A DNA stretch of 64,000 bases. It comes from Candidatus Firestonebacteria bacterium RIFOXYD2_FULL_39_29 (GTDB lineage: Bacteria > Oederibacteriota > D2-FULL-39-29). A model generated the notes under the pieces. That model had not been told where the DNA came from. It did not search any database and was given only the letters and a program-made list of their open reading frames with translations. The position numbers and the translations under genes are program-made. Of the stretch, positions 1 to 64,000 are shown piece by piece (the first letter of the stretch is position 1; each line of letters opens with the position of its first letter). The stretch is from positions 858-64,857 of the forward strand of contig MFGV01000084.1 in the NCBI GenBank assembly GCA_001778375.1. The letters are read 5' to 3'.

Positions 1-2453
1 ACATCTTTTTCAGGACATTCAAGAATAAGCTCATCATGTACCTGAAGCAAAAGGCGTCCTTTGAAATCTTCTTTCTTCATTATACAATATAGTTTAACCA
101 TTGCAAGTTTAATAATGTCTGAAGCCGAACCTTGTATCGGGGCGTTTATAGCGACTCTTTCCGCAAATTCCCTCGTGTTCTTATTACTACTATCAATATC
201 AGGAATATACCTTTTTCTTCCAAGCAGGGTCTCAACAAAACCGGATTTTCGGGCTTTTTCCTTGGAATCCTTAATAAACTTCTCAACCCCCGTATAATTT
301 TTGAGATAGCTGTCTATATATTTCTGCGCTTCCGTCCGGCTTATTTTTAATTGTTTTGCAAGACCAAACGCCGAGATTCCGTATATTATGCCAAAATTAA
401 CGGTTTTAGCAATGCGCCTTTCGTCGCCTGTCACCGCTGCTTTTTCCATATTAAATATTTCGGAGGCAGTCCGGCTGTGAACGTCCTCATCTTTTTTAAA
501 AGCATCTAAGAGGTTCGCATCCCCGGAGAAATGCGCGAGAATTCTTAGTTCAATCTGCGAGTAATCCGCAGAGATTATTTTCCATCCTTTTTCTGAAGCT
601 ATAAACGCTCTTCTGATTTCTTTCCCGATTTCCGTTCTGACCGGAATATTTTGTATATTTGGATTTAAACTTGACAATCTTCCGGTTGCCGTACCTGTCT
701 GATCAAAAGAAGTATGAATTTTATTTTCTTTATCCGCCAGCAGCGGCAGAGCATCAATATAGGTGTTTTTAAGTTTTGTTAATTGCCGGTATTCCAGTAA
801 AAACGCAGGCAGGGGGGATTTTCCTGAAAGTTCTTCCAGTACTTCAACATCCGTAGAAGCCCCGGTCTTTGTCTTTTTTATAACCGGAAGTTTAAGTTTT
901 TCAAACAATATTTTTCCAAGCTGCTGCGGCGAATTGATATTAAACTCCCCGCCTGCCAGCTCGTAGATATTTTTAACCAGACCTTCCAGTTTTTTTTCTA
1001 TTTCAACGGACAGTTTTTTTAAGTAGGGAAGATCCAGCTTAATACCGGCTTTTTCCATAGAAGCAAGGACCGGAACCAGGGGCATTTCTATATTTTCAAA
1101 TAAGGGGAGAAGATTTTGCCCGGCCAGCTCTTTTTTAAGTATTTCTTGCAGAGCAAGAAGAAAACAGATCTCCTCGTTTTCAGCGGGATTCTTGGACAAA
1201 TATCTGAATATTATTTCCGCGGGAGTATAGCTTCCCCGGTCGGGATTCAAAAGATACGCAGCCAGCAGGCAGTCAAAAACCTCTTTTACCGGTATTTCAC
1301 CGTTATACTCTCTAAGAAAATTCTTATAATCAAAGAAGGTCAACGATATATTATTATCCGAAAAAATCCCTTCTGTTGACGTTTTATCAAAATCCAGTAC
1401 GGACCCGCTTTTGTCGGCATAAGAAAAATATATTTTTCCGGCCTTCAGTCTTACGGCTGCTTTTTTGTGAGTTATTATATTATTAAAAAGCTCTTTTATC
1501 TCTTCTTTGTTTTTCAACTCTGAAATATTTGATTTTTCTTTTACTTCTTCTGAAAAAAGATCTATTTCCACGGCCGGGGCAGAGACATATTTGAGTTTTC
1601 TGAATTCTTCCCTTAACGAGGTAAATTCCAGCTCCCCCAGTTTAGAAATAACCGCGTTAACATCCGGATCTTTCACTAAAAGATCTTCTATTTTTATCTC
1701 AAGCGGCGGCTCTATAAGCGTCGCCAGCTGCCGGCTAAAATAAGCTGATTCCCTGCCTTTTAGCAGTTTTTCCCTTAATTTATCACTCTTTACTTTTTCA
1801 ATATTGGCATAAATATCATCGAGACCTTTAAATTCTTTAAGCAGTTCTGAAGCCGTCTTTTCTCCAATACCGTCAACTCCGGGTATATTGTCGCTTGCAT
1901 CCCCAAGAAGCGCCAGAAAATCAATCATTTGGAGCGGTGTTATTCCGTATTTTTCTTTTACTTTTTCAGAATCATATATATAATCATCTTTATGGGCGCT
2001 CATTATTTGAATATTATCGTTAACAAGCTGGAGAAGGTCTTTATCTCCGGTTAAAATTGTAACGCTAAGCCCCGACTTTTCCCCTTTTTTTGCAAGATAA
2101 GTTATTATATCATCAGCCTCATAACCTTGAAGTTCAAAAGACGGCATATTAAAACTCTTTATCAAATCTTTTGTTACGGGCATCTGAATAATTAATTCTT
2201 CCGGAGGCGGCTCTCTGTGTGCTTTATAATCCTTAAAAGCCAGGTGCCTGAAGGTAGGGCCTTTGGTATCAAAAGCAAAGGCAAGGTAATCCGGTTTATA
2301 TACTTTAATTATTCTAAATAAAAGACGCGCAAACCCGAACACTGCATTGGTTGGCGCGCCTTTTCTGGTTCTTAAATTTTTTATAGCATAGTAACTGCGA
2401 TACAGGTACGAATTACCGTCTATTAAAAACAGCTTTTTCTTTTTCTCTGTCAT
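1..2453 (-). CDS. polA: DNA polymerase I, C-terminal end runs off the left edge
   Basis: Absent from the ORF track because it is open at the edge. My translation from ATG 2453 reads MTEKKKKLFLIDGNSYLYRSYYAIKNL..GAPTNAVFGF (5'-nuclease N-terminus). In the same frame (checked arithmetically), bases 80-1 read MKKEDFKGRLLLQVHDELILECPEKDV (family A motif C). No stop in 2.45 kb. Confidence 0.9.
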   Translation of the reverse strand, partial: MTEKKKKLFLIDGNSYLYRSYYAIKNLRTRKGAPTNAVFGFARLLFRIIKVYKPDYLAFAFDTKGPTFRHLAFKDYKAHREPPPEELIIQMPVTKDLIKSFNMPSFELQGYEADDIITYLAKKGEKSGLSVTILTGDKDLLQLVNDNIQIMSAHKDDYIYDSEKVKEKYGITPLQMIDFLALLGDASDNIPGVDGIGEKTASELLKEFKGLDDIYANIEKVKSDKLREKLLKGRESAYFSRQLATLIEPPLEIKIEDLLVKDPDVNAVISKLGELEFTSLREEFRKLKYVSAPAVEIDLFSEEVKEKSNISELKNKEEIKELFNNIITHKKAAVRLKAGKIYFSYADKSGSVLDFDKTSTEGIFSDNNISLTFFDYKNFLREYNGEIPVKEVFDCLLAAYLLNPDRGSYTPAEIIFRYLSKNPAENEEICFLLALQEILKKELAGQNLLPLFENIEMPLVPVLASMEKAGIKLDLPYLKKLSVEIEKKLEGLVKNIYELAGGEFNINSPQQLGKILFEKLKLPVIKKTKTGASTDVEVLEELSGKSPLPAFLLEYRQLTKLKNTYIDALPLLADKENKIHTSFDQTGTATGRLSSLNPNIQNIPVRTEIGKEIRRAFIASEKGWKIISADYSQIELRILAHFSGDANLLDAFKKDEDVHSRTASEIFNMEKAAVTGDERRIAKTVNFGIIYGISAFGLAKQLKISRTEAQKYIDSYLKNYTGVEKFIKDSKEKARKSGFVETLLGRKRYIPDIDSSNKNTREFAERVAINAPIQGSASDIIKLAMVKLYCIMKKEDFKGRLLLQVHDELILECPEKD

Positions 2454-2475
2454 CTGACAATCCCGCTTTTAGGGT

Positions 2476-2928
2476 TCAACCGCCGCTTTTTGTTTGACAG
2501 GTAAAACAATATTTTGCCTGAGGCAATACTCCCAGACGGTCCTTGTTAATCTTTTTATTGCAGGATTCGCAGGCTCCAAATTTTCCAAGACTTATTTTCT
2601 CGAGGGCATAGTCAATTTCTTCAATCTGTCTCTTTTCGGTATCGCTCAAATTATGTAAAAATTCCGTATCATAGGTGTCGCTGGCCAGGTCCACAGAATC
2701 TTTAACCTCATTAAAATCTATTTTTTTACTGTCATCAAGATTTTTATTAAGCTCCTCTATAAATTCTTTTTTCTGAGAAAGGAGGAGATTTTTATATATT
2801 TTCAGATCTTTTGCCGGAATTTTTACAATTTTTACTGCTTTTGCAGGTTTTACCGCGGCAATTTTTTTTAATTTTACAGCTTTTACTTTCTTCGGCTTTA
2901 ATGCCGTTTTATTCTTCTTCTTCTTCAT
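2476..2928 (-). CDS. DksA/TraR-family C4 zinc-finger protein with a Lys/Ala/Pro/Val-rich N-terminal tail
   Basis: C-terminus has CESC-x17-CFTC plus a coiled-coil region (DksA/TraR pattern). Start moved to ATG 2928 (MKKKKNKTALKP), which has an AGGAG 6-7 nt upstream. The 60 aa extension in the track has no RBS. Confidence 0.75.
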   Translation of the reverse strand: MKKKKNKTALKPKKVKAVKLKKIAAVKPAKAVKIVKIPAKDLKIYKNLLLSQKKEFIEELNKNLDDSKKIDFNEVKDSVDLASDTYDTEFLHNLSDTEKRQIEEIDYALEKISLGKFGACESCNKKINKDRLGVLPQAKYCFTCQTKSGG

Positions 2929-3129
2929 TTGATATCTCCTCAAAATGACAATCTTCGAAATAAATACACTTTTTGCAGCAGCCATCAAGCAATGTTCCGG
3001 CTTCGCTGCAGTTTTCATAGTACGGACATTCATCGCAGCAAAATAGCAAGTTTGTGATCCTCCCTTCTTGATAAATATTTCAGCTCGTTTCAGCCAAATT
3101 AAATCCAAGACCTCTGACTTACAAAATGA

Positions 3130-4665
3130 CTATCCTTTGTACCCTATTATCTTGCTAACTTCAAGTATATTATTCATTAATTCCGGCTCATGTTTGGTCT
3201 CGTGAACAACCTTAATAAAATTGAGATTTTTATCATCCTGTCCGTTAATGATGGTCCCCATTTCTTTTAAAAACATAAGGTAGTCGTAAACTTCTTTTGT
3301 AATTCTTTCGCCGGGAGCCAGGAGAGGAATCCCCGGAGGATAAGGACAAACAACTTCAGCGCTTATCATGCCGATAGACTCTTTAAAATGCACCTTTTTT
3401 GTAATAGAGAAGGAAGCTTCACGAGGTGTTAAGACTACCTCGGAGACAATATTCGGAAACTGTACACTTCTGATGGCATCTACAACTTTTTCATTTTTAA
3501 CATAATTCTTTTTAATATCTTTAAGGGCATAGTTAAGCTTGTATATATCATTTTTAGTGTTTCCCAGGGTAATTATCGCAAGCAAACTTGTCGGGGTGGC
3601 AAACTCCACCTGAATATTGAATTTCTTATTAAGGAGTTTTTGTACCTGATAGCCTGTATCCCCCACTCCGGTTGCGTCAATATTTAGTTTTGTGACATCA
3701 ATACCAAAAATGCCTTCACGGCCTATAGCCTCGCGGCCAAAACACCCTATTCCCTGAGCTTTTATCCCTTTTCTTGCTTCTTCCGCCAGCGCAATGACTT
3801 TTGAAAGAATCTCCCTTCCCTGTGTCGCCATCTGCATCCTTGCAACATCGAGCGATGCCATCAAAATATATGAAGGTGAAGTAGTGTGTAAGAGCTGGAG
3901 TATTCTTTTTAATTTCATAAGGTCGACACTTTTTCGCGCAAAAAGCATTGAAGCCTGCGTCATTCCTGAAATAATTTTATGACTGCTCTGGACACAGATA
4001 TCAGCACCCGCTTCCATAGCAGAAGTCGGAAGGTCAGGGTGAAATTTAAGATGCGGACCGTGAGCCTCATCCACCATAATAATTTTTTTGTGATTATGCG
4101 CAATTCTTACAATCTCTCTTATATCTGTTGTTATACCGTTGTAAGTAGGATTTGTTACCAGTATTGCTTTTACATCAGGGTGCAGGTGTACTTTTTCCAT
4201 AACTTCTTCGGGAGTAATATTGGTAATAACGCCCAGTTCCTTATCAAACTTGGGATAAATATAAATCGGAATGGCACCGCTTAGTATTACCCCGGCTATT
4301 ACGGATTTGTGGGCGTTCCTCGGGATTATTATTTTATCTCCCGGCATACAGGCAGAAAGGATCATCGCTTGATTCCCTATGGTCGTGCCGTTTACCAGTA
4401 AAAAAGAGAAGTCCGCACCGTAAGCTTCCGCCGCAAGTTTCTGAGCTTCCTTGATTACAGTCTTAGGATCCTGCAGAGAATCCACTTCTTCAAGAAGGGT
4501 AAGGTCAATATCGAATATCTTTGCTCCGACAAAATCTCTGAATTTTTTTGGTATACCGTCCCCATGCTTATGCCCCGGCGTATGAAAAGATATTTTCTTT
4601 TGCTTTGCATAGTTAACAACAGCGTCAAACAACGGTGTCTTTAACTGCCTCTCATAAAAGTCCAT
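3130..4665 (-). CDS. Orn/Lys/Arg decarboxylase family, PLP-dependent
   Basis: 511 aa. Contains the SSHKIISGMTQASML PLP-lysine motif and HTPGHKHG near the N-terminus, as in Bacillus-type arginine/lysine decarboxylases. Start set at MDFYERQ (ATG 4665). Confidence 0.8.
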   Translation of the reverse strand: MDFYERQLKTPLFDAVVNYAKQKKISFHTPGHKHGDGIPKKFRDFVGAKIFDIDLTLLEEVDSLQDPKTVIKEAQKLAAEAYGADFSFLLVNGTTIGNQAMILSACMPGDKIIIPRNAHKSVIAGVILSGAIPIYIYPKFDKELGVITNITPEEVMEKVHLHPDVKAILVTNPTYNGITTDIREIVRIAHNHKKIIMVDEAHGPHLKFHPDLPTSAMEAGADICVQSSHKIISGMTQASMLFARKSVDLMKLKRILQLLHTTSPSYILMASLDVARMQMATQGREILSKVIALAEEARKGIKAQGIGCFGREAIGREGIFGIDVTKLNIDATGVGDTGYQVQKLLNKKFNIQVEFATPTSLLAIITLGNTKNDIYKLNYALKDIKKNYVKNEKVVDAIRSVQFPNIVSEVVLTPREASFSITKKVHFKESIGMISAEVVCPYPPGIPLLAPGERITKEVYDYLMFLKEMGTIINGQDDKNLNFIKVVHETKHEPELMNNILEVSKIIGYKG

Positions 4666-4882
4666 TCCTGCTCCCGCCCCGGATAGAGGCAACAAAAACT
4701 ATTTTCTTAAGAATTCAAACCGCCTGATTTCATATCAGCAATTCATTATATTTTTCACGTCAAGCATTAACTTTGTAGTAAAGTATATCACTTTTCAGAA
4801 GAATGTCAATACTTTTTGAAGACAGGAAAATTACTGCAGTTACAGGAGGCGCATGTCTTTAGTCCGTATTAGACAGATAATA

Positions 4883-5506
4883 TTATTTTCTTACTTCGAA
4901 TTTTAGAGGAAGACGGAAGGTTACTGCTTTTCCCATTTTTCCGGGCAATGGCCTGAAAGGTGACGCAGCTTTTACGGTACGAACTGCTTCATTATCCAGG
5001 GCATCGTCGCCCGACGAATAAAGTACATTTATTTTATTTAATATTCCATTATCTTCTATGGTTATCTCAAGCAGGGTTTTTCCCTCGCTGCCTTCTTCCA
5101 GGGCTTTCTTCGGATATCTTTTTAATCTTTCTATTCTCTCCTTAAAAGCAGAGAACCAAGCAGCAGTCTCCGGATCCGTATCGGAGAACCCGCTGCCGTC
5201 TCCTGTTTCGGCAGTTCCGGTCTGTGAAGGGCCTGAACTTTCTCTTTTTTCAAAAGCAGTATTGCCAACCGTTTCTACGGGGGCTTTTAATTCCTCATTT
5301 ACAGTTTGTATCTCCGCTTTAATAATGGGGACTGTTTCCAATGCCTTTGTTTTCACTTTATTAACAGGGATATAGATTTTTCCCTGATAATAGCTGACTT
5401 CAATAATACGGCCAGTACTCTCCTTCTCTTTTTTTGAGGGAGAAAGCGAAAGCGCCGCAAACAGAAGCGCATGCAAACCTATGGAAATCGCTAAAAATAT
5501 TTTCAT
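4883..5506 (-). CDS. tonB: TonB-family energy transducer
   Basis: N-terminal TM helix, acidic/Pro-poor linker, and a C-terminal TonB_C-like block (GKTLLEITIEDNGILNKINVLYSSGDDALDNEAVRTVKAASPFRPLP). Lies directly downstream of the receptor gene. Confidence 0.75.
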   Translation of the reverse strand: MKIFLAISIGLHALLFAALSLSPSKKEKESTGRIIEVSYYQGKIYIPVNKVKTKALETVPIIKAEIQTVNEELKAPVETVGNTAFEKRESSGPSQTGTAETGDGSGFSDTDPETAAWFSAFKERIERLKRYPKKALEEGSEGKTLLEITIEDNGILNKINVLYSSGDDALDNEAVRTVKAASPFRPLPGKMGKAVTFRLPLKFEVRK

Positions 5507-5538
5507 TTACTAGAAAAAGACTCCTCAAATGTAAACCT

Positions 5539-5566
5539 AGAACCAAGGACCCAGGGCCCAGAACCT
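5539..5566. repeat. Four in-phase degenerate heptamers AGAACCA AGGACCC AGGGCCC AGAACCT
   Basis: Read directly in the tonB-btuB spacer. Confidence 0.8.
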
Positions 5567-5577
5567 GCTCTTTACCG

Positions 5578-7404
5578 TTAGAACGTCAGTTTCACCCCCG
5601 CATTTAACGTTCTTCCCGGAAGCGGGTAGCTTTCTCTAAGTTCATAAACAGTATTCAAAATATTTTTCGCCGAGAAAATAAGCGTCACCTCTTTTATAAT
5701 CATAAGGTCTAATTTCGCATTTAAGGTAATAAAACTCGGGAGTGTTGTGACGGTACTTGCCTGTCTGACATCATAATATTCCGCATCTATTTTTAATTTC
5801 TGGCCAAGTAATTCATAGGCAACTCCAAGATTAGCTTTATTTTTTGGCCTGTATAAAAGTTCCAGATTTGTAATTTTATTTAAAGCCACCAGCCAGGTAT
5901 GTCCGGCAAACACATTGAGATTTTCAGCACATTTAATTTTAAGTTCTGATTCCACACCGTAGGTCTCTGCTTCTCCTACATTCGAGGGGGTCCAATCAAA
6001 AGAAGTCATATAGGTAGGATCTATAGGCGCCCAGTCTATAAGATCCTTTATCTGATTATTAAAATATGTAGTAGTTAAAATAGCAGACCTTCCGAACTCA
6101 AGATTTAAACCCGCTTCAAAAGAATTAGTTTTCTGCGGCAGTAACAAAGGATTCCCCGGCCCGCCCATAGCAGAAGTCGAATACAGTTCGGAAAAAGTCG
6201 GAGCTCTGAAAGAAGTGCCATAGGAGGTTCTTATCTGCACCCCGTCTTCAATATTATATACAAGCGCAAGCATTGGATTAAATGAATCACCATAAATAGA
6301 ATGACTGTCATAGCGCGCAGAAGCAGTAAATATCCAGGAACCGAGAAGATCGATTATATCCTGCGCAAAGCATGATTTTGTTGTGGCATTGTGGTCTCCC
6401 ATCCAATTTTGTTCATTCACACTATAATTGCCGCTTAAACCGATCGTAAATATATTAATTCCGCCAAAATCGTAAGTATAGGTTGTTTCGGTAAAAAAGT
6501 TTCTTTCTTCGCTCAAGGTAAAAATACCCGGCTGGAAAAAATTCAAAATACTTTTGCTCCCGTTTATTTTTACCCTAATATCGGAATCTTCGGTTAGAGG
6601 CAGGCGATAATCCACCCCGGCATTCAACCTTTCCATTTGCTGGCGGTCTAAGGGGGTCAACCAGAGCAAGGAACCGGGAGCACCGCTGTCGCTCTTGTAA
6701 GCCGTAAGGAGGGTTTTTAACGTATGATTTTTTGCAAAATCATATGAAAGTGAAAGACTCAGGTCATTGCTTAAAACATCACTATTCACCCTCTGACCGT
6801 TGGTAGCAAGATGCGAGCCTGAAAGATTCAAAGAAAGACCGCCCAGGTTATCTGAATATGAAGCCCTGAGGTCTTTAGTTGCAAACGAACCGTAAAAAGT
6901 TGAGATCTCCAGTGACCGTTTTTCTACACGGCTTTTAGTTATAATATTTATAACTCCGCCCGCCGCGTCCGCTCCGTAAAGCGAAGAGGCCGGACCCTTC
7001 AACACTTCAATTCTTTCTATGTTATCAAGAGGCAGCGAGGAAAAATCAACAAGGCCCTGATATGAAGAGTTTAACCTTACACCGTTTATAAGCACCAGAG
7101 TTCCTTCAGAGCCGATTCCACGGATCATAACGCTTTGCGTCTGTCCAATTGCTCCGACTTTTCCCGAGTCAACACCGGGAATCTCAGAAACTGCCAGACC
7201 TGCATTCTTATCCCCGCCGTTTGCAACTTTTGAATCATCAACTATAGCAAGCGAGCCGGGAGATTCCCTAAGCGCTTTTTCCACTCTGGAACCGGTAACA
7301 ACAATATCATCCAGCTGGAAAAACTCTTTTTCAGGTTTAACCGTGCCACTATCTTCCGCAAAAGCAGATACAGCAAGTACCAGTACGAGCAATAACTTTT
7401 TCAT
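5578..7404 (-). CDS. btuB: TonB-dependent outer-membrane receptor, BtuB-like (cobalamin/cobamide)
   Basis: Signal peptide, TonB box/plug (DDIVVTGSR..), 608 aa beta-barrel ending in ..GVKLTF. Sits in the riboswitch-controlled B12 operon. Confidence 0.8.
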   Translation of the reverse strand: MKKLLLVLVLAVSAFAEDSGTVKPEKEFFQLDDIVVTGSRVEKALRESPGSLAIVDDSKVANGGDKNAGLAVSEIPGVDSGKVGAIGQTQSVMIRGIGSEGTLVLINGVRLNSSYQGLVDFSSLPLDNIERIEVLKGPASSLYGADAAGGVINIITKSRVEKRSLEISTFYGSFATKDLRASYSDNLGGLSLNLSGSHLATNGQRVNSDVLSNDLSLSLSYDFAKNHTLKTLLTAYKSDSGAPGSLLWLTPLDRQQMERLNAGVDYRLPLTEDSDIRVKINGSKSILNFFQPGIFTLSEERNFFTETTYTYDFGGINIFTIGLSGNYSVNEQNWMGDHNATTKSCFAQDIIDLLGSWIFTASARYDSHSIYGDSFNPMLALVYNIEDGVQIRTSYGTSFRAPTFSELYSTSAMGGPGNPLLLPQKTNSFEAGLNLEFGRSAILTTTYFNNQIKDLIDWAPIDPTYMTSFDWTPSNVGEAETYGVESELKIKCAENLNVFAGHTWLVALNKITNLELLYRPKNKANLGVAYELLGQKLKIDAEYYDVRQASTVTTLPSFITLNAKLDLMIIKEVTLIFSAKNILNTVYELRESYPLPGRTLNAGVKLTF

Positions 7405-7422
7405 ATTAAAATCCTCCTATTT

Positions 7423-7529
7423 AATTACAATGACTATTGACTAATTACTAATGACTATTTAATGAGGATTATTATATATGCTGTTTACAGCTTCCTTAAA
7501 TAGTCATTAGTCACTAGTACTTAGTCATT
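7423..7529. repeat. Inverted-arm intergenic element, TAGTC-heptamer family, copy 1
   Basis: Left arm is AATTACAATGACTATTGACTAATTACTAATGACTATTT. Right arm is TTAAATAGTCATTAGTCACTAGTACTTAGTCATT, an imperfect reverse complement. The right arm includes the cobS stop codon. Confidence 0.8.
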
Positions 7530-8262
7530 AATATTTTAATTTTATTGCAAAAATTAACAAGGCTGCAACTTCCGTCACTTCCACCGTGAAACCGAAAATA
7601 TCTCCTGTAACGCCGCCAAGCTTATTTTTAAAGTATTTCATGATAATCAGCGCCGCTGCTGCCGCGCAGACAAAAGCAACAAGACCCCGCAGGCCGAAAA
7701 ACACTGAAAGAAGCAGGGCAAATGCAGTTATTATTATGAACTGCGTGTTTGTAATGTTTTGACAGTATACCTTCCCCATTCCGTACTTTTTAGCATAGGG
7801 AGAATATTTCATTAATATTGTCATGGAATATCTTCCCAAAACAGGGAAAAGTAATAATGCTGGATAAACATTGTAAAAGGAAAGTTTTATTATAATAATT
7901 ACTTTTAGAAGTAAAATAAAGGCTGCCCAGGCTGCCCCTTTTGCGCCGGTTGCGCTGTCTTCCATTATCCTGAAAATATCTTTTTTTGTTCTTCCGCCGT
8001 ATAAACCGTCTACCGTATCCGTAAACCCGTCAAGGTGCAGGGCTCCGGTTAAAAGCAGATATACACCGATAACAAGGACCGAAGGAAGCAAAAATACAAA
8101 TATTTTGCTGAAAACAAAATATGATAAGGCCAGCAAAGCTCCTATTATAAGTCCGACAAGAGGATAATAGGTAACCGATCCCGGGAGTTCATTTTGTTTT
8201 ATATTTTTTATTTTAAACGGAATATTTGTCAGGAACTGTAAAGCAATAAGAAAACTTTTCAC
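7528..8262 (-). CDS. cobS: Adenosylcobinamide-GDP ribazoletransferase (cobalamin synthase)
   Basis: 244 aa polytopic protein with the HLDGFTDTVDGL motif. 4-nt overlap with cobU. Confidence 0.85.
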   Translation of the reverse strand: MKSFLIALQFLTNIPFKIKNIKQNELPGSVTYYPLVGLIIGALLALSYFVFSKIFVFLLPSVLVIGVYLLLTGALHLDGFTDTVDGLYGGRTKKDIFRIMEDSATGAKGAAWAAFILLLKVIIIIKLSFYNVYPALLLFPVLGRYSMTILMKYSPYAKKYGMGKVYCQNITNTQFIIITAFALLLSVFFGLRGLVAFVCAAAAALIIMKYFKNKLGGVTGDIFGFTVEVTEVAALLIFAIKLKY

Positions 8263-8804
8263 TTCTTTACCTCCAGAGGGATCCCTGATACCAGAAAAAA
8301 CACCTTTGCTGCACGTTCTGCAAAAATACGGTTAACCCGGCCCTGAATATCCCTGAAATCCCGGCCCAGCTTATTATCCGGGACCAGTCCCATACCTACT
8401 TCATTTGAGACTGCGATAACTTCCGCTTTTGCACCGGCGCAATACTTTGCAATTTCTTCCGCCGACGTCAATATCTCTTTTTCTTTTTCCCCTTTCATCA
8501 TCCTATTCGACACCCAGAGAGTCAGACAATCAATAAGAATAACCCTGTTTTTTTTATCCCCGCTTTTTACAGACTTTAAAAGATCAAGAGGTTCTTCCAC
8601 AGTGCACCAGCCTTCCCCCCGCTGTTTTTTATGCCTCTTTATCCTTTTTTTCATCTCCTCATCCAACCCTTGCATGGTAGCAATATACACCCTGTCTTTT
8701 GCACTCTTTACAGCCAATTCCTCCGCAAAAGAAGATTTCCCGCTCCGCGCACCACCGGTGATGAAGGTTAAGCTACTTACTTGGGGCATACTCTTTGTTT
8801 CCAT
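8259..8804 (-). CDS. cobU: Adenosylcobinamide kinase / adenosylcobinamide-phosphate guanylyltransferase
   Basis: P-loop ITGGARSGKSSFAE, about 180 aa, in operon context. Confidence 0.85.
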   Translation of the reverse strand: METKSMPQVSSLTFITGGARSGKSSFAEELAVKSAKDRVYIATMQGLDEEMKKRIKRHKKQRGEGWCTVEEPLDLLKSVKSGDKKNRVILIDCLTLWVSNRMMKGEKEKEILTSAEEIAKYCAGAKAEVIAVSNEVGMGLVPDNKLGRDFRDIQGRVNRIFAERAAKVFFLVSGIPLEVKK

Positions 8805-8828
8805 GCAAAAGCTCCTGTACTGCCATGA

Positions 8829-8972
8829 AATTACTAATGACTATTGACTAATGACAATTTAATGAATACGGCAAAGTACCGCCGTAGCATTTAATAAAAC
8901 AATATATTTATGTAGGCGGAAAGCTTTTTTCCGCCATCCTAAAATAGTCACTAGTCATTAGTACTTAGTCAT
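8829..8972. repeat. Inverted-arm intergenic element, TAGTC-heptamer family, copy 2
   Basis: Arms are AATTACTAATGACTATTGACTAATGACAATTT and AATAGTCACTAGTCATTAGTACTTAGTCATT. The interior carries hairpins ACGGC-N8-GCCGT and GGCGG-N11-CCGCC. Confidence 0.85.
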
Positions 8973-8973
8973 T

Positions 8974-10017
8974 CTATTTATTACTCACTCCTGCACTTTC
9001 AAACGTTGCCATTTCATTCAGGATCTTCACCGCCGCTTCAATAATACTCATAGAAAGCGCCGCGCCGGTACCTTCTCCGAGCCGGAGCTCAAGGTTTAAT
9101 ATCGGCTTAAGCTTTAAATGCTCCAGAGCAAATTTATGTCCGTTTTCTACGGAATTATGAGAGGCAATTATATATTCACCGGCTTTCGGTTCTATACCCA
9201 CTGCGATAAGTGCGGCCGCTGTTGAAATAAAGCCGTCAATCACCACCGGTACTTTTCTCATGGCTCCGCCGAGTATCACTCCTGCAAGCCCGCCTATTTC
9301 AAATCCCCCGACCTTAGAAAGAACATCTATCGCATCCCTACGGTCCGGCTTATTAACCGCTATTCCCTTTTCGATCAGCGCTATCTTATTTGCCAAACCT
9401 TTATCATCAATTCCTGTTCCCCGGCCTGTCACTTCTTTCACTGCTTTCCCCGTATATATGGAAGTAATCGCCGCGCTAGGGGAGGTATTTCCAATTCCCA
9501 TATCCCCAGTACCGATAATATCCAATTCTTTCTCTATAAAGACAACATCAATACCTGCTTCTATACTTTTAAGAGCGTCTTCCCTAGTCATCGCAGGACC
9601 TGACGTAAAACTTTTTGTTCCCATACCGATTTTCTTATCAACCAACCCTTTTATTCCTTTAAAATCATAATTAACACCCATATCTACAATGATAACCTTC
9701 GCTCCAACATGCCTGGCAATAACATTTATTCCCGCCCCGCCGTTTAAAAAGTTAAGCACCATTTGCGGGGTTACTTCCATAGGATAGGCTGACACTCCTT
9801 CCCTCGCAATCCCATGATCTCCTGCCATAGTAAATATAACTTTATTATTTAATACCGGATTCTTCTTTCCGCTTATAGCTACAACTGTTTTCGCAATCTC
9901 CTCAAGCCGCCCCAGACTACTGAGAGGTTTTGTAAGAAAATCCAACCGTTTTTGCGTAGCTGACAGCAGGTTCTTGTCTGTACCGGATATCTTTAGTTCA
10001 TGTTTACCTATTTTCAT
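8974..10017 (-). CDS. cobT: Nicotinate-nucleotide--dimethylbenzimidazole phosphoribosyltransferase
   Basis: 347 aa with DMGIGNTSPSAAI and GEGTGA motifs typical of CobT. Confidence 0.9.
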   Translation of the reverse strand: MKIGKHELKISGTDKNLLSATQKRLDFLTKPLSSLGRLEEIAKTVVAISGKKNPVLNNKVIFTMAGDHGIAREGVSAYPMEVTPQMVLNFLNGGAGINVIARHVGAKVIIVDMGVNYDFKGIKGLVDKKIGMGTKSFTSGPAMTREDALKSIEAGIDVVFIEKELDIIGTGDMGIGNTSPSAAITSIYTGKAVKEVTGRGTGIDDKGLANKIALIEKGIAVNKPDRRDAIDVLSKVGGFEIGGLAGVILGGAMRKVPVVIDGFISTAAALIAVGIEPKAGEYIIASHNSVENGHKFALEHLKLKPILNLELRLGEGTGAALSMSIIEAAVKILNEMATFESAGVSNK

Positions 10018-10034
10018 TTATACTCCTTTAAAAT

Positions 10035-10152
10035 AATTACAAAGTACGAATTACAAACTACAATATATGGTGTTATATACATATTTATTAAATATTGCGG
10101 GAGCTTTTCCCGCATTCATAAAATTGTCAATTGTCATTCGTCAATCGTAATT
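10035..10152. repeat. Intergenic element with heptamer arms and a conserved core hairpin
   Basis: Left arm is AATTACA AAGTACG AATTACA AACTACA. Core is TAAATATTGCGGGAGCTTTTCCCGCATTCATAAAAT. Right arm is TGTCAAT TGTCATT CGTCAAT CGTAATT. Confidence 0.85.
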
Positions 10153-10157
10153 TTTTT

Positions 10158-10691
10158 TTAGTACTCTATTCCTTTCCTTGCCGACACCCCTTTATCATAC
10201 GGGTGCTTTATTGCTTTCATTTCTGTTACCATATCGGCGGTTTTTATTATTATTTTTGAGGCATTTCTTCCGGTCAAAACCAGTTCCGTTGTTTTTGATT
10301 TGTTTTTTATTAAATTCAACAGCTCTTTTTCGCTTATTAATCCTCCAAAAACACAATTACTTATTTCATCCAGGATAACCAGATCGTATTTCCCGTTCTG
10401 ACTTGCATCTATTGCTGCATCGAACAGAAGTTCCGCATTCATTTTAAGTTCTGTCAAAGAAATATTTTTATCGAACATCGGATGCGTTTGGTCATTTCTG
10501 AATATTTTAACATTCTTAAATTTCTTAGAAAGCACAAGCTCTCCGGTTTTATTTCCGTTTGCTTTTAAGAATTGAAAGATTGCGATCTTAAAACCATTCC
10601 CGGCCGCCCTAAGCGCCAGACCGAAAGCCGCAGTGGTTTTTCCTTTCCCTTCCCCAGTATATATTTGAACCAGCCCCTTTTTTAATTTCAT
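10158..10691 (-). CDS. cobO: Cob(I)yrinic acid a,c-diamide / cob(I)alamin adenosyltransferase (CobA/CobO/BtuR type)
   Basis: IYTGEGKGKTTAAFGLALRAAG P-loop, 177 aa, 4-nt overlap with the upstream ATPase gene. Confidence 0.85.
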   Translation of the reverse strand: MKLKKGLVQIYTGEGKGKTTAAFGLALRAAGNGFKIAIFQFLKANGNKTGELVLSKKFKNVKIFRNDQTHPMFDKNISLTELKMNAELLFDAAIDASQNGKYDLVILDEISNCVFGGLISEKELLNLIKNKSKTTELVLTGRNASKIIIKTADMVTEMKAIKHPYDKGVSARKGIEY

Positions 10692-11440
10692 AGCAACACA
10701 TTCCCCTTTATCAGATTTACGTTAACGCCATAGACATCTTTTATTATTTTTCTCGTAACTACTTTTTTTGCCGTTCCTTCCGTATAGATCCTCCCCTTTT
10801 TTAAAAGTACCAGCTTTTTGCAGTATTTCGAAGCAAGATTAATATCATGAGAAATCATAATTACCGTTATTTTTACATTTTCATTCAACTTTTTTACAAG
10901 TTCAAGAATATCATACTGATGATTGATATCCAGATGACTTGTCGGTTCATCCAGTAAAAGGACTTTCGGCATTTGCGCTAAGGCGCGGGCAATAAAAACC
11001 CTCTGCCTTTCCCCGCTGCTTAATTCATCAATGTTCCTGTCTTTAAAGCGTGAAATATCCGCAAGCTTCATCGCGGAATTAACAATATCAACATCCTCTT
11101 TCCCTTCCCAGGAAAACCTTTTAATGTACGGAGAGCGCCCCATCATCACAATTTCAAATACCGTAAACGGAAATATAATTGTTTCATCCTGCGGGACCAT
11201 AGCAATATTTTTGGCAACAAACCCGGTATCCAGTTTAAATATATCCTGACCTTTGAAAAACACATTCCCTGCTCCGGGTTTTAACCCTCTGCAAAGCATT
11301 TTAAGAAGTGTTGTTTTACCCGAACCGTTAGGCCCTATTATCCCGATAAAATCAGCTTCTTCAACAGAGAGATTGATATTATTCAACACCTGCTTTTCCC
11401 CGTAGCCGAACGTTATGTTTTTTGCTTCAAGTATTTTCAC
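10688..11440 (-). CDS. btuD: ABC transporter ATP-binding protein (BtuD/FepC-like)
   Basis: Walker A GPNGSGKTT, signature LSSGERQRV, Walker B LLLDEP. Start re-set to a GTG overlapping the btuC TGA (GTGA). The longer track ORF would overlap btuC by 100 nt. Confidence 0.85.
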   Translation of the reverse strand: MKILEAKNITFGYGEKQVLNNINLSVEEADFIGIIGPNGSGKTTLLKMLCRGLKPGAGNVFFKGQDIFKLDTGFVAKNIAMVPQDETIIFPFTVFEIVMMGRSPYIKRFSWEGKEDVDIVNSAMKLADISRFKDRNIDELSSGERQRVFIARALAQMPKVLLLDEPTSHLDINHQYDILELVKKLNENVKITVIMISHDINLASKYCKKLVLLKKGRIYTEGTAKKVVTRKIIKDVYGVNVNLIKGNVLL

Positions 11441-12459
11441 TTTTTCCTCTTTAAAAGATACAAAAATAACGGACCGCCTAAGATCGCGGTAACCACTCCT
11501 GTAGGTATTTCTGACGGTGCTATTACGCTCCTGCAAAGCGTATCCGAGAGAATTAAAAATATTCCACCGAGGAGTGCAGAGACCGGTATAAGAATACGGT
11601 GATCCGGCCCGACGATCATCCTTGCTATATGAGGAATTATCAGACCTACAAAACCAATCAGGCCGCTTACGGATACGGCAAGAGCCGTGAGCATAGAAGT
11701 CAGAACAAAGAGCATTTTTTTTACTTTTTCGGTTTTTACTCCAAGAAAAACCGCAGTTTCTTCTCCAACAGCAATAATATTCAGATCATTGCTGAACATG
11801 TAGATGACAAACATTAAAAGCAAGGCGACCGGGGTAATATAAGGAAGCAGATCATAGTTCGTATTATTTAAAGTACCCATCATCCAAACCACCACTTCTG
11901 CAAGTCCTTTATTTGAAACTGTGATAATAAGCATTATAAGAGCAGAAAAAGAAAAGTTAATAATAACCCCTGAAAGAAGTAATGTGTGTAAAGAGATCTT
12001 CCCTTTATTCCGGGCCAGACCATACACTAAGAACATTGATAAAAGCGCACCTGCAAACGCGGCAAAAGGGACTACAGGAACTCCAAAGAAGAAAAACGGC
12101 AAACTTGAAAGTATTATAATAGCAGCTCCAAGCGCCGCACCGCTTGAAACCCCTAGAAGATAAGGATCCGCAAGCGGATTTTTAAGAAGACCCTGAAATA
12201 CCGCGCCTGAGACCGAAAGTGAAGCACCGACTAAAAGAGCCAGCAAAACCCTGGGTATCCTGACTTTAAAAAGTATATCAGAGATAGTTTCATCCCAGGT
12301 AACAGGAATATACCCGCTGACTGCCGGTATTTTAGAAAGCATTATCTTAATTGCCGCACCCGGCTCAATAAAAACACCGCCTATAAATATCCCAAGGAAA
12401 ACACTCGAAATTAAAAGTATTATTCCAAGCAGTATGTAAGTTTTAAATCTATTTTTCAT
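11437..12459 (-). CDS. btuC: FecCD-family ABC permease (BtuC-like)
   Basis: About 340 aa with 9-10 TM helices and the typical FecCD C-terminus (GVVTAILGGPLFLYLL). Start set at ATG 12459; the track start is a GTG lying inside a dispersed repeat. Confidence 0.85.
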   Translation of the reverse strand: MKNRFKTYILLGIILLISSVFLGIFIGGVFIEPGAAIKIMLSKIPAVSGYIPVTWDETISDILFKVRIPRVLLALLVGASLSVSGAVFQGLLKNPLADPYLLGVSSGAALGAAIIILSSLPFFFFGVPVVPFAAFAGALLSMFLVYGLARNKGKISLHTLLLSGVIINFSFSALIMLIITVSNKGLAEVVVWMMGTLNNTNYDLLPYITPVALLLMFVIYMFSNDLNIIAVGEETAVFLGVKTEKVKKMLFVLTSMLTALAVSVSGLIGFVGLIIPHIARMIVGPDHRILIPVSALLGGIFLILSDTLCRSVIAPSEIPTGVVTAILGGPLFLYLLKRKK

Positions 12460-12474
12460 TTTACCTTTTGAAAA

Positions 12475-12520
12475 CGATTCCACTTCCGCCAGTTATATAG
12501 GGCGGATCTCTCGAAGAGAT
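12475..12520 (+). repeat. CCGCC-hairpin dispersed repeat, copy R1 (variant 5' end)
   Basis: CGATTCCACTTCCGCCAGTTATATAGGGCGGATCTCTCGAAGAGAT, near-identical to 22609-22654. Confidence 0.8.
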
Positions 12521-12535
12521 TGCAACTACAAATCA

Positions 12536-13366
12536 TCAAATATATTGCTCCAATAGTTTTTTTGTTATCTCTCGTGTTTTCTGCACTTCTCTCCGTCTTT
12601 GTTTTTCCGTTATTGCGATATCCTTCATGTGCGGTTTAAGTTCAAGTGTGGCCACGCAGCCTTTCGCAAGCTTCTTTGAATCTTTCAATATTTTAAAAAC
12701 CTCAGCATAATCCATATTTCCTCTCCCTAAAGGGAGGTGCGAATCTTCTTCGCCGTTGTTGTCATGGACATGCAGCTCGACAACGGAAAGCGGCAGCGAG
12801 TTGATATACTCGGAAATATTTTCTTTATCAATAAGTCCTTTTTTTACCGCAATATTCATATGCCCGAGGTCTAAAAGAATCCCGAGCCGCTTTGACTTTA
12901 TCGCTTTACTTATTTTTTGAAAATCAGAGATCTTTGAATTAACTGTCCAGTTTTCAATACCTACTTTAACTCTTGAGATATTCTTTAGAGTAAATTTGAG
13001 CGCCTTTATCGTATTATTCGCATTATAAACCACATCATGCCTTTCCCCAACTTCATCAAAAGCAGGGTCAAAACAGATATTTAAAACATGTTTTTCCATT
13101 TTGTTTCTTTTTATAAAACCTTTAATGTTATCCAGTCTGGTTTTCAGATCTTTTAAAAACCTTTTTTTTTTCATGGAGAAGAACGCCAGATGAAAAGTAA
13201 CAACTAATTTATTTTTCTTTATCGCCTCCGCAACGGCTTTTTCACTTGCATCTTCAAAGGAACTACCTAAAAAACTAATGGACGTAAATCCCATTCCGGC
13301 TAAATGGTCAATTGTATTAATAATGGACTTTTTTCGTATGTTCCAGATAGCGATACCAATCTTCAT
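12536..13366 (-). CDS. Xylose-isomerase-like TIM barrel / AP endonuclease 2 family protein; candidate CbiR-type cobamide-remodelling phosphodiesterase
   Basis: Fold-family motifs GILLDLGHMN and ELHVHDNNGEEDSHLPLGRGNMDY. It is the first gene after the cobalamin riboswitch. The CbiR assignment is by context and superfamily only. Confidence 0.55.
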   Translation of the reverse strand: MKIGIAIWNIRKKSIINTIDHLAGMGFTSISFLGSSFEDASEKAVAEAIKKNKLVVTFHLAFFSMKKKRFLKDLKTRLDNIKGFIKRNKMEKHVLNICFDPAFDEVGERHDVVYNANNTIKALKFTLKNISRVKVGIENWTVNSKISDFQKISKAIKSKRLGILLDLGHMNIAVKKGLIDKENISEYINSLPLSVVELHVHDNNGEEDSHLPLGRGNMDYAEVFKILKDSKKLAKGCVATLELKPHMKDIAITEKQRRREVQKTREITKKLLEQYI

Positions 13367-13396
13367 TGAGTCAATTTTCCTTTCTTAAAATAATTT

Positions 13397-13482
13397 TGTC
13401 ATTGCGAAACCTGCCTTTTGGTTGAAGCAATCTCGTTTTTTTATAGATTGCTTCGTCGTAAAAACTCCTCCTCGCAATGACA
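13397..13482. repeat. Nested palindromic element in the riboswitch-to-gene leader
   Basis: Outer arms TGTCATTGCGA (13397-13407) / TCGCAATGACA (13472-13482). Inner arms GAAGCAATCT (13424-13433) / AGATTGCTTC (13445-13454). Confidence 0.75.
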
Positions 13483-13487
13483 GAGCC

Positions 13488-13534
13488 CCAAATAAAAATG
13501 CACCTGCTTGTATTTTCACATACAAGCGAGGTGC
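13488..13534 (-). terminator. Intrinsic terminator, likely the riboswitch expression platform
   Basis: The minus strand reads GCACCTCGCTTGTATGTGAAAATACAAGCAGGTGC followed by ATTTTTATTTGG. Confidence 0.65.
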
Positions 13535-13589
13535 ACCCGTTCTAACTTGGCCCGCTAATTAAAAAACCGTTTATCCTTTGTTCCTCGAA

Positions 13590-13760
13590 GGAGACGGTGA
13601 TTCATTTTACGGTAAGGTTTTCTGGCTCGAAGGTCCAACCTACTCTTCCGCCTTCCCGTCCGCCGGAGGCGAGACAGTGGCTCTGGAATTTCGTTCCTTC
13701 TTACAGCACCGGGAGTGCGCCGGATTCACACCGGCTTCCCTACACCGCAAAACAACTACG
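13590..13760 (-). promoter_or_regulatory. Cobalamin (AdoCbl-type) riboswitch aptamer
   Basis: The minus strand reads GGGAAGCCGGTGTGAATCCGGCGCACTCCCGGTGCTGTAAG..GCCACTG..GGGAAGGCGG..GAGCCAGAAAACCTTACC. This matches the conserved GGGAA-GGTG-AA-CC, GCTGTAA, GCCACTG, GGGAAGGC and B12-box blocks. Confidence 0.9.
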
Positions 13761-13765
13761 CTTGT

Positions 13766-13794
13766 ATTCTAGCCAACATAATATTTTTTGTCAA
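13766..13794 (-). promoter_or_regulatory. Sigma-70-type promoter for the riboswitch operon
   Basis: Minus strand TTGACA (13794-13789), 17-nt spacer, TAGAAT (13771-13766), just upstream of the aptamer. Confidence 0.6.
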
Positions 13795-13833
13795 TACAAT
13801 TTTATAATTTTATAAATAAAGCAAGCGCAAACT

Positions 13834-13918
13834 GTAGTTGCCTGATTTATCAGGCGCTCGATTAATCGAGCAACTACAATATATATTGTTACTATAAATA
13901 TTTTCGGCTTTTGGCACA
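13834..13918 (+). repeat. GTAGTTGC three-stem element, copy 1
   Basis: GTAGTTGC [CCTGATTTATCAGG] CG [CTCGATTAATCGAG] CAACTAC, then AATAT...CTTTTGGCACA. The homolog is at 45731-45841. Confidence 0.75.
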
Positions 13919-13947
13919 TCCACATAAGCCTGAGGGATGTTCATATT

Positions 13948-14709
13948 TTATAGAACCATCAATACAATAGTTCCCATTATAAGCAAATATATGGAAAAAT
14001 AATGGAGTTTTTGTTTTTGGATGATATTTACGAGGAGCTTTGTGCAGAAGAAGCCGGTTATCGCGGCAACTAAAAGGCCTGTCAGGTAGACGGATATATC
14101 AATATTGACCATATCTGCTTTTGTTAGATGCCTTGTTTCTATTACTGCGGCTCCCAAAACAGCAGGAATGGAAAGGAGAAAGGAGAACTCAGCCGCAAAC
14201 TTCCTGTCAAGCTTTGCAAATAGACCTGCTGATATAGTGGAACCGGATCTGGAAATTCCCGGGATTATCGCGATACCCTGGATAAGCCCGACAAATAAAG
14301 CATTAAGCCAGGTCATTTCTTTTTCTGTTTTATTGCCGGTTTTTACCCTTCCTGCAAATAATAATATTATTGCAGTGCCAATAAGCGCCGCTCCGACTAG
14401 TTTTACATCGGTGAACATTTTTTCAAAAACATCTTTAAATGCAACACCTATGACACCGGTTACCGCTGTGGCAGTAAGGACCAGCATCAGCAGTTTTATA
14501 TTTTTAAATATCTCAACTATCCGTTTTCTAAAATATATCACAACCGCAAGGGCCGTACCCAGGTGAAGCGTCACATCAAACAGTATTCCCGGCTGGGAGA
14601 AGTTCTTAAATAAACTTTGTATCACAACAAGATGCCCCGAGGAGCTCACAGGGAGAAACTCTGTGAGACCCTGAACTATTCCGAGAATGATGGATTCAAG
14701 CAGTGTCAT
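13948..14709 (-). CDS. uppP: Undecaprenyl-diphosphate phosphatase
   Basis: GIVQGLTEFLPVSSSGHL and PGISRSGSTI motifs, 253 aa polytopic. Confidence 0.9.
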   Translation of the reverse strand: MTLLESIILGIVQGLTEFLPVSSSGHLVVIQSLFKNFSQPGILFDVTLHLGTALAVVIYFRKRIVEIFKNIKLLMLVLTATAVTGVIGVAFKDVFEKMFTDVKLVGAALIGTAIILLFAGRVKTGNKTEKEMTWLNALFVGLIQGIAIIPGISRSGSTISAGLFAKLDRKFAAEFSFLLSIPAVLGAAVIETRHLTKADMVNIDISVYLTGLLVAAITGFFCTKLLVNIIQKQKLHYFSIYLLIMGTIVLMVL

Positions 14710-14722
14710 ATTAACTCCAATA

Positions 14723-14925
14723 ACTAAGATTTAAGCACTAAATTCTAAACAATCACTAAGACTTAAATTCTAATCACTAAACTAAACCGTTGTAAGATAT
14801 TTATTTTTTTGTTGACAATATGTTTCAATGATTTTGTTTATCTCGCTATGGAAACGAATGTTTTCATCTATATATATTTCTAATCGAGAAAAGCTCTGCT
14901 TAAAATTTAGTGCTTAAATCTTAGT
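14723..14925. repeat. MITE-like element with perfect 21-bp terminal inverted repeats (TAAGCAC-heptamer family)
   Basis: ACTAAGATTTAAGCACTAAAT (14723-14743) is the exact reverse complement of ATTTAGTGCTTAAATCTTAGT (14905-14925). The element fills the gltX-uppP spacer. Confidence 0.85.
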
Positions 14926-14936
14926 AATTCACAATC

Positions 14937-16373
14937 TTAAAATATTTTAAGATTGGCCTCCATTCTCTTAATGCATTCTGCTGAGCCCAGGGCGGGGAGG
15001 ACATTTGCAAGCTCTTCACCGTGTTCTGCGCCGGTAATGGCGATACGGATGGGCATAAACAGGTCTTTGCCTTTTACTCCTGCTTTTTTTCCGGCTTCGG
15101 CAATGAGCGCTTTACAGTTTTCCTTGGTTATCTCCGTTGCTTTCAAAACTTCAATGAAGGCATTAATAGTCGCAGCGGCATTATTTATTCCGCTCCAAAC
15201 GTTTACGGCAACCTGATCAACGGCTTTTGCTTCAGTAAAAACGGAAGCAAGCTCGGGGATCATATTAAAGGATTTAACACCCGTCTTTATTTTAAGGAGA
15301 ACATCTTTCTTCCACTCTTCGCTCTTCTCGATCTTTGCAAGATACGGGAGAGCATGTTTCAGGTAAACTTCTTCCGGCAGTTTCATAATATATTCGTGGT
15401 TCATCCAGACAAGTTTCTTCTCGTCAAAAATAGAACCGGAATGTCCGACATCTTTAATATCAAAACTCTTAAATATCTCTTCTTTTGTTTTTATCTCCAC
15501 GCCGTCTTTCGGATACCAACCAAGAAGGGACATGTAGTTAAACATTGCTTCAGGCAAAAATCCTTTGTCGCGGTAAGCAAGAAGAGATGTTTCCCCGTGC
15601 CTTTTTGAAAGCTTGCTCCTGTCAGCGCCGAGGATCATGGAAAGATGCGCAAACTCCGGCAACGGAAATCCAAAAGCCTCATAGAGCAATACCTGGCGGG
15701 GTGTATTTGAAAGATGGTCTTCACCTCTGATAACATGCGTGATTTTCATAAGATTATCATCAATAACGACAGCAAAGTTATATATAGGTACTCCGTCCGA
15801 ACGGGCAATAACAAAATCCCCTATCTCTTTCGTGTTAAACTCCACAGGCCCTCTTACCAGGTCATCAAACTTTACGATAACATTTTCAGCTACTTTAAAC
15901 CTTACAACAAACCTTTCTTTCTTCGCAAGTTTTGCCTGTATTTCCTGTTCTGAAAGTTTTGTACATTTCCCGCTGTATTTATAAGGCATACCCGCCTTAA
16001 CGGACTTTTGTCTCTCAACTTCCACTTCTTCAGGAGAACAGAAGCAATAATAAGCCTTTTTCTCCTTTAAAAGCTTGTCTAAATACTCATTATATATAGA
16101 AAGCCGCTTCATCTGGGTATACGGCCCAAACTCCCCTTTTTCGTTATCAATTCCAAAATATCCTTCATCCCAATCCAACCCCAGCCACTTGAGCGACTCG
16201 ACTATGACTTTCACCGCTTCAGGCGTAGACCTCTCCTGATCAGTATCCTCTATCCTGAGAATAAACACCCCTTCGGTCTTTTTAGCAAAAAGATAATTAA
16301 AAAGCGCCGTCCTGGCATTCCCTATATGCATGTACCCCGTCGGAGACGGAGCAAAACGTACTCTGTTTGTCAT
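14937..16373 (-). CDS. gltX: Glutamyl-tRNA synthetase
   Basis: RFAPSPTGYMHIGNARTALFNY (HIGH) and KLSKRHG (KMSKS) motifs, 478 aa. Confidence 0.95.
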   Translation of the reverse strand: MTNRVRFAPSPTGYMHIGNARTALFNYLFAKKTEGVFILRIEDTDQERSTPEAVKVIVESLKWLGLDWDEGYFGIDNEKGEFGPYTQMKRLSIYNEYLDKLLKEKKAYYCFCSPEEVEVERQKSVKAGMPYKYSGKCTKLSEQEIQAKLAKKERFVVRFKVAENVIVKFDDLVRGPVEFNTKEIGDFVIARSDGVPIYNFAVVIDDNLMKITHVIRGEDHLSNTPRQVLLYEAFGFPLPEFAHLSMILGADRSKLSKRHGETSLLAYRDKGFLPEAMFNYMSLLGWYPKDGVEIKTKEEIFKSFDIKDVGHSGSIFDEKKLVWMNHEYIMKLPEEVYLKHALPYLAKIEKSEEWKKDVLLKIKTGVKSFNMIPELASVFTEAKAVDQVAVNVWSGINNAAATINAFIEVLKATEITKENCKALIAEAGKKAGVKGKDLFMPIRIAITGAEHGEELANVLPALGSAECIKRMEANLKIF

Positions 16374-16377
16374 TGGT

Positions 16378-16812
16378 TTATCCTTTTAAAATCTTCTTTA
16401 GTTTCTTCTTTATATCTTCAACTTGTTTCTCCGTCAGCTTTCCTTTTCTTACTTTTTCCGGAATCTGCCAAATGGGGAGTTTTTTGTATTTATCATTCTT
16501 ATATCTCGGTATTACGTGCCAGTGGATATGATGCGTGATGTTGCCGAGGTTCTCATAGTTAAACCTTTCAGGTTTGAAGGCTTTGTCTATTGCAGCCGTC
16601 ACCCGCATCATATCTTCGTACAAACATTTTTGAACCTTCATCGGGAGTTTATGTGTATGTTCTTTGTGACTTTTTGTAAAGAGAATACAATATCCTTTAA
16701 AATACTGCCCTTCTGCCAAAATTACGTAGGACTCTTTTAATTCTGCAATTATCGGACAGGGTACTTTCTTCTTATATTTTACGATAGCTTTGCAAAAAAA
16801 GCATTTCTTCAT
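16378..16812 (-). CDS. HIT-family nucleotide hydrolase/transferase
   Basis: Histidine triad HHIHWHVIPR, 144 aa, 4-nt overlap with ispF. Confidence 0.8.
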   Translation of the reverse strand: MKKCFFCKAIVKYKKKVPCPIIAELKESYVILAEGQYFKGYCILFTKSHKEHTHKLPMKVQKCLYEDMMRVTAAIDKAFKPERFNYENLGNITHHIHWHVIPRYKNDKYKKLPIWQIPEKVRKGKLTEKQVEDIKKKLKKILKG

Positions 16813-17309
16813 TTCTTAAACATCCATTTTCTTTTTCTGGTTAGATTTACTATTGCGTGGGCTTGCATCGCTTTTTGGGTGCCGATATCTCCGAGCCCTT
16901 TGGCAGTGGTGGCTTTTATAGAGACTTGTTCCGGTTCAATAGAAAGCATTTTAGCTATATTTTCTTTCATTTCCCCAATGTACTGGGAAAGCTTTGGCTG
17001 CTCTGTCATTATTACAGTATCAATATTTATAATTTTATAATCTTTTTTTAATTTGTTTCCGACATGCTGTAATAGAATCAAACTGGAAGCGTCTTTATTT
17101 TCCGGCCGGTCCACGCCGAATATGAGACCAATATCACCTTCATCCGCCGCGCCAAGCAAAGCATCAATTATTGCGTGACATAAAATATCCGCATCGGAAT
17201 GCCCGTCCAGTCCGAGATGAAACGGAATATGCACTCCGCCGAGAATAAGATTTCTACCGTGTTTTAGTTTGTGAATATCAATGCCAAGACCTACGAGATT
17301 TGTGGACAT
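16809..17309 (-). CDS. ispF: 2-C-methyl-D-erythritol 2,4-cyclodiphosphate synthase
   Basis: GIDIHKL..GHSDADILCHAIIDALLGA motifs, 166 aa. Confidence 0.95.
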   Translation of the reverse strand: MSTNLVGLGIDIHKLKHGRNLILGGVHIPFHLGLDGHSDADILCHAIIDALLGAADEGDIGLIFGVDRPENKDASSLILLQHVGNKLKKDYKIINIDTVIMTEQPKLSQYIGEMKENIAKMLSIEPEQVSIKATTAKGLGDIGTQKAMQAHAIVNLTRKRKWMFKK

Positions 17310-17323
17310 AATAACTCCTTATA

Positions 17324-17453
17324 AATAATGACTATTGACTATTTATTGTTGGCGGAGAGAAAACTTCCGCCTTCATAATATTGATATTTTTAAAATATTG
17401 CGGCGGCACTTTGCCGCATTCATTAAATAGTCATTAGTCACTAGTCATTAGTA
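17324..17453. repeat. Inverted-arm intergenic element, TAGTC-heptamer family, copy 3
   Basis: Arms AATAATGACTATTGACTATTTATT / TAAATAGTCATTAGTCACTAGTCATTAGTAC. Interior has GGCGG-N11-CCGCC and GCGGCGGCACTTTGCCGC, in the opposite order to copy 2. Confidence 0.85.
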
Positions 17454-17458
17454 CTTTC

Positions 17459-18145
17459 TTAGAAATAGCCCCTTAAAAGCAGCAGTATTATTTCCCCGTT
17501 AAATCCCGCAATTACCGGGACTAAAAGATTATCATCCAGCTTTTTCACTGCCGTTTCTACAACCGTGGCGGTGACTGCCATGACAGCAATAATAAGCCAC
17601 ATAGGGTCTCCCGCGGGAAGCCACCAACAAGTGTCCCACCACATTCTCCCGTTAACCGGCAGACGTAGAACCATAAAACCTATCAAAAAATCAACGGCTA
17701 ATTCCGCTAAAAATCCTTCCCATGCTTTTCCTTTTATATAAGGAAGGGGAGTCTTTCCAAATTTGGTCCCTACTAACGCAGCTGTCAAGTCTCCAAAAGT
17801 GACCATAAGAATACCGGCTGCAGCAATACGAAGATCAAAAATAGCCAGGGAAATAATAGACCCGAGCAAAAAGTATATTTCCGCGCCCATATGATGTTTT
17901 TCTTTGTCTCTTCTGTACTCCCAGAGTTTTCTAAGGAACGGAATTTTTGCGCCCACCTCTACTCTTGCATACTCAAGCTCGAAAAGAATTATCAACATGA
18001 AGGAAAGAAAGAGCAGGGCAACTTTATGATTGACCTCTTTTGAGACAAGGACATAGGCAATGAGGAAAATTACCGAAAAAAGGTGGATGGACTTTCTTAT
18101 TACTTCCTTCTTAAAACTCCATTTTTTTTCTTTTTTCATGACCAA
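17459..18145 (-). CDS. Polytopic membrane protein, CTP-transferase-1 family (dolichol/phytol-kinase or CdsA-like)
   Basis: 228 aa with 6-7 TM helices, RKSIHL near the N-terminus and GDLTAALVGTKFGK. Family-level call only. Confidence 0.5.
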   Translation of the reverse strand: MVMKKEKKWSFKKEVIRKSIHLFSVIFLIAYVLVSKEVNHKVALLFLSFMLIILFELEYARVEVGAKIPFLRKLWEYRRDKEKHHMGAEIYFLLGSIISLAIFDLRIAAAGILMVTFGDLTAALVGTKFGKTPLPYIKGKAWEGFLAELAVDFLIGFMVLRLPVNGRMWWDTCWWLPAGDPMWLIIAVMAVTATVVETAVKKLDDNLLVPVIAGFNGEIILLLLRGYF

Positions 18146-19033
18146 TCAGGCAACACTTACCGCATTTCTGCCGGCATGTTTAGACTTATACAGCGCTTTA
18201 TCCGCTTTTACAATAAGGCCCCTGCCGTCAATAATGGATTTATCCCAGCCGGCCACGCCGATAGAGAGCGTAACCCTGATGATCTGTCCCTGATAATGGA
18301 ACTTAGTCTGCGCAACAAACTGCCTCAGGCGGTCTCCCAGCCTCTTTGCGCTTTCAACATCGGAAATGGGGGCTATTATGGAAAACTCATCCCCGCCGTA
18401 ACGTCCGATAACATTGATCTTTCTTGTGTTTTTCCTGATAAGTTCAGAAACTTTTACCAGGATATAATCCCCTGCATCGTGGCCGAAAGTATCGTTAATT
18501 TTTTTAAAGTGATCCACGTCCACCATTAAAAGCGCAAGAAGTCCGCTGTACTTTTTAACTCTTTCCACTTCACGGTCCAGGAAGGTTTTAAAATACTTTT
18601 GCGTAAAAACATGAGTAAGCCCGTCTCTGGAAACTTCCAGCTTAAGCTGCTGTGTTTTTAACTGGGCTTCCGCCAGGTCTTTTTGTACTTCCCTTATTAT
18701 ATCTCCATAAGTAATAATGCCGACCAGCCGTTTATTTTCTATTATCGGAAGGCGCCTTATCCGCTTTGCCGCCATAAACTGCATCGCATCGCGGGTTTCC
18801 ATCTTGGGAGACATGGTAAAAACAGGCGCAATCATTATATCCGCCGCTTTTTTTTGCCCAAGCAAATTACACCCGTACTGGCCGATGAAACTCACGATAT
18901 CTCTTTCCGTGATGATCCCGAGCACCGTTTTATCTTTAACAATAACAACGGAGCCGATCTTATTCTTTTCCATAAGACGGCAGATCTCTTGTATTGATAT
19001 ATTTACCGGCGCAGTAATAACCGACCGGGACAT
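18146..19033 (-). CDS. CBS-pair + GGDEF diguanylate cyclase
   Basis: Two CBS-like modules then RYGGDEFSII and a KALYKSKHAGRN tail. Start set at MSRSVITAP (ATG 19033). Confidence 0.85.
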   Translation of the reverse strand: MSRSVITAPVNISIQEICRLMEKNKIGSVVIVKDKTVLGIITERDIVSFIGQYGCNLLGQKKAADIMIAPVFTMSPKMETRDAMQFMAAKRIRRLPIIENKRLVGIITYGDIIREVQKDLAEAQLKTQQLKLEVSRDGLTHVFTQKYFKTFLDREVERVKKYSGLLALLMVDVDHFKKINDTFGHDAGDYILVKVSELIRKNTRKINVIGRYGGDEFSIIAPISDVESAKRLGDRLRQFVAQTKFHYQGQIIRVTLSIGVAGWDKSIIDGRGLIVKADKALYKSKHAGRNAVSVA

Positions 19034-19127
19034 GATGTTAAGTATTTTCAAATTAACCCTCACAAAATAATAATTTATCCGTCCGCTGTAAGCGAGACGA
19101 GATCTCTCCAAAACTTTATTTTGGAGG

Positions 19128-19195
19128 ACAGTGTACAGTTTACAGTTTAAATATATTACGTGAGCAACGTGATAACGTGTAACGTTCTAACGTAT
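19128..19195. repeat. Heptamer arrays (GTACAGT x2; ACGTGAN block)
   Basis: CAGTGTACAGTTTACAGTTT..ACGTGAGCAACGTGATAACGTGTAACGTTCTAACG. Bases 19157-19190 match the reverse complement of 32861-32894 at 32/34 positions. Confidence 0.85.
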
Positions 19196-19196
19196 T

Positions 19197-20399
19197 CTAT
19201 TTTTGTTCTATCGCTTTCTTCATCCTTGCAACGCCATTATTAATATTGTCAAGACTGCTGACATAAGAAAGGCGGATATACTCGTCGGTTTCACCTTCAT
19301 TCTTCGGGCCAAAATATGTACGCGCAAGCACGGCAACTCCGGCTTTATCCAGAAGGAACGCCTGAAGAGCTTTTGAGTCCTTCAAACCGAGATTTTTACA
19401 GGCCTCGGTAACATTCGGGAATGCGTAGAAAGCTCCTTTGGGCATCTGGCATTTAAAACCTTTTATATCGTTCAGAAGTTTTACGATAAGATCGCGTCTC
19501 TTTTTGAATTCCACCACCATTTTAGCCGCTTCGCCCTGGTCACCAAGAAGCGCTTCCACACCGGCATGCTGTACAAAGGCGTTGGTGCAGGAGTTAGCAT
19601 TGGTCTCCAGCTTTGCTATAAGCGGGGCGAGTTCTTTAGGCATAAGGCCATAACCAAGACGCCAGCCGGTCATAGCGTAGGTTTTGGAGAAACCATCCAC
19701 CACTATGGTCCTTTCTTTCATTCCCGGAAGAGAGGCTATGGAGACAAATTTGTCATCATACAGGATCTTGCCGTAGACTTCATCGGTGAGTATCCAAATG
19801 TTATATTCTCTAGCAAGCTTCGCTATTTCCTCAAGATCATTTTTGGAAAGCACTCCGCCTGTCGGATTCTGCGGTGAGTTAAGCACTATCATTTTTGTTT
19901 TTTTATTTACCAATTTCTTTAAAACATTCACATCAAAGGAAAACCCGTTCTTCTCCCATAGCGGAAGAGCAATTGATTTTGCCCCTACAAAGTTAGCCAC
20001 TGATTCATATATAGGATAACCCGGATTCGGATATATAACCTCATCTCCTTCGTCAACAAGCGCCATTATAGCGTTAAAAAGTATAGGTTTTGCGCCCGGG
20101 GAGACTACTACTTCATCAGCATCGTATTCCATACCGCGAAACTCCCCGGAAATCTTAGCTATCGCCTGCCGGAGAGGCAGTATACCGTTGCTCGTCGTAT
20201 AATGTGTCTGATTATTGTTAAGAGCCTTAATACAAGCCTGCTTAATATTCATAGGTGTATCAAAATCCGGTTCCCCAAGTCCAAAGGTAATGATATCCTT
20301 ACCTTCTAATCTTAATTTCCCGACTAATGCCGCAACTTCAAATGCTGTCTCTGTCCCAAGCCTGCTCATTCTTTTTGCTAACTGCATATTATCCTCCAA
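19197..20399 (-). CDS. Class I/II PLP aminotransferase (aspartate/aromatic-type)
   Basis: SFSKTYAMTGWRLGY PLP-lysine motif and NPQNPTG, 400 aa. Confidence 0.85.
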   Translation of the reverse strand: MEDNMQLAKRMSRLGTETAFEVAALVGKLRLEGKDIITFGLGEPDFDTPMNIKQACIKALNNNQTHYTTSNGILPLRQAIAKISGEFRGMEYDADEVVVSPGAKPILFNAIMALVDEGDEVIYPNPGYPIYESVANFVGAKSIALPLWEKNGFSFDVNVLKKLVNKKTKMIVLNSPQNPTGGVLSKNDLEEIAKLAREYNIWILTDEVYGKILYDDKFVSIASLPGMKERTIVVDGFSKTYAMTGWRLGYGLMPKELAPLIAKLETNANSCTNAFVQHAGVEALLGDQGEAAKMVVEFKKRRDLIVKLLNDIKGFKCQMPKGAFYAFPNVTEACKNLGLKDSKALQAFLLDKAGVAVLARTYFGPKNEGETDEYIRLSYVSSLDNINNGVARMKKAIEQK

Positions 20400-20532
20400 T
20401 TTGCCCGCTATATACGGGTTTTTTGTAATTTTAACAATTTAGCCCTATTTTACAGTAAAAATAGCTGTATTTCAAGACCCGATATTCACTAAGGAAGGCA
20501 GAGATTCTGAATCAGAAAAGGGAAATGAAAAA

Positions 20533-21813
20533 TCAGTTAACCTCTTCCCCTTCAACAAATACTTTCTTTACCGTACATTTAAAATCTACACCGGGTTTTT
20601 TGATGTCCATGACAACGATATCCGCGCTTTTTCCTTTTTCTAAAGTACCCAGCTCTTTATCAAAACCGTACAATCTGGCGGGATTTAAAGACAAAAGCTT
20701 ACTAACTTCCAATATTGATTTTTCGAGTGAAGCAGGCTTTTCAAAAAGCGAGCCCGTCAAATAGCCGGAAATATTTTTCATATAAATATTAAGAAAATTC
20801 TGAAAAGCTTTATCCGTTGTCAACACGCTTCCAAAGAGCGTGCTAATGGATCCTTTTAGCCTGAGAACATCTTTTCCGACTTCGCAGATTTTTCCGCCCA
20901 TTTCAAATTCTTTAATACCGCAGGCACTGCCGGCCGGAAACATCGCATCCGTAACCCCTATTACCCCGGAATTAAAGTTTTTAAGAAAGGCTACGATCCA
21001 CCTCGGGTTTACATGGTAATAATCACAGATAATTTCTATATAAATTTTATTCCTCAGGAAAAAAGCGGCATCAAGGATACCGCCGCCCTTAAAATTTTGG
21101 CTCATCGGACCGTTTCCAAAATGAATGAGAACTTTTACACCGGCCTCATAAGCGAGCATGAACTCTTCATAGGAAGCCCCGCTGTGTCCGACACCGGCAA
21201 CAACATTGTTCTTTACAAGATGCTTTATTAGTTTTATTGCAGAAGATCCCCATTCCGGAGCTACAAGCACCCGTTTAATTGTTCCTCCGGAGATTTTCAT
21301 GAGACGGTCAAAAAGTCTAACATCAGGTTCTTTTAAATATTTCAAGCTTTGTGCGCCGGCATACAGAGGATCTTTAATAAATACACCTTCTATATCAGCA
21401 CCAAGAAGCTTTGCCCCTCCGGCATAAGTATTAACGTAAAGACCGGCATATTTCAAATATTTACTGATGTTTTCTTCGCTGTTTGTTCCGGTGCTTAATA
21501 TCATGGAAGTTGTTCCATGTTTTGCATGTGTTTTTAATATTGTTTCTATCCCTTTCGCATAATTCTCTTCATTTCTTATAAATGCCTTTTTCTTAATATC
21601 AAACCGCCCGCTAGAAGAATCATACCCCCCTCCCCCGTGAATATGCGTATCAAAAAACCCCGGGAGTACATAAGCTCCTTTTGCATCTTCTATGTAGTCA
21701 GCTTTCAGCTTACCCGAAACTATTTTAGATATTTTCCCGTTATCAATAAGTAAAGAACCTTTCTTAATCCCGGCTGGAGTTACTATTTTTCCGTTAATTA
21801 TTGCAGTTTGCAT
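20533..21813 (-). CDS. Amidohydrolase, N-acetylglucosamine-6-phosphate deacetylase-like
   Basis: PGFFDTHIHGGGGYD metal-binding motif typical of NagA. At 426 aa it is somewhat long for NagA. Confidence 0.6.
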   Translation of the reverse strand: MQTAIINGKIVTPAGIKKGSLLIDNGKISKIVSGKLKADYIEDAKGAYVLPGFFDTHIHGGGGYDSSSGRFDIKKKAFIRNEENYAKGIETILKTHAKHGTTSMILSTGTNSEENISKYLKYAGLYVNTYAGGAKLLGADIEGVFIKDPLYAGAQSLKYLKEPDVRLFDRLMKISGGTIKRVLVAPEWGSSAIKLIKHLVKNNVVAGVGHSGASYEEFMLAYEAGVKVLIHFGNGPMSQNFKGGGILDAAFFLRNKIYIEIICDYYHVNPRWIVAFLKNFNSGVIGVTDAMFPAGSACGIKEFEMGGKICEVGKDVLRLKGSISTLFGSVLTTDKAFQNFLNIYMKNISGYLTGSLFEKPASLEKSILEVSKLLSLNPARLYGFDKELGTLEKGKSADIVVMDIKKPGVDFKCTVKKVFVEGEEVN

Positions 21814-21905
21814 TTTAACACTCCGTGTAGTTAGTTCATAAAGTTTATAAGGTTTTTAAAGTTTGTAAAGTTATTTTTAAAGGTAGCATTATATACTTTT
21901 TTACT

Positions 21906-22010
21906 CTCTGAGCCTCAGCTTCTTCGGCCTTTTGTCATCCGGCTTCTGGCCTCAGTCCTCAATTCTCTTTCGCTCTTACCGAGCCTCTGCGCATCTGAGC
22001 ATCCGCGCCT
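21906..22010. repeat. GC-rich heptamer array abutting the GNAT stop codon
   Basis: CTGAGCC TCAGCTT CTTCGGC CTTTTGT CATCCGG CTTCTGG CCTCAGT CCTCAAT ... GAGCCTC TGCGCAT CTGAGCA TCCGCGC CTCT. Related words occur at 53761-53795. Confidence 0.7.
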
Positions 22011-22490
22011 CTAACGGTCTTTATTCTCCAGCTCCATTACCAGATGAACCTGTTTGGCGGCTTCGTCAAATCCGAGTTTTTTATAAAGTTGATAGGCATT
22101 AGGATTATCTTCAAGTACTTCTATTCGGGCAAGTTTCATACCGTTCGTTTTAAAAACTTTAAGCGCATGTTTTAATAACCGGGTGCCAAATCCGGCTCCC
22201 TGATGCTCAGGGTGAATTGCCAGAGCATGAACCTTTCCCACTGAAAATCTTTTTTCCATGGAGGTAATTATAAACCCGGTTATTTTTCCTTCAAGGTCCA
22301 TTACATACGCACCTGAAGGATAATTTTCAACATCTCTCATAATATCAACCGCTTTCCGTTCCCACCAGTCAAACCCGATAATTTTCCCGAATTTATCTTC
22401 TATACGTTTATCAATGGACCCTATAGCGAAAGAATCGCGGAGAATCTCGACAAGTGTAACATATTCTTCTTTTTTACAAACACGTATCAT
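22011..22490 (-). CDS. GNAT-family N-acetyltransferase
   Basis: AIHPEHQGAGFGTRLL acetyl-CoA binding motif, 159 aa. Confidence 0.85.
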   Translation of the reverse strand: MIRVCKKEEYVTLVEILRDSFAIGSIDKRIEDKFGKIIGFDWWERKAVDIMRDVENYPSGAYVMDLEGKITGFIITSMEKRFSVGKVHALAIHPEHQGAGFGTRLLKHALKVFKTNGMKLARIEVLEDNPNAYQLYKKLGFDEAAKQVHLVMELENKDR

Positions 22491-22608
22491 AAAAGGATTT
22501 TACCAGAACTTGACATTTGATTCAATTACTTACTTTGACCCGAAATCCGAAGAGAAAGCATGTCGTTATTGACTTACATAATATTAAAGTTCAGAAGGAT
22601 TTCGGGTT

Positions 22609-22654
22609 CGATTCCGCTTCCGCCAATGATATAGGGCGGATCTTTCGAAGAGAC
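22609..22654 (+). repeat. CCGCC-hairpin dispersed repeat, copy R2
   Basis: CGATTCCGCTTCCGCCAATGATATAGGGCGGATCTTTCGAAGAGAC. Confidence 0.8.
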
Positions 22655-22820
22655 TACAAAACTACTGGATTTCACTGATTATACAATAAACTAGAGGCTT
22701 TATTAAGTTCTAATTCGAATCGTTCTACTTCGTTTTTGGGATTTGATTTTTTAGTTAAACAAATTGCAGCGCCGCTTCAATTGCATTATTTTATAAGCAC
22801 TTATCAGCAGTCAAATCACT

Positions 22821-22858
22821 TAAAACAAAAGCGCTTTGAGATTTTACCCCCAAAGCGC
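22821..22858 (-). terminator. Intrinsic terminator after dnaK (looks bidirectional)
   Basis: Stem GCGCTTTG (22831-38) / CAAAGCGC (22851-58). The minus strand is followed by TTTTGTTTTA, the plus strand by TCTTTTTG. Confidence 0.6.
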
Positions 22859-22883
22859 TCTTTTTGATCTACAATCTTACAAT

Positions 22884-22948
22884 CTGTGTCATCTCTTTTA
22901 AATCTCTTCTAAAGATCCGCCCTATATTATTGGCGGATGTGTCATCAG
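22884..22948 (-). repeat. CCGCC-hairpin dispersed repeat, full-length copy R3
   Basis: The reverse complement reads CTGATGACACATCCGCCAATAATATAGGGCGGATCTTTAGAAGAGATTTAAAAGAGATGACACAG. It ends 8 nt from the dnaK stop. Confidence 0.85.
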
Positions 22949-22955
22949 AAGAAGT

Positions 22956-24839
22956 TTACTTCTTCTCGTCTTCGACCTTAAAGTCGGCATCCACTACGTT
23001 GTCGCCTTCTTTCTTTTTTCCGGCGTCGGCTCCCGCTCCTGCATTTGGATCCTGCGGTCCCGCACCGGGCGCTCCCTGCTGTTGCTGTTGCTGCGCCTGC
23101 TGGTAGATGGCTTCACCAAGTTTCTGGGAGACCTTCTTTAAATTTTCCAGCCCGGCTTTTATGCCTTCCGTATCATTCGCTTCCACTTTTTTCTTAAGCT
23201 CAGCGATCGCGTCGGTAATAGCGGTTTTCGTGGCTTCATCCACTTTTGCCGCATGTTCCGCAAACGTTTTCTCCGTCTGATAAATCAAAGAGTCAGCTTC
23301 ATTCTTTACCTGTATCTCTTCCGCCTTCTTCTTATCATCCGTTGCGAACTGTTCCGCCTGCTTTACCATTTTTTCTATTTCTTCTTTTGAAAGTTTGGTC
23401 GGCGCGGTTATCTTCATAGACTGCTCTTTGCCGGTACCAAGATCTTTTGCCGAGACATGAATGATGCCGTTTGCATCTATATCAAACGCCACCTCAATCT
23501 GAGGCATACCTCTCGGAGCCGGAGCAATACCTACAAGCTGAAAACGCCCGAGCGTTGTATTATCCGCCGACATTGCTCGTTCACCCTGAAGTACATGTAT
23601 CTCTACACTCGGCTGATTGTCCGCCGCAGTAGAAAATATCTGACTCTTTTTCGTGGGTATCGTTGTATTCCTTTCTATAAGCTTTGTAAATACTCCGCCC
23701 AGAGTTTCAATACCGAGAGATAACGGAGTTACATCCAGAAGAAGCACATCTTTAATGTCTCCGGTAAGGACTGCACCCTGAACTCCGGCGCCCATAGCTA
23801 CACACTCCATCGGATCCACTCCGCGCTCAACCACTTTACCTATTACTTCTTCCACAAACTTCTGAACGATCGGCATTCTGGTAGGACCGCCGACCATAAT
23901 TACTTTATTTATATCTTTAGCAGTCAGCTTTCCGTCTGAAAGCGCCTGCTCTACCGGCTTTCTGCAGCGATCGATAGTCGGACGCACCAGGTCTTCAAGC
24001 TTTGCCCTGGTCATTTTCATGACCAGATGTTTCGGACCTGAAGCATTCGCAGAAATAAACGGCAGATTAACATCCGTCTCAAGGGTTGTGGAGAGCTCTA
24101 TCTTTGCTTTCTCCGCCGCCTCGCGAAGGCGCTGTACTGCCATCTTGTCTTTCTTTAAATCAATACCTTCTACTCTCTGAAATTCACCGGCTATATAGTC
24201 GATGATAGAATTGTCCATGTCGGTACCGCCAAGCAGCGTGTCGCCGCTAGTGGAAATTACTTCAAAGACGCCTTCCGCCATATGCATAATCGTGACATCT
24301 AATGTTCCGCCGCCAAGGTCAAACACCAGGATCTTTTGTTCTTTTCCTGCTTTGTCAAGCCCGTAGGAAAGACAAGCCGCCGTCGGCTCATTTATTATCC
24401 TGACCACTTCCAGACCTGCGATAGTACCCGCGTCTTTTGTTGCCTGTCTCTGGTTGTCGTTAAAATACGCCGGAACGGTAATGACTGCTTTTTCTACTTT
24501 CTCGCCTAAAAACGCTTCTGCATCTGCTTTAATTTTTTGAAGAATATAAGCCGAAATTTGCTGGGGCGTATATTCCTTGCCGTAAATTTTTACTTTGTAA
24601 TCTGAACCCATCTTTCTTTTGATGGCAATCACAGTACCTTCAGTATTGGAGACCGCCTGACGTCTTGCCGGTTCTCCTACGAGTTTCTGCCCGTCTTTCG
24701 TAAAAGCCACATAAGAAGGGAATGCTTTTCCTCCTATGGAAGTGCCTTCCGCAGAAGGAATAATCGTAGGTTTTCCGCCTATCATTGCGGCTGCTGCCGA
24801 GTTACTCGTACCTAAATCTATTCCTATTATTTTAGCCAT
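22956..24839 (-). CDS. dnaK: Chaperone DnaK (Hsp70)
   Basis: [17 protein letters not shown].., DLGGGTLDV, 627 aa. Confidence 0.97.
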
Positions 24840-24905
24840 ATTTTTATCCGCCTCTAGAACTTTAGGGCAAGCTTTGAATTAAAACTTGCCCCAAGCCTAA
24901 TTATT

Positions 24906-26573
<1,668 letters not shown>

Positions 26574-26612
26574 TCAATTTTGACTTATTTTTGTTATTTT
26601 GTTTTTCTCTTT

Positions 26613-26650
26613 CAGATTTCTTCGAATTTCGAGTTTAGAATTTCGAATTT
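26613..26650. repeat. Heptamer array in the groES-groEL spacer
   Basis: CAGATTT..CGAATTT CGAGTTT AGAATTT CGAATTT (26623-26650 in perfect phase). Confidence 0.8.
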
Positions 26651-26659
26651 GCACTTCTG

Positions 26660-26950
26660 TTATTTTTCGATTATTGCGAGAACATCTTCTTCTCTCATAA
26701 TGAGATGCTTGTCCCCGTCAATGGTGATTTCGTTGCCTGCGTATTTCGCAAACATTACAGTATCACCTTTTTTCACGGAAAGAGGTTTCTTCGTTCCGTT
26801 TTCCAGAATCTTACCGGCTCCGACTGCTATTACTTTTCCTTCTTCCGGTTTTTCCTTCGCTGAATCAGGGATTATTATCCCGCCTTTCTTTGTCTCTCCG
26901 CCTTCAAGCGGCTTTACCAAAATCCTGTCTTCCAATGGCTTTATATTCAT
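26660..26950 (-). CDS. groS: Co-chaperonin GroES
   Basis: [14 protein letters not shown]...[11 protein letters not shown]. Start at ATG 26950 with GGAGG upstream. Confidence 0.95.
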
Positions 26951-27043
26951 ACTACCTTGCACCTCCTATAGAATTTATGCCCTTTTAAAGGCATTTTTTT
27001 GTATTTTTCAGAGATTTTACAACTAGCTACACCCCTAATATAA

Positions 27044-27058
27044 GCAATTTTCGTGCCA
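27044..27058 (-). promoter_or_regulatory. Sigma-54 (-24/-12) promoter upstream of groES
   Basis: The minus strand reads TTGGCACGAAAATTGCTTA, an exact match to TGGCACG-N4-TTGCW with canonical GG-to-GC spacing. It lies about 95 nt upstream of the groES ATG. Confidence 0.65.
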
Positions 27059-27464
27059 ACCTTTAATAACAAACAAAAAAGCATTGAAATACCTTGATTT
27101 TTATGAGTTATTACCTTTTAGAAGGAAGTTATCAACACCTTTATCAACAGCTAAAAATGTTTCATATTGGTACATGCGCAGAGGATAAGGGAAATACAGT
27201 AAATCAATGTGTCCCATAATAGAGCATGTCAATTAGCGGTGACTGTCACCCCAAATACTTTGTTATATAAAGGCATTTGAGTGTGTCAGCTGTGAATTGG
27301 TAACCAGTCATCTAAAAAATTATAATTGTATTACACCTTACTCGGTTGTATAATTATATTTATGAAACCAATTAAATTTTTCCTGATTCTGGTTTTTCTT
27401 TCTTTTTCTTCTTCCCTCTTTTCCGGGTTTTCTATGGATTGAGTGGAGACGACTGTTTTGCACC

Positions 27465-28172
27465 AAAAGGGACAGTCCCTAAGGGACTGTCCCTTTTATG
27501 GACAGGTACTTACTTTTTTCTCATTATATTTAGTTCATTGTTATATTCTGTTCTTGTCAAATACTCCTTCCATTGTCTTTTAGAAATTTCCGTATATTTA
27601 AAGAAGTCATCAGATATTATTATATTATTTTCCTGTTTTAAATGTCCCCTGGCGCTTGACCATTTCCAATCATCAGATTTTTTGACTAACCCGGCTCTAA
27701 CAGGATTTCGCTCAACATATCTAACTGCAATTGCAAGATGTTTACTGTCTAATGATTTAGAAAAATATCTATCGCCCCAGACATGCCCGCTCTTCCCATA
27801 CTTTCTATTAAAATAAAAGCCATATGTGCCATTGACACCTCGAAACGACATAGAAAGTGATCTGTCATTTCTTGGAATAACTATAAGATGCACGTGATTT
27901 TTCATCAAACAATAAGCAAGGATGCTCATCTCATATCTTAACGCCATATCTTTAAGCAACTCAAGATAATATTCCCTATCATTATTATCATTAAATATTG
28001 TTTGTTTGCAGTTACCCCTTTGACAGATATGATACGGCATATTAACATCGACTAAACGTGCTGTTCTTGGCATAGTTTTCACCCCTTAAGTGAATTTTAA
28101 GAATAATAACATTTATTTTCATAGTTGTCAACTGCAGAAAAAAGGGACAGTCCCTAAGGGACTGTCCCTTTC
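27465..28172 (-). mobile_element. RAYT gene bracketed by two identical palindromic REP copies
   Basis: The 32-nt AAAAGGGACAGTCCCTAAGGGACTGTCCCTTT occurs at 27465-27496 and 28140-28171 (AGGGAC-A-GTCCCT A AGGGAC-T-GTCCCT). Confidence 0.85.
27510..28073 (-). CDS. REP-associated tyrosine transposase (IS200/IS605 Y1 transposase-like)
   Basis: MPRTARL..YHICQRG.., HUH motif NHVHLIV, C-terminal RYVERNPVRAGLV..WKWSS. ATG 28073 has AAGGGG 7 nt upstream. Confidence 0.85.
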   Translation of the reverse strand: MPRTARLVDVNMPYHICQRGNCKQTIFNDNNDREYYLELLKDMALRYEMSILAYCLMKNHVHLIVIPRNDRSLSMSFRGVNGTYGFYFNRKYGKSGHVWGDRYFSKSLDSKHLAIAVRYVERNPVRAGLVKKSDDWKWSSARGHLKQENNIIISDDFFKYTEISKRQWKEYLTRTEYNNELNIMRKK

Positions 28173-28173
28173 T

Positions 28174-29245
28174 TTTAAATTTGGTTAGTTCTTCGCGGGC
28201 GATGTTTACCCAGCGGGTGATTCTTGTGAGGTCGTTTTGAATGGTATGCAGGTCTTTCATTATTATTTCCAAAGGGAGTTTGCCGGCGGTGTTAAGAGTG
28301 GTTTTAATATCTTCCCTTACGGCTTTTTCATTGAATTGCACGGCAATCTGGGAGGGATTTGGTTTTCTTGAAAAAACATATTTATTTCCGAGCGTAGCCG
28401 CCATCAGTTCCTGATCCGCCCAGGGAGAAACGGAAACTCTTCTGATATTCGGCATCACTTTCAATATATTATCTATCCCTAAATGAAGACCCTCACAGCA
28501 GCCGTAACAAACCAGTCCGAACTTTTCAGCTATGGGAGCCTGATACTTCAGGATAAAATTCATTGAACATATCCGGCCCGCCTGAGCCGACATAATCATC
28601 TTCATTCGCGAGAGAAAGAAGCCCTTCCTTTTCAAACCAGCTCTGGAAATGCAGATGCTCTTCCATGAAGAATTTCATTATGCGGTGGACATTTTCCGGC
28701 TGGTCGTACATATATAGCATAAGATTTTCCAGCCCGATCAGTTTAATAACTTCCTGGGTCAGCCCCGAAGACCACCAGTACTTTCCGCGTATCCGTACGG
28801 GAAGAAGGTCTCCGAATATGGATTTAGCTCTCTCGATTTTTTTAAATGTACCGTCACGGTCAACTGAAAGAGTGCGGAATTTTAATTTTGGAATATCTTT
28901 ATCAAGGTCCTTGATCGGCGGTACCTAGACAAAACTCCCCCGTTTTTAACTTTCCACGGGATATTAAAATACGGTTCAAAAGGCAGGTCATCCTTAATAT
29001 TTTCCATCTGAAAGATACTCATCCTTAGATCCGACTCCCAATTACGAAGCTCGCTGTCTTCGCACTGCAGAGATGATTCCGGAACAAGTTCGCTCCAGGA
29101 GCCCTCAGGATACACAAGTACAACAGGTCTTATAGGCTTTAAGGCTTTTGCAGAGTTTCTTTTTCTCAATATTTTCCGGCTTCTCGCAGAGTTCTCTTTT
29201 CATTGCCGCAAGTGTTCTTAATATTTCTTTTTCTTTGTTTGTCAT
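28174..29245 (-). pseudogene. Frameshifted gene of unknown function, 3' end fused to or interrupted by REP
   Basis: One continuous coding-like stretch split over at least 4 frames: ATG 29245 MTNKEKEILRTLAAMKRE..stop, then track ORFs 28882-29169, 28526-28720 and 28042-28635. The last frame reads through the REP (..KGQSLRDCPF..). Confidence 0.6.
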
Positions 29246-29321
29246 AATTACTCCAATCATTTAAATATTATCTTTGTAATACCTCTTTATTTTGACACTT
29301 AAAAAGGATAATCGCAACTGT

Positions 29322-30944
29322 TTATTTACTTTTTTCTGCCGGGTAATCCTGCTGAAGTATTTTATTAATTATATCAGGTTTATAATAAATATCTCTATAT
29401 TTTTCGGGACCAAAAAGGTCCATTCCTACCCGCCAAGCAATCAATTTTTCTCCATTCTCCGAGCAATTGTAATAACCTTCAGGAGTAAATGATACCCATT
29501 CAAAGCCTTTGCCAAATGTCGTTAATAGTAATTTATCTGTTACCAGATCGCGTATTTCACTTGTATCTCCACCTGTATATAATGAAAGGTATTTTGGGGC
29601 AAAACCTAATATTTTGGCTAATGTAAGATTATATTTATCTTCCGGCTGTATTAGCTTTCTTGAATTTATTTCCCAAATCAAACTAAAACGATGTGGACCT
29701 GAACCCTGTCCAGGATGGTGTGAACCTACGCCAAAATATTTATTATCAGAGCTGAAGAATTGCGTATAACCATCACACATCTCATCACTTTTAAGATTAC
29801 AAATTATTTTATCATTTGCAAATTCATATATAGAAATAGACACACCAGACGAATGATTCCCTATGGCATAATACTTACCATTTGAACTAAAGCTTAGATC
29901 ATAATCATAATGGATAATTTCTAGAGGTATTTTAATGGCGCGAACCAACACTCCGGTATCTATTTCTCGCACTTCTGTTGTATTGTTGCCAATATACAAG
30001 GCAACATACATCTCATTATTACTAATATCAGCATAATAACCATTAAATGTTTGAATTATTTTTCCGGTACTTATTTCAAAAACCTTAGCTTTTCCGCCTT
30101 CGTTTTCTAAAATCAAATACTTTCCGCTTGGACTTAACTCTGTCCTTAAAATATTACTTTCCTTCTCGGTAAATTCAAACATTTTTTTGCTATTGTCAGT
30201 TCTCCAAATATTTACCTTTCTTGAACTATTCATCACAATAAATTTGCCATCCGAACTATAAGTTGAATTACACATGTATTCGTACTTTTCGATATTTTTA
30301 CATAATTCTCCGCTATCTATATCCCAAATTTCAACTGCTTCTCTCACACTTCCGGTAGCAAGATATTTACCATCCGGGCTGATGCTCATAGAGTATATCT
30401 CGCTTCTTTTGTCATATCCTTTTAAACTTTTAATTACTTTGCCACTATCTACATTTAATATATTTACTTCATTAACATTTGCTACAGCAATGTACTTATT
30501 GTCCTTTCCAATTTTAAGTGACGAAGTACTTCCCCCAGGTAAATAATCAACTGTTGCATAATTTTGACTGATTGACTCAATGACTCTTTTGCATTCTTCG
30601 TTTTCTCTTAATTGCTTTTTACTTTTTAGATCCCAAATACCACCCCCAACAATATACTTCATATCCGGAGTAAATCTTACTGAATAAACAAGACTGAACG
30701 GTTCAAGATCAGCCTTGAAAGAATGCCACAATCGGCCCGTCTTGACTTCCCATATTTCTACCTCTCCCTGACTATTACTAGAAGCAAGAAATTTTCCATC
30801 CGGACTGAAATTAACCGAGAAAATAAGATGGGAAGGCTGTCGCTGCGGAATCAACTCAGGTTTTTCTTCTGCTGAAGTTAAAGTTACCAGTATGAGTAGA
30901 AATACAAGTAGAGAAAGGAATCTTATTTTGGTTATTATTTTCAT
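29322..30944 (-). CDS. Secreted WD40-like beta-propeller protein
   Basis: Signal peptide, then repeated ..SPDGKYLA.G....V.IWD..SG.. blades. 540 aa. Confidence 0.8.
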   Translation of the reverse strand: MKIITKIRFLSLLVFLLILVTLTSAEEKPELIPQRQPSHLIFSVNFSPDGKFLASSNSQGEVEIWEVKTGRLWHSFKADLEPFSLVYSVRFTPDMKYIVGGGIWDLKSKKQLRENEECKRVIESISQNYATVDYLPGGSTSSLKIGKDNKYIAVANVNEVNILNVDSGKVIKSLKGYDKRSEIYSMSISPDGKYLATGSVREAVEIWDIDSGELCKNIEKYEYMCNSTYSSDGKFIVMNSSRKVNIWRTDNSKKMFEFTEKESNILRTELSPSGKYLILENEGGKAKVFEISTGKIIQTFNGYYADISNNEMYVALYIGNNTTEVREIDTGVLVRAIKIPLEIIHYDYDLSFSSNGKYYAIGNHSSGVSISIYEFANDKIICNLKSDEMCDGYTQFFSSDNKYFGVGSHHPGQGSGPHRFSLIWEINSRKLIQPEDKYNLTLAKILGFAPKYLSLYTGGDTSEIRDLVTDKLLLTTFGKGFEWVSFTPEGYYNCSENGEKLIAWRVGMDLFGPEKYRDIYYKPDIINKILQQDYPAEKSK

Positions 30945-30972
30945 TTCCTATCCACCCCTCTGCTTTGATTTA

Positions 30973-31674
30973 TTACTCTTTTGGAATAGAATATTCCGTT
31001 TCCAGTACATTTATTATCTCTTTTAAATCTTCCGGGAACGGGGCACGTAGGTGCAGGGACCTGTGGGTTTTCCAGTACATGAACATCGCATCGGAGGAGT
31101 GCAGGGTCAGGCGCTCTGAAACGAGCGGGGCTCTTCCTTTTCTCGGTAAACTCAGGGCTTTTCTGTCACCGTAAACGTGGTCATACGCTAAAGGCCTGCC
31201 TATAGATGCCATGTGAATCCTTATCTGATGGGTACGGCCTGTTTTTGGCTCCACCTCTAAAAGTGTATATCCTTTAAATCTTTTTCTTATACGATAAAAG
31301 GTCAGGGACTTTTTCCCGGTACTTGAGATCTTTACTTTGCCTGAAGAACCCTTAAGAATAGGGAGAGTTACCTGACCTTCTTTCATAACTTCCCCTTTTA
31401 CAAGAGCAAGATAAAGTTTCCGCATTTTCAGATCCATTATTATCTCTGTCATCTTTGACTGCGCTTCGCGGGTTTTTGCAATTATCAAAACACCGCTCGT
31501 GTCTTTATCTATTCTGTGCACCGGAAAGACCTGCGCGCCTGCAAGATGCTCCATCGCCGCATCAATCGCCGATTTTTCTTTCGGATGCTTGTTGTCCCTG
31601 ATTGATAAAAGCCCCGACGGTTTATTAAAAACCAGCAGGTTATTATCTTCAAATATTATCTCCGGTATATTCAC
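30973..31674 (-). CDS. RluA-family pseudouridine synthase
   Basis: HRIDKDTSGVLIIAKT catalytic Asp motif and GRTHQIRIH, 233 aa. Confidence 0.9.
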   Translation of the reverse strand: MNIPEIIFEDNNLLVFNKPSGLLSIRDNKHPKEKSAIDAAMEHLAGAQVFPVHRIDKDTSGVLIIAKTREAQSKMTEIIMDLKMRKLYLALVKGEVMKEGQVTLPILKGSSGKVKISSTGKKSLTFYRIRKRFKGYTLLEVEPKTGRTHQIRIHMASIGRPLAYDHVYGDRKALSLPRKGRAPLVSERLTLHSSDAMFMYWKTHRSLHLRAPFPEDLKEIINVLETEYSIPKE

Positions 31675-32831
31675 TTGAATCCTTTTGGAGCTTTTTTGAT
31701 TTTTAACATCTTTCCGCCGCTTCTTATAGAATCCGTAGCCGTGCAGCCCACAGCCACGCTCATTCTTCCGGCAAGCGCCGTGGAAACGGGCTTTTTGCCT
31801 TTCAAAAGATAATCCAGAAAATCCTCCACGATTATGGAATCAGCGCCGAAATGATTACCTTTTCCTGTTTTTACTTTATATTTTATTTCTTTAACCTTGT
31901 CCATAAACCTGTAATTCTGTCTAAGCTTTACGATAACTGTATCCCCGTCGTTTAAATTCTCGATCCTGCCTTTTGTACCGATCAAGGTGTAATTTCTAAA
32001 ATACTCCGGGGCAAAATGGCATTGCAGATACGTAGCCTTGATCCCGTTTTCCAGCTCCATTATAACCTCACTGTTATCCTCGACATCCACTTCTTTCCGG
32101 AAACAACACTTGTTTATCCTGGAATAATCCGCTTCCAGGCAGGTTTTTCTGATCTTGCAATCCGGGCACCGGAGGTTGTTGGACTTGTTACCGCCGAAAA
32201 AATCCAGAGAACCAAAAGCGGAAACTTTCTTCGCGTACGAACCGGTCAGATAATGTATCATATCAATATCATGCGAGCCCTTCTGAAGGAGCAGAGAATA
32301 AGTATTTTTTCTTGTACCATGCCAGTCATGAAAATAGAAATGACCCCCAAAGCCCACAAAATGCCTTACCCAGGCTGCCTTAATATCTCCGATCTTTCCT
32401 GAGTCTATTATTTTCTTCATAAGTTTAAAGAGAGCCATGTGGCGCATGTTAAACCCAACCATTAACTTTACTCCGGAAGCTTTCCATGCTTTTAAAACCC
32501 GGTCGCATCCTTCAGTAGTGATCGCCATCGGTTTTTCCAGATAAACATGTTTTTTTGCCTTAAGCGCCGCTATAGTATACTCTTCATGCGTAAAATCAGG
32601 GGAAGTAATGACAATAGCGTCTATATCTTTTCTTTTAAGAAGCTCTTTGTAATTGGTTGTAATAAAAACATCCGGCCCCATTATCTTCTTAAATTCTTCC
32701 AGTGCCTTTAAACTGATATCCGCCCCACCGGCAACAACAGCCCTCTTTTTCGGCTGGTGGAACCACCTTCGAAGATCCTCCCCTCGCCCGGTGACGCCGA
32801 TTATTCCTATGCGAAGTATTTTATTGCTCAT
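31671..32831 (-). CDS. Gfo/Idh/MocA-family NAD(P) oxidoreductase
   Basis: Rossmann N-terminus LRIGIIGVTGRG, EKPMA motif, 386 aa. Confidence 0.85.
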   Translation of the reverse strand: MSNKILRIGIIGVTGRGEDLRRWFHQPKKRAVVAGGADISLKALEEFKKIMGPDVFITTNYKELLKRKDIDAIVITSPDFTHEEYTIAALKAKKHVYLEKPMAITTEGCDRVLKAWKASGVKLMVGFNMRHMALFKLMKKIIDSGKIGDIKAAWVRHFVGFGGHFYFHDWHGTRKNTYSLLLQKGSHDIDMIHYLTGSYAKKVSAFGSLDFFGGNKSNNLRCPDCKIRKTCLEADYSRINKCCFRKEVDVEDNSEVIMELENGIKATYLQCHFAPEYFRNYTLIGTKGRIENLNDGDTVIVKLRQNYRFMDKVKEIKYKVKTGKGNHFGADSIIVEDFLDYLLKGKKPVSTALAGRMSVAVGCTATDSIRSGGKMLKIKKAPKGFK

Positions 32832-32860
32832 AATCTTCTCCTTGTTGTTGTTTGAAAACC

Positions 32861-33016
32861 GTTAGAACGTTCCACGTTATCACGTTACTCACGTTCCAAA
32901 TTAATGTGTTATTATTAAATTAAAAACTTTTATTCTTAATATTTCTAAATTAATATTGCGGAGTGTTTTATTCCGCTTCATTAAATTGTCAATTGTAAAT
33001 CGTAATTCGTAAATTT
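32861..33016. repeat. Intergenic element: ACGTTNC heptamer arm, conserved core hairpin, CGTAAT heptamer arm
   Basis: GTTAGAACGTTCCACGTTATCACGTTACTCACGTTCC ... TTAATATTGCGGAGTGTTTTATTCCGCTTCATTAAATTGTCAATTGTAAATCGTAATTCGTAAAT. Confidence 0.85.
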
Positions 33017-33023
33017 CTTTTTA

Positions 33024-34724
33024 CTACTTTTTCCTCTTCATTACATAAACAAAATCCCTTGTATGAGGTTTCAAATAGCGTCCGGGTACTCCGTATAATC
33101 TGTCGTTTAAATGTGAGGCTTTTAAAATGAGCTCTCCGTTCTTTCCTTTTTTATACTCGCCTTTTTCATCTTTTTCAGGGGTGTAAACTTCACAGGCGAC
33201 ATTAACAAGGTTCATGTCCAGATGCATTGCTTCCTCCACCCCGGCAGCAAGCATGGCTTTTGCAAGCGTGTAAGCGGAAACTGAGTTACCTATCGCAAAA
33301 ACTGCTTTCTTATCTTTAGTGATCCCCAGTCCGGTACGCCAGACATAAATGCTTTTATTTTTATCCGCAGAAAGACCCCAGTACCTGTTCTTATCGTTAA
33401 ATAGCCCTTTTCTGATAAGAGATTTCAAGTTCTGTCTATAGGAGACCAGCGAAGCTGTTTCTTTTATATCCTCGCCCCAAACCCCTATGTTTATAGAGCC
33501 GTCGGCATACATTGCAAGTGTTTCAATATCTTTAACAGCGGGTAAAAGAACATCGCCGTCTATCATCATGCCGTAAGAGCCGTGAACAGCCTGGAACCCT
33601 CCGGAAAAAGCAAAGAGCAATCTTTTCCTGATCTCCTCATCCTCCGGTATTATTCCCTTTCCTTTTATTCCTGTTGTAGAAACAGGATGGATCGTACCGG
33701 CAACAGGAGTGAATTCCACCTGGCCGGCGTCAATATATAGAAGGTCCACAAGAGCGTAAGGCCTCTCGGAATCCGGCCTGAAAATAGTCCTTGCCAAAAG
33801 CGGATGATTTTTCTCGTCCCCCTCCGGCAGGGAAGTCGTAGTCCAGATACCTTCCCCTTTTAAAATATCATTTTTAATCACAGGTTCAATATTTTTTAAC
33901 GCCGAAGTTGCCTCGCCCTCTTTAAACTCACTCTTAGTACTGCTAAAATACCTTGTGGCCGAATAGATAAGACTGTCAAACCAATCCTTTACGGAAAAGA
34001 AAAACGCTTCCATATTTCCCACAGCTTCCGGCCCGATTATCCCCCTGCCAAAATTAACGCAGGAAGCAATCCAACTTTCTTCACCTTTAACCTCCGGAAA
34101 GTATTTTAATTCTCCGGCTTCCGGGGAAATACTCCCTTTTATAGGATCCAGGGAAGTTTCCTTTTTCAGCTCTTTAAGGAGATAATTTACCGAAAGTTTA
34201 AAACCTTTTTCTTCCCAGGTAAGCTGTATTTTTTTTACACCGGGCTTGAAGACAAATACTTTTTTATAACTTCCCGACGTTCTTATTGTGGTTATAGATT
34301 GAAAATTCGCGCCCATGGAAGTCGCGAAAGCCACCCAGCCGCTCTTCACATCATAAACACCCTCTTCGGCGTCGGGAGTTTTAGAGAGGTTGATAATATT
34401 TTTAACTTTTCTTATAACGCCTTTCGCATTTACTTTTAAATTTGCCGAATATATTTCGGCCGGAGTGCTCTCATCTTCGGAAAGGGAGAACACAACTGTT
34501 TTTGAAAAGCCCCTGTCCAAAGAGTAAAGATCTATCTTCTCGCCGGCTTCATCATATACGCTTTTTATCAGATGCTTTTCCGCCAGCTCGTTAAGTTTAA
34601 CGCAAAACTCTTTTTCCTGTTTTGTAGGAAACGCATTCTTTACGGCAAAGGAAATAACTGCAATAACTGCCGCTGCTATAATTCCTAAAAAAACAGGACT
34701 TTTTATAATTTTATTAAAATTCAC
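33024..34724 (-). CDS. Membrane-anchored protein with a C-terminal phosphodiester-glycosidase-like (DUF2233/NAGPA) domain
   Basis: N-terminal TM helix. C-terminal blocks FSGGFQAVHGSYGMMIDGDVL and AYTLAKAMLAAGVEEAMHLDMN resemble DUF2233. This is from memory of the family, not verified. Confidence 0.45.
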   Translation of the reverse strand: MNFNKIIKSPVFLGIIAAAVIAVISFAVKNAFPTKQEKEFCVKLNELAEKHLIKSVYDEAGEKIDLYSLDRGFSKTVVFSLSEDESTPAEIYSANLKVNAKGVIRKVKNIINLSKTPDAEEGVYDVKSGWVAFATSMGANFQSITTIRTSGSYKKVFVFKPGVKKIQLTWEEKGFKLSVNYLLKELKKETSLDPIKGSISPEAGELKYFPEVKGEESWIASCVNFGRGIIGPEAVGNMEAFFFSVKDWFDSLIYSATRYFSSTKSEFKEGEATSALKNIEPVIKNDILKGEGIWTTTSLPEGDEKNHPLLARTIFRPDSERPYALVDLLYIDAGQVEFTPVAGTIHPVSTTGIKGKGIIPEDEEIRKRLLFAFSGGFQAVHGSYGMMIDGDVLLPAVKDIETLAMYADGSINIGVWGEDIKETASLVSYRQNLKSLIRKGLFNDKNRYWGLSADKNKSIYVWRTGLGITKDKKAVFAIGNSVSAYTLAKAMLAAGVEEAMHLDMNLVNVACEVYTPEKDEKGEYKKGKNGELILKASHLNDRLYGVPGRYLKPHTRDFVYVMKRKK

Positions 34725-34785
34725 AGCATTCCTTTCGTTATAGAATATTCACCCCTGAACCATTCGTCAAAACTCAGGTACAGGG

Positions 34786-36024
34786 TCATAAAAACACCAT
34801 ACGTCCTTCTTTTCTGCTTTTTTCTGCCGCAAAACCTATCAGATGACTGTCCAGGGACGATTCAAGCGACGAGGAGAGAAGTTTGGGATTATTTTGCCGC
34901 ACGGCTTTAATAAATTCTTCCGTAAGGCCAAAATCCCCGCCTCCATGCCCGCTTTCCGCGCCCAGTCCCGGCACAATAGTATCGTAAGTTTTATTATAAC
35001 CCGTAAAATCCGCAACCTTAATATACCTGGAATCCCCGATAAGTTCGCCTTTTGTGCCCATTATCCTTATCCTTCTTCCTGTAAGGCCCGTGCCAAATCC
35101 GGCAAGAGTAAAAGAAGCCGTGGCATTCCCTTCAAACTCCATAGAAACCACCTGGTGATCAACAACATTATTATCGCAACGATAAACACACCTGCCGTAG
35201 GGCCCTTCTCTGAGAGCTTTTAATCTCCCCTCTTTTGAAAGGTCTGTAGAGATCATGCTTATAGGCCATCCTGTCTGCTTCGGGTTCATATAGATCTTCA
35301 GGGCCGAATGCGGGCATTTCTTTTCCACCTTACAGCCGCCGGTGCACTTTGCTGTACTTCCCTTTGGCGCATTTTCTTTGCGATAGTACGTTAACGACCC
35401 GAAAGATGAGACCTTTTTGCATTTTTTTCCCATAAGCCAGCGGATAATATCCAGATCATGGGAGGACTTTGAAAAGATCATCGGCGACGAAACTTTTGTA
35501 CTTCTCCAGTTACCCCGGACAAAACTATGGTCCATATGCCAGTACGATGCAGGTTCAATATGCTCTATGGTAATGATCCCGCCTATCTTACCGGAATCAA
35601 CTATCTCTTTTATAGTTTTGAAAAATTTAGTATAGCGCAATACATAGCAAAGACCGAAAACTTTTTTATATTTTTTTGAAAGCGCCGTCATTTTTTTGCA
35701 CTCGCTTTCTTTGGGCGACATAGGCTTTTCCATAAGGATATGATACCCTTTTTTAAAAGCCGCCATGAACGGGGCAAAATGCATATCATCTTTTGTGCAA
35801 ATAATAACTACATCGGCAAATTTCTTGGCTTTAAAAACATCTTTCCAGTCATTAAAGGCATATTTCTTGTCAATATTATGTTTTTTCAGAAAAAGTTCCA
35901 GAAAGTCAGGCCTGGGTTCCGCTACGCCGACAATTTCCATTTCATCGGGACGGGAAAGACTGAAGCTCGAATATACGCCGCCTCTGGCTCCCGCTCCAAT
36001 TATTATTGCTTTTACCGGTTTCAT
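34786..36024 (-). CDS. Gfo/Idh/MocA-family NAD(P) oxidoreductase
   Basis: VKAIIIGAGARG Rossmann N-terminus, EKPMS motif, 412 aa. Confidence 0.85.
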   Translation of the reverse strand: MKPVKAIIIGAGARGGVYSSFSLSRPDEMEIVGVAEPRPDFLELFLKKHNIDKKYAFNDWKDVFKAKKFADVVIICTKDDMHFAPFMAAFKKGYHILMEKPMSPKESECKKMTALSKKYKKVFGLCYVLRYTKFFKTIKEIVDSGKIGGIITIEHIEPASYWHMDHSFVRGNWRSTKVSSPMIFSKSSHDLDIIRWLMGKKCKKVSSFGSLTYYRKENAPKGSTAKCTGGCKVEKKCPHSALKIYMNPKQTGWPISMISTDLSKEGRLKALREGPYGRCVYRCDNNVVDHQVVSMEFEGNATASFTLAGFGTGLTGRRIRIMGTKGELIGDSRYIKVADFTGYNKTYDTIVPGLGAESGHGGGDFGLTEEFIKAVRQNNPKLLSSSLESSLDSHLIGFAAEKSRKEGRMVFL

Positions 36025-37250
36025 TATCTCTCCTGCTTTAGTAAAGTTTTAAGATCTATAGTTTTTATATTTAAAAAATTATCATAATCACTTTCTTTAT
36101 CGGAAAACTCTTCTCTTATTTCCGCAATCTTTTTCATGTTTTCCAGAAGCAACTCTATAAGTACGGGATCAAAATGCGTGCCCTTGCCTTCTTTCAGAAT
36201 AGAAATAACTTTTTCTTCCGGCATCGGCGGTTTGTAAACTCTTTTACTGGAAAGGGCGTCGTAAACATCGGCCAGCGCTACAATCCTGCCTTCCAACGGA
36301 ATATCTTCGCCTTTTATTTTTTGCGGATAACCGGTGCCGTCATATTTTTCATGATGAGTAAGCGCGACTATCCTGGATTTTGCAATTACGGGAATGGAGG
36401 AGTCTTTAAGTACTAAAGCACCTATAACAGTATGCTGTTCCATTACTGCTCTTTCTTCCGGTGTTAAAGGCCCCGGTTTTTGTAAAATAGCATCAGGAAT
36501 GCCAAGTTTTCCTATATCATGCATGGGAGAGGACCAGAATATTAGTTCACACGCCTCCGGGCTCCATCCGAGTTTTTCGGAAAGAAGACGAGAATAATGG
36601 CTCACCCTTTTAATATGGTTTGCTGTTTCCTTATCTCTGCACTCTGCCGCTTCTGAAAGGCGGAATATTGTGTCAAAATGGGCATTTTTAAGATCTTCAT
36701 TCAGTTCCGCATTTGCAATAGAGATTGCCGCCTGGGAAGAGAAAGATGAAATAATCTTCTCGTGAGAAGTTTTAAAAGCAACGGGGTGACCGTTTTCCAT
36801 TGAATTAATAAGCTGTAACACCCCGGTAACCTCACCGTCCCTATTAATCATAGGAATAACAAGCATGGATACCGTATCGTACCCGTATTTTTTGTCAAAA
36901 GCAGGGTCATAGCTGTAATCTGCGGAAGAAGGAATATTTTTCACATCCGAAATATTAAGAAGCTTACCGGTAACCACCGTATACCCCGCCATGCTTTTCT
37001 TGGTGACCGGTATTACAAAAGTCTTTACTATTTCTTTCATTTTTTCTGGACCAAATTTCTCAAGGAGGGTTTTATTACGGCTGGCCTTAAATATCATTTT
37101 ATCTTTCTTTACAAGGTAAATAGAGCCCCCATCAGCTCCCGTGACCTCCTGCGCCTTTGAAAGTATCTTATCCAAAAGCTTGGAAAGGTCATGCTCACTG
37201 GAAAGCGCTATCCCTATATCTAGTATTTCCTGAAAATCCTTTTCATTCAT
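36024..37250 (-). CDS. GAF + HD-GYP domain protein (putative c-di-GMP phosphodiesterase)
   Basis: HDIGKLGIPDAILQKPGPLTPEE and HHEKYDGTGYP motifs with an N-terminal GAF-like region, 408 aa. Confidence 0.85.
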   Translation of the reverse strand: MNEKDFQEILDIGIALSSEHDLSKLLDKILSKAQEVTGADGGSIYLVKKDKMIFKASRNKTLLEKFGPEKMKEIVKTFVIPVTKKSMAGYTVVTGKLLNISDVKNIPSSADYSYDPAFDKKYGYDTVSMLVIPMINRDGEVTGVLQLINSMENGHPVAFKTSHEKIISSFSSQAAISIANAELNEDLKNAHFDTIFRLSEAAECRDKETANHIKRVSHYSRLLSEKLGWSPEACELIFWSSPMHDIGKLGIPDAILQKPGPLTPEERAVMEQHTVIGALVLKDSSIPVIAKSRIVALTHHEKYDGTGYPQKIKGEDIPLEGRIVALADVYDALSSKRVYKPPMPEEKVISILKEGKGTHFDPVLIELLLENMKKIAEIREEFSDKESDYDNFLNIKTIDLKTLLKQER

Positions 37251-37320
37251 ATAAATGTATAATACAATAAAGAGGTAAATAATACAATGTCAAAAGGCTC
37301 AAAGGCTCAAATCTTTGAGC

Positions 37321-37385
37321 CTGATGACACATCCGCCAATCATTTAGGGCGGATCCTTCGAAGAGATTTAAATGAGATGACACAG
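37321..37385 (+). repeat. CCGCC-hairpin dispersed repeat, full-length copy R4
   Basis: CTGATGACACATCCGCCAATCATTTAGGGCGGATCCTTCGAAGAGATTTAAATGAGATGACACAG. Confidence 0.85.
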
Positions 37386-37500
37386 ATGAAAATACAGAGA
37401 TAAAGTAATTTGTTTATAACGTTATGCTAAAGAAAATCTTGAGAGACTCACTTAAACTTTGTCAATAGGCAGGTACTGTTTCCTTAAAAGTATTTACGAT

Positions 37501-37851
37501 TTAGCGGACTGCTTTATCATTTTTCTTCTTATTGTGATTATCTCTAATTATTAAGATTATAGCTGCTATAGAATATATAGATCCCATGACCACTATTAAC
37601 AATATATTATTTTTGGGATGTTTCCAATCTACCATTGATAAGGTCATGACAGCAAAAATTCCCCATACAACAATATTTTTAATAATTATTGGTATATTTT
37701 GAGGTTTTTTTCTTCCAAATAAAAATGCAATAGCTATAACCAATAGTATAAAAATATTATAAATTCCAAAAGCCCACCACATAAACCAAACAAATAGACC
37801 AACTATAAGAAGAGAAAATATAATACCTATTGTTTTCCATATTAAATTCAA
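37501..37851 (-). CDS. Small membrane protein, unknown function
   Basis: 116 aa with four predicted TM helices. No recognizable motif. Confidence 0.45.
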   Translation of the reverse strand: MNLIWKTIGIIFSLLIVGLFVWFMWWAFGIYNIFILLVIAIAFLFGRKKPQNIPIIIKNIVVWGIFAVMTLSMVDWKHPKNNILLIVVMGSIYSIAAIILIIRDNHNKKKNDKAVR

Positions 37852-37988
37852 ATTATTTTTCCTTATTTAATATAATTTACGGTAATTCCGCCACCTTGTT
37901 CCAATCCATTCCGCCGGGCCAATAAACCGCTACTTACTTTATTTAGCAAAATTTTATTATAGCTTTAATCTCCAGAGACAGCACCTGC

Positions 37989-39404
37989 TTAATTCTTTAA
38001 GCTCAGTTTTGCTTTGATATACTGGTCCATGCTTTTGGCGGCTTTTTTGCCGGCGCCCATGGCGGCGATTACTGTGGCGGCACCTGTGGCGATGTCTCCG
38101 CCGGCGTAAACTCCGGGGACTGAGGTTTCTCCGGTCTCTTCGTTGGTTATGATATTTCCGTGCCTGCCTAATTTTAATTCGGGCATGGATTGAGGGATCA
38201 AAGGATTCGGGGATTGGCCGATGGCTGAAACTACCGTGTCCATCTCCATGATATATTCAGAGCCCGGTATCGGGACGGGGCGCCTTCTGCCGGAAGCATC
38301 AGGTTCGCCCAATTGGCATTTTATTACTTTAAGACCTGTAACCCTGCCGGTTTTTTCATCGCCCAGCACTTCCACCGGGGCTGTTAGTAAATGAAGTTTT
38401 ACCCCTTCTTCAACGGCGTTCTCTATCTCTTCCTTCCTTGCGGGCATTTCTTCTTCGCTTCTTCTATATACTATATATACTTCTTTTGCGCCGAGGCGGA
38501 GAGAGCATCTCGCGGCATCCATTGCTACATTTCCCGCGCCTACCACCGCTACTTTACTGCCTATTCTGACGGGTGTATCCGTCTCGGGAAATTTATATGC
38601 TTGCATAAGGTTAATTCTCGTTAAATATTCATTTGCGGAGTAAACTCCTGCCAGGTTTTCCCCCGGAACTCCGAGGAAAGAAGGAAGGCCTGCGCCTGCT
38701 CCAATAAAAACAGCGGAAAACCCCTGTTTGAAAAGTTCGGTTACCGGAATAGTTTTACCCACAAGCACGTTGGTGATTATTTTTACCCCGAGCTTTTTAA
38801 GGTAATCTATCTCTATATCCAGTATTTCTTTCGGCAGTCTGAACTGCGGAATGCCGTAACGGAGCACGCCGCCTGTCGCGTGAAGGGATTCATATATAGT
38901 AACATCATATCCGAGCATTGCCAGATCTCCCGCGCACGTAAGACCTGCAGGGCCGGAGCCGGCAATTACCACCTTTGCGATCTTTTTTTCAGGAAGTTTT
39001 ACTACATTCTTCTCAATACTTCCGGACTGCCGTTCTACATCGGCAACAAACCGTTCCAGACGGCCTATTCCCACCGGCTCATTTTTTTTACCCACTATAC
39101 ATTTCAGCTCGCACTGCTCTTCCTGCGGGCAAACCCGGCCGCAGACCGCCGGCAGGGAGTTTGTTCCTTTTATTTTTTTCGCAGCTTCATTATATTTTTT
39201 TTCACTTACAAGTTTTATGAACGCAGGAATATCAACATTTACCGGGCACCCTTCCACGCAAAAAGGTTTTTTGCACTGCAGGCACCGGGCGGCTTCTTTT
39301 AACGCGTCTGCTTCATTGTAGCCAAGCGCCACTTCATCAAAATTTTTCACCCGTTTTTCCGGGGCTTGCTTTAGCATATCTGTTTTTTTAGGATTAATAG
39401 GCAT
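37989..39404 (-). CDS. nfnB: NADPH-dependent glutamate-synthase-small-subunit-like oxidoreductase (NfnB/SudA type)
   Basis: N-terminal Cys clusters CLQCKKPFCVEGCP / CGRVCPQEEQCELKC and two dinucleotide folds (IAGSGPAGL, VVGAGNVAMD). 471 aa. Confidence 0.8.
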   Translation of the reverse strand: MPINPKKTDMLKQAPEKRVKNFDEVALGYNEADALKEAARCLQCKKPFCVEGCPVNVDIPAFIKLVSEKKYNEAAKKIKGTNSLPAVCGRVCPQEEQCELKCIVGKKNEPVGIGRLERFVADVERQSGSIEKNVVKLPEKKIAKVVIAGSGPAGLTCAGDLAMLGYDVTIYESLHATGGVLRYGIPQFRLPKEILDIEIDYLKKLGVKIITNVLVGKTIPVTELFKQGFSAVFIGAGAGLPSFLGVPGENLAGVYSANEYLTRINLMQAYKFPETDTPVRIGSKVAVVGAGNVAMDAARCSLRLGAKEVYIVYRRSEEEMPARKEEIENAVEEGVKLHLLTAPVEVLGDEKTGRVTGLKVIKCQLGEPDASGRRRPVPIPGSEYIMEMDTVVSAIGQSPNPLIPQSMPELKLGRHGNIITNEETGETSVPGVYAGGDIATGAATVIAAMGAGKKAAKSMDQYIKAKLSLKN

Positions 39405-39405
39405 A

Positions 39406-40245
39406 TTATCTGCACTCCCGGCATTTTAATTTATAAATTTCTGCGGAATTCTTTTCTTCATCTTTGAACTGATTCAAACGTTTCATCAGACCGTCAAAAT
39501 CCACCTGATGCCCGTCAAAGGAGGGACCGTCCACACAGCCAAACAAGGTCTTACCGCCCACCGTTACCCTGCAGGCGCCGCACATTCCGGTAGCATCCAG
39601 CATGATAGGGTTTAAACTCACAATAGTCCTGACATTATAATTTTTCGTAAGCCCGGAGATCACTTTCATCATTATTACCGGACCTACCGCCACAACCAGA
39701 TCAATGGACTTATCTTTTTCCAGAAGTTCTTTAAGCACATCGGAAACAAAACCTTTTCTGCCGTAAGAACCGTCGTCTGTTGTCACATATACGGCGTCGC
39801 TTACTTTTTTTAACTCCTCTTCAAAAAATAAAAGGGACTTATTTCTTGCCCCTATTATTGTGCTTACTTTTTTCCCGTCTTCATGCAGTTCTTTCACTTC
39901 CGGATAGATCTCGGCAATTCCCACCCCGCCGGCGACACAAACAATATTTTTAGCCCCCGAAAAATCCGTAGCCTTTCCAAGAGGCCCGAGAAGGTCTTTT
40001 AAAGAGTCACCTACTTTGAAATAAGCAAGCTCCATAGTAGATTTTCCCACTACCTGAAATACGATAGTAACCGTTCCCTTGCTTTTGTCTTTATCCGCAA
40101 TAGTGAGCGGTATCCTCTCCCCGCCCTCTTTCAAGCGAAGCACAACAAACTGCCCGCTCTTTGCCGAACCCGCAATAAGCGGAGCCTCGACTTCGATAAG
40201 CTTGACGGTTTCCGATACGTCGCTGCGTTTAACGATCTTAAACAT
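39406..40245 (-). CDS. nfnA: Ferredoxin-NADP reductase-like FAD/[2Fe-2S] subunit (NfnA/SudB type)
   Basis: PyrK-like fold with C-terminal CGACRVTVGGKTLFGCVDGP. Sits immediately upstream of nfnB. Start set at MFKIVKR. Confidence 0.8.
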   Translation of the reverse strand: MFKIVKRSDVSETVKLIEVEAPLIAGSAKSGQFVVLRLKEGGERIPLTIADKDKSKGTVTIVFQVVGKSTMELAYFKVGDSLKDLLGPLGKATDFSGAKNIVCVAGGVGIAEIYPEVKELHEDGKKVSTIIGARNKSLLFFEEELKKVSDAVYVTTDDGSYGRKGFVSDVLKELLEKDKSIDLVVAVGPVIMMKVISGLTKNYNVRTIVSLNPIMLDATGMCGACRVTVGGKTLFGCVDGPSFDGHQVDFDGLMKRLNQFKDEEKNSAEIYKLKCRECR

Positions 40246-40275
40246 GCTGGCTCCTTTAAAATACCACACAAAATA

Positions 40276-40439
40276 ATTACTAAGATCTAAATTCTAAGCA
40301 CTAAACAAACTTAAAATAAAGAACAAAATTATAAATTCTAAACAAAATCATTGAGCCAATATTAAATACTTTCCTTTTTAGTGCTTGGTGCTTAATTCTT
40401 AGTTATTGTTTAGTTATTAGTGCTTTGACCTTAGTTATT
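40276..40439. repeat. TAAGCAC-heptamer family element, copy 2
   Basis: Arms ATTACTAAGATCTAAATTCTAAGCACTAAAC / TTTAGTGCTTGGTGCTTAATTCTTAGTTATTG... The core AAACAAAATCATTGA is the reverse complement of 14826-14840. Confidence 0.8.
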
Positions 40440-40479
40440 GAAGCTTGCTCATACACAGACGCTAAAATCATTGCTTATG

Positions 40480-41472
40480 TTAAAACTTCTCGAAGTAAAT
40501 TTTATGCTTTTCCGTCATATTCACAATCCCGGGGTAACCACTGGTGTGAATGAATAAAATGTTCTCATTTTTACTGATTTTACCGCATTTTATGTAATCT
40601 ATCAATCCCCCAAATGCTTTGCCGGTATAAACGGGATCCAATATGATACCTTCCGATCTACCGACTAAACCAATGGTTTCTATCACTCTTTCATCAGGAA
40701 TAGCATAACCTTCCCCCAAATACGAATCATCTATAATAATACCGTTTAATTCCGGAGTATTTTTCCCTAGCACCTTATAACCCTCGGCTATTTCTTTTTT
40801 GACATATTCCAAAGCTTTTGCTTTTTTGAACAGTACGCTCATAGCCAAAATTTCTTTCTTTGATCTGTTTTCCATCTTGCCTATCTCAAGACCGGCCTGG
40901 GTCCCTCCGGAGCCGTTGGCTACGACAATCCTGTCGAACTCCAGGTTTAACTCCTTTTCCTGCGCCAGTATTTCCGAAAAACATTCTGCGTAACCCATAG
41001 TTCCAAGCCCCGAAGCGCCGCCCACGGGAACAGGATAAGCTTTATGCCCTTTTTCAGTTAGATGTTTTGCCAGCTCTTCCATCATCTTTTGGATCTTATC
41101 AAAATCCCAGGAGTCCGCAAACCTCACATCTGCTCCAAAGATTTTATCAAGCAGGAGATTTCCTTCTAAAACGTTTTTTTTTCCGGAAAGTAAAAGCACG
41201 CACCGGAGTCCGAGTTTTGCGCACACCCCCGCAGTGATCCTCGCATGATTTGACTGCGGACCTCCGGTAGTAATAATAGTATCGCAGCCTGTTTCCAGGG
41301 CATCTGCCAGAATATACTCCAGTTTTCTTACTTTATTACCGCCAAGAGCTGCGTCCGTCAGGTCATCTCTTTTTATAAATATCTTTGGACCTTCCAGTTG
41401 TTTGCTCAGGCTCTCCAGGTGTTCTATCGGGGTAACACGGTTAAAGAGAGAGATCTTTTTTATCTTTTTCAT
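40480..41472 (-). CDS. PLP-dependent D-cysteine desulfhydrase / ACC deaminase family protein
   Basis: GGNKVRKLEYILADA motif, 330 aa. Confidence 0.85.
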   Translation of the reverse strand: MKKIKKISLFNRVTPIEHLESLSKQLEGPKIFIKRDDLTDAALGGNKVRKLEYILADALETGCDTIITTGGPQSNHARITAGVCAKLGLRCVLLLSGKKNVLEGNLLLDKIFGADVRFADSWDFDKIQKMMEELAKHLTEKGHKAYPVPVGGASGLGTMGYAECFSEILAQEKELNLEFDRIVVANGSGGTQAGLEIGKMENRSKKEILAMSVLFKKAKALEYVKKEIAEGYKVLGKNTPELNGIIIDDSYLGEGYAIPDERVIETIGLVGRSEGIILDPVYTGKAFGGLIDYIKCGKISKNENILFIHTSGYPGIVNMTEKHKIYFEKF

Positions 41473-42350
41473 TTTAAATACTCCCCAAAAAATGCCAAAA
41501 CTTCCTTTGAATACCCGGCTTGATCGGCGCTTAAGGATTCAACATGATCCGCGCCTTTGACAAGTACCAGTTTTTTTGGCCCTCCTGCTGCTTCAAATAT
41601 TTTTCTGGAATTATCCGGAGAAATATTCCCGTCCTCCAACCCGTGAATGAGGAGTAAAGGTGTTTTCATTTTTGCCGCGCTTTCGACGGGATTTACGGTT
41701 TCATATTTAAACCCGCTTCTTAGTTCTGAAATATATACGGTAACCGGAACCATAGGAAAGTACGGAAGATGATAAAGCCTCCTCGCATAACTTTTTATCA
41801 TATCAGGCAGGCAGGCAAAAGAAGAATCGGCAACTACCGCTTTAATTTCCGGAGATAACTCCGCGGTACGGATCGAAACAGCGGCGCCCATAGAACGGCC
41901 GATAACTCCTATATGCTTTGCTCCTTTTGCTTTTGCAAAATCAACCGCAGCAATCAGGTCTTTTGTTTCGTTATAGCCAAGCGAAGTGTATTTTTCTTTG
42001 CTTTCGCCGTGACCGCGAAAATCAAAAGCTAAAAGCGAATAACCTTTTTTGTATAAGAACGGCATATAATTAAGCATATCACTCTTGTCGGCGCCAAGCC
42101 CGTGGCAGAGGATAATGCATTTTTCTTTTGTCTTGCCGGTAGTCCACCAGCCGTACACTAAAACATTGTCTTTTGTCGTAAAAGTTATTTTTTCGAAAGG
42201 AATTTTGAAAACTGCGGGGATTCCGGAATATTTAGGACGGTACGCATGCAGAAGAACTCCGGAGAAGATCCACACAAATACAAGAAAAAGGATTGCCCCG
42301 TAAAGAACAACCCTTATTGCTATTCTTTTTATAAAAACAGCCGTTTTCAT
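41469..42350 (-). CDS. Alpha/beta hydrolase with N-terminal membrane anchor
   Basis: HGLGADK and nucleophile elbow GRSMGAA, 293 aa, 4-nt overlap with the downstream gene. Confidence 0.8.
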   Translation of the reverse strand: MKTAVFIKRIAIRVVLYGAILFLVFVWIFSGVLLHAYRPKYSGIPAVFKIPFEKITFTTKDNVLVYGWWTTGKTKEKCIILCHGLGADKSDMLNYMPFLYKKGYSLLAFDFRGHGESKEKYTSLGYNETKDLIAAVDFAKAKGAKHIGVIGRSMGAAVSIRTAELSPEIKAVVADSSFACLPDMIKSYARRLYHLPYFPMVPVTVYISELRSGFKYETVNPVESAAKMKTPLLLIHGLEDGNISPDNSRKIFEAAGGPKKLVLVKGADHVESLSADQAGYSKEVLAFFGEYLK

Positions 42351-42369
42351 TATTACCTTTCGTTCTTCA

Positions 42370-44424
42370 CTATTTTCCGCTGGCTTTGTATTTTCTTAGA
42401 GCCTCGTAAGCATCAGAAGTGCCTATCTTCTGGAGCGCATCTGAAGCATAAGACCTGACAACAGAATCATCATCTTTTAACGCTTCGTTAAGATACGGTA
42501 CAGCATCGTTTCCAAATTTTATAATAGAATCCCTGGAATGAACTGCTATTTTATTATTTTTATCTTTAAGAGTTTGAGCCAAAAAAGGCGCTGCGGACTT
42601 TGCGCCGGAACCTATCAGGCCCAAAGCATCCACCGATGCAAGTCTTACGTTATCATCTGTATCACGAAGAGCTTCAGTGAGCGCCATTATGGATTCCTTG
42701 TATTCTATGCCGATATTTCCTAAAGCAATCGCGGCGGCAGCTCTGACTTCTGCATCTTCATTTTTGATAACAGCTATTAACGCAAGGGCGGCTTCTTTCA
42801 TCATGGGAGAACCTTTTTCAATACCTATTTTTCCCAGAACGTAAGCAACTTTAGTTTTAACTTTATTATTACTTTCTTTTAATGTTTCTATTAACGGCTG
42901 AATGGCTTTCTGTCCTATTTTAATAAGCGAGTTTTGAACAGCGGTACTGATATGAAGATTTTCATCATCAATAAACAGAATCAGTGATTTTGAAGCCGGT
43001 TTTGAAAGCATTCCGATTTTTTCAATAGTATTTTTTGCAGCAAATTGCACACCCAGCTCGTTGTCGGCAAGCAGTTTTACCAATTCAGGCATTGCTTTTG
43101 CCGAACGCATTCCAAGATCACCCAGGGATTCTACGGCAGCTATCCGTACAATTTTTTCTTTATCCTTAAGCAGAGCTGTTAATTCCAAAACGTAGTCTTT
43201 TTGAGCAGAAGAAAAAAGAAAACCGGCAACTTTGGCGGCTGACTCTCTTATATATTTATTTTCACTGTTTAAAAATCCTCCGATAGCGTCTCCGGAATCC
43301 TTGCTCAAATAGGCTACTTTAATATATGATTTAACAGCAGCATCCCTAACCAGTACAATATTATCTCCAAAAGCATTTATCAGACACTCTGAAATATCTT
43401 TATAATTTACACGCATTTTCCCGAGGCAATTAAGCGCTGTTATCTTTCTTTCTAAATCAGAAGACGCGGCCAGAGTTATAATATTTTTTAATATCCCTTC
43501 AGATGAGGAATTTATTTTACACAAGCTTTCTGCAGCCGCAATTACCAGCCTGTTATTATTTCCTTTTAAGGCATTTGAAAGTTCTACTATTGTTTCCGAA
43601 GCAGGAATTCCTATATTCCCAAATATTACAGTAAGACATTCTTTCATAAAATCATCATCGGTTCTGTATTTTTCAAGCATGATCTCAACAGCCTCTCGAG
43701 AAGCTGTTCCTATTTCTACCAGAGCATTTTCGGCACCATTTTTTACTACTATATTGGAAAATTTAAGATTATTCAAAAGCGCTTCTAAAACACGCTTATC
43801 TGCTATTTTCTTCTTTCCTGCGATAAAAGCTGCGCCAAAACAGGAACTGCCGTTTTCGCTCTTTAATGCTTTTAGCAGATCTTCTATATCAATAATCCCT
43901 GTTTTTATTATCGCGTCTCTTGCTGCACCGGAAACGTACTTGTCATCTTCGCCCATGGAGATAAAGAGCCTCCTGGTCACTTCGAGCAATGATGGTCTGA
44001 TCTCACCAAGAGCATACGCCGCATGAGCACGTTGAAACTTATCCGGACTATCCAGTGTTTTTAAAAGAGGAAGAAGGGCCTTACTTCCAAATTTTGCCAC
44101 ATACTCTTCTGCCATAATTCTAATTTCCTGGTTTTTGTCGGCTAAAATGGAAATAAATACCGGAATCCCGGCTTCAGGGCCAAGCTTAAGTAAAGCTTCT
44201 GCAGCGCGGCTTCGAACCGACGAATTAGAGTTGTTCAAGTATTCTTTCAGGTCATTCGCAGTCTGAGCTTTCCCCTTATCATCAAGATATTTTATCTCTT
44301 CAAGCGCCGAAAGCCTTGCATTTTCATCGTCTCCCGCCGCAAGCCTGTAGCTTAAAGAGGCACAGCCGCTTAGAATAACAGATACAAATACAATTCCCAC
44401 TATCGCAATAAATTTATTTTTCAT
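42370..44424 (-). CDS. HEAT-repeat lipoprotein
   Basis: Lipobox ILSGCAS, then about 15 repeats of ..VR..AA.ALG.IG.. type (PBS-lyase HEAT-like). 684 aa. Confidence 0.75.
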   Translation of the reverse strand: MKNKFIAIVGIVFVSVILSGCASLSYRLAAGDDENARLSALEEIKYLDDKGKAQTANDLKEYLNNSNSSVRSRAAEALLKLGPEAGIPVFISILADKNQEIRIMAEEYVAKFGSKALLPLLKTLDSPDKFQRAHAAYALGEIRPSLLEVTRRLFISMGEDDKYVSGAARDAIIKTGIIDIEDLLKALKSENGSSCFGAAFIAGKKKIADKRVLEALLNNLKFSNIVVKNGAENALVEIGTASREAVEIMLEKYRTDDDFMKECLTVIFGNIGIPASETIVELSNALKGNNNRLVIAAAESLCKINSSSEGILKNIITLAASSDLERKITALNCLGKMRVNYKDISECLINAFGDNIVLVRDAAVKSYIKVAYLSKDSGDAIGGFLNSENKYIRESAAKVAGFLFSSAQKDYVLELTALLKDKEKIVRIAAVESLGDLGMRSAKAMPELVKLLADNELGVQFAAKNTIEKIGMLSKPASKSLILFIDDENLHISTAVQNSLIKIGQKAIQPLIETLKESNNKVKTKVAYVLGKIGIEKGSPMMKEAALALIAVIKNEDAEVRAAAAIALGNIGIEYKESIMALTEALRDTDDNVRLASVDALGLIGSGAKSAAPFLAQTLKDKNNKIAVHSRDSIIKFGNDAVPYLNEALKDDDSVVRSYASDALQKIGTSDAYEALRKYKASGK

Positions 44425-44482
44425 TTATTTTCTTTCCTCCAATAAATATTTCCGCTCCTATTTCTCAAACTTCAAACCGGAC

Positions 44483-45229
44483 TTATTCCAAAATTACCAT
44501 TAAGGCCATTATCCCTACACCCAGAGCTATAAAGAATATCTGGAGTAAAGATCTTATGGGCCTTTCATCATGATGTAACTCCGGAATAAGGTCTGAACCT
44601 GCCATATAAATAAATCCTCCGGCGGTTACAGGGATTAATGCCATTCTAAAATTACCCAAAAAATCTCCAACCAGGAAGAATAGGACAGCTCCAATTATCG
44701 AGGTCAGCGCGGAAAGGAAATTAAAAAAGAGTGCCTTTTTAACAGAGAGTCCCCCGTGTATCAGAACTCCAAAATCCCCTATTTCCTGAGGAATCTCATG
44801 AAGTATAACAGCAATGGTGGTGGCAATTCCAAGATGAATAGATACTGAATAACTGGCAGCAATAACAAGACCGTCTATAAAATTATGAACTGCATCCCCG
44901 AACAAGTTCATATATACAACCGGCTTTAAATGTTCATCACAATGTCCGTCATGACAATGGCGCCACCTGATGAACTTTTCAAGAACAAAGAAGATAAAAA
45001 TCCCGAGAATTACCATTAAAGCCGTAGGCAATCCCTTCCCAAAAGTTTCATACGCCTCAGGCATAAGATGAATTATAGCATCCCCAAAAAGCGCACCCAC
45101 AGCAAAGCTGACAAGATAAAGTATTATTTTTTGAAGAATATCCCGATTAAGAGCAAGAGTGAAAATCCCCACAAGGGAGATAAGACTGACTATTGTCACA
45201 CTTATTAAAGCATATCCCCAGGTTTGCAT
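44483..45229 (-). CDS. ZIP-family divalent metal transporter
   Basis: HEIPQEIGDFGVL motif, His-rich loop (HCHDGHCDEH), 248 aa. Confidence 0.85.
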   Translation of the reverse strand: MQTWGYALISVTIVSLISLVGIFTLALNRDILQKIILYLVSFAVGALFGDAIIHLMPEAYETFGKGLPTALMVILGIFIFFVLEKFIRWRHCHDGHCDEHLKPVVYMNLFGDAVHNFIDGLVIAASYSVSIHLGIATTIAVILHEIPQEIGDFGVLIHGGLSVKKALFFNFLSALTSIIGAVLFFLVGDFLGNFRMALIPVTAGGFIYMAGSDLIPELHHDERPIRSLLQIFFIALGVGIMALMVILE

Positions 45230-45252
45230 ATTTCCTCAAGTAAGTTCGTTTA

Positions 45253-45417
45253 AAAATAGAAAATCGAGAGTTGACCGAATCGATTTTTCTATTTATTTTC
45301 AAATCTCGACTATCAATTCTCGACCAATTTTACAGCTTATTTCTTCAAAAACTAAAAGCCTTTTGAAAATAGAAAATCGAGAATAGAACGCAATCGAGTA
45401 ACTTTTATCGATTGCTC
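45253..45417. repeat. TCGAGAA-word spacer with a 17-nt exact direct repeat
   Basis: AAAATAGAAAATCGAGA occurs at 45253-45269 and 45366-45382. Between them are inverted ..TCTCGAC.. words, plus hairpin GCAATCGA-N10-TCGATTGC. Confidence 0.75.
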
Positions 45418-45443
45418 TACCATTTTTAAGAGTAGCTTAAAAA

Positions 45444-45519
45444 TGGTGGAGCTGAGGGGGATCGGACCCCTGACCTCCTCGCTGCCAGCGAGGCGCTCTC
45501 CCAGCTGAGCTACAGCCCC
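45444..45519 (-). tRNA. tRNA-Ala (anticodon GGC), CCA encoded
   Basis: The minus strand reads GGGGCTGTAGCTCAGCTGGGAGAGCGCCTCGCTGGCAGCGAGGAGGTCAGGGGTCCGATCCCCCTCAGCTCCACCA. It folds as a cloverleaf with a G3:U70 pair and anticodon loop CTGGCAG. Confidence 0.95.
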
Positions 45520-45730
45520 ATTTAAAACAAATTCTAAGTACTAAATTCGTCCGCTTAAAGCGAGATCTCGTCCGCAGCAATAGTTTGCTGCGAGACCTCG
45601 TTTTTGGGCGGGCCAAAGGCGGAAAATTCTAAACAAGAGCTTTTTCCTGTTCAGGATGCTTATTTTAGCATTAAAACACTGGTAATTCAAACCAATAATA
45701 AGGAAGTGAAACTCCACGCCCTTACGAGGC

Positions 45731-45841
45731 TGTGCCAAAAGGTAGTTGCCTGATTTTAATCAGGCGCAATTGGCAGGCTCGATGAATCGAGCAACTACAA
45801 TATGTTGTGGTATCTGTAAAATATTTCAGACTTTTGGCACA
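45731..45841 (+). repeat. GTAGTTGC three-stem element, copy 2, enclosed by an 11-bp long-range inverted repeat
   Basis: TGTGCCAAAAG GTAGTTGC [CCTGATTTTAATCAGG] .. [CTCGATGAATCGAG] CAACTAC AATAT.. CTTTTGGCACA. Confidence 0.75.
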
Positions 45842-45953
45842 ACCTCTTGCGTCCGAGGTTTCGGCGAGTGGAATTCAATTTTATCCCGCTTCATGATATA
45901 TTTCCTATCGGGAAAAGCTTTGCTTATTATACATGCCGCCTTTTTGCGGATGT

Positions 45954-47807
45954 TTAGAATCCTTTATCTTTATATTCCACCTGAATATTTTCATACCTGG
46001 AAATATCCTTCCAGTTAATTGTAACCCGTTTTATCCATTTAGAATTTTTGGTAATATTGATTATCGCTTTAAAATCTTCAAGCAGAGGGGACTCCATTTC
46101 TATATTAAATATCCCTGTTTTATCATCATAAGAACACCTTAACACCCTGTACCAGCTGTTTGTCTTTATCGAATTTAAAATAGGATTTCCCGGCCAGCTG
46201 GAAAGCTGTATTTCTATTTTGTATTGTAAACTGCCTTCCGGAATATAGACTATCCGGGAACAGACCGACTGCCCGTTTACCAATATTTTATCTATAAATT
46301 TCCCTTCATGGGAATAAATAATATCCAAGAGATTGCCTTTATATTTAAAGTTATATATATATCTGAGCTTATACATATCAAGCGGCTGTATATAAAGATT
46401 CCCCCTTGTAAAGTCAATACCGCAGCTCTTAAAATACATATCCATAAAGGAAAAAACCTCGGAAACAGGCCGGTCATCATCATATTGCGTAAAGGGTAAC
46501 TGCTTTTCATACAAAGCAGGAACACTTCCTTTAATATCATACTTTACGAGATTATCCAGAATAAAATATATTTCCGGGTATTTTAATTCGGGGAAAAGGA
46601 GCAGCCGCTTTGCTTCTTTTTCTATTATATTTTTATCTTCCCCTTGAAGAATAAGAGCCAGTACCTTTTGTTCGTCTTTTATATCCTCAGGTACTTTTAC
46701 CGGAGTATAGACCGCTTTTTTTCCGATTATCGCTCCGGCCCATTCAAGTGTTCTTTGATTATAAAGTTCGAGCGCTTCATTTTCCATCTTCCGGTAATTT
46801 TCCCCGTTTGCCACGGCAACTTCAAGATATCCGGGATCTCCGGTATACTCATAAGCTTTCCAATAAACCCAGGGCGCAAGTTTTTTCTCCAATATTGTAT
46901 TTAATTTTTCTTCAAAGACGAACCTCAGGGCAAAATTAGAAATATCTTCGCGGCGGTATCCGTTTAAAAGAAGATATGTCGCCTGATACATTTTTCTCGT
47001 TGAAATATCAGTGGAATAAACTCTCACAATATTGGACAGAAGTTTGTTATAAAAAACCTCTTTCTCGCTTCCCATTTCCACTACATTTTTTCCGGCTGCA
47101 GTAAAAGATAAAATTGAAGCGGCCCGGGCATCATTTCCAAAACCCACACCGACTGCAAAGGTCACCGCAGACTCCGCCGGAATGCTTAGTTTTGCAATAA
47201 TCCTGTATCTGCCGTTCTCCTGAAAAACAAAAACATCCTCTACCGTGGTTTTATCAAAAAACAATCCCATTGCGCTTACGCCGGTTTTAAATTGATTTGT
47301 AACGGTAATTGCTTTTCTTGTAATGTAATCTTCCTGCAGCACCGAAGTTCCCCTGGAATAAAAGACCAGCTCCTGTATCCAGGGCTGCTTTCCCGAATTT
47401 GAAAGAACAACGGAAGATACAGAAGATTCCTGATTTATAAAAGCTGTTACCATCTTTACTTTTTTATCCTCTTTGTAATTATTTTCGCTCAATATTTCAT
47501 TAGGCCGCCAAACTATTTTTTTAAACGGATTTATCTCCTCAAAGCCTTCGGTCCTGAACCGGATAGAACATAGAGGATCCAAATCTGTTTCATTATGAAG
47601 TATGGCAAGAGGAGAGTAACCAAACACCGGACTGTAACCTTTTATGTGAAACTTAGAATCTGGAAGACCCATAGGATAGGAGACATACGGAAGTTCTTTA
47701 TAAGAAAGCCACCAATGATAAGTAACAAGATTACGGTCGCTCTCCGCGGCCGCCAGAGGGAGCAGTAAACTTCCGATTAAAATCAGTATTAACAGACTAC
47801 GACGCAT
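45954..47807 (-). CDS. Secreted protein of unknown function (617 aa), last gene of the alr-lpxA-lpxI operon
   Basis: Signal peptide MRRSLLILILIGSLLLPLAAAES. Long uninterrupted ORF overlapping the lpxI 3' end by 19 nt. No motif I can name. Confidence 0.6.
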   Translation of the reverse strand: MRRSLLILILIGSLLLPLAAAESDRNLVTYHWWLSYKELPYVSYPMGLPDSKFHIKGYSPVFGYSPLAILHNETDLDPLCSIRFRTEGFEEINPFKKIVWRPNEILSENNYKEDKKVKMVTAFINQESSVSSVVLSNSGKQPWIQELVFYSRGTSVLQEDYITRKAITVTNQFKTGVSAMGLFFDKTTVEDVFVFQENGRYRIIAKLSIPAESAVTFAVGVGFGNDARAASILSFTAAGKNVVEMGSEKEVFYNKLLSNIVRVYSTDISTRKMYQATYLLLNGYRREDISNFALRFVFEEKLNTILEKKLAPWVYWKAYEYTGDPGYLEVAVANGENYRKMENEALELYNQRTLEWAGAIIGKKAVYTPVKVPEDIKDEQKVLALILQGEDKNIIEKEAKRLLLFPELKYPEIYFILDNLVKYDIKGSVPALYEKQLPFTQYDDDRPVSEVFSFMDMYFKSCGIDFTRGNLYIQPLDMYKLRYIYNFKYKGNLLDIIYSHEGKFIDKILVNGQSVCSRIVYIPEGSLQYKIEIQLSSWPGNPILNSIKTNSWYRVLRCSYDDKTGIFNIEMESPLLEDFKAIINITKNSKWIKRVTINWKDISRYENIQVEYKDKGF

Positions 47808-48583
47808 ATTTTATTTTTATCCGCTTCTTTTTTAATTTTATTTTTATCTATCAAAAACACCTTCCCCGACTGAAGAGCAAGGCATTTAATATTTGCTTTT
47901 GCAAGCTGTTTTATTGTTTCAACTCCGGCTCCGGGAATATCAATCCGCATATCCTGCACCGTTCTTGCTACTTTTACGCATACCGCGCCATCTCCGGCAA
48001 GATGACCTCCGCGTTTTATGGTCTCATCCGTCCCCTCTGCACCTTCTACGGTAATAACTTTTTTGTCTTTAACAATAACTGTCTGTCCGATATCAGCGTC
48101 GGCCAGCTTTTTTGCCTCTTTAAAACCGTATTTTATATCTTCAATCTCCTGCCTGCATGGCTTTCTTTTTGTCAAAACACCTTTTTTTGCCAGCAGGGGT
48201 TTCAAATACACCGTCATAGGAAGAATTTTTATGCCTTCCTTTTCAAATTCCTTTATTACAGCTTGTATCAAGGTAGAATCTTTTTTATTTCGCAGGGACA
48301 TAAACAGCTTAAAAAGCCTCATATCCGGTTTAAGTGCAGAAAATAGCCTGACTTTTCTTACTTTTCCCACAATAAAAACTTTTCTAATACCTAGCTTTTT
48401 AAAGGTGTTTATCGCTTTTCCAAAATCTCCGATATCGTACCAGTATATTTCCTTTGAATGTTTCCAAAGTGATTTGTCTGCTTCATTTTTTATAGCAACA
48501 GTAATTATTTTTTTTCCGTCTTTTTTTGCATTCCTGCAAAAATATACAGGTAGGAGCCCTCCGCCTGCGACCAGACCTAGCAT
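47789..48583 (-). CDS. lpxI: UDP-2,3-diacylglucosamine pyrophosphatase LpxI (DUF1009)
   Basis: MLGLVAGGGLLP N-terminus and the GQTVIV..EGAEGTDETIKRG..VKVARTVQDMRIDIPGAGVETI block typical of LpxI. Confidence 0.8.
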   Translation of the reverse strand: MLGLVAGGGLLPVYFCRNAKKDGKKIITVAIKNEADKSLWKHSKEIYWYDIGDFGKAINTFKKLGIRKVFIVGKVRKVRLFSALKPDMRLFKLFMSLRNKKDSTLIQAVIKEFEKEGIKILPMTVYLKPLLAKKGVLTKRKPCRQEIEDIKYGFKEAKKLADADIGQTVIVKDKKVITVEGAEGTDETIKRGGHLAGDGAVCVKVARTVQDMRIDIPGAGVETIKQLAKANIKCLALQSGKVFLIDKNKIKKEADKNKICVVVC

Positions 48584-49353
48584 TTATAGATGCCCCTTTT
48601 AGATTTTTCCACGAAAGAGACAAAATGCGAGACGTAAGGGTCGGAGATCAGATCTTCTTTTAATCTGGTTACAGCCTGGGACGTATTTAGTCCGGATTTA
48701 AACACCAGTTTGAACATTTTTTTAAGCGCTTCTTTTGATTTTTCCGGCACGTTGTTTCTTTCCAGCCCCACTTTATTCAAGCCAAATACCGTAAAAGGGT
48801 TACCGGTGCCGAGCACAAAAGGCGGGACATCTTTTTCAATGGGAGAGCATAAGCCGATCATGGACATGGAACCTGCTTTACAAAACTGATGCAAGACACA
48901 ATAAGCCGAAACAAAAGCCATATCTTCAACTTCCACAAAACCTGCAAGTCCCGCTCCGTTTACCAGAGTAACTTTATTTCCGATTTTTACATTATGCCCG
49001 ACATGCGAGAGCGCGAAGAAAAAGCAATCATTTTCTACAACGGTCTTTGCCCCTTCCCCGGTCGCGGAATTTATGGTAACCGACTCGCGGATAATATTAT
49101 TATCCCCTATCTCGACAAAGGAAATTTCATTTTTATAATTTCTGTCCTGCCCCGGGTTACCTATTACCGCAAAACTGAATATTTCATTATTTTTTCCGAG
49201 GGTAGTATGGCCGTTTATAATTACATTCGGATGGAGTTTGGTTTTATCTCCGAGCGTAACATTTTCCCCGATCACGCAATAAGGACCTATAGTTACATCC
49301 TTTCCTATTTTAGCTTTTTTATGAACTATCGCAGTTTCATGAATATTTGTCAT
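48577..49353 (-). CDS. lpxA: Acyl-ACP--UDP-N-acetylglucosamine O-acyltransferase
   Basis: Hexapeptide-repeat left-handed beta-helix (IHETAIVHKKAKIGKDVTIGPYCVIGENV..) plus the LpxA C-terminal helical domain. 258 aa. Confidence 0.9.
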   Translation of the reverse strand: MTNIHETAIVHKKAKIGKDVTIGPYCVIGENVTLGDKTKLHPNVIINGHTTLGKNNEIFSFAVIGNPGQDRNYKNEISFVEIGDNNIIRESVTINSATGEGAKTVVENDCFFFALSHVGHNVKIGNKVTLVNGAGLAGFVEVEDMAFVSAYCVLHQFCKAGSMSMIGLCSPIEKDVPPFVLGTGNPFTVFGLNKVGLERNNVPEKSKEALKKMFKLVFKSGLNTSQAVTRLKEDLISDPYVSHFVSFVEKSKRGIYKC

Positions 49354-50444
49354 ACATACACCCTTTTTATATCTTTATTAATAGCGCAGACAATTTCGTA
49401 AGGTATTGTTTTACATTTCTCCGCAACTTCTTCCGCACTTATAACTTTATTTTTACTCCGGCCGATAAGGAACGCCGTATCTCCGGCTTTTACTTTTGAA
49501 TTATTGCCGAGCTCCACCATAGTAAGATCCATACAAACCCTGCCGGTAACCGGATATTTATTCCCGTTTATCAGAACCTCTCCGTTATTAGAAAGTAAAC
49601 GATTGTAGCCGGAACCATAACCGATCCCGAGAACCGCAATTTTAGTATCCCGTTTTGTTTTGTAGGTGTTACCGTAACTGATATTGCTCCCTTTTTTATA
49701 ACACTTTACCAAAAGTACTTTTGTCTTCCAGGAGAGCGCAGGTTTAAGATTAACTGTTTTATTTTCTTCTTTATTGTTATGCAAGCCGTAGATCATAAGA
49801 CCCGGGCGCGCCATATCAAAGCCGGCTCCGGAAAAATAAATAACGCCTGAACTATTAAGCACATGCTTTAAGACCCCTCCGGACACAAAAAATGAGGAGT
49901 ATTCAAAATCACTGATCTGTTTCCAGGTGTATCCGGGATTAACATCTGAAGATGCAAGATGTGTAAAAACTCCCTCAACCTTGACGTTCTTAAACTCACT
50001 TACTTTTTTATAGAAATTTTCAAAATCCCCGGAAGGTATGCCAAGACGCCCCATCCCCGTATCTATTTCAATATGAATTTTTGCAGTCGTTCTTTGTTTT
50101 TTTGCTTCTTTATCCAGCGCTTTGACAATATCAAGACCGGAAACACTCTGACTTATTCTACCGCTTACAATATCTCTTGCCTGAAAAGGAAAAGCAGAAA
50201 CAATATTTAAAATAGGAAGATCAATACCGCTTGATCTTAAAGCAACCGCTTCCGAAATATCCCCTATCCCCAAGCATTCAACTCCGCCCTTTTCAAGGGC
50301 CCTGGCAACCGGAATAAGACCGTGCCCATAAGCATTATCCTTGATAATGGCGCATATTTTAACGCCCCGAGAAAGCTTTCTCCTTGCTTCCTTTATATTA
50401 TGGAGAATAGCCTTTCTATCTATTTCAACCCAGCTCATATCCAT
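49350..50444 (-). CDS. alr: Alanine racemase
   Basis: AIIKDNAYGHG PLP-lysine motif and GRVCMDLTMVEL, 364 aa, 4-nt overlap with lpxA. Confidence 0.9.
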   Translation of the reverse strand: MDMSWVEIDRKAILHNIKEARRKLSRGVKICAIIKDNAYGHGLIPVARALEKGGVECLGIGDISEAVALRSSGIDLPILNIVSAFPFQARDIVSGRISQSVSGLDIVKALDKEAKKQRTTAKIHIEIDTGMGRLGIPSGDFENFYKKVSEFKNVKVEGVFTHLASSDVNPGYTWKQISDFEYSSFFVSGGVLKHVLNSSGVIYFSGAGFDMARPGLMIYGLHNNKEENKTVNLKPALSWKTKVLLVKCYKKGSNISYGNTYKTKRDTKIAVLGIGYGSGYNRLLSNNGEVLINGNKYPVTGRVCMDLTMVELGNNSKVKAGDTAFLIGRSKNKVISAEEVAEKCKTIPYEIVCAINKDIKRVYV

Positions 50445-50576
50445 AGAGGTTTATTATAGCAGAAATATATGATTTATAGAAGTTCATCTTTTTTATCCAA
50501 AATCTAAGCAAAACGCATATATTTGAAACATATAAGGTTATACATTTGAATAGGATTTCATATAATACAACAAATA

Positions 50577-50605
50577 TTGACGGATACACAATAATGTTGT
50601 ATACT
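50577..50605 (+). promoter_or_regulatory. Sigma-70-type promoter for the AAA ATPase gene
   Basis: TTGACG (50577-82), 17-nt spacer, TATACT (50600-05). AAGGAG RBS before ATG 50667. Confidence 0.55.
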
Positions 50606-50666
50606 ATGCCATAGTACATATTATAGGTATTATATACTTTACTATCGTATAATCAAGGAGAGCAAT

Positions 50667-51836
50667 ATGCAGGAAGTACTAAACAGATATAATCCCTGGT
50701 GGGACAAAGAGTACATTTTCAAAGATATTATCGACAGGCCCTTTGCTTCACAAAAGATCATAAACCACATCGACAGTAAACATATTGTTTTTTTAACGGG
50801 GTTACGAAGGGTAGGTAAGACTACTTTACTAAAATTAACAATAAAGCATTTAATTAAAAGAGGCGTCAAGCCTGAAGAGATATTGTATGTTAGTCTTGAT
50901 GACTATATGTTATTAAAGTACAGTATCCAGGAGATTATTGAGGATTTCAGAAAAATACACAAATTAAGCAGGTCAAAAAAAGTATATTTATTTTTTGACG
51001 AGATTACTTATAAAAAAGATTATGAACTTCAACTTAAAAACACCTATGATTCGGAAAATGCAAAAGTTTTTGCTTCCTCCTCCAGCGCATCCTTAATACG
51101 GCAGAATAAATCACTATTAACAGGCCGCCATTACACCCTTGAGATATTACCGCTTGATTTTAGTGAATATCTGTCCTTTAAAAACATTTCTATCAAAACA
51201 ACTGATTCGCATCTCGAAGCAGGATACTTTGAAGATTTTATGAAGATTGGCGGACTGCCCGAGTATGTTCTTGAAGGCAATATTGAATATCTTAAAGAGT
51301 TGGTCGATGATATCATATTAAAAGATATTGCTGCTTTTCATAATATTAGAAACACCGGTGTTTTAAAAGATTTCTTTCTCCTGTTAATGGAGAGAGCCGG
51401 CAAACAAGTAAGTTTGAATAAAATGGCGCATATTATTAAAATACCTGTGGATAGCGCAAAAAGATATTTTGAAATGTTCTTGTCTACATACCTTATACAT
51501 GCAATACCAAGATTTGGCAAGACTAATGAAACAATTCTGGCTCCGAAGAAGATATACGCGGCTGATCTTGGAATGCGCAACTTATTTACCGGTTTTAGAG
51601 ACAAAGGAAGTTTATTTGAAAACTATGTATTTCTAAAAATAAAAGGACAGTCGCCGGCATATATCTACAAAGACAAAACAGAACTTGATTTTATGACCGC
51701 AGGCAAAACCTTGATCGAGGTAAAATATAACGAAGAAATGAACGAAAAGCAAAAACTTCTATTTGAACAAACAAAAGCAAAAAAGAAATTTCTAGTCAAC
51801 AGTTTTAAACTTGTTAATGAAATCGCCGACAGGTAA
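50667..51836 (+). CDS. AAA_14 / DUF4143-family ATPase with a C-terminal nuclease-like fold
   Basis: Walker A GLRRVGKTT, Walker B LFFDEI, C-terminal ..ELDF..EVKY.. block. 389 aa. Confidence 0.8.
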   Translation: MQEVLNRYNPWWDKEYIFKDIIDRPFASQKIINHIDSKHIVFLTGLRRVGKTTLLKLTIKHLIKRGVKPEEILYVSLDDYMLLKYSIQEIIEDFRKIHKLSRSKKVYLFFDEITYKKDYELQLKNTYDSENAKVFASSSSASLIRQNKSLLTGRHYTLEILPLDFSEYLSFKNISIKTTDSHLEAGYFEDFMKIGGLPEYVLEGNIEYLKELVDDIILKDIAAFHNIRNTGVLKDFFLLLMERAGKQVSLNKMAHIIKIPVDSAKRYFEMFLSTYLIHAIPRFGKTNETILAPKKIYAADLGMRNLFTGFRDKGSLFENYVFLKIKGQSPAYIYKDKTELDFMTAGKTLIEVKYNEEMNEKQKLLFEQTKAKKKFLVNSFKLVNEIADR

Positions 51837-51843
51837 TTTTCTA

Positions 51844-53160
51844 TTATCTCCCGTTTTTTGGGAGGTAAATGCCTTTTTCTATAGATTCCTTGAGTTGTTT
51901 TTCCGCAGAAGCAGGGTTGTCATGTAACCTGTAAAGACCGGTTCCGTCTTTTTGCCAGCTTGTTATTCCAATTACCAGATTCTCTCTGCAAGACTTAATT
52001 GCCGGAATGTTAGTTATATATGAAAAAGCAGAGAACAATACGGTTAAAACTATCAAGTACCTGAAATATTTTCCTGCTGTTTTTTCTTTACTTATTTCTA
52101 CAAATGACAAATATGTCAGAGCAAACATAAATACGGGAATTATTCTATACCTGGAGGCAAAAGCCTGCAATCCAATCCCGCTTCTGGTTATCGCCGCGGC
52201 AATTGCCGTTAGAAAGAAGAAGATAAACATTGTAAAAATTACGGTATTTACTTTGTAATACTTCTTTTTGACCAGAAATATAAAATAGAGGCATAGAGCT
52301 GCTCCGGCTACTGCAGAAATAAAACGTATTATTACTTCTGCGTTATTTCCAAGGAGATTCTTCATATAAAAAACATTGAATATAACCGGAGAACCTATAA
52401 AGGAAAAAAAGAATTCTACAATAGCAGGGAGGGTTCCCGTGTAATAATATTTATAATGATGTATTGGCGTGGTATAGCCGTAAAGATAGCTTAAAAATAT
52501 AAACAGTGCTCCGACTGACCACCACACGGCCAGTTTCTTTTTCTTTGTAATTAAAAGAAAAACTATAATAGAAGGAAAAACCAGCAGGCCGTTCACAGAA
52601 GAAAAGACAGAAAGAACGGCAAAGACAAAAGCCATTAATGCTCTAAAAACACCTTCTTTTTTTAGCAATGCAAGAGCAAGCAAAGAAAAGGCCAAACATG
52701 AGATATTTTGAACCACAGAGGTCGCCCAAAACATAGAGCCGCTAAACTGAGGAACTGCTATTATAAAAACAGCCGGAAGAAAATATTTAAACTTATCTGT
52801 TTTCTTTTTAAAAGAGATGTAAAAGGCATAAATAGCCGGGAGCAGCATAATATTCCCTATAAAGATGAGTATTTTGAAATCTATCACCCCGTTTATTTTG
52901 AATACTGCCAGAGAACATAACCTGTTGACCGCTACTCTGTGTTCATTAAGCTGGGAAAATATGAGAGATACTTTATCATAAACTTTTTCCAGAGAAATAA
53001 ATGAGTTAAGAAAGCCAAGCACGCCGGAGAAATCATCCGCCAAAGGTATGTTTTCCGCAAATAAGTATACAGTAAAATAATACATCGCTATCGGCAGAAG
53101 CATTATGAAGCCGATCAAATATTTTGGAGTCGTCTTTGCTGTAAAAGATTTTTTTCTCAC
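51844..53160 (-). CDS. Polytopic membrane protein (about 12 TM), possibly a GT-C-fold glycosyltransferase
   Basis: 438 aa. Acidic PLADDF in the first predicted outside loop. No firm family assignment. Confidence 0.5.
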   Translation of the reverse strand: MRKKSFTAKTTPKYLIGFIMLLPIAMYYFTVYLFAENIPLADDFSGVLGFLNSFISLEKVYDKVSLIFSQLNEHRVAVNRLCSLAVFKINGVIDFKILIFIGNIMLLPAIYAFYISFKKKTDKFKYFLPAVFIIAVPQFSGSMFWATSVVQNISCLAFSLLALALLKKEGVFRALMAFVFAVLSVFSSVNGLLVFPSIIVFLLITKKKKLAVWWSVGALFIFLSYLYGYTTPIHHYKYYYTGTLPAIVEFFFSFIGSPVIFNVFYMKNLLGNNAEVIIRFISAVAGAALCLYFIFLVKKKYYKVNTVIFTMFIFFFLTAIAAAITRSGIGLQAFASRYRIIPVFMFALTYLSFVEISKEKTAGKYFRYLIVLTVLFSAFSYITNIPAIKSCRENLVIGITSWQKDGTGLYRLHDNPASAEKQLKESIEKGIYLPKNGR

Positions 53161-53681
53161 TAAGCCGTCCAGAGCCAGATAATATCATTTAATTGCCATT
53201 TATTATTCTCTTTTTTAAAAATATATAGATTGCCTTCCGCACATAAGTAGTCATGCATCCCAAAAAGACAAACCATCGCTGCTGTTTTTGTTTTGTCAAA
53301 ACCCGCTCTGGAAACAAGCGTTTCACCTGTAGAATCCGGATACTTTTTATAGAAAGCTTCCCAGCCCGTGGCAGAACTCCCGTCCCCGTCAAAAGCCTTT
53401 TCTAAATCTAAAGCAGTTACCGGTTTTACAGGTTTTTCCGTCTTAACATTTTTGGCTTCTACATTATAAACCTTTTTATTTTTTGAAAGAAAATCCAAAA
53501 GCATCGCCGGGTCAAGCCCTTCCAGATCACCTTCCGGTTCTTTAAAAAACTCTTCATTCTCCAATATAAAATCATTTTCCGTCTCTTGCTGTAATACAAT
53601 ATAATCCGAATCCCCATCATCCGTATAATCAAGCAAAAACCCGAGAAGTTCGTACTCTTCAGCAGTTATAAAATCATCCAT
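53160..53681 (-). CDS. Acidic hypothetical protein (173 aa)
   Basis: Its stop overlaps the start of the downstream membrane protein gene by 1 nt. The N-terminal half is very acidic. No recognizable motif. Confidence 0.5.
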   Translation of the reverse strand: MDDFITAEEYELLGFLLDYTDDGDSDYIVLQQETENDFILENEEFFKEPEGDLEGLDPAMLLDFLSKNKKVYNVEAKNVKTEKPVKPVTALDLEKAFDGDGSSATGWEAFYKKYPDSTGETLVSRAGFDKTKTAAMVCLFGMHDYLCAEGNLYIFKKENNKWQLNDIIWLWTA

Positions 53682-53706
53682 GCTCAGCCTTCCTTTCCAA
53701 ATTTTC

Positions 53707-53795
53707 GTTAAAACGTTACACGTTACTCACGTACCTTGCTAATGTGATATTATTATTTTAGCTGCGCCTCCGCTCATCCGCGCGTCTGAGCCTCT
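53707..53795. repeat. ACGTTAC heptamer arm plus GC-rich heptamer arm
   Basis: GTTAAAACGTTACACGTTACTCACGTACC (compare 32861-32897) ... GCTGCGCCTCCGCTCATCCGCGCGTCTGAGCCTCT (compare 21975-22010). Confidence 0.75.
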
Positions 53796-54498
53796 ATCGC
53801 TTTTCTCCTCTTTTCTTCTCACTTGCTATTATTCTTCTTTTGGCTGTCTCTCCCTTTAATTCTCTTATAGCGTCTCTTGCTATCCAATTTGCTGACTTTG
53901 AATTTAGTTTTAGCAGATCTTCTGAAAGTTTTATGGCAGATTTATTAAGTTTAAAACTCCTTTTTCCGATGTTTCTTAACGCCCAATTTACGGCCTTTCT
54001 GACAAAATTCCTTTCATCCGCAGCGCCTTTAATTATATACGGATATAGCTCTTCAAACTTTTTATCAGGAGAAATAAGATCATGTACCGCAAGTCCCGCC
54101 ATTATGGTAAATCCCGCCCGCTTTTCATATTCCGGTTTTCTTTTTGTCCATTCCCCGGCTTTTTTCCAGGCGAACCGGGTTTGGTCGAAAAGAATCGTTG
54201 TCGCCGCGTCAGTCACGGCCCAGGAGTCAAAATCCTTTATCCAGCTCTCCATCTGTTTTTCTGTTACCTGCAGGGGATCATCTATTATAGAAGCAAGTAT
54301 TTTACCCTCATGACTGCCGGTCTTGTAGAGCTTTAGCGCAAGGAGGTGGTCTGTTCCTATTTTTTTCGTAAGCGTGCGTAAATCTGGCATTGAAAGACCG
54401 TAGGCGTTTTTTACCGTAATACCGAAATACACCATGCCTTTAATGTTGGCTATATTCCTCTTTTTTTTAAAATATGAAACCACTTCCTTTAGCGTCAT
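53794..54498 (-). CDS. DNA alkylation repair (AlkD-like HEAT) family protein
   Basis: 234 aa helical repeat protein with the ERNFVRKAVNWALRNIGKRS block typical of the DNA_alkylation family. Confidence 0.7.
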   Translation of the reverse strand: MTLKEVVSYFKKKRNIANIKGMVYFGITVKNAYGLSMPDLRTLTKKIGTDHLLALKLYKTGSHEGKILASIIDDPLQVTEKQMESWIKDFDSWAVTDAATTILFDQTRFAWKKAGEWTKRKPEYEKRAGFTIMAGLAVHDLISPDKKFEELYPYIIKGAADERNFVRKAVNWALRNIGKRSFKLNKSAIKLSEDLLKLNSKSANWIARDAIRELKGETAKRRIIASEKKRGEKR

Positions 54499-54568
54499 GC
54501 CTAAGTATACTATAATTAGGCCAAAAGTGGAAGAAAACAGGTTGAACCAGCTGAATCATCTGAATCAT

Positions 54569-54633
54569 CTGTGATATCTCTTTTTTATCTTTACTAAAAA
54601 TCCGCCCTATATAATTGGCGGATGTGTCATCAG
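54569..54633 (-). repeat. CCGCC-hairpin dispersed repeat, copy R5
   Basis: The reverse complement reads CTGATGACACATCCGCCAATTATATAGGGCGGATTTTTAGTAAAGATAAAAAAGAGATATCACAG. Confidence 0.85.
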
Positions 54634-54689
54634 CCGGTATTTTTGGCTTTTTTTGGTGTTTTTTTTACGCCTTAATGCTAAAATCTGGT

Positions 54690-55628
54690 ATGACTATACT
54701 GGATTATTTACTTATAGCGCTTTTCTTGCTCTCCGCTATTCAAGTATATATTTTCTTTAGAAATATTAAAGCTCTTTCTATCAAAAAATCCTGGCAGGCA
54801 GAATTGAACGGTTTAATTGACGGCGGGAAATTCATTGAAGCCGAACATCTCGGAATCTCCCTGCTAAAAAACAACGCTAAAGACCCTGATTTGCAATATG
54901 CACTTGGCTACTCTGCCTATAAACTTAATCGCATGGAGGAGGCCTTGACTTATTTCAATAAAGCAGTCTCCTTAAATAAATATTTGGCAACAGCATGGCA
55001 CTTCCTCGGCTATATATGGTTTTATGACAAGAAAGACCCCGCTAAAGCAATAATATTTCTTAAAAAAGCGGTTAAATATGCTCCTTCCCTTTCCCGGACT
55101 TACAACACTCTTGCTATTGTTTTTGATTCTCTGGGAGAAACAAAAAAAGCTTTCTCCATATTAAAAAAATCCGTGAAAAAGCATGGTGAGGATGCAAATT
55201 CACTTAACACACTGGGATTACTCGCTTTTAAACAAAAAGATTTTTTGCTTGCAGAAGAATACTTTAAGCGCAAAATAGAATTAGACCCGTCTTTTGATAC
55301 CTTCTCTAATCTGGGAAATCTCTACTCCATGCAGCTGGAATACTCTGCAGCCGTTTCTGCCTTTAGAAAAGCAGAAGAATTAGAGGGCACTGACAAACAG
55401 ATAAAATACTGGCTCGGATCCGCGTTGTATTTAAACCAGGAATTAAAAGAAGCAGGGGTAAAACTTACCGAGGCAATTGCTTTGGACCAAAACTTTGCAA
55501 AAGCCTATATGCAAAGAGCTTTCGTAAATAAAAAACTAAAAAATGACGAAGCCTTTATCTCGGATTACAACAAAGCAATTTCTCTGGATCCTTCTCTTAA
55601 AGAAAAAGGAGATGACAAAAATGAATAA
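54690..55628 (+). CDS. Membrane-anchored TPR-repeat protein
   Basis: One N-terminal TM helix, then about 7 TPR units (..A...Y..A..LDP....A). Start moved to ATG 54690 because the track start lies inside repeat R5. Confidence 0.7.
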   Translation: MTILDYLLIALFLLSAIQVYIFFRNIKALSIKKSWQAELNGLIDGGKFIEAEHLGISLLKNNAKDPDLQYALGYSAYKLNRMEEALTYFNKAVSLNKYLATAWHFLGYIWFYDKKDPAKAIIFLKKAVKYAPSLSRTYNTLAIVFDSLGETKKAFSILKKSVKKHGEDANSLNTLGLLAFKQKDFLLAEEYFKRKIELDPSFDTFSNLGNLYSMQLEYSAAVSAFRKAEELEGTDKQIKYWLGSALYLNQELKEAGVKLTEAIALDQNFAKAYMQRAFVNKKLKNDEAFISDYNKAISLDPSLKEKGDDKNE

Positions 55629-56088
55629 AGAGTTTGTATGTAAAGTTAAAATATTTGATACATTGGATGAGGCAGAAACAGCAGCTATCATTTCACTTAT
55701 AAAAACAAAAACGTATAAAAAGGGCGAGACCGTCTTTAAGGAGGGAGACACAAACACCTCTCTATATATAATAGAAGAAGGCAAGGTAAAAATTATCAAC
55801 GAAATAACCCGGACAGAATTTAAAACACTCGCAACGCTTACAAAATACGATGCTTTTGGAGAACTTGCGCTTTTTGACAAAGCTCCCCGTTCCGCTTCTG
55901 TTATCGCTTCAGAAACTACAGTTATAGGAATAATAGAAGGTCAGACTTTCGAAAAGTTACTAAGCAGCAACAGTAAGATGGCATCTAAAATCTACAAAGA
56001 AATAATAATAGAAATTGCAGTAAGACTTAGAGCCGGGAATGAAAAACTTCAGGATAATATTACCTGGGGAATGATTGCAAAGTTATGA
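55621..56088 (+). CDS. Stand-alone cyclic-nucleotide-binding domain protein
   Basis: FGELALFDKAPRSASVIA cNMP-binding signature, no HTH. ATG 55621 follows AGGAG and overlaps the TPR stop by 8 nt. Confidence 0.8.
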   Translation: MNKEFVCKVKIFDTLDEAETAAIISLIKTKTYKKGETVFKEGDTNTSLYIIEEGKVKIINEITRTEFKTLATLTKYDAFGELALFDKAPRSASVIASETTVIGIIEGQTFEKLLSSNSKMASKIYKEIIIEIAVRLRAGNEKLQDNITWGMIAKL

Positions 56089-56112
56089 ACTGACGAAGGA
56101 ACCAAGAAAACC

Positions 56113-56820
56113 ATGTTTGAAGATGTATATTGCACAACACATAATGATGTAAAATCCTCAGGTATTTGCTCCGGCTGCGGCAAGCAGTTATGCGCAAATT
56201 GTTCAAGATTTTTTTCCGGAAGGACACTTTGCGAGGTTTGCTTTATAAAAGAAAAAGCCAGAAGCAGGGGTTTTACGAACAATTTACGGTATACTCCGAC
56301 GGTAATCAAGAAAAAAGACTATACAGGAGCTATACTAAAATACTCCGTAAGAATATTATTTCTTGGAGCTATCGCTTATATTGCAATAAACTTTAGCGCT
56401 ATCGTCTCCACTACTGTCAAATACGTTCCGGGAGTTAAATTGGAGGCTGTAACAAAAAATATAGCACAAAAGATAAACCCTTCCGGTAATCCCGACGCAG
56501 TCAAAAAGTTAACCGCTCAAATCGCTGGTTCATTAGTGATTATGCAGATGAATCAATTCATAGGTCCTTTGGAACTCAGCTATCAAACCGAAGGCGGATA
56601 TCCCTCTGATTTTGAAGCCTTTTTAAAACATGGCTTTGAAACTCAGGACAAATCAAAAGACCCGGAAAAAGATATCTGGGGAACTCCATACAGACTGGAT
56701 ATAAGAGAAAACGGTTTCGCCATCATCTCCGCAGGCATTGATAGACAATTTGGAACAGAAGATGATTTAGAAGCCCCCTACAAAAGAAAAGCCCATACTC
56801 CTACCCAAAACATAGAGTAA
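56113..56820 (+). CDS. Zn-ribbon + TM + T2SS-pseudopilin (GspG C-terminal)-like domain protein
   Basis: N-terminal C..H-x10-CSGC-x6-C-x2-C..CEVC, one TM helix, C-terminal DIWGTPYRLDIRENGFAIISAGIDRQFGTEDDL (GspG-like). No prepilin GFTLIE motif. Confidence 0.6.
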   Translation: MFEDVYCTTHNDVKSSGICSGCGKQLCANCSRFFSGRTLCEVCFIKEKARSRGFTNNLRYTPTVIKKKDYTGAILKYSVRILFLGAIAYIAINFSAIVSTTVKYVPGVKLEAVTKNIAQKINPSGNPDAVKKLTAQIAGSLVIMQMNQFIGPLELSYQTEGGYPSDFEAFLKHGFETQDKSKDPEKDIWGTPYRLDIRENGFAIISAGIDRQFGTEDDLEAPYKRKAHTPTQNIE

Positions 56821-56825
56821 CCCGA

Positions 56826-58298
56826 CTATTTACATAAACACTTTTCTATTCTTGCATCGCATTTTTGACACTTTTTAACATTTGCCGTAATCTCCCATCC
56901 CTTTGCTTCCTCCGGACCAAACATCATGAAATTTGCAGCAATTGTTTTACCCGAATAAGACACTTCAGCAGTTATTGTATTTCTTGCTTTGACCTTACCT
57001 GCTGTAATAGAAAAAGCTTTTTTATTTAAACTTGACATTTCTTTATCTTTTACTTCCCAGCCCTTTGGGGCTGTTAAATTAACAGCAGCATTTACGGGTA
57101 AACTATTTTTTAGCACCGAAATCTCGACAGTCTTTGTTATTTCCGGAAGTAATACGGGATCCCCGTTGTAATGCAGAATAATTTTTAGACCCTCCCTTAC
57201 GACAATTGAAGACAAAGGATCTGTCAGGAGTATCTCTCTTGCTTTTTCATTTCTGAAAAGCAGCGATAAGACCTCTTTTGGAAGAACGGTTTTACTCCCG
57301 AATTCCACCGTGTCGGAATACTGTTCGTATTTTTCCGCCAGTTTTAGCATCCTGCCGGACAATTCTTTAATTGTTTTTGGCGAATTAAATTTTCCCGTAA
57401 AAACATGAAGAATTATATTTTCCCCGATAGGTTTCAGCCACTTTTCAGGAATAGCTTTTCTGCCGCCGATTATACCAAGGAGCGACCCGAGGGTGGCGCC
57501 GGTGCAATCCGTATCATACCCGCAATTAACAGCCTTGCACAATTTATCCCCGAAATCTTTTCCGTACAGCCAGCCAAGTATCGTAAAACCGTGGTTTGGC
57601 ACGGCATGGCACGGATGATTATTTCCATACGCCTCGACAATCCTGTTTCTGGCATCCGCCCAGACTATTTTATTTTCAAAACACCAGACTGCGTCACGGA
57701 TAACTCTGGATATTTCCGAGTAGCACGGAATCATAGCCAACCCGATATTAATAAGTGTTTTTGGATCTTTTTCGACAAAGGCTGCGCTCTCAACGGCAGC
57801 CCAGAACATCTCACCATATAATCCTTCCCCGCCTGTATGATCCATTACAGAATCCTTCCAGGCCATTTCGGCAGCTACCTCAGGATTTCCGGGAAAAAGA
57901 CACGCCCAAATCTCGCTTCGGATAGGAGAGCCCATATTGTCTATGTAAAAATTTTCAAAACAACCGGAGATAGGAGGCAGGAGGCCTCTGTCAAGATTTC
58001 TCGCACAAAATCCATACTCGTCCCAGGGATAAATACTCGTATATTTTTTCCAGTATTCCGCAAAATCCTCGATTTCCGGTATTCCTTTTTTATCTTCCAG
58101 AAGCTTAAGCCATACAAGCTGCAGATCAAGATCATCATTGGGAGCCGAACCATTCGGAACCGGAGTGTAAAAATCAAGGCTGTTTAAATATTTTTTACAT
58201 TCATAAGGCGCGCCAAATGTTCCGCCAATATTTTTCCCCAGCCAGCATGCGTACATTTTGTCATAATATTCCTTTTTGCTAAGTTTGATCCTTTTCAT
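56826..58298 (-). CDS. ADP-ribosylglycohydrolase-family protein with about 150 aa C-terminal extension
   Basis: GYDTDCTGATLGSLLG metal-site motif. 490 aa versus about 300-350 typical. C-terminus ends CQKCDARIEKCLCK. Confidence 0.8.
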   Translation of the reverse strand: MKRIKLSKKEYYDKMYACWLGKNIGGTFGAPYECKKYLNSLDFYTPVPNGSAPNDDLDLQLVWLKLLEDKKGIPEIEDFAEYWKKYTSIYPWDEYGFCARNLDRGLLPPISGCFENFYIDNMGSPIRSEIWACLFPGNPEVAAEMAWKDSVMDHTGGEGLYGEMFWAAVESAAFVEKDPKTLINIGLAMIPCYSEISRVIRDAVWCFENKIVWADARNRIVEAYGNNHPCHAVPNHGFTILGWLYGKDFGDKLCKAVNCGYDTDCTGATLGSLLGIIGGRKAIPEKWLKPIGENIILHVFTGKFNSPKTIKELSGRMLKLAEKYEQYSDTVEFGSKTVLPKEVLSLLFRNEKAREILLTDPLSSIVVREGLKIILHYNGDPVLLPEITKTVEISVLKNSLPVNAAVNLTAPKGWEVKDKEMSSLNKKAFSITAGKVKARNTITAEVSYSGKTIAANFMMFGPEEAKGWEITANVKKCQKCDARIEKCLCK

Positions 58299-58323
58299 TT
58301 TGTATTCCTCCTTGTGATTTTCA

Positions 58324-58355
58324 AGTACTAAGCACTAATGACTAGTGACTATTTA
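58324..58355. repeat. Half copy of the TAGTC-heptamer arm
   Basis: AGTACTAAGCACTAATGACTAGTGACTATTTA, directly upstream of the ARH start. Confidence 0.7.
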
Positions 58356-58506
58356 TGGAGCTATAATTATAATACATTATACCGGGTTCTTTTACATGGC
58401 GAAAATTAATATTAATTTGACAGGGGTTAATATCTGCCCAAACTCCAGATACTGAATAATATTCATCTTTATCCAATGAAAATTACTATCTTTGCAGGAT
58501 TTTGGG

Positions 58507-58545
58507 CTGATGACACGGATAAGAGTAAGATATCACAGATAAAAG
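58507..58545 (+). repeat. Deleted variant (R6) of the GATGACAC element, lacking the CCGCC hairpin
   Basis: CTGATGACACGGATAAGAGTAAGATATCACAGATAAAAG (compare R4/R5 termini). Confidence 0.6.
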
Positions 58546-58546
58546 A

Positions 58547-59428
58547 TTATTTTATATGGTACTTTTTTCTATAATTTGTAGGATTTTTGCCGGTTAGGAG
58601 TTTAAAAGTTCTTGTAAAGTGGCTCAGATCATTAAACCCTGATACATAGCATACGTCACTAATCGAGATATTCTCGTTCAGGACAAGCCTCTTGGCTTCT
58701 TCAATTCTCAGATGAGTAATGTACTCCGTGAAAGTCCTGCCGGTAATCTTTTTGAAAACCGTGCAATAATATTCTTTTGTCAGGCCTGCTTTATTCATCG
58801 AAATGTCTTCCAGCTTTAAAGGCTCTTTAAAGTGGATGTCAATATACGAAAGGCTTTCTGTAATTGCCGCTGCTTTTTTGGATAATCTTTTCTTTTCAGG
58901 TGTTTTATTTTTCTCACTCTCATAAATACGAACCAGCATTATTAAAAGCTCAAGAATTTTTGCTTTAAGAGTTATCTCAAAGCCTGCGGGTTTTTTCTCA
59001 TATTCAAATAACATTTCAAACAAAAGAGACCTGACTTTAAGTTCGTTAACACCGGAAAGAGAAAATATTTTAAAACCTTCATCATAAAAAGGTTCAAGAT
59101 AGATAAGTTCGACAAAACCTTTTGTTTTTTTAAACAGCTTTGTATTTACTCCAAGAAAGGAAGGCGTAAATATGGCCTGTATTGTTTCAGCTTCGACTCC
59201 AAGCGGCTTAAACGAATGTTTATAGCCGGGGTTCATGAGAACGATATCACCTTTTGAGACAACTCTCTCCTCTCCGTTCAGATTATGAGAGAATTTTCCT
59301 TCAGAAACAAAAAAGAACTCAAAAAATTCATGATTATGATATTTAAAACTTTCATTAATACTGTACTTTCCTATTATAAACGGGAACTTACTGTTCTTTA
59401 TCCAATCTTTTGCCTTGAGAGTATACAT
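58547..59428 (-). CDS. AraC-family transcriptional regulator (cupin N-terminal domain)
   Basis: C-terminal double HTH (..ISDVCYVSGFNDLSHFTRTFKLLTGKNPTNYR), 293 aa. Confidence 0.9.
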   Translation of the reverse strand: MYTLKAKDWIKNSKFPFIIGKYSINESFKYHNHEFFEFFFVSEGKFSHNLNGEERVVSKGDIVLMNPGYKHSFKPLGVEAETIQAIFTPSFLGVNTKLFKKTKGFVELIYLEPFYDEGFKIFSLSGVNELKVRSLLFEMLFEYEKKPAGFEITLKAKILELLIMLVRIYESEKNKTPEKKRLSKKAAAITESLSYIDIHFKEPLKLEDISMNKAGLTKEYYCTVFKKITGRTFTEYITHLRIEEAKRLVLNENISISDVCYVSGFNDLSHFTRTFKLLTGKNPTNYRKKYHIK

Positions 59429-59439
59429 TTTCTCCGCTG

Positions 59440-59910
59440 CTATTTGAACTTTTCTGCAAATTTTGTTATACGGTCTTCTTTTATATTAAACACGCTTTCT
59501 TTGATCTTGGCTACTTTCTTCACAATAAAACGTTCAATAAAATTAAGTTTTGTAAAATCGAAAATACCTCCGAAATAATCTTTAGCAGCCGCTTTATCGT
59601 AAAGTTCAACCGGGAAATTTGTTTTTATCTGCTCTTCTGCCTTTTCGCCTTCACTCATGCAGCAGATATAGAGTCCCAGTTTCTTTTTTAGTAATACTTC
59701 CTTTTTCTTTTCACAGAATTTTCTTAGTTCTTTTTTTGCCCTGCCGGCCCGGATAGAACCTCCGATTATAACCGTATCATAAGAAGAAACATCAAAACCC
59801 GGATTATTTTTAATATCAACGATCTCGGAACCAAATATCTTGAACTTCAACAACTCAGCGCATTTCTTTGCAGCGCCGTGCCTTGTGGAATATAATATTA
59901 CTGTTGACAT
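59440..59910 (-). CDS. Flavodoxin-domain protein (HemG-like short flavodoxin)
   Basis: MSTVILYSTRHGAAKKCAELL N-terminus, 156 aa. Confidence 0.7.
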   Translation of the reverse strand: MSTVILYSTRHGAAKKCAELLKFKIFGSEIVDIKNNPGFDVSSYDTVIIGGSIRAGRAKKELRKFCEKKKEVLLKKKLGLYICCMSEGEKAEEQIKTNFPVELYDKAAAKDYFGGIFDFTKLNFIERFIVKKVAKIKESVFNIKEDRITKFAEKFK

Positions 59911-59960
59911 AAGACACTCCTTTATTTTATATCTAAACCATGCCTATTTATTGGTAAAAA

Positions 59961-60302
59961 TTAATATCCCCGCTTTCTGATATCTTTTTCTTCCAATCCA
60001 AAATAGTGGCCGATTTCATGAACAACTGTGTCTTTGATGTTTTTTCTTAACTCTTCGGGAGTTTTAGAAATAAGCTCCAGGGATTGTTTATAGAGGGTTA
60101 TTTTATCCGGCATTAAAGGTTCAAAAACCGCGCTCCGGTCTTTCAAGGGTACTCCGTGATAAAGACCAAGAAGAAGAGAGCCGTTCTTTTGCGGCGCGGA
60201 GTCATCCGCTGTAATTTGAATGTTTTTCAACTTTTCAATAAATTCCGGCGGAATAGATTTAAGAGCCTGTTCAATTTCTTTTTCAAAACCCTCAATTTGC
60301 AT
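59961..60302 (-). CDS. Small zincin-like metallopeptidase-family protein
   Basis: HEIGHYFG motif near the C-terminus, 113 aa. Confidence 0.7.
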   Translation of the reverse strand: MQIEGFEKEIEQALKSIPPEFIEKLKNIQITADDSAPQKNGSLLLGLYHGVPLKDRSAVFEPLMPDKITLYKQSLELISKTPEELRKNIKDTVVHEIGHYFGLEEKDIRKRGY

Positions 60303-60311
60303 GAGTCATAT

Positions 60312-62117
60312 CTAAAGTAATTTAACCATAGCCATTGTCAGCGCCGGAATATATGTAATAATAAGCACAGCCAGTACCATCAGCATAAGGAACTTAAAAC
60401 TGGCTTTTGTAACTTCCCCTACGGACATTTCGAATCTGTAAGCCGAGAGAAAGAGATTCATCCCTACCGGCGGAGTCAGGTAACCAAGTTCCAGGTTGGC
60501 AATAAATATAATACCAAGATGCACAGGATCAATTCCAAAGTATTTCGCTATCGGGATAATGAGAGGAACGACAACTATTATCGCCGAGAAGATGTCCATA
60601 AGGCAGCCGACAACGAGGAGAACCACATTTAAAACCAGGAGGAAGATAAGAGGACTGCTGATATGCAGCGCCACCCAGTCGCGAATTACTTCCGGTATCT
60701 GCTGAAGAACTACATAACTGGTAAAACCCATGGCAACGCCGATAATAACCAGCACTCCGCCCACCAGAATTACACACTTAAGCAGTATTTTTGGCAGGTC
60801 TTTTGTAAGGCTGATATCCTTATAAATAAATATTTCAACTATAAATGCATAAATGGCTACAAAAGCGGCGGCTTCGACAAGAGAAGTCCAACCTCCGAAT
60901 ATTCCGTAAAGAATAAGAACCGGAATTAATAATTCCCATTTCGTTTCCCAGAGAGAAGAAAGCGCGTCTTTAAGAACAAAGGGAACTCTCGCAACCTTCG
61001 CTTTGGCACCTTGCAGCATGGAAAATATTATTACGACCGCGACAAGAAGAACACCCGGAAGAATTCCTCCCTTAAAAAGATCAAGGATAGATATTTGCGC
61101 CGAGATCCCGTATAAAATCAAAGGCAGTGACGGAGGAAAAAGCAAACCGATACTTCCTGTTGCGGTCAGAAGACCTACGGAAAACTTTTTTTCATATCCG
61201 GATTTTAATAGTACCGGAAGAAGAAGACCGCCCATAGCCAGAATCGTAACACCGGAAGCACCCGTAAAAGTAGTAAAAAATGTGCAGACCATGATTGTGG
61301 CAATAGCAAGTCCGCCCGGCATCCAGCCAAACCAGGAGTTAAAAACCTTTACCATTCTCCTGCTCGCCCCGCCCTCGGCAAGGATATAACCGGTCAGTGT
61401 AAATAAAGGAATGGTTGGTAGAATAGAATCCGTAACTATTCTGTAAGTTTCCGCAGGTATTGAAGCAACGGGCTCTCCCGCGCCAAAATAAAATATTACA
61501 GCCAAACCTCCAAGACCAATAAATATCGGGGCTCCAAAAATTATCGCAGCGACTATAAGCAGCGCAAGAGGCAGGGTCAGATACGGCATAGCCGGAAAAA
61601 ACCAGGCACTAAATGCTAAAACTACGGGAAAAGCCAGCGCCGTTAGTATTTTTTCAATAAGCGTTTTTGAATAACCAAAAGCAAATCTTAGCGACATGAT
61701 CAAGAAGCCGATAGGAAGTATAAGTTCCATTACCCAGGTAGGTACGGCCAGATTGCCTGCAATACTTTCGCTTCTGACAAGCTGAACACTGGCAAGAAAA
61801 AGCGCGAAACAGATGGCTGTGCTGACAAAATTCCTGAAAATCCCTGAAATTTTCTTTGCCATATCCGGCATATACTCATCCAGCGAGGTAATAGTCAGGT
61901 GTCTTTTATCCCTGGTCGCAATGATCGCACCTACAAAACCCACCCATAAGGTCAGATGCTGAACATAGACAATCGAACCTCCAATCCCGGTATTTAAGAG
62001 CCTGCGAAAAACCATTTCTATAACAGGAATCAACGCCATAGCAAACAAAAGAATCATCGCAAAACCGTTTTCAAACTTATGGTAAAAACTTTCCAGCTTT
62101 CCCAATACTAGATTCAT
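60312..62117 (-). CDS. TRAP transporter fused small/large permease (DctQ-DctM)
   Basis: 601 aa. The N-terminal 4-TM module is followed by a 12-TM DctM-like module. Adjacent to the binding-protein gene. Confidence 0.85.
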   Translation of the reverse strand: MNLVLGKLESFYHKFENGFAMILLFAMALIPVIEMVFRRLLNTGIGGSIVYVQHLTLWVGFVGAIIATRDKRHLTITSLDEYMPDMAKKISGIFRNFVSTAICFALFLASVQLVRSESIAGNLAVPTWVMELILPIGFLIMSLRFAFGYSKTLIEKILTALAFPVVLAFSAWFFPAMPYLTLPLALLIVAAIIFGAPIFIGLGGLAVIFYFGAGEPVASIPAETYRIVTDSILPTIPLFTLTGYILAEGGASRRMVKVFNSWFGWMPGGLAIATIMVCTFFTTFTGASGVTILAMGGLLLPVLLKSGYEKKFSVGLLTATGSIGLLFPPSLPLILYGISAQISILDLFKGGILPGVLLVAVVIIFSMLQGAKAKVARVPFVLKDALSSLWETKWELLIPVLILYGIFGGWTSLVEAAAFVAIYAFIVEIFIYKDISLTKDLPKILLKCVILVGGVLVIIGVAMGFTSYVVLQQIPEVIRDWVALHISSPLIFLLVLNVVLLVVGCLMDIFSAIIVVVPLIIPIAKYFGIDPVHLGIIFIANLELGYLTPPVGMNLFLSAYRFEMSVGEVTKASFKFLMLMVLAVLIITYIPALTMAMVKLL

Positions 62118-62139
62118 ATACTCCTCTGTAGGTTTTAAA

Positions 62140-63177
62140 TTATTTCTTTTTAAGGCTCAGATATTCTAAATGGTATTTATTAACTTCTTCAAACATAGCT
62201 TTCAGCTCGGGTGTAATAAGAATCTTCGGATAAGCTCCTTTTGCTTTTTCTGTCCAGTCTTTAACCGCAGCATCGGGAATTGCATGTACTTTAAGGCCGT
62301 TTTTTACCATTATTTTAACAGCTTCGCTTTCAAGCGCTCTTATTTTTACCTTCATGTCTTCCCCTCTTTTTTGCGCAATCTTTTCGAGTTCAGGCTTGTA
62401 CTTTTCGGGTATTTTATTCCAGGCTCTTTTGCTGATAACCGTACCGCCGATCAGCGCCGCCCATTTAATATCCGTCATATTGGGAGCAAGCGCAAACCAT
62501 TGAAAAGACGCCGCCGCAATAGGAGAGGTCGAAAAAGCGTTAATTTTCTTTGTCTGCAAAGAGGTAAGCATATCGGTAATGGCTAAAGGCATAACTTTGA
62601 AACCCGCTTCTTTCCAGGCATCAAGAACACCGGTATCACCGCCCCACACAAACATCGTCTGATCCTTCATGTCATCCGAATAAATCACTTTTTTCTGCGA
62701 GAAGAACTTGACCCAGCCGACATCTCCCCAGTTAAGGACTTTGTATCCTTTTTTATCAAGAGAATCTTCAAGTTTGCTTCTGACTTTGCTTAGAATATAA
62801 TCAAGTTCATCGTAAGACTGTATCATCATAGGCATCTGCATCGCCTGCACTTCAGTGCAAATATCAGACATTCCGACAGCTGTAATAGATCCCGCATCCA
62901 GTGTACCGATACCTATCTTTCTAACCACATCTGTTTCGTCACCGACTACTCCGCCCGCATATATCCTGACAACCACTTCCCCGTTTGTAGTTTTCTTCCA
63001 GTCATCCGCCATTCCCCGGATAACTTCATACCAGGGAGAATTCTCCGGTGCCAGAGTGGCAAGCTTGATGGTAAGAGCCCCTGCGTATGTACTCATGCAA
63101 AGGAGCATTAGAACTGTAATTAGTATTATTTTTTTCACCATTAGAAATTTAAACATTTCACTCATTCTTTTAATCAT
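62140..63177 (-). CDS. TRAP transporter periplasmic solute-binding protein (DctP-type, TatT-associated)
   Basis: Signal peptide, LATLAPENSPWY..TNGEVVVRIYAGGVVGDE DctP-like N-terminal block, 345 aa. Confidence 0.8.
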   Translation of the reverse strand: MIKRMSEMFKFLMVKKIILITVLMLLCMSTYAGALTIKLATLAPENSPWYEVIRGMADDWKKTTNGEVVVRIYAGGVVGDETDVVRKIGIGTLDAGSITAVGMSDICTEVQAMQMPMMIQSYDELDYILSKVRSKLEDSLDKKGYKVLNWGDVGWVKFFSQKKVIYSDDMKDQTMFVWGGDTGVLDAWKEAGFKVMPLAITDMLTSLQTKKINAFSTSPIAAASFQWFALAPNMTDIKWAALIGGTVISKRAWNKIPEKYKPELEKIAQKRGEDMKVKIRALESEAVKIMVKNGLKVHAIPDAAVKDWTEKAKGAYPKILITPELKAMFEEVNKYHLEYLSLKKK

Positions 63178-63209
63178 GGCCGACTCTCCTTTGCCTACTT
63201 TTATCGTAA

Positions 63210-63503
63210 TTAAAGCTTCTCAGAATTTCTAACGGTGCAAGCCTCTCTCTTCATTAAAAACCTTTTTATTCTGTTCTTAAGATATCGTCTGCCCATTCCG
63301 CTTTTTAAATATTTTTCCCGGGCATAAGCATCTCCATCGTTAATACAGGCTTCAGCATACACACATTTAAATGGCCTAAAAGCTTTTGTTGATAACACTT
63401 CGCCTAAATTATGTTCGCTAATTCTTTTGTTTAAGTTCTTTGTAACGCCTACATATAGCTGTTCGTCTTTACAGCTTTGAAGCACATAAGTATATATCCA
63501 CAT
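63210..63503 (-). CDS. Small stand-alone GIY-YIG nuclease-domain protein
   Basis: IYTYVLQS..EQLYVGVTKNLNKRISEHN, 97 aa. Confidence 0.85.
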   Translation of the reverse strand: MWIYTYVLQSCKDEQLYVGVTKNLNKRISEHNLGEVLSTKAFRPFKCVYAEACINDGDAYAREKYLKSGMGRRYLKNRIKRFLMKREACTVRNSEKL

Positions 63504-63518
63504 ACACGGTCCCCTCGT

Positions 63519-63619
63519 CCCGTTAGAAAATCAAATATCTAAGCGCATAAAACCAAGTAAAAATTGCAGAAATCTAATCTAAATCCCAAAAAACCCTGCC
63601 CATTAAATTTTCTAACGGG
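63519..63619. repeat. 13-bp perfect inverted repeat between tatT and the GIY-YIG gene
   Basis: CCCGTTAGAAAAT (63519-31) / ATTTTCTAACGGG (63607-19). A third partial copy, TTTCTAACGG, is at 63226-35 inside the GIY-YIG 3' end. Confidence 0.8.
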
Positions 63620-64000
63620 ATTCAGTTGGTTCCTCGATCAGGAAGTAGTCATTTATATTGTCCAGCATAAATTTTGCTCTTCTTTGGAAGATAATATTGG
63701 ACAATCTGCTTTCAGGATATTTATCGGCATCTATTGCCATCGCTTTGTCTATAAGTTCTTTAAATTCTTTTAAATCCTGTTTACTTTGAGATATTGCAGC
63801 AAGAGAAAGATATGTGCTGACTTTCTTTCCTTTGTTTATTTCTATCGCCCTGTTAAAATGTTCTCTTGCTCTTTTTTCACTGCCTCCCATGGATTCTGAC
63901 CGGCTGCCATCCCATGAGATAAAAAAATCATGAGCCGAACCGTCATCAAAGGTCTCATCAAGTTCAAGGACACGCCCAACTAAGGCCGCGCCAATGGTGG
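63612..64000 (-). CDS. TatT-like TPR protein associated with TRAP transporters; N-terminus beyond the right edge
   Basis: The frame is open to the edge. My translation reads ..LDETFDDGSAHDFFISWDGSRSESMGGSEKRAREHFNRAIEINKGKKVSTYLSLA.., resembling the TatT family C-terminus. Confidence 0.65.
   Translation of the reverse strand, partial: TIGAALVGRVLELDETFDDGSAHDFFISWDGSRSESMGGSEKRAREHFNRAIEINKGKKVSTYLSLAAISQSKQDLKEFKELIDKAMAIDADKYPESRLSNIIFQRRAKFMLDNINDYFLIEEPTESR

Follow-up and report, generated by a model that had tools for sequence, protein, structure and literature searches.

Tandem arrays of seven-nucleotide words are a known feature of bacterial intergenic DNA. The best-known examples are the STRR heptamer repeats of cyanobacteria, and Mazel et al. 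are said to have given the words of STRR1-3 in 1990 as CCCCAGT, TTGGTCA and CAACAGT. Cyanobacterial STRRs are 7-bp intergenic repeats able to form hairpins, e.g. between hupS and hupL; their function is unknown, and roles in transcript stability, translational coupling or termination have been proposed (PMC2670836). Among long simple-sequence repeats, those of heptanucleotides are the most frequent in many prokaryotes, at least as Mrazek 2007 is cited in PMC4679880. In Xanthomonas, inverted pairs of heptamer arrays are located near ORF ends (PMC4692102), and TAACTGA arrays occur just 5' of start codons in Beggiatoaceae, Cyanobacteria and Bacteroidetes (PMC4679880).

Here we analyse heptanucleotide arrays in a 64-kb stretch of DNA (the window) and compare them with ~150 kb of relatives. 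All of the genomes closest to it are Candidatus Firestonebacteria MAGs, which agrees with the preliminary description in that the gene content is not cyanobacterial. STRRs had been named there as the only analogue; the likeness holds (7-nt, intergenic, hairpin-capable), but the Xanthomonas arrays, TAACTGA repeats and heptanucleotide SSRs are analogues as well. STRR heptamer repeats and REP/REPIN palindromes are both already known elsewhere, and the arrays described here resemble both. Our preferred, though tentative, reading is that these STRR-like heptad arrays are the arms of REP/REPIN-like dispersed palindromic units.

Extent and composition of the arrays

Period-7 runs between genes are real, far above chance, and present at about half of the junctions. 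Using as criterion four-unit windows whose lag-7 identity is 70% or more, 518 of 9318 intergenic bases (5.6%) of the window fell in arrays. The corresponding figure in dinucleotide-shuffled controls (n=30) was a mean of 11.7 bases (~0.1%) with a maximum of 64, and coding sequence contributed 38 of 54479 bases (0.07%), consistent with the earlier remark that it holds nothing comparable. Over the 64-kb window, the period-7 excess was intergenic only. Lags 5, 8 and 10-12 were at or within the shuffle range, and lags 6 and 9 modestly above it. TRF, an independent method, listed repeats of period 7 and period 14 at these positions too. The arrays first quoted (5539-5566, 7499-7526, 10035-10062, 10125-10152, 26623-26650, 14723 onward and 21906-22010) were all found at these coordinates; the period at 21906-22010 is 7-8. 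Arrays are carried by 12 of the 32 gaps of at least 45 nt (shuffles: mean 3.2, maximum 7), or by 14 if the groES-groEL spacer and the period-14 gltX-bacA spacer are counted, and to speak of almost every spacer was an overstatement.

At least six unrelated word families, GC-rich ones among them, occur in one genome, with words such as AATGACT, AAGTACA, CTAAG and ACGTT. The word had been said to differ from spacer to spacer; there are indeed several families, but AATGACT recurs in four spacers, CTAAG in three and ACGTT in three. As described before, arrays often abut or include the stop codon or the ribosome-binding site (RBS), and after cobS the first unit opens with the stop triplet itself (7528-7530). 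Of the 36 array-bearing spacers in the window and relatives, 20 have a first array that starts no more than 12 nt from the stop codon, and 23 have a last array that ends no more than 35 nt from the start codon. The words are also enriched in stop trinucleotides (11% of array positions vs 6.4% of other intergenic positions), but the antisense strand is similar (9.2% vs 5.1%), and the excess therefore reflects word composition.

Spacers B, C (cobT>cobU) and D belong to a run of genes that has one cobalamin riboswitch at its head. Their length and sequence are identical in L081-L083 and L085-L090, assemblies of 99.8-100% identity, and a strain variant (L084) differs in them by replacement, with no change of +/-7 nt. 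Since up to nine contigs, assembled independently from different samples and with different assemblers, carry them without a base difference, the arrays are not an assembly artefact. These comparisons also bear on ordinary heptanucleotide microsatellites, formed by replication slippage with seven bases as the favoured slippage unit and then decaying neutrally. Such an origin would fit arrays that occupy unconstrained DNA as far as the neighbouring genes, and polymerase slippage has been proposed for this commonest class of long SSRs (Mrazek 2007, to the extent cited in PMC4679880 and PMC4692102), but it is very improbable here. Length polymorphism is absent in up to nine assemblies at 99.8-100% identity, with no copy-number polymorphism between close strains, unit order is conserved from the window to the relative L096, and the same multi-unit arm sequence is found in different spacers and species. 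The units are not near-perfect head-to-tail copies (lag-7 identity 0.67), lag-14 identity within arms (0.68) is not lower than lag-7 identity (0.67), and identical units make up 4 of 57 adjacent but 14 of 55 non-adjacent pairs (permutation P = 0.003). Adjacent units less alike than distant ones, together with a stable copy number, argue against fresh slippage. Neighbouring units are probably kept degenerate because slippage and long perfect palindromes are selected against.

Table 1. Arms, cores and other array features of the 64-kb window
Feature	Position	Strand	Details
Arm adjoining cobS stop codon	7496..7530	-	Sense TAA TGACTAA GTACTAG TGACTAA TGACTAT; inverted partner significant, 0/100 shuffles reach score
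45-nt core, cobS>TonB-dependent-receptor spacer	7457..7501	.	Small hairpin GCTGTTTACAGC at 7480-7491; opposite orientation in L096 by alignment
Arm adjoining RBS of receptor gene 5578-7404	7428..7463	-	+ strand AATGACT ATTGACT AATTACT AATGACT; significant inverted partner
Arm directly 3' of cobT stop codon	8941..8973	-	AATGACT family
Core, cobT>cobU spacer	8862..8940	.	GC hairpins 8868-8885 and 8915-8935; homologous to 17310-17458 core, opposite orientation
Arm 5' of cobU RBS	8827..8861	-	Within 85-nt stretch identical in L096
Arm 3' of cobO stop codon	10120..10153	-	Sense AATTACG ATTGACG AATGACA ATTGACA
Module hairpin GCGGGAGCTTTTCCCGC	10097..10113	-	Terminator-like score on sense strand
Arm 5' of cobT RBS	10034..10067	-	Sense TTGTAGT TTGTAAT TCGTACT TTGTAAT; near-identical arms in L002 spacers C and D
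CTAAG/TTAAG-family arm 5' of bacA RBS	14722..14787	-	Period 7/14; 30/33 match to partner arm
Partner arm 3' of gltX stop codon	14897..14929	-	Pairs with 14722..14787 arm
Arm 3' of stop codon of gene 17459-18145	17422..17457	-	AATGACT family
Core with GC hairpins 17351-17371 and 17400-17417	17351..17417	.	Both conserved in orthologous spacers of L171, L172; 17400-17417 terminator-like on sense strand
Arm 5' of ispF RBS	17319..17351	-	Part of arm-arm stem of spacer 17310-17458
Two unlike arrays	19128..19196	-	ACAGTTT x3 (19128-19148), AACGTGN x4 (19166-19196); no significant pairing
Mixed spacer	32860..33016	-	ACGTT-word array 32860-32897, module hairpin 32958-32976, AATTGTC-family arm 32980-33016
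CTAAG-family inverted arms	40275..40440	-	Arms at 40275-40306 and 40377-40440
Mixed pair	53706..53793	-	ACGTT-word array 53706-53735 5' of RBS; GC-rich array, period 7-8, 53761-53793, abutting stop codon
Single AATGACT-family arm, partnerless	58322..58356	-	5' of RBS of gene 56826-58298
Single GC-richer array, receptor gene/tonB gap	5533..5566	-	AGAACCA AGGACCC AGGGCCC AGAACCT
TTCGAAT x4 array, groES-groEL spacer	26619..26656	-	Word self-complementary
GC-rich arrays, period 7-8	21938..22012	-	Abut stop codon of gene 22011-22490

Inverted arms around a hairpin core

The two arrays of one spacer are usually in inverted orientation, a point absent from the preliminary description. In most cases a unit fills the junction of two same-direction genes from stop codon to RBS. 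An arm of 3-5 degenerate heptads follows the stop codon, then a short AT linker TTTAATGAAT, an AT-rich core of 45-130 nt with one or two GC hairpins, the opposite arm and the RBS. The heptad motif in this genome is A-W-K-K-A-C-T, or T-W-G-T-M-A-Y on the other strand. Inverted partners were significant in five spacers of the window and seven spacers of relatives, with 0/100 shuffles reaching the observed score. In the same test several arrays were single or had an unlike partner (19128/19166, 53706/53761, 58322, L004 spacer B and L006 3364-3583). Arm-arm pairing is predicted to give ~30-bp stems across the whole spacer, within which the spacers 8805-8973 and 17310-17458 contain two GC hairpins each.

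Whole-spacer folding z-scores were -4.6 to -7.2 for both strands, the sense strand giving -4.9 to -7.2. Such stems, located between stop codon and RBS within an operon, could be RNA-level regulatory hairpins under selection for arm-arm pairing in the polycistronic transcript, serving possibly as RNase III processing site, mRNA stabiliser or insulator. Each lineage has its own dominant word, yet the arms are complementary in every species, and transcript stabilisation has been proposed for STRR hairpins (PMC2670836). We nevertheless regard this explanation as distinctly unlikely. Strand preference is absent, the antisense strand folding equally well (z -4.6 to -7.2), and of the 79 arm mismatches 18 are sense-wobble, 17 are antisense-wobble and 44 are transversions, a spectrum that lacks G-U bias. 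Unit-by-unit covariation is also absent, a left-arm substitution of spacer C in L096 has no compensating change in the right arm, and many arrays are unpaired.

Each arm is an array in its own right; both are built from one degenerate motif, in opposite orientation, and neither is a base-by-base copy of the other. Paired units match at variable positions no more than expected by chance (0.67/0.48/0.45 observed vs 0.67/0.51/0.48 expected). Thirteen module copies from three genomes align with T..GT invariant every 7 nt beside the GC hairpin; three positions of the heptad are invariant over these copies and the remaining ones vary freely. Conservation at the level of the motif rather than of the pair speaks for a binding-protein role. 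In that case the arrays would be binding sites of a lineage-specific DNA- or RNA-binding protein, with the 7-nt motif selected and arm complementarity a by-product of opposite-strand placement; candidates include a nucleoid or termination factor, and S1/Csp-type proteins on unstructured leaders. The predominance of transversions among the arm mismatches, the single arms directly 5' of the RBS (L171/L172 3841-3892, window 58322) and comparable proposals for TAACTGA arrays (PMC4679880) are in keeping with this, as is an 85-nt part of spacer C that is identical in L096 despite 12% CobT amino-acid divergence. As a full explanation it is still unlikely, since at least six unrelated word families per genome, GC-rich included, would call for several different proteins. 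The analysis yielded no candidate protein, and binding alone leaves unexplained both presence or absence at orthologous junctions and the co-travelling GC hairpins.

Recurrence and turnover across spacers and genomes

Judged by alignment, the same module of arm, linker and hairpin recurs in several spacers and genomes. Non-orthologous spacers have 58 nt in common at 91% identity, and the AATGACT family comprises seven arms in four spacers of the 64 kb. In one module (17310-17458) the arm follows the genome and the hairpin core follows orthology. The arm matches its paralog at 38/41 positions (93%) and the orthologs at 27/44 (61%), and the hairpin matches at 19/24 and 21-23/24, respectively, a contrast drawn from this single module; unlike this arm, the CTAAG-family arm of gltX>bacA is well conserved in its ortholog L171. 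Units are also present or absent at orthologous junctions: the cobS>receptor spacer measures 123-153 nt in the window, L002 and L096, where it holds a unit, and 23-27 nt in L001, L003 and L006, where it holds none. Spacer C is more conserved between the window and L096 than its flanking genes, at 83-95% identity compared to ~78% for coding DNA. The layout of stop codon, array, core, array and RBS is also found in loci titled Omnitrophica, Elusimicrobiales, Planctomycetia and Clostridia.

One core is inverted between its arms in L096. Flipped in silico, the 45-nt core of the cobS>receptor spacer matches L096 at 43/45 positions, with the arms unchanged. Outer-membrane receptors are classic phase-variable genes, and this core precedes one, with TATAAT on its sense strand in the window orientation. 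The arms could accordingly be the inverted repeats of invertons, phase-variable switches in which a core promoter or terminator is turned round, e.g. upstream of the TonB-dependent receptor. We consider this highly improbable. The segment occurs in both orientations between inverted repeats only when species are compared (window vs L096); consensus assemblies of the species have one core orientation throughout, and six other assemblies of the species and the strain variant L084 are all in that of the window. This is a single inversion among ~6 orthologous core comparisons, the core lacks a convincing -35/-10 pair, and no invertase was identified in the part of the window proteins scanned.

A RAYT-like gene and likeness to known repeat systems

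The window also encodes a candidate mobilising enzyme. For the protein at 27510-28073 the best-scoring model is that of the REP-associated tyrosine transposase (RAYT), with 69.6 bits vs 28.9 for IS200, the NCBIfam cut-off being 80 bits. RAYT-type transposases have several paralogs in this phylum, and 27510-28073 and its Firestonebacteria homologs have palindrome doublets or triplets on both sides, with a 14-nt period. On an Omnitrophota contig, a homolog has classical REPINs (AGGGACAGCGACTATTTT...AAAATAGTCGCTGTCCCT) as neighbours. These REPINs take up whole spacers between stop codon and RBS, and their inner end GACTATTT is that of the window arms. The window gene itself is flanked by GGGACAGTCCC doublets, which differ from heptad arms and are absent elsewhere in the window and from all 173 loci compared. 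As in MITEs, inverted arms are present; target-site duplications or sharp element ends were not definable at orthologous sites because filled and empty sites are too diverged, and none of the ~30 window proteins scanned against Pfam was a MITE-type transposase with the same ends.

Three roles had been suggested earlier. Arms of non-autonomous mobile elements fit best, because of the dispersed near-identical modules, presence/absence, within-genome arm homogenisation and the RAYT-like gene; simple slippage is disfavoured, and a periodic binding protein may be involved. The REP/REPIN-like units would spread and be homogenised at the DNA level. One route may be a hairpin-recognising single-strand transposase of RAYT type, as encoded in the window, and another recombination or gene conversion between arms. 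Settled units might then place a long intercistronic stem, together with terminator-like hairpins, in polycistronic transcripts, a role also suggested for REP/BIME elements and for the STRR hairpins of cyanobacteria.

For the REP/REPIN-like reading we counted the intergenic-only period-7 excess, inverted partners, folding on both strands, 13-copy module alignment, 58-nt sharing, 17310-17458 contrast, lineage words, presence/absence, L096 core inversion, spacer C conservation, riboswitch gene string (like intra-operon REP/BIME), RAYT-like gene, Omnitrophota REPINs and layout in other phyla. Counted against it were the GGGACAGTCCC palindromes, which are not heptad arms, the sub-cut-off RAYT match, the lack of sharp ends or duplication, single or unlike arrays, the one-module contrast with L171 arm conservation, and the heptad periodicity. 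We know of no REP/RAYT mechanism that accounts for that periodicity.

Among the known systems, TAACTGA repeats (MacGregor 2015, PMC4679880) are likewise intergenic heptamer arrays, of 2-6 copies and mostly a few nucleotides 5' of start codons, with a patchy phylogenetic spread and indels in 7-nt steps between strains. They consist of a single exact word, nearly always repeated directly (the BOGUAY genome has one indirect repeat), whereas the words here are degenerate and the arms commonly inverted around a core. The Xanthomonas GGGAATC arrays (Rehm et al. 2015, PMC4692102) share the intergenic location near ORF ends and include ~70 cases of two convergent arrays, the type (single or inverted pair) being kept between species while details vary. 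Their one G-rich, G-quadruplex-capable word, often in perfect repeats, contrasts with the AT-rich degenerate words, several families and GC-hairpin module seen here. The STRRs of filamentous cyanobacteria have in common with our arrays tandem 7-nt units, an intergenic and often hairpin-forming nature and a location inside operons (hupS-hupL) (PMC2670836). The present arrays occur in another phylum (Firestonebacteria), the host being no filamentous or heterocystous cyanobacterium, their words are not STRR1-3, and their degenerate units are never perfect repeats. Their arms are split by a 45-130-nt core with GC hairpins, and the multi-unit arms are dispersed and, in one module compared, more alike within a genome than between genomes. 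Compared with REP/BIME/REPIN elements and RAYTs (Bertels and Rainey 2011, PMC3116915), the tandem-heptad arms are no REP feature, and the RAYT-flanking palindromes differ from the dispersed arms. High genome-wide copy number is a REP trait; here seven AATGACT-family arms lie in 64 kb, the DNA covered being this and ~150 kb of relatives. Shared with REP/REPIN are extragenic short GC palindromes in inverted doublets that fold into one larger hairpin (8805-8973, 17310-17458), several families per genome with a species-specific consensus, singlets as well as doublets, an intra-operon location and a palindrome-flanked RAYT-like gene.

Heptad arrays in non-coding DNA

The heptad arrays of the window are real and are specific to a period of seven and to non-coding DNA, as lag-7 coverage, compared with shuffles and coding sequence, and counts of array-bearing gaps indicate. 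Coding and intergenic bases were separated with a crude gene map of longest non-overlapping ORFs. Four-unit windows in which lag-7 identity was 70% or higher covered 518 of 9318 intergenic bases (5.6%); 30 dinucleotide-preserving shuffles averaged 11.7 bases and reached 64 at most, and of 54479 coding bases just 38 were covered. At lags 5, 8 and 10-12 coverage did not exceed the range of the shuffles, and at lags 6 and 9 it did so modestly. The period-7 excess over shuffled sequence, which the preliminary description had proposed looking for, was thus found in intergenic but not in coding DNA, and the example arrays that it quoted are all present where it placed them. Its statement that almost every spacer holds arrays was too broad: a three-unit detector found them in 12 of 32 gaps of at least 45 nt (shuffles average 3.2 and never exceed 7), and in 14 once the groES-groEL and period-14 gltX-bacA spacers are added.

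Among 36 array-bearing spacers of the window and its relatives, the first array begins no more than 12 nt from the stop codon in 20, and the last finishes no more than 35 nt from the start codon in 23. The cobS stop codon does lie inside an array, as first described, and forms the first triplet of a unit. Array words are also rich in stop trinucleotides (∼1.7-fold enriched), but equally on both strands, and the enrichment therefore reflects word composition. Seven is not the sole period in use, since two arrays of the window have 9-nt units (AGTTTATAA, 4.4 copies; TGAATCATC, 3.2 copies), and the orthologous spacers of three related loci (L001, L003, L094) likewise have units of 9-10 nt (AAAGGTCCAT..).

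The gene content is Gram-negative (TonB system, cobalamin salvage genes, cobalamin riboswitch), and the closest relatives of CobT were found only in Candidatus Firestonebacteria MAGs (83-84% identity in loci L001-L004, 71% in L005, 68% in L006). An exactly matching CobU protein is encoded on 23 contigs. Ten of these, from differing samples and assemblers, were compared, and their alignable parts share 99.7-100% identity with the window. In nine of the ten, spacers B (cobO to cobT), C (cobT to cobU) and D (cobS to the TonB-dependent receptor gene), where covered, are without any length change; the arrays are therefore not hypervariable. Identical sequence in independent assemblies rules out that they are assembly artefacts, an outcome the preliminary description had allowed for. 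Spacers B, C and D are probably inside one operon, because a single riboswitch heads a same-strand string of genes (FecCD, ABC ATPase, cobO, cobT, cobU, cobS, TonB-dependent receptor, tonB).

Anatomy of the units and nature of their arms

The two arrays of one spacer stand in inverted orientation, which was missed in the preliminary description; we call them arms, and the stretch between them the core. On the coding (minus) strand, a typical unit runs from the stop codon through an arm of 3-5 heptads, a linker (TTTAATGAAT) and a GC hairpin, which together form a module. Next come AATATT and AT-rich sequence, in some units a further GC hairpin, and then the opposite arm and the ribosome-binding site. 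Inverted partners are significant in five spacers of the window and seven of relatives (0 of 100 shuffles reach the score), and between gltX and bacA the two arms agree at 30 of 33 positions. Some arrays of the window and several in relatives are single or lie beside an unlike array. When 13 modules of three genomes were aligned, invariant T, G and T columns appeared every 7 nt beside the linker and GC hairpin. We consider it unlikely that the arms are arrays of protein-binding sites.

Arms that pair as a helix in RNA are a decidedly unlikely reading. Whole-spacer folding z-scores are equal on the two strands (−4.9 to −7.2 sense, −4.6 to −7.2 antisense); two module hairpins are terminator-like by score on the sense strand. 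When each left arm was aligned to the reverse complement of the right arm, the 365 matches were accompanied by 79 mismatches, divided among 18 G-U pairs in sense RNA, 17 in antisense RNA and 44 transversions. The mismatches thus carry no RNA-strand signature, the G-U asymmetry sought as a sign of an RNA helix being absent. Nor was there unit-by-unit covariation between arms, apart from a lineage-specific position 7. With units anchored on an invariant AC (A-[A/G/T]-[T/G]-[G/T]-A-C-N), paired units agreed at variable positions 2-4 with frequencies of 0.67, 0.48 and 0.45, compared with 0.67, 0.51 and 0.48 expected if the arms were independent draws from one motif. Since this agreement is close to chance, the arms are arrays of one degenerate motif in opposite orientation, neither copies of each other nor co-varying helices.

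Simple slippage is very improbable. Recent slippage should leave neighbouring units most alike, and the opposite was observed: identical units made up 4 of 57 adjacent pairs and 14 of 55 non-adjacent pairs of the same array (permutation P = 0.003), and unit identity at lag 14 (0.68) was not below that at lag 7 (0.67). Our best explanation, held tentatively, is that the arrays would belong, as heptad arms, to a REP/REPIN-like family of units repeated at the DNA level, units that might also affect the transcript.

Rfam searches (gathering threshold over the whole window; E ≤ 1 over 5000-23000) returned only the cobalamin riboswitch, tRNA and a chance match to a miRNA precursor, which falls on a hairpin of spacer D. 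A sigma-70 promoter scan of the array cores gave no convincing site, and the total count barely exceeded that of shuffles. Elsewhere in the window lies a near-consensus promoter (TTGACA-16-TATACT, with TG upstream), within a 52-nt block conserved in L002 (100% identity) and L004 (94%). Canonical promoters therefore appear to be used by the phylum; none like this one occurs in array-bearing cores.

Turnover of arms and cores among relatives

Orthologous junctions in relatives frequently carry arrays, with different words. Between gltX and bacA the word is CTAAG in the window, TTCGA in L004 and CCAAG in L006, with the complementary word on both arms in each genome. The cobS-receptor junction measures 123-153 nt with a full unit (window, L002, L096) and 23-27 nt, with nothing there, in L001, L003 and L006. 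Units are also dispersed: spacer C has 58 nt in common (91%, opposite orientation) with a second unit of the window, spacers C and D of L002 have 37 nt in common at 95%, and in the window spacer B has a right arm that matches both L002 arms. In the second unit of the window, left arm and linker agree with the spacer C paralog at 38 of 41 positions but at just 27 of 44 with the L171 and L172 orthologs, whereas the first hairpin is closer to the orthologs (21-23 of 24) than to the paralog (19 of 24). On this one module, then, at least one arm follows the genome and the core follows orthology; by contrast, the CTAAG-family arm of gltX-bacA is well conserved in the L171 ortholog. Dominant words are lineage-specific: AATGACT/AATTACT in the window and L096, AAAGTAC/AAATTAC in the JAZDIO MAG, L171, L001, L003 and L094, and AAGACGG/ACAGAGG/AATCAGT in L006 and L095.

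Compared with L096, spacer C is 83-95% identical and coding DNA ∼78%; 85 nt of the spacer (hairpin, linker, right arm and ribosome-binding site) are identical, which may reflect either constraint or homogenisation. In spacer D the 45-nt core is inverted in L096 with both arms unmoved, and flipping the window core in silico gives a match at 43 of 45 positions. This inversion between fixed arms is direct evidence of arms acting as inverted repeats at the DNA level. It also favours the reading of the units as invertons, which we nevertheless rate as the least probable of those considered here. A metagenome scan at the cobT locus for nearer relatives found none closer than 88%. The tenth of the CobU contigs, L084, is a strain variant: heptad arrays of another sort (AGAAATC family) stand in place of the spacer B core, and spacer D has an altered right arm. 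Two caveats are an N gap in the scaffold and, for the change in spacer D, a position at a contig end; identity in the flanking genes is 99.7-100%.

Other repeated or conserved elements also occur in the window. One dispersed element of ∼70 nt carries the motifs CCGCCAAT..ATAGGGCGGATCYTTCGAAGAGA and GATGACAC; two copies are 92.5% identical over 67 nt, inverted, and two sites are shorter matches. Another (..GAAAAGCTNTGCTTA.. / AAGCAAAGCTTTTCCCGATAGGAA) forms a ∼66-nt insertion within the gltX-bacA core relative to L171, so that nested insertions do occur in array spacers. A conserved cloverleaf palindrome, GTAGTTGC[CTGATTTATCAG]GCG[CTCGATTAATCGAG]CAACTAC followed by TTTTGGCAC, is also found in L002 and L004, and one copy lies just upstream of the cobalamin riboswitch promoter. 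A leader common to L171, L172 and L173 (..TTTTACTGTAAAATA.., then a hairpin AAAAACCCGTATATAGCGGGTA abutting the start codon of an aminotransferase gene) has no Rfam match; it is a possible attenuator, or possibly a cis-regulatory RNA not yet recognised.

Coordinates of arrays, units and other features (window positions unless another locus is named)
Feature	Position	Strand	Remarks
Period-7/-14 rows, Tandem Repeats Finder	7429, 7501, 8829, 8945, 10035, 10122, 14897, 17329, 17428, 19128, 19166, 26621, 32982, 40275, 40377		
Single arrays or arrays beside an unlike one	19128/19166, 53706/53761, 58322, 5533		
9-nt-period arrays	21833-21883; 54543-54571		AGTTTATAA; TGAATCATC
Spacer B	10018-10157		
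Spacer C	8805-8973		
Spacer D	7405-7527		core 7457-7501
Second unit, related to spacer C	17310-17458		
Hairpin with chance miRNA-precursor match	7428-7530		
cobT	8974-10017	minus	
Cobalamin riboswitch	13594-13764	minus	heads same-strand B12 transport/salvage genes, down to ∼4883
Near-consensus sigma-70 promoter	4782-4809	minus	
∼70-nt dispersed element	37251-37500, 22491-22955; 12484-12535, 54499-54614		first two are the 92.5% pair
Third dispersed element	14840-14902, 45880-45930; L001 9789-9904; L002 8177-8416		
Cloverleaf palindrome	13834-13880, 45742-45800		
Conserved leader	20400-20470	minus	aminotransferase gene 19197-20399
Y1 transposase ORF	27510-28073	minus	
Palindromes flanking the Y1 ORF	27467-27495, 28142-28170		AAAGGGACAGTCCCTTAGGGACTGTCCCTTT
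Singlet palindrome	27239-27249		GTGACTGTCAC
Changed regions of L084	2798-2901, 5526-5608		
Y1/REPIN sites of L181	9823-10000, 11641-11716, 17643-17737, 16478-16565		

RAYT-like genes and known heptamer repeats

One ORF of the window encodes a member of the Y1 transposase family (Pfam PF01797, E = 3e-18). Among NCBIfam models it scores highest against the REP-associated tyrosine transposase (RAYT), with 69.6 bits, below the 80-bit cut-off yet far over the IS200 model (28.9). An identical palindrome with a 14-nt period flanks it on both sides. RAYT-like homologs are common in Firestonebacteria, with at least three paralogs in one genome, and GGGACAGTCCC or GTGACAGTCAC, as doublets or triplets with a 14-nt (7+7) period, flank every homolog that was inspected. 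Across the window and the compared loci these palindromes show no dispersal, the sole extra being a singlet in the window. On an Omnitrophota contig (L181), a Y1 homolog (47% identical) adjoins AGGGACAGCGACTATTTT, which recurs as classical inverted doublets (AGGGACAGCGACTATTTT ... AAAATAGTCGCTGTCCCT) in two other spacers, filled from stop to start codon. The inner end of AGGGACAGCGACTATTTT, GACTATTT, is also that of 7 of 7 AATGACT-family arms in the window. The same contig has a second palindrome family, GGGACACCCT/AGGGTGTCCC. Because of the palindrome-flanked RAYT-like genes and the Omnitrophota REPINs with their common inner end, a REPIN-type mechanism is plausible, without linking the RAYT-like gene of the window to the heptad arms.

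A more specific proposal, which we think rather unlikely, is that the arms would be half-site arrays for hairpin-recognising Y1 (RAYT-type) enzymes, expanded in Firestonebacteria and neighbouring candidate phyla. STRR-type repeats would then be a specialised, rewritable REPIN, with arms overwritten genome-wide in a lineage-specific 'dialect' and arm-arm recombination flipping a terminator- or promoter-bearing core. If true, this would offer a general origin for long-unexplained bacterial heptamer repeats. The informative features here are the degenerate motif arrays, the genome-following arm and orthology-following core, gain and loss at junctions, the core inversion, and RAYT-like genes with 7+7-nt palindromes. 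Should the REP/RAYT link hold, it would join two classes of bacterial repeat treated apart until now and make the question of origin testable on existing metagenomes; should it fail, the window adds a well-documented new lineage to a repeat type that is known but so far without explanation.

Cyanobacteria have been known since 1990 to carry intergenic heptamer repeats, and Xanthomonas, Beggiatoaceae and others were added later; to our knowledge neither the origin nor the function of such repeats is settled. Nothing relevant was found in the literature on repeats in Firestonebacteria. The same layout as in the window units occurs in loci titled Omnitrophica, Elusimicrobiales, Planctomycetia and Clostridia. 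Cyanobacterial STRRs are 7-bp, hairpin-capable repeats between genes such as hupS and hupL, of unknown function (PMC2670836). As cited in PMC4679880 and PMC4692102, Mrazek 2007 found heptanucleotide repeats to be the commonest class of long simple-sequence repeat in many prokaryotes; an origin by slippage has been proposed. Xanthomonas has ∼70 inverted pairs of GGGAATC arrays near ORF ends, conserved across species in type, not length (PMC4692102), and TAACTGA arrays closely precede start codons in Beggiatoaceae and in certain Cyanobacteria and Bacteroidetes (PMC4679880). Inverted REP doublets tied to RAYTs are termed REPINs (PMC3116915). The arrays of the window, well above chance, belong with these intergenic and often inverted heptamer arrays, a kind that is known though unexplained; they extend it to a new phylum and are a variant in form. 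In this variant a hairpin-bearing core splits the arms, modules are dispersed, at least one arm has more in common with its counterpart in the same genome than with those of other genomes, a core inversion is documented, and the arrays are built from a degenerate motif.

Follow-up and report, generated by a model that had tools for sequence, protein, structure and literature searches.

A heptad-armed palindromic repeat family in the spacers among vitamin B12 genes of Candidatus Firestonebacteria

In the uncultured phylum Firestonebacteria, a palindromic repeat that has many copies and has not been described previously fills the spacers among the vitamin B12 genes analysed here. This heptad-armed family is multi-copy, its location varies among relatives, and its conservation lies far above that of neutral sites. 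Taken as a whole, it is probably a modular, dispersed palindromic family of Candidatus Firestonebacteria, whose members would be co-transcribed with their neighbours, fold on themselves, spread by copy-and-paste or conversion, and tune segments of the operon mRNA through their stem. Its members are most likely elements of the REPIN, BIME, and Correia kind, predicted to zip into an RNA stem of 24-31 bp in which the spacer is looped out and the Shine-Dalgarno site remains unpaired.

Elements of the B12 operon and their modular anatomy

The window (the whole 64-kb stretch of DNA that was analysed) belongs to a Candidatus Firestonebacteria genome from groundwater, and the closest relatives of its CobT protein are all from Candidatus Firestonebacteria. 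An identical sequence is also found in GCA_001780345.1. The genes btuB (5578-7404), cobS (7528-8262), cobU (8259-8804), cobT (8974-10017), and cobO (10158-10691) are encoded on the minus strand, and their names, already proposed in the first-pass annotation, are confirmed by NCBIfam. The operon is headed by a cobalamin riboswitch (13594-13764, minus strand; Rfam match), preceded by a strong consensus promoter (13794-13766), while the promoter scan detected no consensus promoter within copies 1-3 of the repeat. None of the three metatranscriptomes of the source study covers the locus. With Rfam covariance models at gathering scores, the only matches in the window were this riboswitch and one tRNA; at E ≤ 1 over 7300-10300, the sole match was a sub-threshold microRNA hairpin (26 bits versus 104).

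Three full copies and one half copy with inverted GACTAWT heptamer arms had been proposed, and they are present at all four loci, the full copies occupying spacers 7405-7527, 8805-8973, and 17310-17458. The motif GACTAWT occurs 23 times in the window (16.3 ± 3.5 expected), and 13 of these occurrences fall within the four named spacers, which total about 0.6 kb. The initial placement of the elements inside the riboswitch operon holds for copies 1 and 2 and for a related element at 10035-10152, but not for copy 3, which lies outside the B12 operon, between an unnamed ORF (17459-18145) and ispF (16809-17309).

The recurring unit is a module of about 60-70 nt. In it, three to five degenerate heptads are followed by a 9-nt linker (most commonly TTTAATGAA); a GC hairpin comes next, at a constant distance, and an (A)ATATT tail closes the module. 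The heptad consensus is N-T-G/T-A-C-N-A, in which A4, C5, and A7 reach 97-98% and only positions 1, 3, and 6 vary, and the order of the units within the arms recurs across loci. The hairpin (4-8 bp) starts exactly 14 nt past the last GACNA, its start being found at column 15 in 23 of the 26 modules. A full element holds two such modules face to face, measures 120-170 bp, and is bounded by inverted arms of about 30-38 nt that are 74-84% complementary. Its first arm opens at the stop codon of the preceding gene or a few bases away from it, and its second arm finishes 8-40 nt short of the following start codon.

All the copies in the window are described here on the minus strand, taken as the sense strand. 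The 5′ arm of copy 1 (7501-7529) begins at the cobS stop codon (7528-7530) and carries the heptads TGACTAA, GTACTAG, TGACTAA, and TGACTAT; it is followed by the linker TTTAAGGAA (7492-7500) and a short hairpin, GCTGTAAACAGC (7480-7491). The 3′ arm with its mirrored linker (7429-7465) is 84% complementary to 7497-7529, and in the predicted fold the Shine-Dalgarno sequence GGAGG at about 7413-7417 stays unpaired. In copy 2, a 5′ arm of four heptads (8945-8973) begins 2 nt past the cobT stop codon (8974-8976) and leads, through the linker TTTTAGGAT (8936-8944), into the hairpin GGCGGAAA-loop-TTTCCGCC (8915-8935; GGCGG-N11-CCGCC). A second hairpin, ACGGC-N8-GCCGT (8868-8885), forms part of the mirrored module on the 3′ side, together with a mirrored linker (8858-8867) and the 3′ arm (8829-8857), upstream of the cobU start. 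Copy 3 likewise opens with four heptads (17428-17455), 3-4 nt past the stop of the unnamed ORF, and continues with the linker TTTAATGAAT and the hairpin GCGGC-N8-GCCGC (17400-17417; linker and hairpin together 17400-17427). Its mirrored module contains the hairpin GGCGGA-loop-TCCGCC (17351-17371; GGCGG-N11-CCGCC) and a 3′ arm with mirrored linker (17321-17350) of only two full heptads, upstream of the ispF Shine-Dalgarno site.

The element at 10035-10152 had been regarded as related, and it does have the linker, hairpin, and AATATT tail in common with the others. It shows TTACGA/TTGACA-type heptads after the cobO stop (10124-10152), then the linker TTTTATGAA, the hairpin GCGGGA-loop-TCCCGC, and AATATTT (10097-10123), and finally TTTGTAA/TTCGTAC heptads (10035-10064) upstream of the cobT Shine-Dalgarno site, without a second hairpin. 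Partial elements occur as well. A lone module at 32952-33013, directly past the stop of gene 33024-34724, combines TTACGA/TTGACA heptads, the linker TTTAATGAA, the hairpin GCGGA-loop-TCCGC, and AATATT, and the half copy is a lone 3′ arm (58324-58355; TAGTCAC, TAGTCAT, TAGTGCT, TAGTACT) that lies shortly before the Shine-Dalgarno sequence of gene 56826-58298.

The same two interior GC hairpins occur in copies 2 and 3, as had been noted, but in swapped order, and the arm, linker, and GCGGC hairpin at 8818-8898 give an 83% inverted match to 17387-17467. The orientation independence that had been deduced from this is only apparent. The interior seems flipped between copies because a full element is made of two modules face to face, and such a pair reads identically on either strand; the lone modules are all in sense orientation, with the arm directly past the stop codon of the upstream gene (7/7).

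Placement with respect to genes is also regular for the arrays at large. Heptad arrays were found in 29 of 78 co-directional spacers and in four of six convergent ones. In the 29 co-directional spacers, the first array begins 0-11 nt past the stop codon in 17 cases, and the last one finishes 8-40 nt ahead of the start codon in 21. The TAGTC arms are one flavour of this wider lag-7 feature: some 7-nt array is present in nearly every spacer of the window, where no fewer than eight heptad families coexist, unrelated to one another and each built on an invariant core of its own, and six of the ten two-array spacers hold an array and its own inverse. In the Firestonebacteria set, 34 lag-7 arrays were counted in 21.6 kb of non-coding DNA (15.7 per 10 kb) versus two in 137 kb of coding DNA (0.15 per 10 kb), and arrays at lags 5, 6, 10, and 11 are almost lacking (0-1 at lags 5, 6, and 11). 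Arrays of TGACTAN were moreover found in more than 100 metagenome contigs spanning 24-69% GC. Beyond Firestonebacteria-like loci, only 15 of 109 have an inverse partner within 250 nt.

Predicted folding and readings of the arms

The proposal of one long hairpin per spacer is borne out by prediction on both strands. The folds contain 24-31 long-range arm-to-arm pairs per spacer (z = -4.4 to -6.9 versus shuffles), in an imperfect stem of 24-31 bp with the interior hairpins looped out and the Shine-Dalgarno site predicted to be unpaired. The z-scores are as strong on the antisense as on the sense strand. Arm-to-arm stems hold 62 G-U pairs in sense versus 37 in antisense, and the sense minimum free energy is the lower one in 20 of 27 elements; this excess of G-U pairs is modest, comes mostly from non-TAGTC families, and counts orthologous pairs among its data, and a bias of C-to-T mutation towards one strand could lie behind it. 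In the TGACTAA family, an arm matches its partner in the element no better than it matches the arms of other copies, and fine-scale selection for pairing therefore lacks support; the matching at family level could just reflect insertion as a unit. In the stem of the small GC hairpin, all five pairs vary on both sides (compensatory changes), double-change cells number 24 versus 3.8 in shuffles (0/500 shuffles as high), and the covariation score is 0.576 versus 0.172.

According to the reading that we favour, the spacers would be transcribed together with the operon, and the element, spread via copy-and-paste or conversion by some enzyme, would be kept or tolerated since it folds on itself. The stem would hold the stop codon and the next ribosome-binding site near each other and serve as a barrier to 3′-exonucleases or as a site for a double-strand RNase, so that segments of the operon mRNA would differ in stability. 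A broader version, speculative and rather unlikely, considers heptad arrays a general, register-tolerant RNA zipper, in which the array at the stop codon pairs with its inverse before the next ribosome-binding site, looping out the spacer and coupling termination and re-initiation, or mRNA processing, across 100-250 nt. Such a zipper could perhaps extend beyond Firestonebacteria, to other lineages with inverse heptamer arrays. A unit of 7 nt would be favoured since slippage is tolerated without loss of pairing, and, 7 not being a multiple of three, any stop triplet would fall in all three frames. If true, this would provide a function for the 35-year-old STRR-type heptamer repeats.

The arms might instead serve as periodic arrays to which a nucleic-acid-binding protein, oligomeric or with multiple OB folds, attaches (cold-shock type, S1 type, or a HutP/TRAP-like ring). 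With a spacing of 7 nt, each unit would then accommodate one subunit or domain, and binding would decide between the arms and the GC hairpin, resulting in regulated attenuation or translation. This is consistent with three nearly invariant heptad positions at fixed 7-nt spacing with two free to vary, with the indifference of each arm to its own partner, and with the 3′ arm, which in the sense RNA reads (UAG-N4)n, which is the spacing of HutP sites. Lone 3′ arms also sit just upstream of Shine-Dalgarno sites, matching a proposal for the TAACTGA repeats of Beggiatoaceae (PMC4679880). Nevertheless, we regard a protein array as unlikely. The eight or more unrelated families in 64 kb would require many proteins, and base pairing is a simpler account of many families that each come with their own inverse; the two arms of a spacer are nearly always of the same family and inverse, as predicted by pairing or unit insertion and not by independent sites. 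The recurring order of units points to common descent of whole arms, which alone is enough to explain the invariant positions.

A third explanation is that the module acts as a factor-independent terminator or attenuator, the face-to-face pair being a bidirectional insulator against sense and antisense read-through. A covarying GC hairpin just past a stop codon and followed by AATATTT is what such a role would suggest, lone modules are always in sense at gene ends, and modules occur between convergent genes too. However, the (A)AUAUU(U) tail is a mixture of A and U without a U-tract, only two modules pass even a simple, lenient terminator scan, and canonical terminators with hairpin and U-tract exist in the relatives (L109, 2643-2923; L129, 2925-3131). 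Besides, the operon that houses three of the elements has a single consensus promoter, ahead of the riboswitch, and in relatives the same operon has elements at other junctions or none, which is hard to square with efficient termination. As the heptad arms would also be left without a role, a terminator or attenuator role for the module appears quite unlikely.

Copy number, relatives, and conservation

The first-pass annotation argued for a DNA element over a strand-specific terminator, and these sequences do make up a dispersed repeat family rather than private terminators: nhmmer with a module model recovered, from the window and relatives together, 26 distinct modules. Eight modules or arms lie in the 64-kb window. 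In the four source metagenomes, contigs terminate at the arms, contig depth there rises to about 4-7 times the flanking level, and many contigs match only in part (43 of 54 in metagenome X4 and, for the three remaining runs, 30-44 of 38-55). Contigs break and pile up at the arms, suggesting dozens of copies. Further copies are the module at 32952-33013, those in relatives, and those in partly matching metagenome contigs. The same repeat family explains why Firestonebacteria assemblies break at intergenic spacers.

Relatives hold the family at other spacers than the window does, and its location differs between species. Empty sites, which had also been looked for, were found at two places. In one relative's locus (L122), a module of 82 nt separates ispF from the next gene, two genes that overlap in the window, and the cobT-cobU spacer of another (L004) is 35 nt long and without an array. 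In a third locus (L200), the whole element is tandemly duplicated. Where orthologous copies exist, they are well conserved. Copy 3 and its L122 ortholog are identical at 0.878 over 139 nt, versus 0.50-0.60 at fourfold sites. The 3′ arm of copy 3 has two full heptads in the window and four in L122. In the array spacer 14710-14936, the approximately 80 nt preceding the Shine-Dalgarno site are nearly identical to those of L122. Instead of function, conversion between copies could be the cause of this high conservation.

The earlier suggestion of a MITE- or BIME-like element stands as regards a dispersed, multi-copy repeat of the BIME, REPIN, or Correia kind. A classical MITE, i.e., a deletion derivative of an IS with terminal inverted repeats and target-site duplications that is moved by a DDE transposase, is very unlikely. 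Inverted arms, the size of 120-170 bp, the many copies, the empty sites, and the tandem copy would all suit it. In 12 elements, however, no direct repeat was visible outside the arms; as the arm ends are fuzzy, a 2-bp duplication may have gone unseen. The flanks of these copies are alike, the left one with the stop codon and GAA, the right one with TATTT ahead of the Shine-Dalgarno site. No IS sharing heptad-arm ends was found in the window or in the loci of relatives compared. Half elements, whether lone modules or lone arms, are frequent and keep a constant orientation with respect to genes, and other heptad families repeat this architecture with arms and interiors of their own.

The least probable alternative is that the arms are plain heptanucleotide simple-sequence repeats of the LSSR or STRR type, functionless, produced by polymerase slippage and tolerated outside genes, as could be thought from the near absence of arrays in coding DNA, the spread of TGACTAN arrays over contigs of diverse GC content, the variable number of units between orthologs, and the slippage proposed for heptanucleotides, which PMC4679880, summarizing Mrazek 2007, gives as the commonest long simple-sequence repeat unit in many prokaryotes; it is at odds with the fixed pattern of unit degeneracy and the unit order common to several loci, the fusion of the arms to a fixed linker and a covarying hairpin, orthologous copies far more conserved than fourfold sites, the placement close to stop codons and ribosome-binding sites, and a same-spacer pairing of arms with their inverse far above chance.

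Relation to known repeat families

REP, BIME, REPIN, and Correia repeats are known mainly from Proteobacteria, and for heptanucleotide arrays such as STRR and TAACTGA no function has gained acceptance since 1990; here, palindromic repeats and heptamer arrays are combined in one element of an uncultured phylum. With a defined module, its placement, compensatory changes, and conservation, the function of heptamer arrays becomes testable. The heptad family can also be used as a marker for Firestonebacteria genomes, and caution is advisable in annotation, as inserted arms may set the 3′ ends of genes in this phylum.

The REP/BIME elements and REPINs of enterobacteria and Pseudomonas are mobilised by RAYT tyrosine transposases and reach tens to hundreds of copies (PMC3337134, PMC3116915). 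Like the heptad elements, they are short extragenic palindromic units whose inverted pairs around a spacer give a long hairpin, and they too persist vertically and are conserved. They sit at the ends of genes and between genes transcribed together, as the heptad elements probably do. The window likewise has a gene for a Y1 (IS200/RAYT-like) transposase, the only one in it (27510-28082), but this is flanked by an unrelated 32-nt palindrome, AAAGGGACAGTCCCTAAGGGACTGTCCCTTTT, without heptad modules, and the palindrome is absent from all 207 loci (207/207). A REP is a single imperfect palindrome with a GTAG-type head, whereas the heptad elements have no such head, their arms opening with heptads, of which there are four, tandem and degenerate, per arm. 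The heptad module differs from the REP unit also in its fixed linker and its own small GC hairpin. BIME linkers contain IHF or gyrase motifs; no site for the IHF consensus WATCAANNNNTTR was found within any heptad element.

Correia elements carry a TA target duplication, and none was seen at the heptad elements. The CREE/NEMIS of Neisseria are similarly intergenic, about 100-160 bp long, with inverted-repeat ends and a conserved core (PMC2649163). They are co-transcribed with their neighbours, as the heptad elements would be, and their RNA hairpin is reported to be bound and either cleaved or protected by RNase III, which is the kind of role proposed for the heptad elements. CREE contain an IHF site and can create promoters, neither of which is seen in the heptad elements; their ends are not heptad arrays, and their phylum differs from Firestonebacteria.

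With respect to the arms, the closest parallels are heptamer arrays. The STRR heptanucleotide repeats of cyanobacteria, reportedly described by Mazel in 1990, and LSSR share with them tandem 7-nt units restricted to non-coding DNA. TGACTAA is one base off TGACCAA (the complement of the STRR2 unit TTGGTCA), and several metagenome contigs have arrays containing both units. However, in STRR and LSSR the units simply follow one another in direct arrays, which are often perfect and of considerable length, in contrast to arms of three to five units with fixed-pattern degeneracy, an inverse partner, and a fused linker and hairpin. The TAACTGA direct repeats are scattered phylogenetically among marine Beggiatoaceae, some cyanobacteria, and Bacteroidetes, and resemble the heptad arms in having two stop triplets per heptamer, two to six units, and a mostly intergenic location directly upstream of starts (PMC4679880). 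TGACTAA is not a rotation of TAACTGA. In Beggiatoaceae, the TAACTGA repeats overlap the ribosome-binding region, and a single indirect repeat has been reported (PMC4679880); the heptad arrays, unlike them, come as inverse pairs, also occupy the upstream stop codon, and leave a canonical Shine-Dalgarno site free.

TAGTC-armed elements in and around the B12 operon

The TAGTC-armed elements, described here in the sense of the minus strand on which all neighbouring genes lie, occupy the spacers 7405-7527 (copy 1), 8805-8973 (copy 2) and 17310-17458 (copy 3). On reading the sequence, these three full copies and a lone arm at 58324-58355 are found as the first-pass annotation had described them. The GC hairpins said to be common to copies 2 and 3 are also present, their order being swapped between the two, and the arm, linker, and GCGGC hairpin spanning 8818-8898 match 17387-17467 at 83% in inverted orientation. 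The arm heptamer GACTAWT is not over-represented across the whole window (23 sites vs. 16.3 ± 3.5 expected), and 13 of these 23 sites lie inside the four named spacers.

The genes btuB, cobS, cobU, cobT, cobO, btuD, and btuC have been confirmed by NCBIfam. A cobalamin riboswitch is recognised by Rfam at 13594-13764 (minus strand), and upstream of it lies the region's sole strong consensus promoter (13794-13766, minus strand). Copies 1 and 2 and the related element of the cobO|cobT spacer (10018-10157) are inside this riboswitch operon, as proposed earlier; copy 3 is located outside the B12 operon, between an unnamed ORF and ispF.

The named spacers fold into a long arm-to-arm stem with 24-31 long-range pairs (z −4.4 to −6.9), so that the suspected pairing of the arms is recovered on both strands. 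The Shine-Dalgarno sequence is unpaired in the predicted fold of all four B12-region elements. In 20/27 elements, the sense strand gives the stabler fold; nevertheless, folding was discarded as a means of calling the strand, because z-scores are equal on both strands and the sense advantage in minimum free energy is partly compositional. Arm-to-arm stems hold 62 G-U pairs in sense vs. 37 in antisense, an excess contributed mainly by non-TAGTC families (the stem of spacer 14710-14936 shows eight on the sense strand and none on the antisense). According to these folds, the G-U excess and the greater sense stability would count for a stem formed at the RNA level, although the excess could reflect strand-biased mutation.

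A recurrent module and its distribution among relatives

The window copies were turned into a nucleotide HMM, which was run against the window and the Firestonebacteria-like contigs of a metagenome scan for ACTAATGACTAKTGACTA. Among the matches listed, 26 distinct module copies were found, which bears out the expectation of further copies elsewhere. The module consists of an arm of 3-5 heptads, a linker of 9 nt (TTTAATGAA in 8/26 copies), a GC hairpin that begins at column 15 in 23/26 copies, and an (A)ATATT tail. The arm follows the consensus N-T-G/T-A-C-N-A, with A4, C5, and A7 97-98% invariant, and the order of its heptads recurs from locus to locus. The sequence of the hairpin stem varies among copies while its pairing is kept: in a stem-anchored alignment, 5/5 pairs are changed on both sides, double-change cells amount to 24 vs. 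3.8 in shuffles (a value reached by 0/500 of them), and the stem covariation score is 0.576 vs. 0.172, with the caveat that 3' stem positions come from per-sequence folds. The ATG of TTTAATGAA was also considered as the start of a small ORF and rejected, as many copies lack it (TTTAAGGAA, TTTATTGTT).

Full elements, in which two modules stand face to face, are represented by window copies 2 and 3 and, among the loci fetched from relatives and metagenome contigs (L numbers), by L126 3848-4009, L129 6733-6902, L109 6804-6965, L141 2011-2182, and L122 1-154. Such a pair is identical on both strands; this explains the flipped interior on which orientation independence had been argued. The swap of hairpin order is real, but orientation independence does not stand, since lone modules are sense-oriented in 7/7 cases, with the arm right after the stop codon.

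The closest CobT relatives (83-84% identity) come solely from Candidatus Firestonebacteria metagenome-assembled genomes, and the exact CobT protein with its spacers is found in several groundwater assemblies, including GCA_001780345.1. In the B12 operon of five other Firestonebacteria species, spacers carry heptad arrays, often as inverse pairs, whose units and junctions differ from those of the window; the spacers of the low-GC locus L005 hold no array. When contigs from four source metagenomes were aligned to 7000-10500, contig depth at the arms was ~4-7x the flanking depth. Of the 54 contigs of run X4, 43 match only in part and continue into unrelated sequence, with similar shares in the other three runs, and contig ends fall at the arms, which implies that dozens of further copies are present.

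Empty sites, also anticipated, have been found. In the relative L122 (~87% gene identity), which carries the ortholog of copy 3, ispF and the following gene, which overlap in the window, have an 82-nt module between them, and the cobT|cobU spacer of L004 measures 35 nt and has no array. The ispF stop codon of L122 is a TAA overlapping the first heptad of the inserted module, and the window ispF is eight residues longer at its C-terminus (...RKRKWMFKK; 16809-16860 vs. L122 580-720). Judging from these sequences, the arms, with stop triplets in all frames, may set gene ends. An all-frame stop cassette fails as a general reason for the arms; it is true of TGACTAA, but the GTACAAA and GGTTGGA arrays of relatives contain no stop triplet. 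In L200, a complete element is duplicated in tandem. In L086, from an otherwise identical strain that encodes the identical CobT, the cobO|cobT interior (heptads AGAAATC, AGTAAGA) and the cobS|btuB 3' arm differ (2770-2940 and 5431-5541); this scaffold contains Ns and may be a chimera of strains.

Heptad arrays in the spacers and other repeats

Reading of all window spacers revealed a broader feature, of which the TAGTC arms are one variety. Tandem units of ~7 nt occur in nearly all intergenic regions of the window, the unit differing by place (TTACGA/TTGACA, ACTAAGA/TTTAAGC, AACGTGA, GGTTCTG, GATGCGC, AACTTTA, AAACTGT), and 6/10 two-array spacers hold an array followed by its inverse. In an autocorrelation scan, arrays were almost exclusively of lag 7 and almost exclusively outside genes, their density per 10 kb in the Firestonebacteria set being 15.7 in non-coding DNA vs. 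0.15 in coding DNA, and 2.1 in the non-coding DNA of other phyla. Regarding placement in Firestonebacteria-like loci, stringent lag-7 arrays were counted in 29/78 co-directional spacers and in 4/6 convergent ones. In the 29 array-bearing co-directional spacers, the first array starts 0-11 nt past the stop codon in 17, and the last ends 8-40 nt ahead of the start codon in 21.

Other window spacers are occupied by the GGTTCTG, AAACTGT, AACTTTA, GATGCGC/GAGGCTC, and CAGATGATT families and by long ACTAAGA/TTTAAGC inverse pairs (5536-5565, 19128-19148, 21834-21872, 21979-22009, 53761-53792, 54540-54571, 14710-14936, 40270-40479). Two AACGTGA-type arrays 13.7 kb apart (19158-19192 and 32860-32894; third copy at 53706-53732) are 94% complementary over 35 nt, one following a stop codon and the other preceding a ribosome-binding site; their pairing within one RNA is unlikely because the intervening DNA holds an opposite-strand gene and a transposase. 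A 5'-3' panhandle, in which an array upstream of a gene pairs with one downstream, fits cobU-cobS alone and fails for cobT, btuB, and ispF-gltX, whose flanking arrays belong to different heptad families.

Further repeats are present. Hairpins of the type ATCCGCC-N9-GGCGGA(T) form a second palindromic family, with copies of 50-70 nt, 73-93% alike and in both orientations (12485-12507, 22619-22641, 22915-22938, 37331-37354, 54600-54623), often bordered by GATGACACAGAT-type arms; one copy lies within the B12 operon, between a CbiR-like gene and btuC. A conserved element GTAGTTGC...GCAACTAC, with an outer stem around two small hairpins (CTCGATTAATCGAG, CCTGATAAATCAGG), is found in several Firestonebacteria species (window 13834-13877 and 45742-45798; L002 5759-5835, L004 5394-5456, L122 1149-1339, L141 4765-4970). 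No Rfam family matches it at gathering score, and its GTAG/CTAC ends recall REP heads. The interior motif AGCTTTTCTCGA...AGCGAGATAAA, enclosing a small hairpin, is conserved across several species, where it lies in unrelated spacers and mostly between heptad arrays (window 14841-14895; L001 9789-9904, L002 8177-8416, L109 1167-1424, L141 4765-4970), and window 45230-45953 holds the similar AAGCTTTTCCCGATAGGAAATATAT.

Reading of the elements and known repeats

The earlier observation is thus confirmed and its interpretation supported in part: the elements are best read as a dispersed REPIN/BIME/Correia-like repeat with a new modular build, transcribed within operons. In the operon RNA, the arms would zip together, looping out the interior and leaving the ribosome-binding site free; the stem would plausibly block exonucleases or offer a double-strand RNase site, and would hold the stop codon near the next start.

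Base pairing is also the simplest account of many unrelated heptad families coexisting, each matched to its own inverse. The arms could instead be periodic protein-binding arrays. When 5' arms were paired with the 3' arms of other copies, energies were as good as with their own partners, so that the arms show no fine covariation, which counts against fine-tuned pairing; the elements contain no IHF site. Alternatively, the modules could be bidirectional terminators. Their hairpins are not followed by the U-tract seen at true terminators in Firestonebacteria genomes, and copies 1-3 contain no promoter matching the consensus at ≥10/12 positions; together, these features support co-transcription of the elements. 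In three small metatranscriptomes from the same study, the only RNA runs found, 4500-20500 has no coverage.

The arms could also be neutral microsatellites. In many prokaryotes, heptanucleotide units are described as the most frequent class of long simple-sequence repeat, and TAACTGA arrays lie upstream of start codons in Beggiatoaceae (PMC4679880). Copy 3 and its L122 ortholog are 0.878 identical over 139 nt, with changes clustered in hairpin loops, the AT-rich centre, and heptad number, and the ~80 nt upstream of the Shine-Dalgarno sequence in spacer 14710-14936 are almost unchanged in L122. Identity at fourfold-degenerate sites is 0.50-0.60, and conservation so far above it argues against neutral slippage debris, although gene conversion among copies, instead of purifying selection, remains an alternative cause. 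A classical MITE is disfavoured, as no target-site duplication is visible at the elements.

The window also encodes, at 27510-28082 (minus strand), an IS200/RAYT-like Y1 transposase with an HVHLIV motif (Pfam Y1_Tnp, E = 3e-18). The 32-nt palindrome AAAGGGACAGTCCCTAAGGGACTGTCCCTTTT borders it on each side (27466-27497 and 28140-28171), a layout that looks like a RAYT with its own REP. The transposase was rejected as partner of the heptad elements, since the palindrome is unrelated to them and none of the 207 fetched loci contains it.

TGACTAN arrays alone are widespread (at least 117 loci in the metagenome scan, L091-L207). Among the matches listed, 109 loci are not Firestonebacteria-like (24-69% GC; 3-13 units of TGACTAA, TGACTAG, or TGACTAT), and for 15 of these 109 an inverse array lies no more than 250 nt away. 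Several contigs combine TGACTAA with TGACCAA, the complement of cyanobacterial STRR2, and some high-GC contigs (L114, L189) show tight inverse TGACTAN hairpins directly 5' of start codons. Rfam holds no family matching the elements, and 17 papers naming the phylum are all, by title and abstract, on subjects other than its genomic repeats. The closest functional analogies to the Firestonebacteria elements are REPINs (PMC3337134, PMC3116915) and Correia elements, as outlined in PMC2649163.

Follow-up and report, generated by a model that had tools for sequence, protein, structure and literature searches.

Four intergenic sites in a 64,000-nucleotide stretch of the genome of Candidatus Firestonebacteria bacterium RIFOXYD2_FULL_39_29 (hereafter the window) are copies of a lineage-specific modular intergenic repeat family. 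The family has a defined anatomy, is restricted to its lineage, has been gained and lost between close species, shows compensatory change in its hairpin stem, and is biased in position and orientation relative to genes. As to its role, we consider with about even confidence, judging from sequence, that it may be an intergenic repeat of REP/BIME-like character, the hairpin of which would serve in the transcript as a leaky terminator or as a 3' decay barrier. Such a 3' structure would stop some polymerases and/or block 3'-to-5' decay of the upstream mRNA, a role like those reported for the REP/BIME elements of enterobacteria such as E. coli.

To our knowledge, work on small structured repeats of intergenic DNA has been confined almost entirely to Proteobacteria, Firmicutes and cyanobacteria. 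The present family stems from a candidate phylum without a cultured member and unites two features that usually occur apart, i.e., tandem heptamer arrays and REP-like hairpins. Covarying stems over dozens of copies, together with the strict post-stop position of single units, make it an unusually clean natural data set on selection. Should the hairpins prove to be 3'-end signals, they could also help to delimit transcription units in genomes without a transcriptome.

Structure of the repeat units

Read 5' to 3', a unit comprises tandem heptamers, (TGACWAW)n or sequences much like it, and then the fixed junction ATTTAATGAA. A hairpin of 20 nt follows, its stem being 6 bp long (N-GCGG-N) and its loop made up of ~8 bases, mostly A, and the tail RWATTTWA lies 3' of it. 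In the 5' flank (..AATGAA), G12, A13 and A14 are almost invariant. The ~42-nt motif described in the first-pass annotation is the inner part of this larger module: its conserved 3' flank is the junction to the heptamer array, and WGTCA is the first unit of that array, which had been overlooked. The four copies reported there were all recovered at the same coordinates and with the same stems. The flanks and core layout described as common to them apply with exceptions, as copy D has GC in place of the AATATT of the other copies, and copy C lacks the W base between the stem and TTCAT. The 3' consensus CCGCWTTCATWAAATWGTCA has four matches at up to 3 mismatches (0.05 expected from shuffles), and TTCATWAAATWGTCA has four exact matches and ten at up to 2 mismatches (1.6 expected). 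On the minus strand, unit A reads from the heptamer end through ATTTTATGAA and the hairpin into ATATTTAAT.

Besides single units, there are head-to-head pairs, which hold 13 of the 31 canonical units and in which the hairpins are spaced 46-49 nt apart. The heptamer arms of paired spacers are inverted repeats able to pair, and those of the unit D spacer pair with each other in the predicted fold. Among 11 paired elements, arms and junctions are common, arm length and heptamer order vary, and the centres are unrelated. Unit D is the start-proximal, antisense half of such a pair; the fourth copy, noted earlier as reversed, is thus just the other member of an inverted pair, and head-to-head pairing accounts for its orientation. 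The inverted partner of unit B carries the heptamers AATGACT ATTGACT, followed by the junction ATTTATTGTT.

Table 1. Repeat units, hairpins and heptamer arrays in the window (positions counted from its first letter; bit scores and E-values refer to the covariance model).
Feature	Position	Strand	Description
Hairpin-less relative	7405..7527	-	cobS to TonB-receptor spacer; fold z -5.9
Heptamer array, outer side of unit D	8825..8859	+	AATGACT type; inverted counterpart 8944-8971
Unit D	8853..8900	+	between cobT and cobU; 58.8 bits
Unit D hairpin	8867-8886	+	TACGGC-aaagtacc-GCCGTA; identical at orthologous locus L027
Partner of unit D	8901..8949	-	sense half, after cobT stop; 32.3 bits, E 2e-5
Partner-of-D hairpin	8935-8915	-	GGCGGAAA-aaagc-TTTCCGCC; absent from first-pass annotation
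Second array in spacer A	10035-10061		TGTAATT type; precedes cobT ribosome-binding site
Unit A	10082..10128	-	single unit after cobO stop; 57.8 bits
Unit A hairpin	10114-10096	-	TGCGGGA-aaagc-TCCCGCA; -12 kcal/mol, z -3.7; flagged terminator-like
Heptamer array, cobO stop to unit A	10123..10150	-	TTACGAT TGACGAA TGACAAT TGACAAT
Partner of unit B, inverted	17337..17385	+	weak match, 18.7 bits, E 0.02
Partner-of-B hairpin	17351-17371	+	GGCGGA-gagaaaact-TCCGCC; absent from first-pass annotation
Unit B	17385..17432	-	stop-proximal half of head-to-head pair, upstream of ispF; 66.2 bits
Unit B hairpin	17418-17399	-	TGCGGC-aaagtgcc-GCCGCA
Heptamer array into unit B	17427..17454	-	GTACTAA TGACTAG TGACTAA TGACTAT; inverted counterpart 17329-17343
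ACGTTNC array, unrelated	32873-32895		far side of unit C spacer
Unit C	32943..32990	-	single unit after stop of gene 33024-34724; 48.6 bits
Unit C hairpin	32976-32958	-	GCGGA-ataaaacac-TCCGC; -8.4 kcal/mol, z -3.8
Heptamer array into unit C	32985..33012	-	TTACGAA TTACGAT TTACAAT TGACAAT

Distribution of the family

The motif extends well beyond the four sites: 29 distinct copies of the strict pattern and 42 covariance-model matches were found. The strict pattern occurs at 10 sites among 185,579 species genomes, all within one Firestonebacteria MAG, and in 28 matched metagenome contigs; viral contigs gave zero matches. Every one of the 29 distinct copies is in Candidatus Firestonebacteria DNA. 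The covariance model identified its 42 units (E up to 0.01) in 233 kb, and those that could be placed all lie between ORFs. In one metagenome the heptamer arm has a depth of ~50x single-copy, as counted from contigs. Unitigs in the DNA runs end at arrays or continue straight through; since they end at arrays, the modules break short-read assemblies, which is relevant to reconstructing the genomes of this lineage.

With Rfam 15, only a cobalamin riboswitch and one tRNA pass in the window, and the spacers searched at permissive E-values gave only spurious, far-sub-threshold matches resembling miRNA precursors. The TRF density of period 7-9 arrays was rejected as a lineage marker, as AT-rich relatives score too and it does not discriminate. 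Several known element classes were rejected as well: integron attC sites (the flanking genes are syntenic housekeeping genes, and by eye no RYYYAAC/GTTRRRY core sites were seen in the arms), CRISPR (no regular repeat-spacer array) and DNA uptake sequences (the motif is restricted to spacers). The same applies to a promoter inside the unit (TTGACA is present in TGACAAT-type arrays, with no -10-like hexamer at the right distance by eye) and to an IHF site at the pair centre (no WATCAANNNNTTR match in spacer B, one centre checked by eye).

Compensatory changes in the hairpin stem

The covarying stem proposed from four copies holds over the larger set of 41 distinct units, where stem changes are still compensatory at pairs 1 and 6. 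Paired cells make up 91% (77% in shuffles), a covariation score of 0.336 (versus 0.097) is reached by 0 of 500 shuffles, and pairing falls to 35-52% once the partners are slid by 1-3 columns. The outer pair 1 is GC in 17, CG in 5, UA in 5 and AU in 4 units, and pair 6 is AU in 13, GC in 10, CG in 8 and GU in 3; the core GCGG/CCGC is fixed, its four inner pairs hardly varying. Orthologous spacers of three species show compensatory stem change between orthologs, too: hairpin 2 of spacer B reads GGCGGG/CCCGCC in L032 and GGCGGA/TCCGCC in the other two species. The compensatory changes in the larger set and in orthologous spacers support the earlier suggestion of selection on the folded hairpin and not shared ancestry alone; such selection would hold the stem paired while the outer and inner pairs drift.

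Palindromes can self-correct through intrastrand template switching. The paired changes might come from quasi-palindrome template switching in which one arm is the template for the other, or be coincidental in GC-rich palindromes, and the near-constancy of the four inner pairs leaves the covariation resting on two pairs. Nevertheless, an origin free of structural selection appears extremely improbable. G:U intermediates and some mismatches persist in the stems, the loops show asymmetry, with A prevailing on the unit strand, and loop length, tail and junction are conserved. Furthermore, a 17:1 post-stop bias and retention at orthologous sites (see below) point to function.

Position relative to genes and RNA-level signals

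Single units lie on the sense strand after a stop codon in 17 cases out of 18, the remaining one being antisense (~1e-4, two-sided, against a 50:50 null; hand binomial arithmetic), and the heptamer side of a unit always adjoins the gene end. This position backs the weak terminator-like context that the first-pass annotation had ascribed to three of the hairpins. In paired units the orientation of the canonical half is random (6 sense, 7 antisense). The hairpins fold at -8 to -12 kcal/mol (z -2.1 to -3.9), their tails show a T enrichment at positions 4-6, and units A and B were called terminator-like. A role at RNA 3' ends is also favoured by whole spacers, whose sense strand is 2-4.6 kcal/mol more stable than the antisense strand, and by the excess of G:U over A:C in the arms (62 vs 35, composition-corrected p = 0.03). 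The consensus T tract is interrupted, and 19 of 41 units reach 5 T or more within 8 nt and 22 do not; canonical terminators consisting of a hairpin and a T-run are also present in the genome, e.g., after dnaK. Some single units leave a mere 14-25 nt before the next ribosome-binding site, and three are located within a cobalamin operon that has a single riboswitch at its head. Therefore, these units cannot be efficient terminators. With their uniform 20-nt geometry, invariant GCGG core and fixed 14-nt flank, the units look less like generic terminators than like putative targets of sequence-specific recognition. In the metatranscriptome runs from the same study, no reads or contigs came from window positions 4800-20000.

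Whole spacers also fold far better than shuffles, with z from -4.3 to -7.2 (spacer A, -33.1 kcal/mol, z -4.5; spacer B, -46.8 kcal/mol, z -7.2). Strong inverted arms are present in 30 of 85 co-directional spacers, the G:U excess over A:C in the arms is on the sense strand, and folding 11 pairs to a consensus gives an outer stem of 18 bp. All this would suit an RNA processing site, in which the heptamer arms of a whole spacer would form an extended, imperfect duplex bearing one or two GC hairpins and be cut by a double-strand-specific RNase, separating the cistrons. We regard this as quite unlikely, as the arms contain 129 transversion mismatches against the 62 G:U, and in single units such as C, L007 and L010 the arrays of the two sides are unrelated and do not pair. 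Moreover, the outer-stem pairs are invariant and, as they never vary, the outer stem gives no covariation evidence.

Gain, loss and retention at orthologous sites

Modules have been gained or lost between close species and are missing from distant relatives, which have compact operons there; the cobT|cobU spacer, for example, is 35 nt long in L046 vs 123-192 nt in its relatives. The units are dispensable, because orthologous spacers of close relatives do without them. Units are also kept at orthologous sites between species of ~80% DNA identity. The sense hairpin after the cobT stop is kept in four species and is found at the same post-cobT position in L047 and L045, unit B has orthologs in L008 and L032, and the orientation of spacers B and D is unchanged in all species compared. 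The equivalent of spacer A in L006 is an assembly gap (N).

Presence and absence at orthologous spacers of close species, with none in the compact operons of distant relatives, would be expected of selfish, non-autonomous mobile DNA of the REPIN/MITE type, whose hairpin is kept as the folded-DNA target of a Y1/RAYT-type single-strand transposase and for which post-gene spots merely tolerate insertion. The dispersal of the family with its head-to-head pairs and the near-invariance of arm and junction sequences among paralogous pairs agree with this, and so does a RAYT-like ORF in the window (27510-28073; PF01797, E 3e-18; NF047646, 69.5 bits). However, this ORF is bordered on both sides by a different palindrome, AAAGGGACAGTCCCTTAGGGACTGTCCCTTTT, which is nearly absent elsewhere, and the window contains no cognate RAYT gene flanked by GCGG units. 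A GTAG or CGTC tag beside the stem is absent from the 5' flank and 3' tail of the units. No identical hairpins exist among the paralogs of the copy set, so that there has been no recent burst, and no target-site duplication was seen by eye at the filled-vs-empty boundary of cobT|cobU, in one comparison. Retention across species of ~80% DNA identity also argues against mobile DNA, and the 17:1 sense bias is not predicted by it unless insertion is strand-specific relative to replication. On balance, mobile DNA of this type is an unlikely explanation.

A hairpin-less relative with an inverted core

The spacer between cobS and the TonB-receptor gene shares its heptamer arms and its TTTAAxG/CATTAAAT junctions with the hairpin units, and its core is promoter-like (TTAAGG-N17-TATAAT, 7499-7471) instead of containing GC hairpins. 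This core is inverted at the orthologous locus L027, with 94% identity over 72 nt vs ~82% in the flanks. Invertons are promoters that lie between inverted repeats and are flipped by invertases. The inverted core, the uniform unit geometry and the fixed hairpin spacing in pairs would be compatible with a DNA-level element, i.e., a binding site of a dimeric DNA-binding protein or a component of an invertible switch whose boundaries are the inverted heptamer arrays. Such an element seems highly improbable to us. The window has no invertase or recombinase gene, and the contigs assembled from the ~92-96x runs, a comparison of low power, have no strand-change joints at spacers 7405, A and D and continue straight through spacers A and D. 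Within-population inversion at 7250-7700, 8700-10300 and L027 was not evident from strand-change joints either, the L027 species being covered only 3-6x. Note also the constant orientation of spacers B and D, and that a DNA site has no need for the sense-strand bias of single units.

A very unlikely, more far-reaching reading is that of a lineage-specific punctuation system of intergenic DNA. In such a system, a gene would be closed by a 3' module of heptamer array, junction and hairpin, and the next one opened by a 5' module made up of a hairpin or a promoter core, a junction and the complementary heptamer array; the two arrays would pair across the spacer or between separate transcripts, and a dedicated protein would read the junction and the GCGG stem. 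The segment could invert, and inversion between the arrays, comparable to that between species at 7405-7527, would switch the promoter of the downstream gene.

Comparison with known systems

Similarity to invertons is limited to spacer 7405-7527, with its promoter-like core between inverted repeats and its opposite orientations in two species. In contrast to invertons, both orientations were not found in one population (four runs, assembled contigs), no invertase is nearby, and the hairpin units keep their orientation between orthologs.

For intergenic tandem heptanucleotide repeats, a post-transcriptional role has been proposed (PMC4679880). Cyanobacterial STRR, the TAACTGA repeats of Beggiatoaceae, cyanobacteria and Bacteroidetes, and long simple sequence repeats resemble our arrays in being intergenic, near start codons, present in 2-6 copies and patchy in their phylogenetic distribution. 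The heptamers here are, however, TGACWAW and others rather than TAACTGA or CCCCAGT, and the arrays occur as inverted pairs at both spacer ends and are joined via a fixed junction to a GC hairpin.

RNA-folding MITEs (Correia/NEMIS of Neisseria, ERIC of Yersinia, Nezha of cyanobacteria) are similar to the paired form in being 110-150 nt long and intergenic with inverted ends, in forming a long hairpin when transcribed, in varying in presence between related genomes, and in possibly having promoter-like cores. Under the RNA-processing reading only, Correia and ERIC elements would provide a further parallel, as cutting by a double-strand-specific RNase would separate cistrons. The units appear to differ in that their ends are variable-length heptamer arrays rather than defined terminal inverted repeats and their content is mosaic, with no one consensus over the full length. 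Furthermore, a target-site duplication was not noticed by eye (one comparison), and no cognate transposase was identified.

Like intrinsic terminators, the units place a GC-rich sense hairpin a few tens of nucleotides past the stop codon, followed in part of the units by T-rich sequence, and maintain pairing through compensatory change. In contrast to terminators, their T run is short and interrupted (A-T-T-T-W-A), they lie within an operon, down to 14 nt from the next ribosome-binding site, and their size and flanks are uniform across loci, whereas real terminators are idiosyncratic; the canonical terminators of the same genome look different.

REP/BIME elements have proposed roles in termination and mRNA stabilisation, and REPs carry an unpaired GTAG or CGTC tag at one stem end (PMC3733652). 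The units have no such tag, their stem is only 6 bp and their size fixed at 20 nt, and each has two parts that REPs lack, a fixed 10-nt junction and an array of tandem heptamers that faces outward. Furthermore, unit paralogs differ in the stem by compensatory change without a single common consensus, and the RAYT-like gene of the window is flanked by another palindrome. In other respects the units correspond to the REP/BIME elements of Enterobacteria and Pseudomonas. Both are short, GC-rich intergenic stem-loops, in the present family probably also in many copies, and mostly located downstream of genes, between co-directional or convergent ORFs, and both exist as singletons and head-to-head dimers (REP dimers have 20-100 bp spacers and partners that may differ in stem or loop). 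Indeed, the 20-nt hairpin with its 6-bp stem is a short (20-40 nt) stem-loop palindrome of the REP type, and the units share with REPs both the inverted dimers and the location after ORFs.

Hairpin units in the window

The first-pass annotation had described four copies (A to D) of a motif with a covarying hairpin, and these are present in the window sequence at the coordinates and with the stems that it had listed. The 20-mer of their 3' consensus matches the window four times, compared with 0.05 matches expected from shuffled sequence, and its 15-mer form has four exact matches. All four copies are intergenic, in a region where a long series of housekeeping genes lies on the minus strand. 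In copies A, B and C, the transcribed (minus) strand carries the stop codon followed by tandem heptamers (TGACWAW)n, the junction TTTAATGAA, the hairpin and ATATTT; copy D has the same order of parts on the opposite strand. Furthermore, two GC hairpins that had been overlooked are located in spacer D (8915-8935) and spacer B (17351-17371). The orientation of copy D, which had been singled out as reversed, is indeed opposite, but there is nothing special about it: this copy is the second half of a head-to-head pair. Scanned with a covariance model that was derived from 30 copies, the window yields the four copies, both partners and, in spacer 7405-7527, two junction relatives that lack the hairpin.

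The geometry of the units is strikingly uniform among the 41 units compared. The stem has 6 bp, and in 29 units the modelled pairs enclose 8 nt. The loops are rich in A (54%), the 14-nt flank reads GACWATTTAATGAA, and the tail (R-W-A-T-T-T-W-A) is enriched in T. The nearest gene is always on the heptamer side, with the gene boundary 1-60 nt away in most units. A second, inverted unit accompanies 13 of the 31 canonical units, the hairpin starts being mostly 46-49 nt apart. The heptamer arms of such pairs are inverted repeats, and the predicted fold of a paired spacer is one long stem bearing two hairpins (whole-spacer folding z-scores of -4.3 to -7.2).

Distribution and copy number

A strict search pattern, which fixes two heptamers, the junction and, of the stem, CGG only, gave 10 matches among 185,579 species (one genome each), all of them in Candidatus Firestonebacteria bacterium RIFOXYA2_FULL_40_8. 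As this genome shows ~83% DNA identity to the window where they overlap, it represents a sister species. The pattern also matched 28 metagenome contigs and no viral contigs; species genomes and metagenomes together yielded 29 distinct copies, and at E-values up to 0.01 the covariance model detected 42 units in 233 kb. A MAG from the Rifle aquifer (GCA_001780345.1) has contigs that also encode the CobT protein of the window. In one metagenome, the heptamer arms reach a depth of ~4,800 compared with a single-copy depth of 96, suggesting about 50 arms of this type in each genome, and loose contig ends there contain many further junction-plus-GCGG hairpins. Therefore, the motif is not limited to four sites, a restriction that the first-pass annotation had considered fatal to its proposal. 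Note that the copy counts are biased because the loci were found through the motif itself; orientation played no part in the search.

The repeat spacers break assemblies. In one public scaffold, spacer A is interrupted by a run of N (window 10018-10157; 2770-2940 of L006, a compared locus), and short-read unitigs of four runs stop at heptamer arrays (window 7490-7537).

Covariation of the stem

In the alignment of 41 distinct units the stem changes remain compensatory, as had been proposed from four copies. Paired cells make up 91% (77% in shuffles), the covariation score of 0.336 (0.097 in shuffles) was reached by none of 500 shuffles, and sliding the partners by 1-3 columns leaves only 35-52% of the cells paired. 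The two end pairs vary most freely (pair 1: GC 17, CG 5, UA 5, AU 4; pair 6: AU 13, GC 10, CG 8, GU 3). Between them lie four nearly constant pairs, GCGG/CCGC, in which AU replacements occur twice each at pairs 2 and 5. This constancy is partly due to ascertainment, since the search pattern contained CGG; units recovered by the covariance model alone also retain GCGG. Compensatory change appears between orthologous spacers as well: in spacer B of three species, hairpin 2 is GGCGGA/TCCGCC in two and GGCGGG/CCCGCC in one, and in hairpin 1 the outer pair changes from T-A via C·A to C-G.

Position and strand

With genes called as simple ORFs, 17 single units are on the sense strand after a stop codon and one is not. 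No other observation argues as strongly as this 17:1 distribution for a link between the unit and the 3' end of the gene upstream of it. Among pairs, 6 canonical halves are sense and 7 antisense, as expected if every pair combines the two orientations. Insertion biased with respect to the replication strand could produce a similar sense excess, and contigs do not allow the two to be separated. Weaker than the positional argument, three features point to the RNA strand, i.e., the better folding of the sense than of the antisense spacer strand (by 2-4.6 kcal/mol), the excess of G:U over A:C among arm mismatches on the sense strand (62 vs 35; p = 0.03, composition-corrected) and the T enrichment of the tail.

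Gain, loss and retention among relatives

Orthologous cob loci of relatives were collected via CobT homologs. In the window, a B12 gene string (4883-13764; btu ABC transporter, cobO, cobT, cobU, cobS, TonB-dependent receptor and TonB) is headed by a single cobalamin riboswitch (89.9 bits) and broken by repeat spacers of 123-169 nt, whereas in distant relatives (about 70% protein identity, GC 28-32%) the operon is compact and free of such modules, the same genes overlapping or lying 26-48 nt apart. The spacers of close relatives differ greatly. The cobT-cobU spacer is 35 nt long in L046; in L047 and L045 it contains one unit, in sense orientation, and the window and a sister species (locus L027) have a pair there. 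Other heptamer families (AAGTACG, ACGTTAC, AAGGACA) are also found at orthologous places. Spacer D (window 8805-8973) is 92% identical to its counterpart in L027, compared with 77-81% for the coding sequences of cobS, cobU and cobT around it; either constraint or an exchange of sequence among copies could account for this. All paralogous hairpins in the set differ from one another, and thus nothing points to a recent burst.

Other elements of the spacers

Features of the window and of compared loci (L numbers)
Feature	Coordinates	Strand	Context or structure
Copy A	10096-10114		spacer between cobO and cobT
Copy B	17399-17418		spacer upstream of ispF
Copy C	32958-32976		spacer between two sugar-metabolism-type genes
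Copy D	8867-8886	reversed	spacer between cobT and cobU
Cobalamin riboswitch	13594-13764	minus	
RAYT-like gene	27510-28073	minus	Y1_Tnp PF01797, E 3e-18
Second small repeat family	12486-12519, 22620-22653, 22903-22938, 37333-37366, 54600-54623		hairpin ATCCGCC-N8-GGCGGAT
Third structured repeat	13834-13877, 45742-45798; L045 3599-3668; L046 5394-5462		outer stem GTAGTTGC/GCAACTAC around hairpins CTGAT..ATCAG and CTCGAT..ATCGAG
AT-rich core ATAAYAACACATTART	32900-32945, 10062-10085, 53740-53765; L007; L033; L038; L045 6075-6234		
Arrays of other families	14710-14936, 19112-19196, 21814-22010, 26556-26660, 32832-32900, 40270-40479, 53682-53793, 58299-58350		

Other families of 7-9-nt units (CTAAGCA/TAAATTC, ACAGTTT, ACGTGAT/ACGTTAC, AGTTTATAA, TTCGAAT) form short tandem arrays in most of the longer spacers, often at both spacer ends, by the stop codon and the ribosome-binding site. 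Of the 85 co-directional spacers in the full set of loci, 30 have ends that are strong inverted repeats of each other. In the second repeat family the hairpin, whose stem mirrors that of the GCGG units with TCCGCC as its 5' arm, is in most copies followed by a second small palindrome, TCTYTCGAAGAGA. The third repeat occupies in relatives a spacer that is held by the second family in the window, and the spacer content is thus mosaic. Several single units share the AT-rich core downstream of the unit and before a second heptamer array; it includes a -10-like TAATAA and may serve as promoter for the gene that follows.

In spacer 7405-7527, a core (7462-7504) between inverted heptamer arms has a promoter-like TTAAGG-N17-TATAAT aimed at the TonB-dependent receptor gene. 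This core is inverted in a sister species (L027 2222-2293), where the inverted segment is 94% identical over 72 nt and its flanks about 82%. In the species of the window itself, every contig shows the window orientation.

Comparison with known elements

No Rfam family matches the units, and our literature search found no paper on repeats in this phylum. A clean intrinsic terminator was rejected: the T run is interrupted, canonical terminators exist in the same genome, the next ribosome-binding site follows some units at a distance of 14-25 nt, and three units lie within the cob/btu string under its one riboswitch. REP/BIME elements occur as singletons and as head-to-head dimers with 20-100 bp spacers, are located after genes, and have been proposed to act in termination and in the stabilisation of mRNA (PMC3733652). 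The units, being short extragenic stem-loops, single or head to head, after genes, are of this kind. However, membership fails on defining details. The units lack a GTAG or CGTC tag, and the RAYT-like gene of the window (best NCBIfam model NF047646, 'REP-associated tyrosine transposase', 69.5 bits, below the cut-off of 80) is flanked not by units but on both sides by another, identical 32-nt palindrome, AAAGGGACAGTCCCTTAGGGACTGTCCCTTTT (27465-27496 and 28140-28171), whose GGGACWGTCCC has no further occurrence in the window and only one in 49 loci. As the units depart both from these details and from a clean terminator, we favour a role as a leaky terminator or 3' decay barrier that the hairpin would provide. 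Their arrays are reminiscent of the heptamer repeats found between genes in cyanobacteria and Beggiatoaceae (PMC4679880), although the heptamers and the inverted arrangement are different here.
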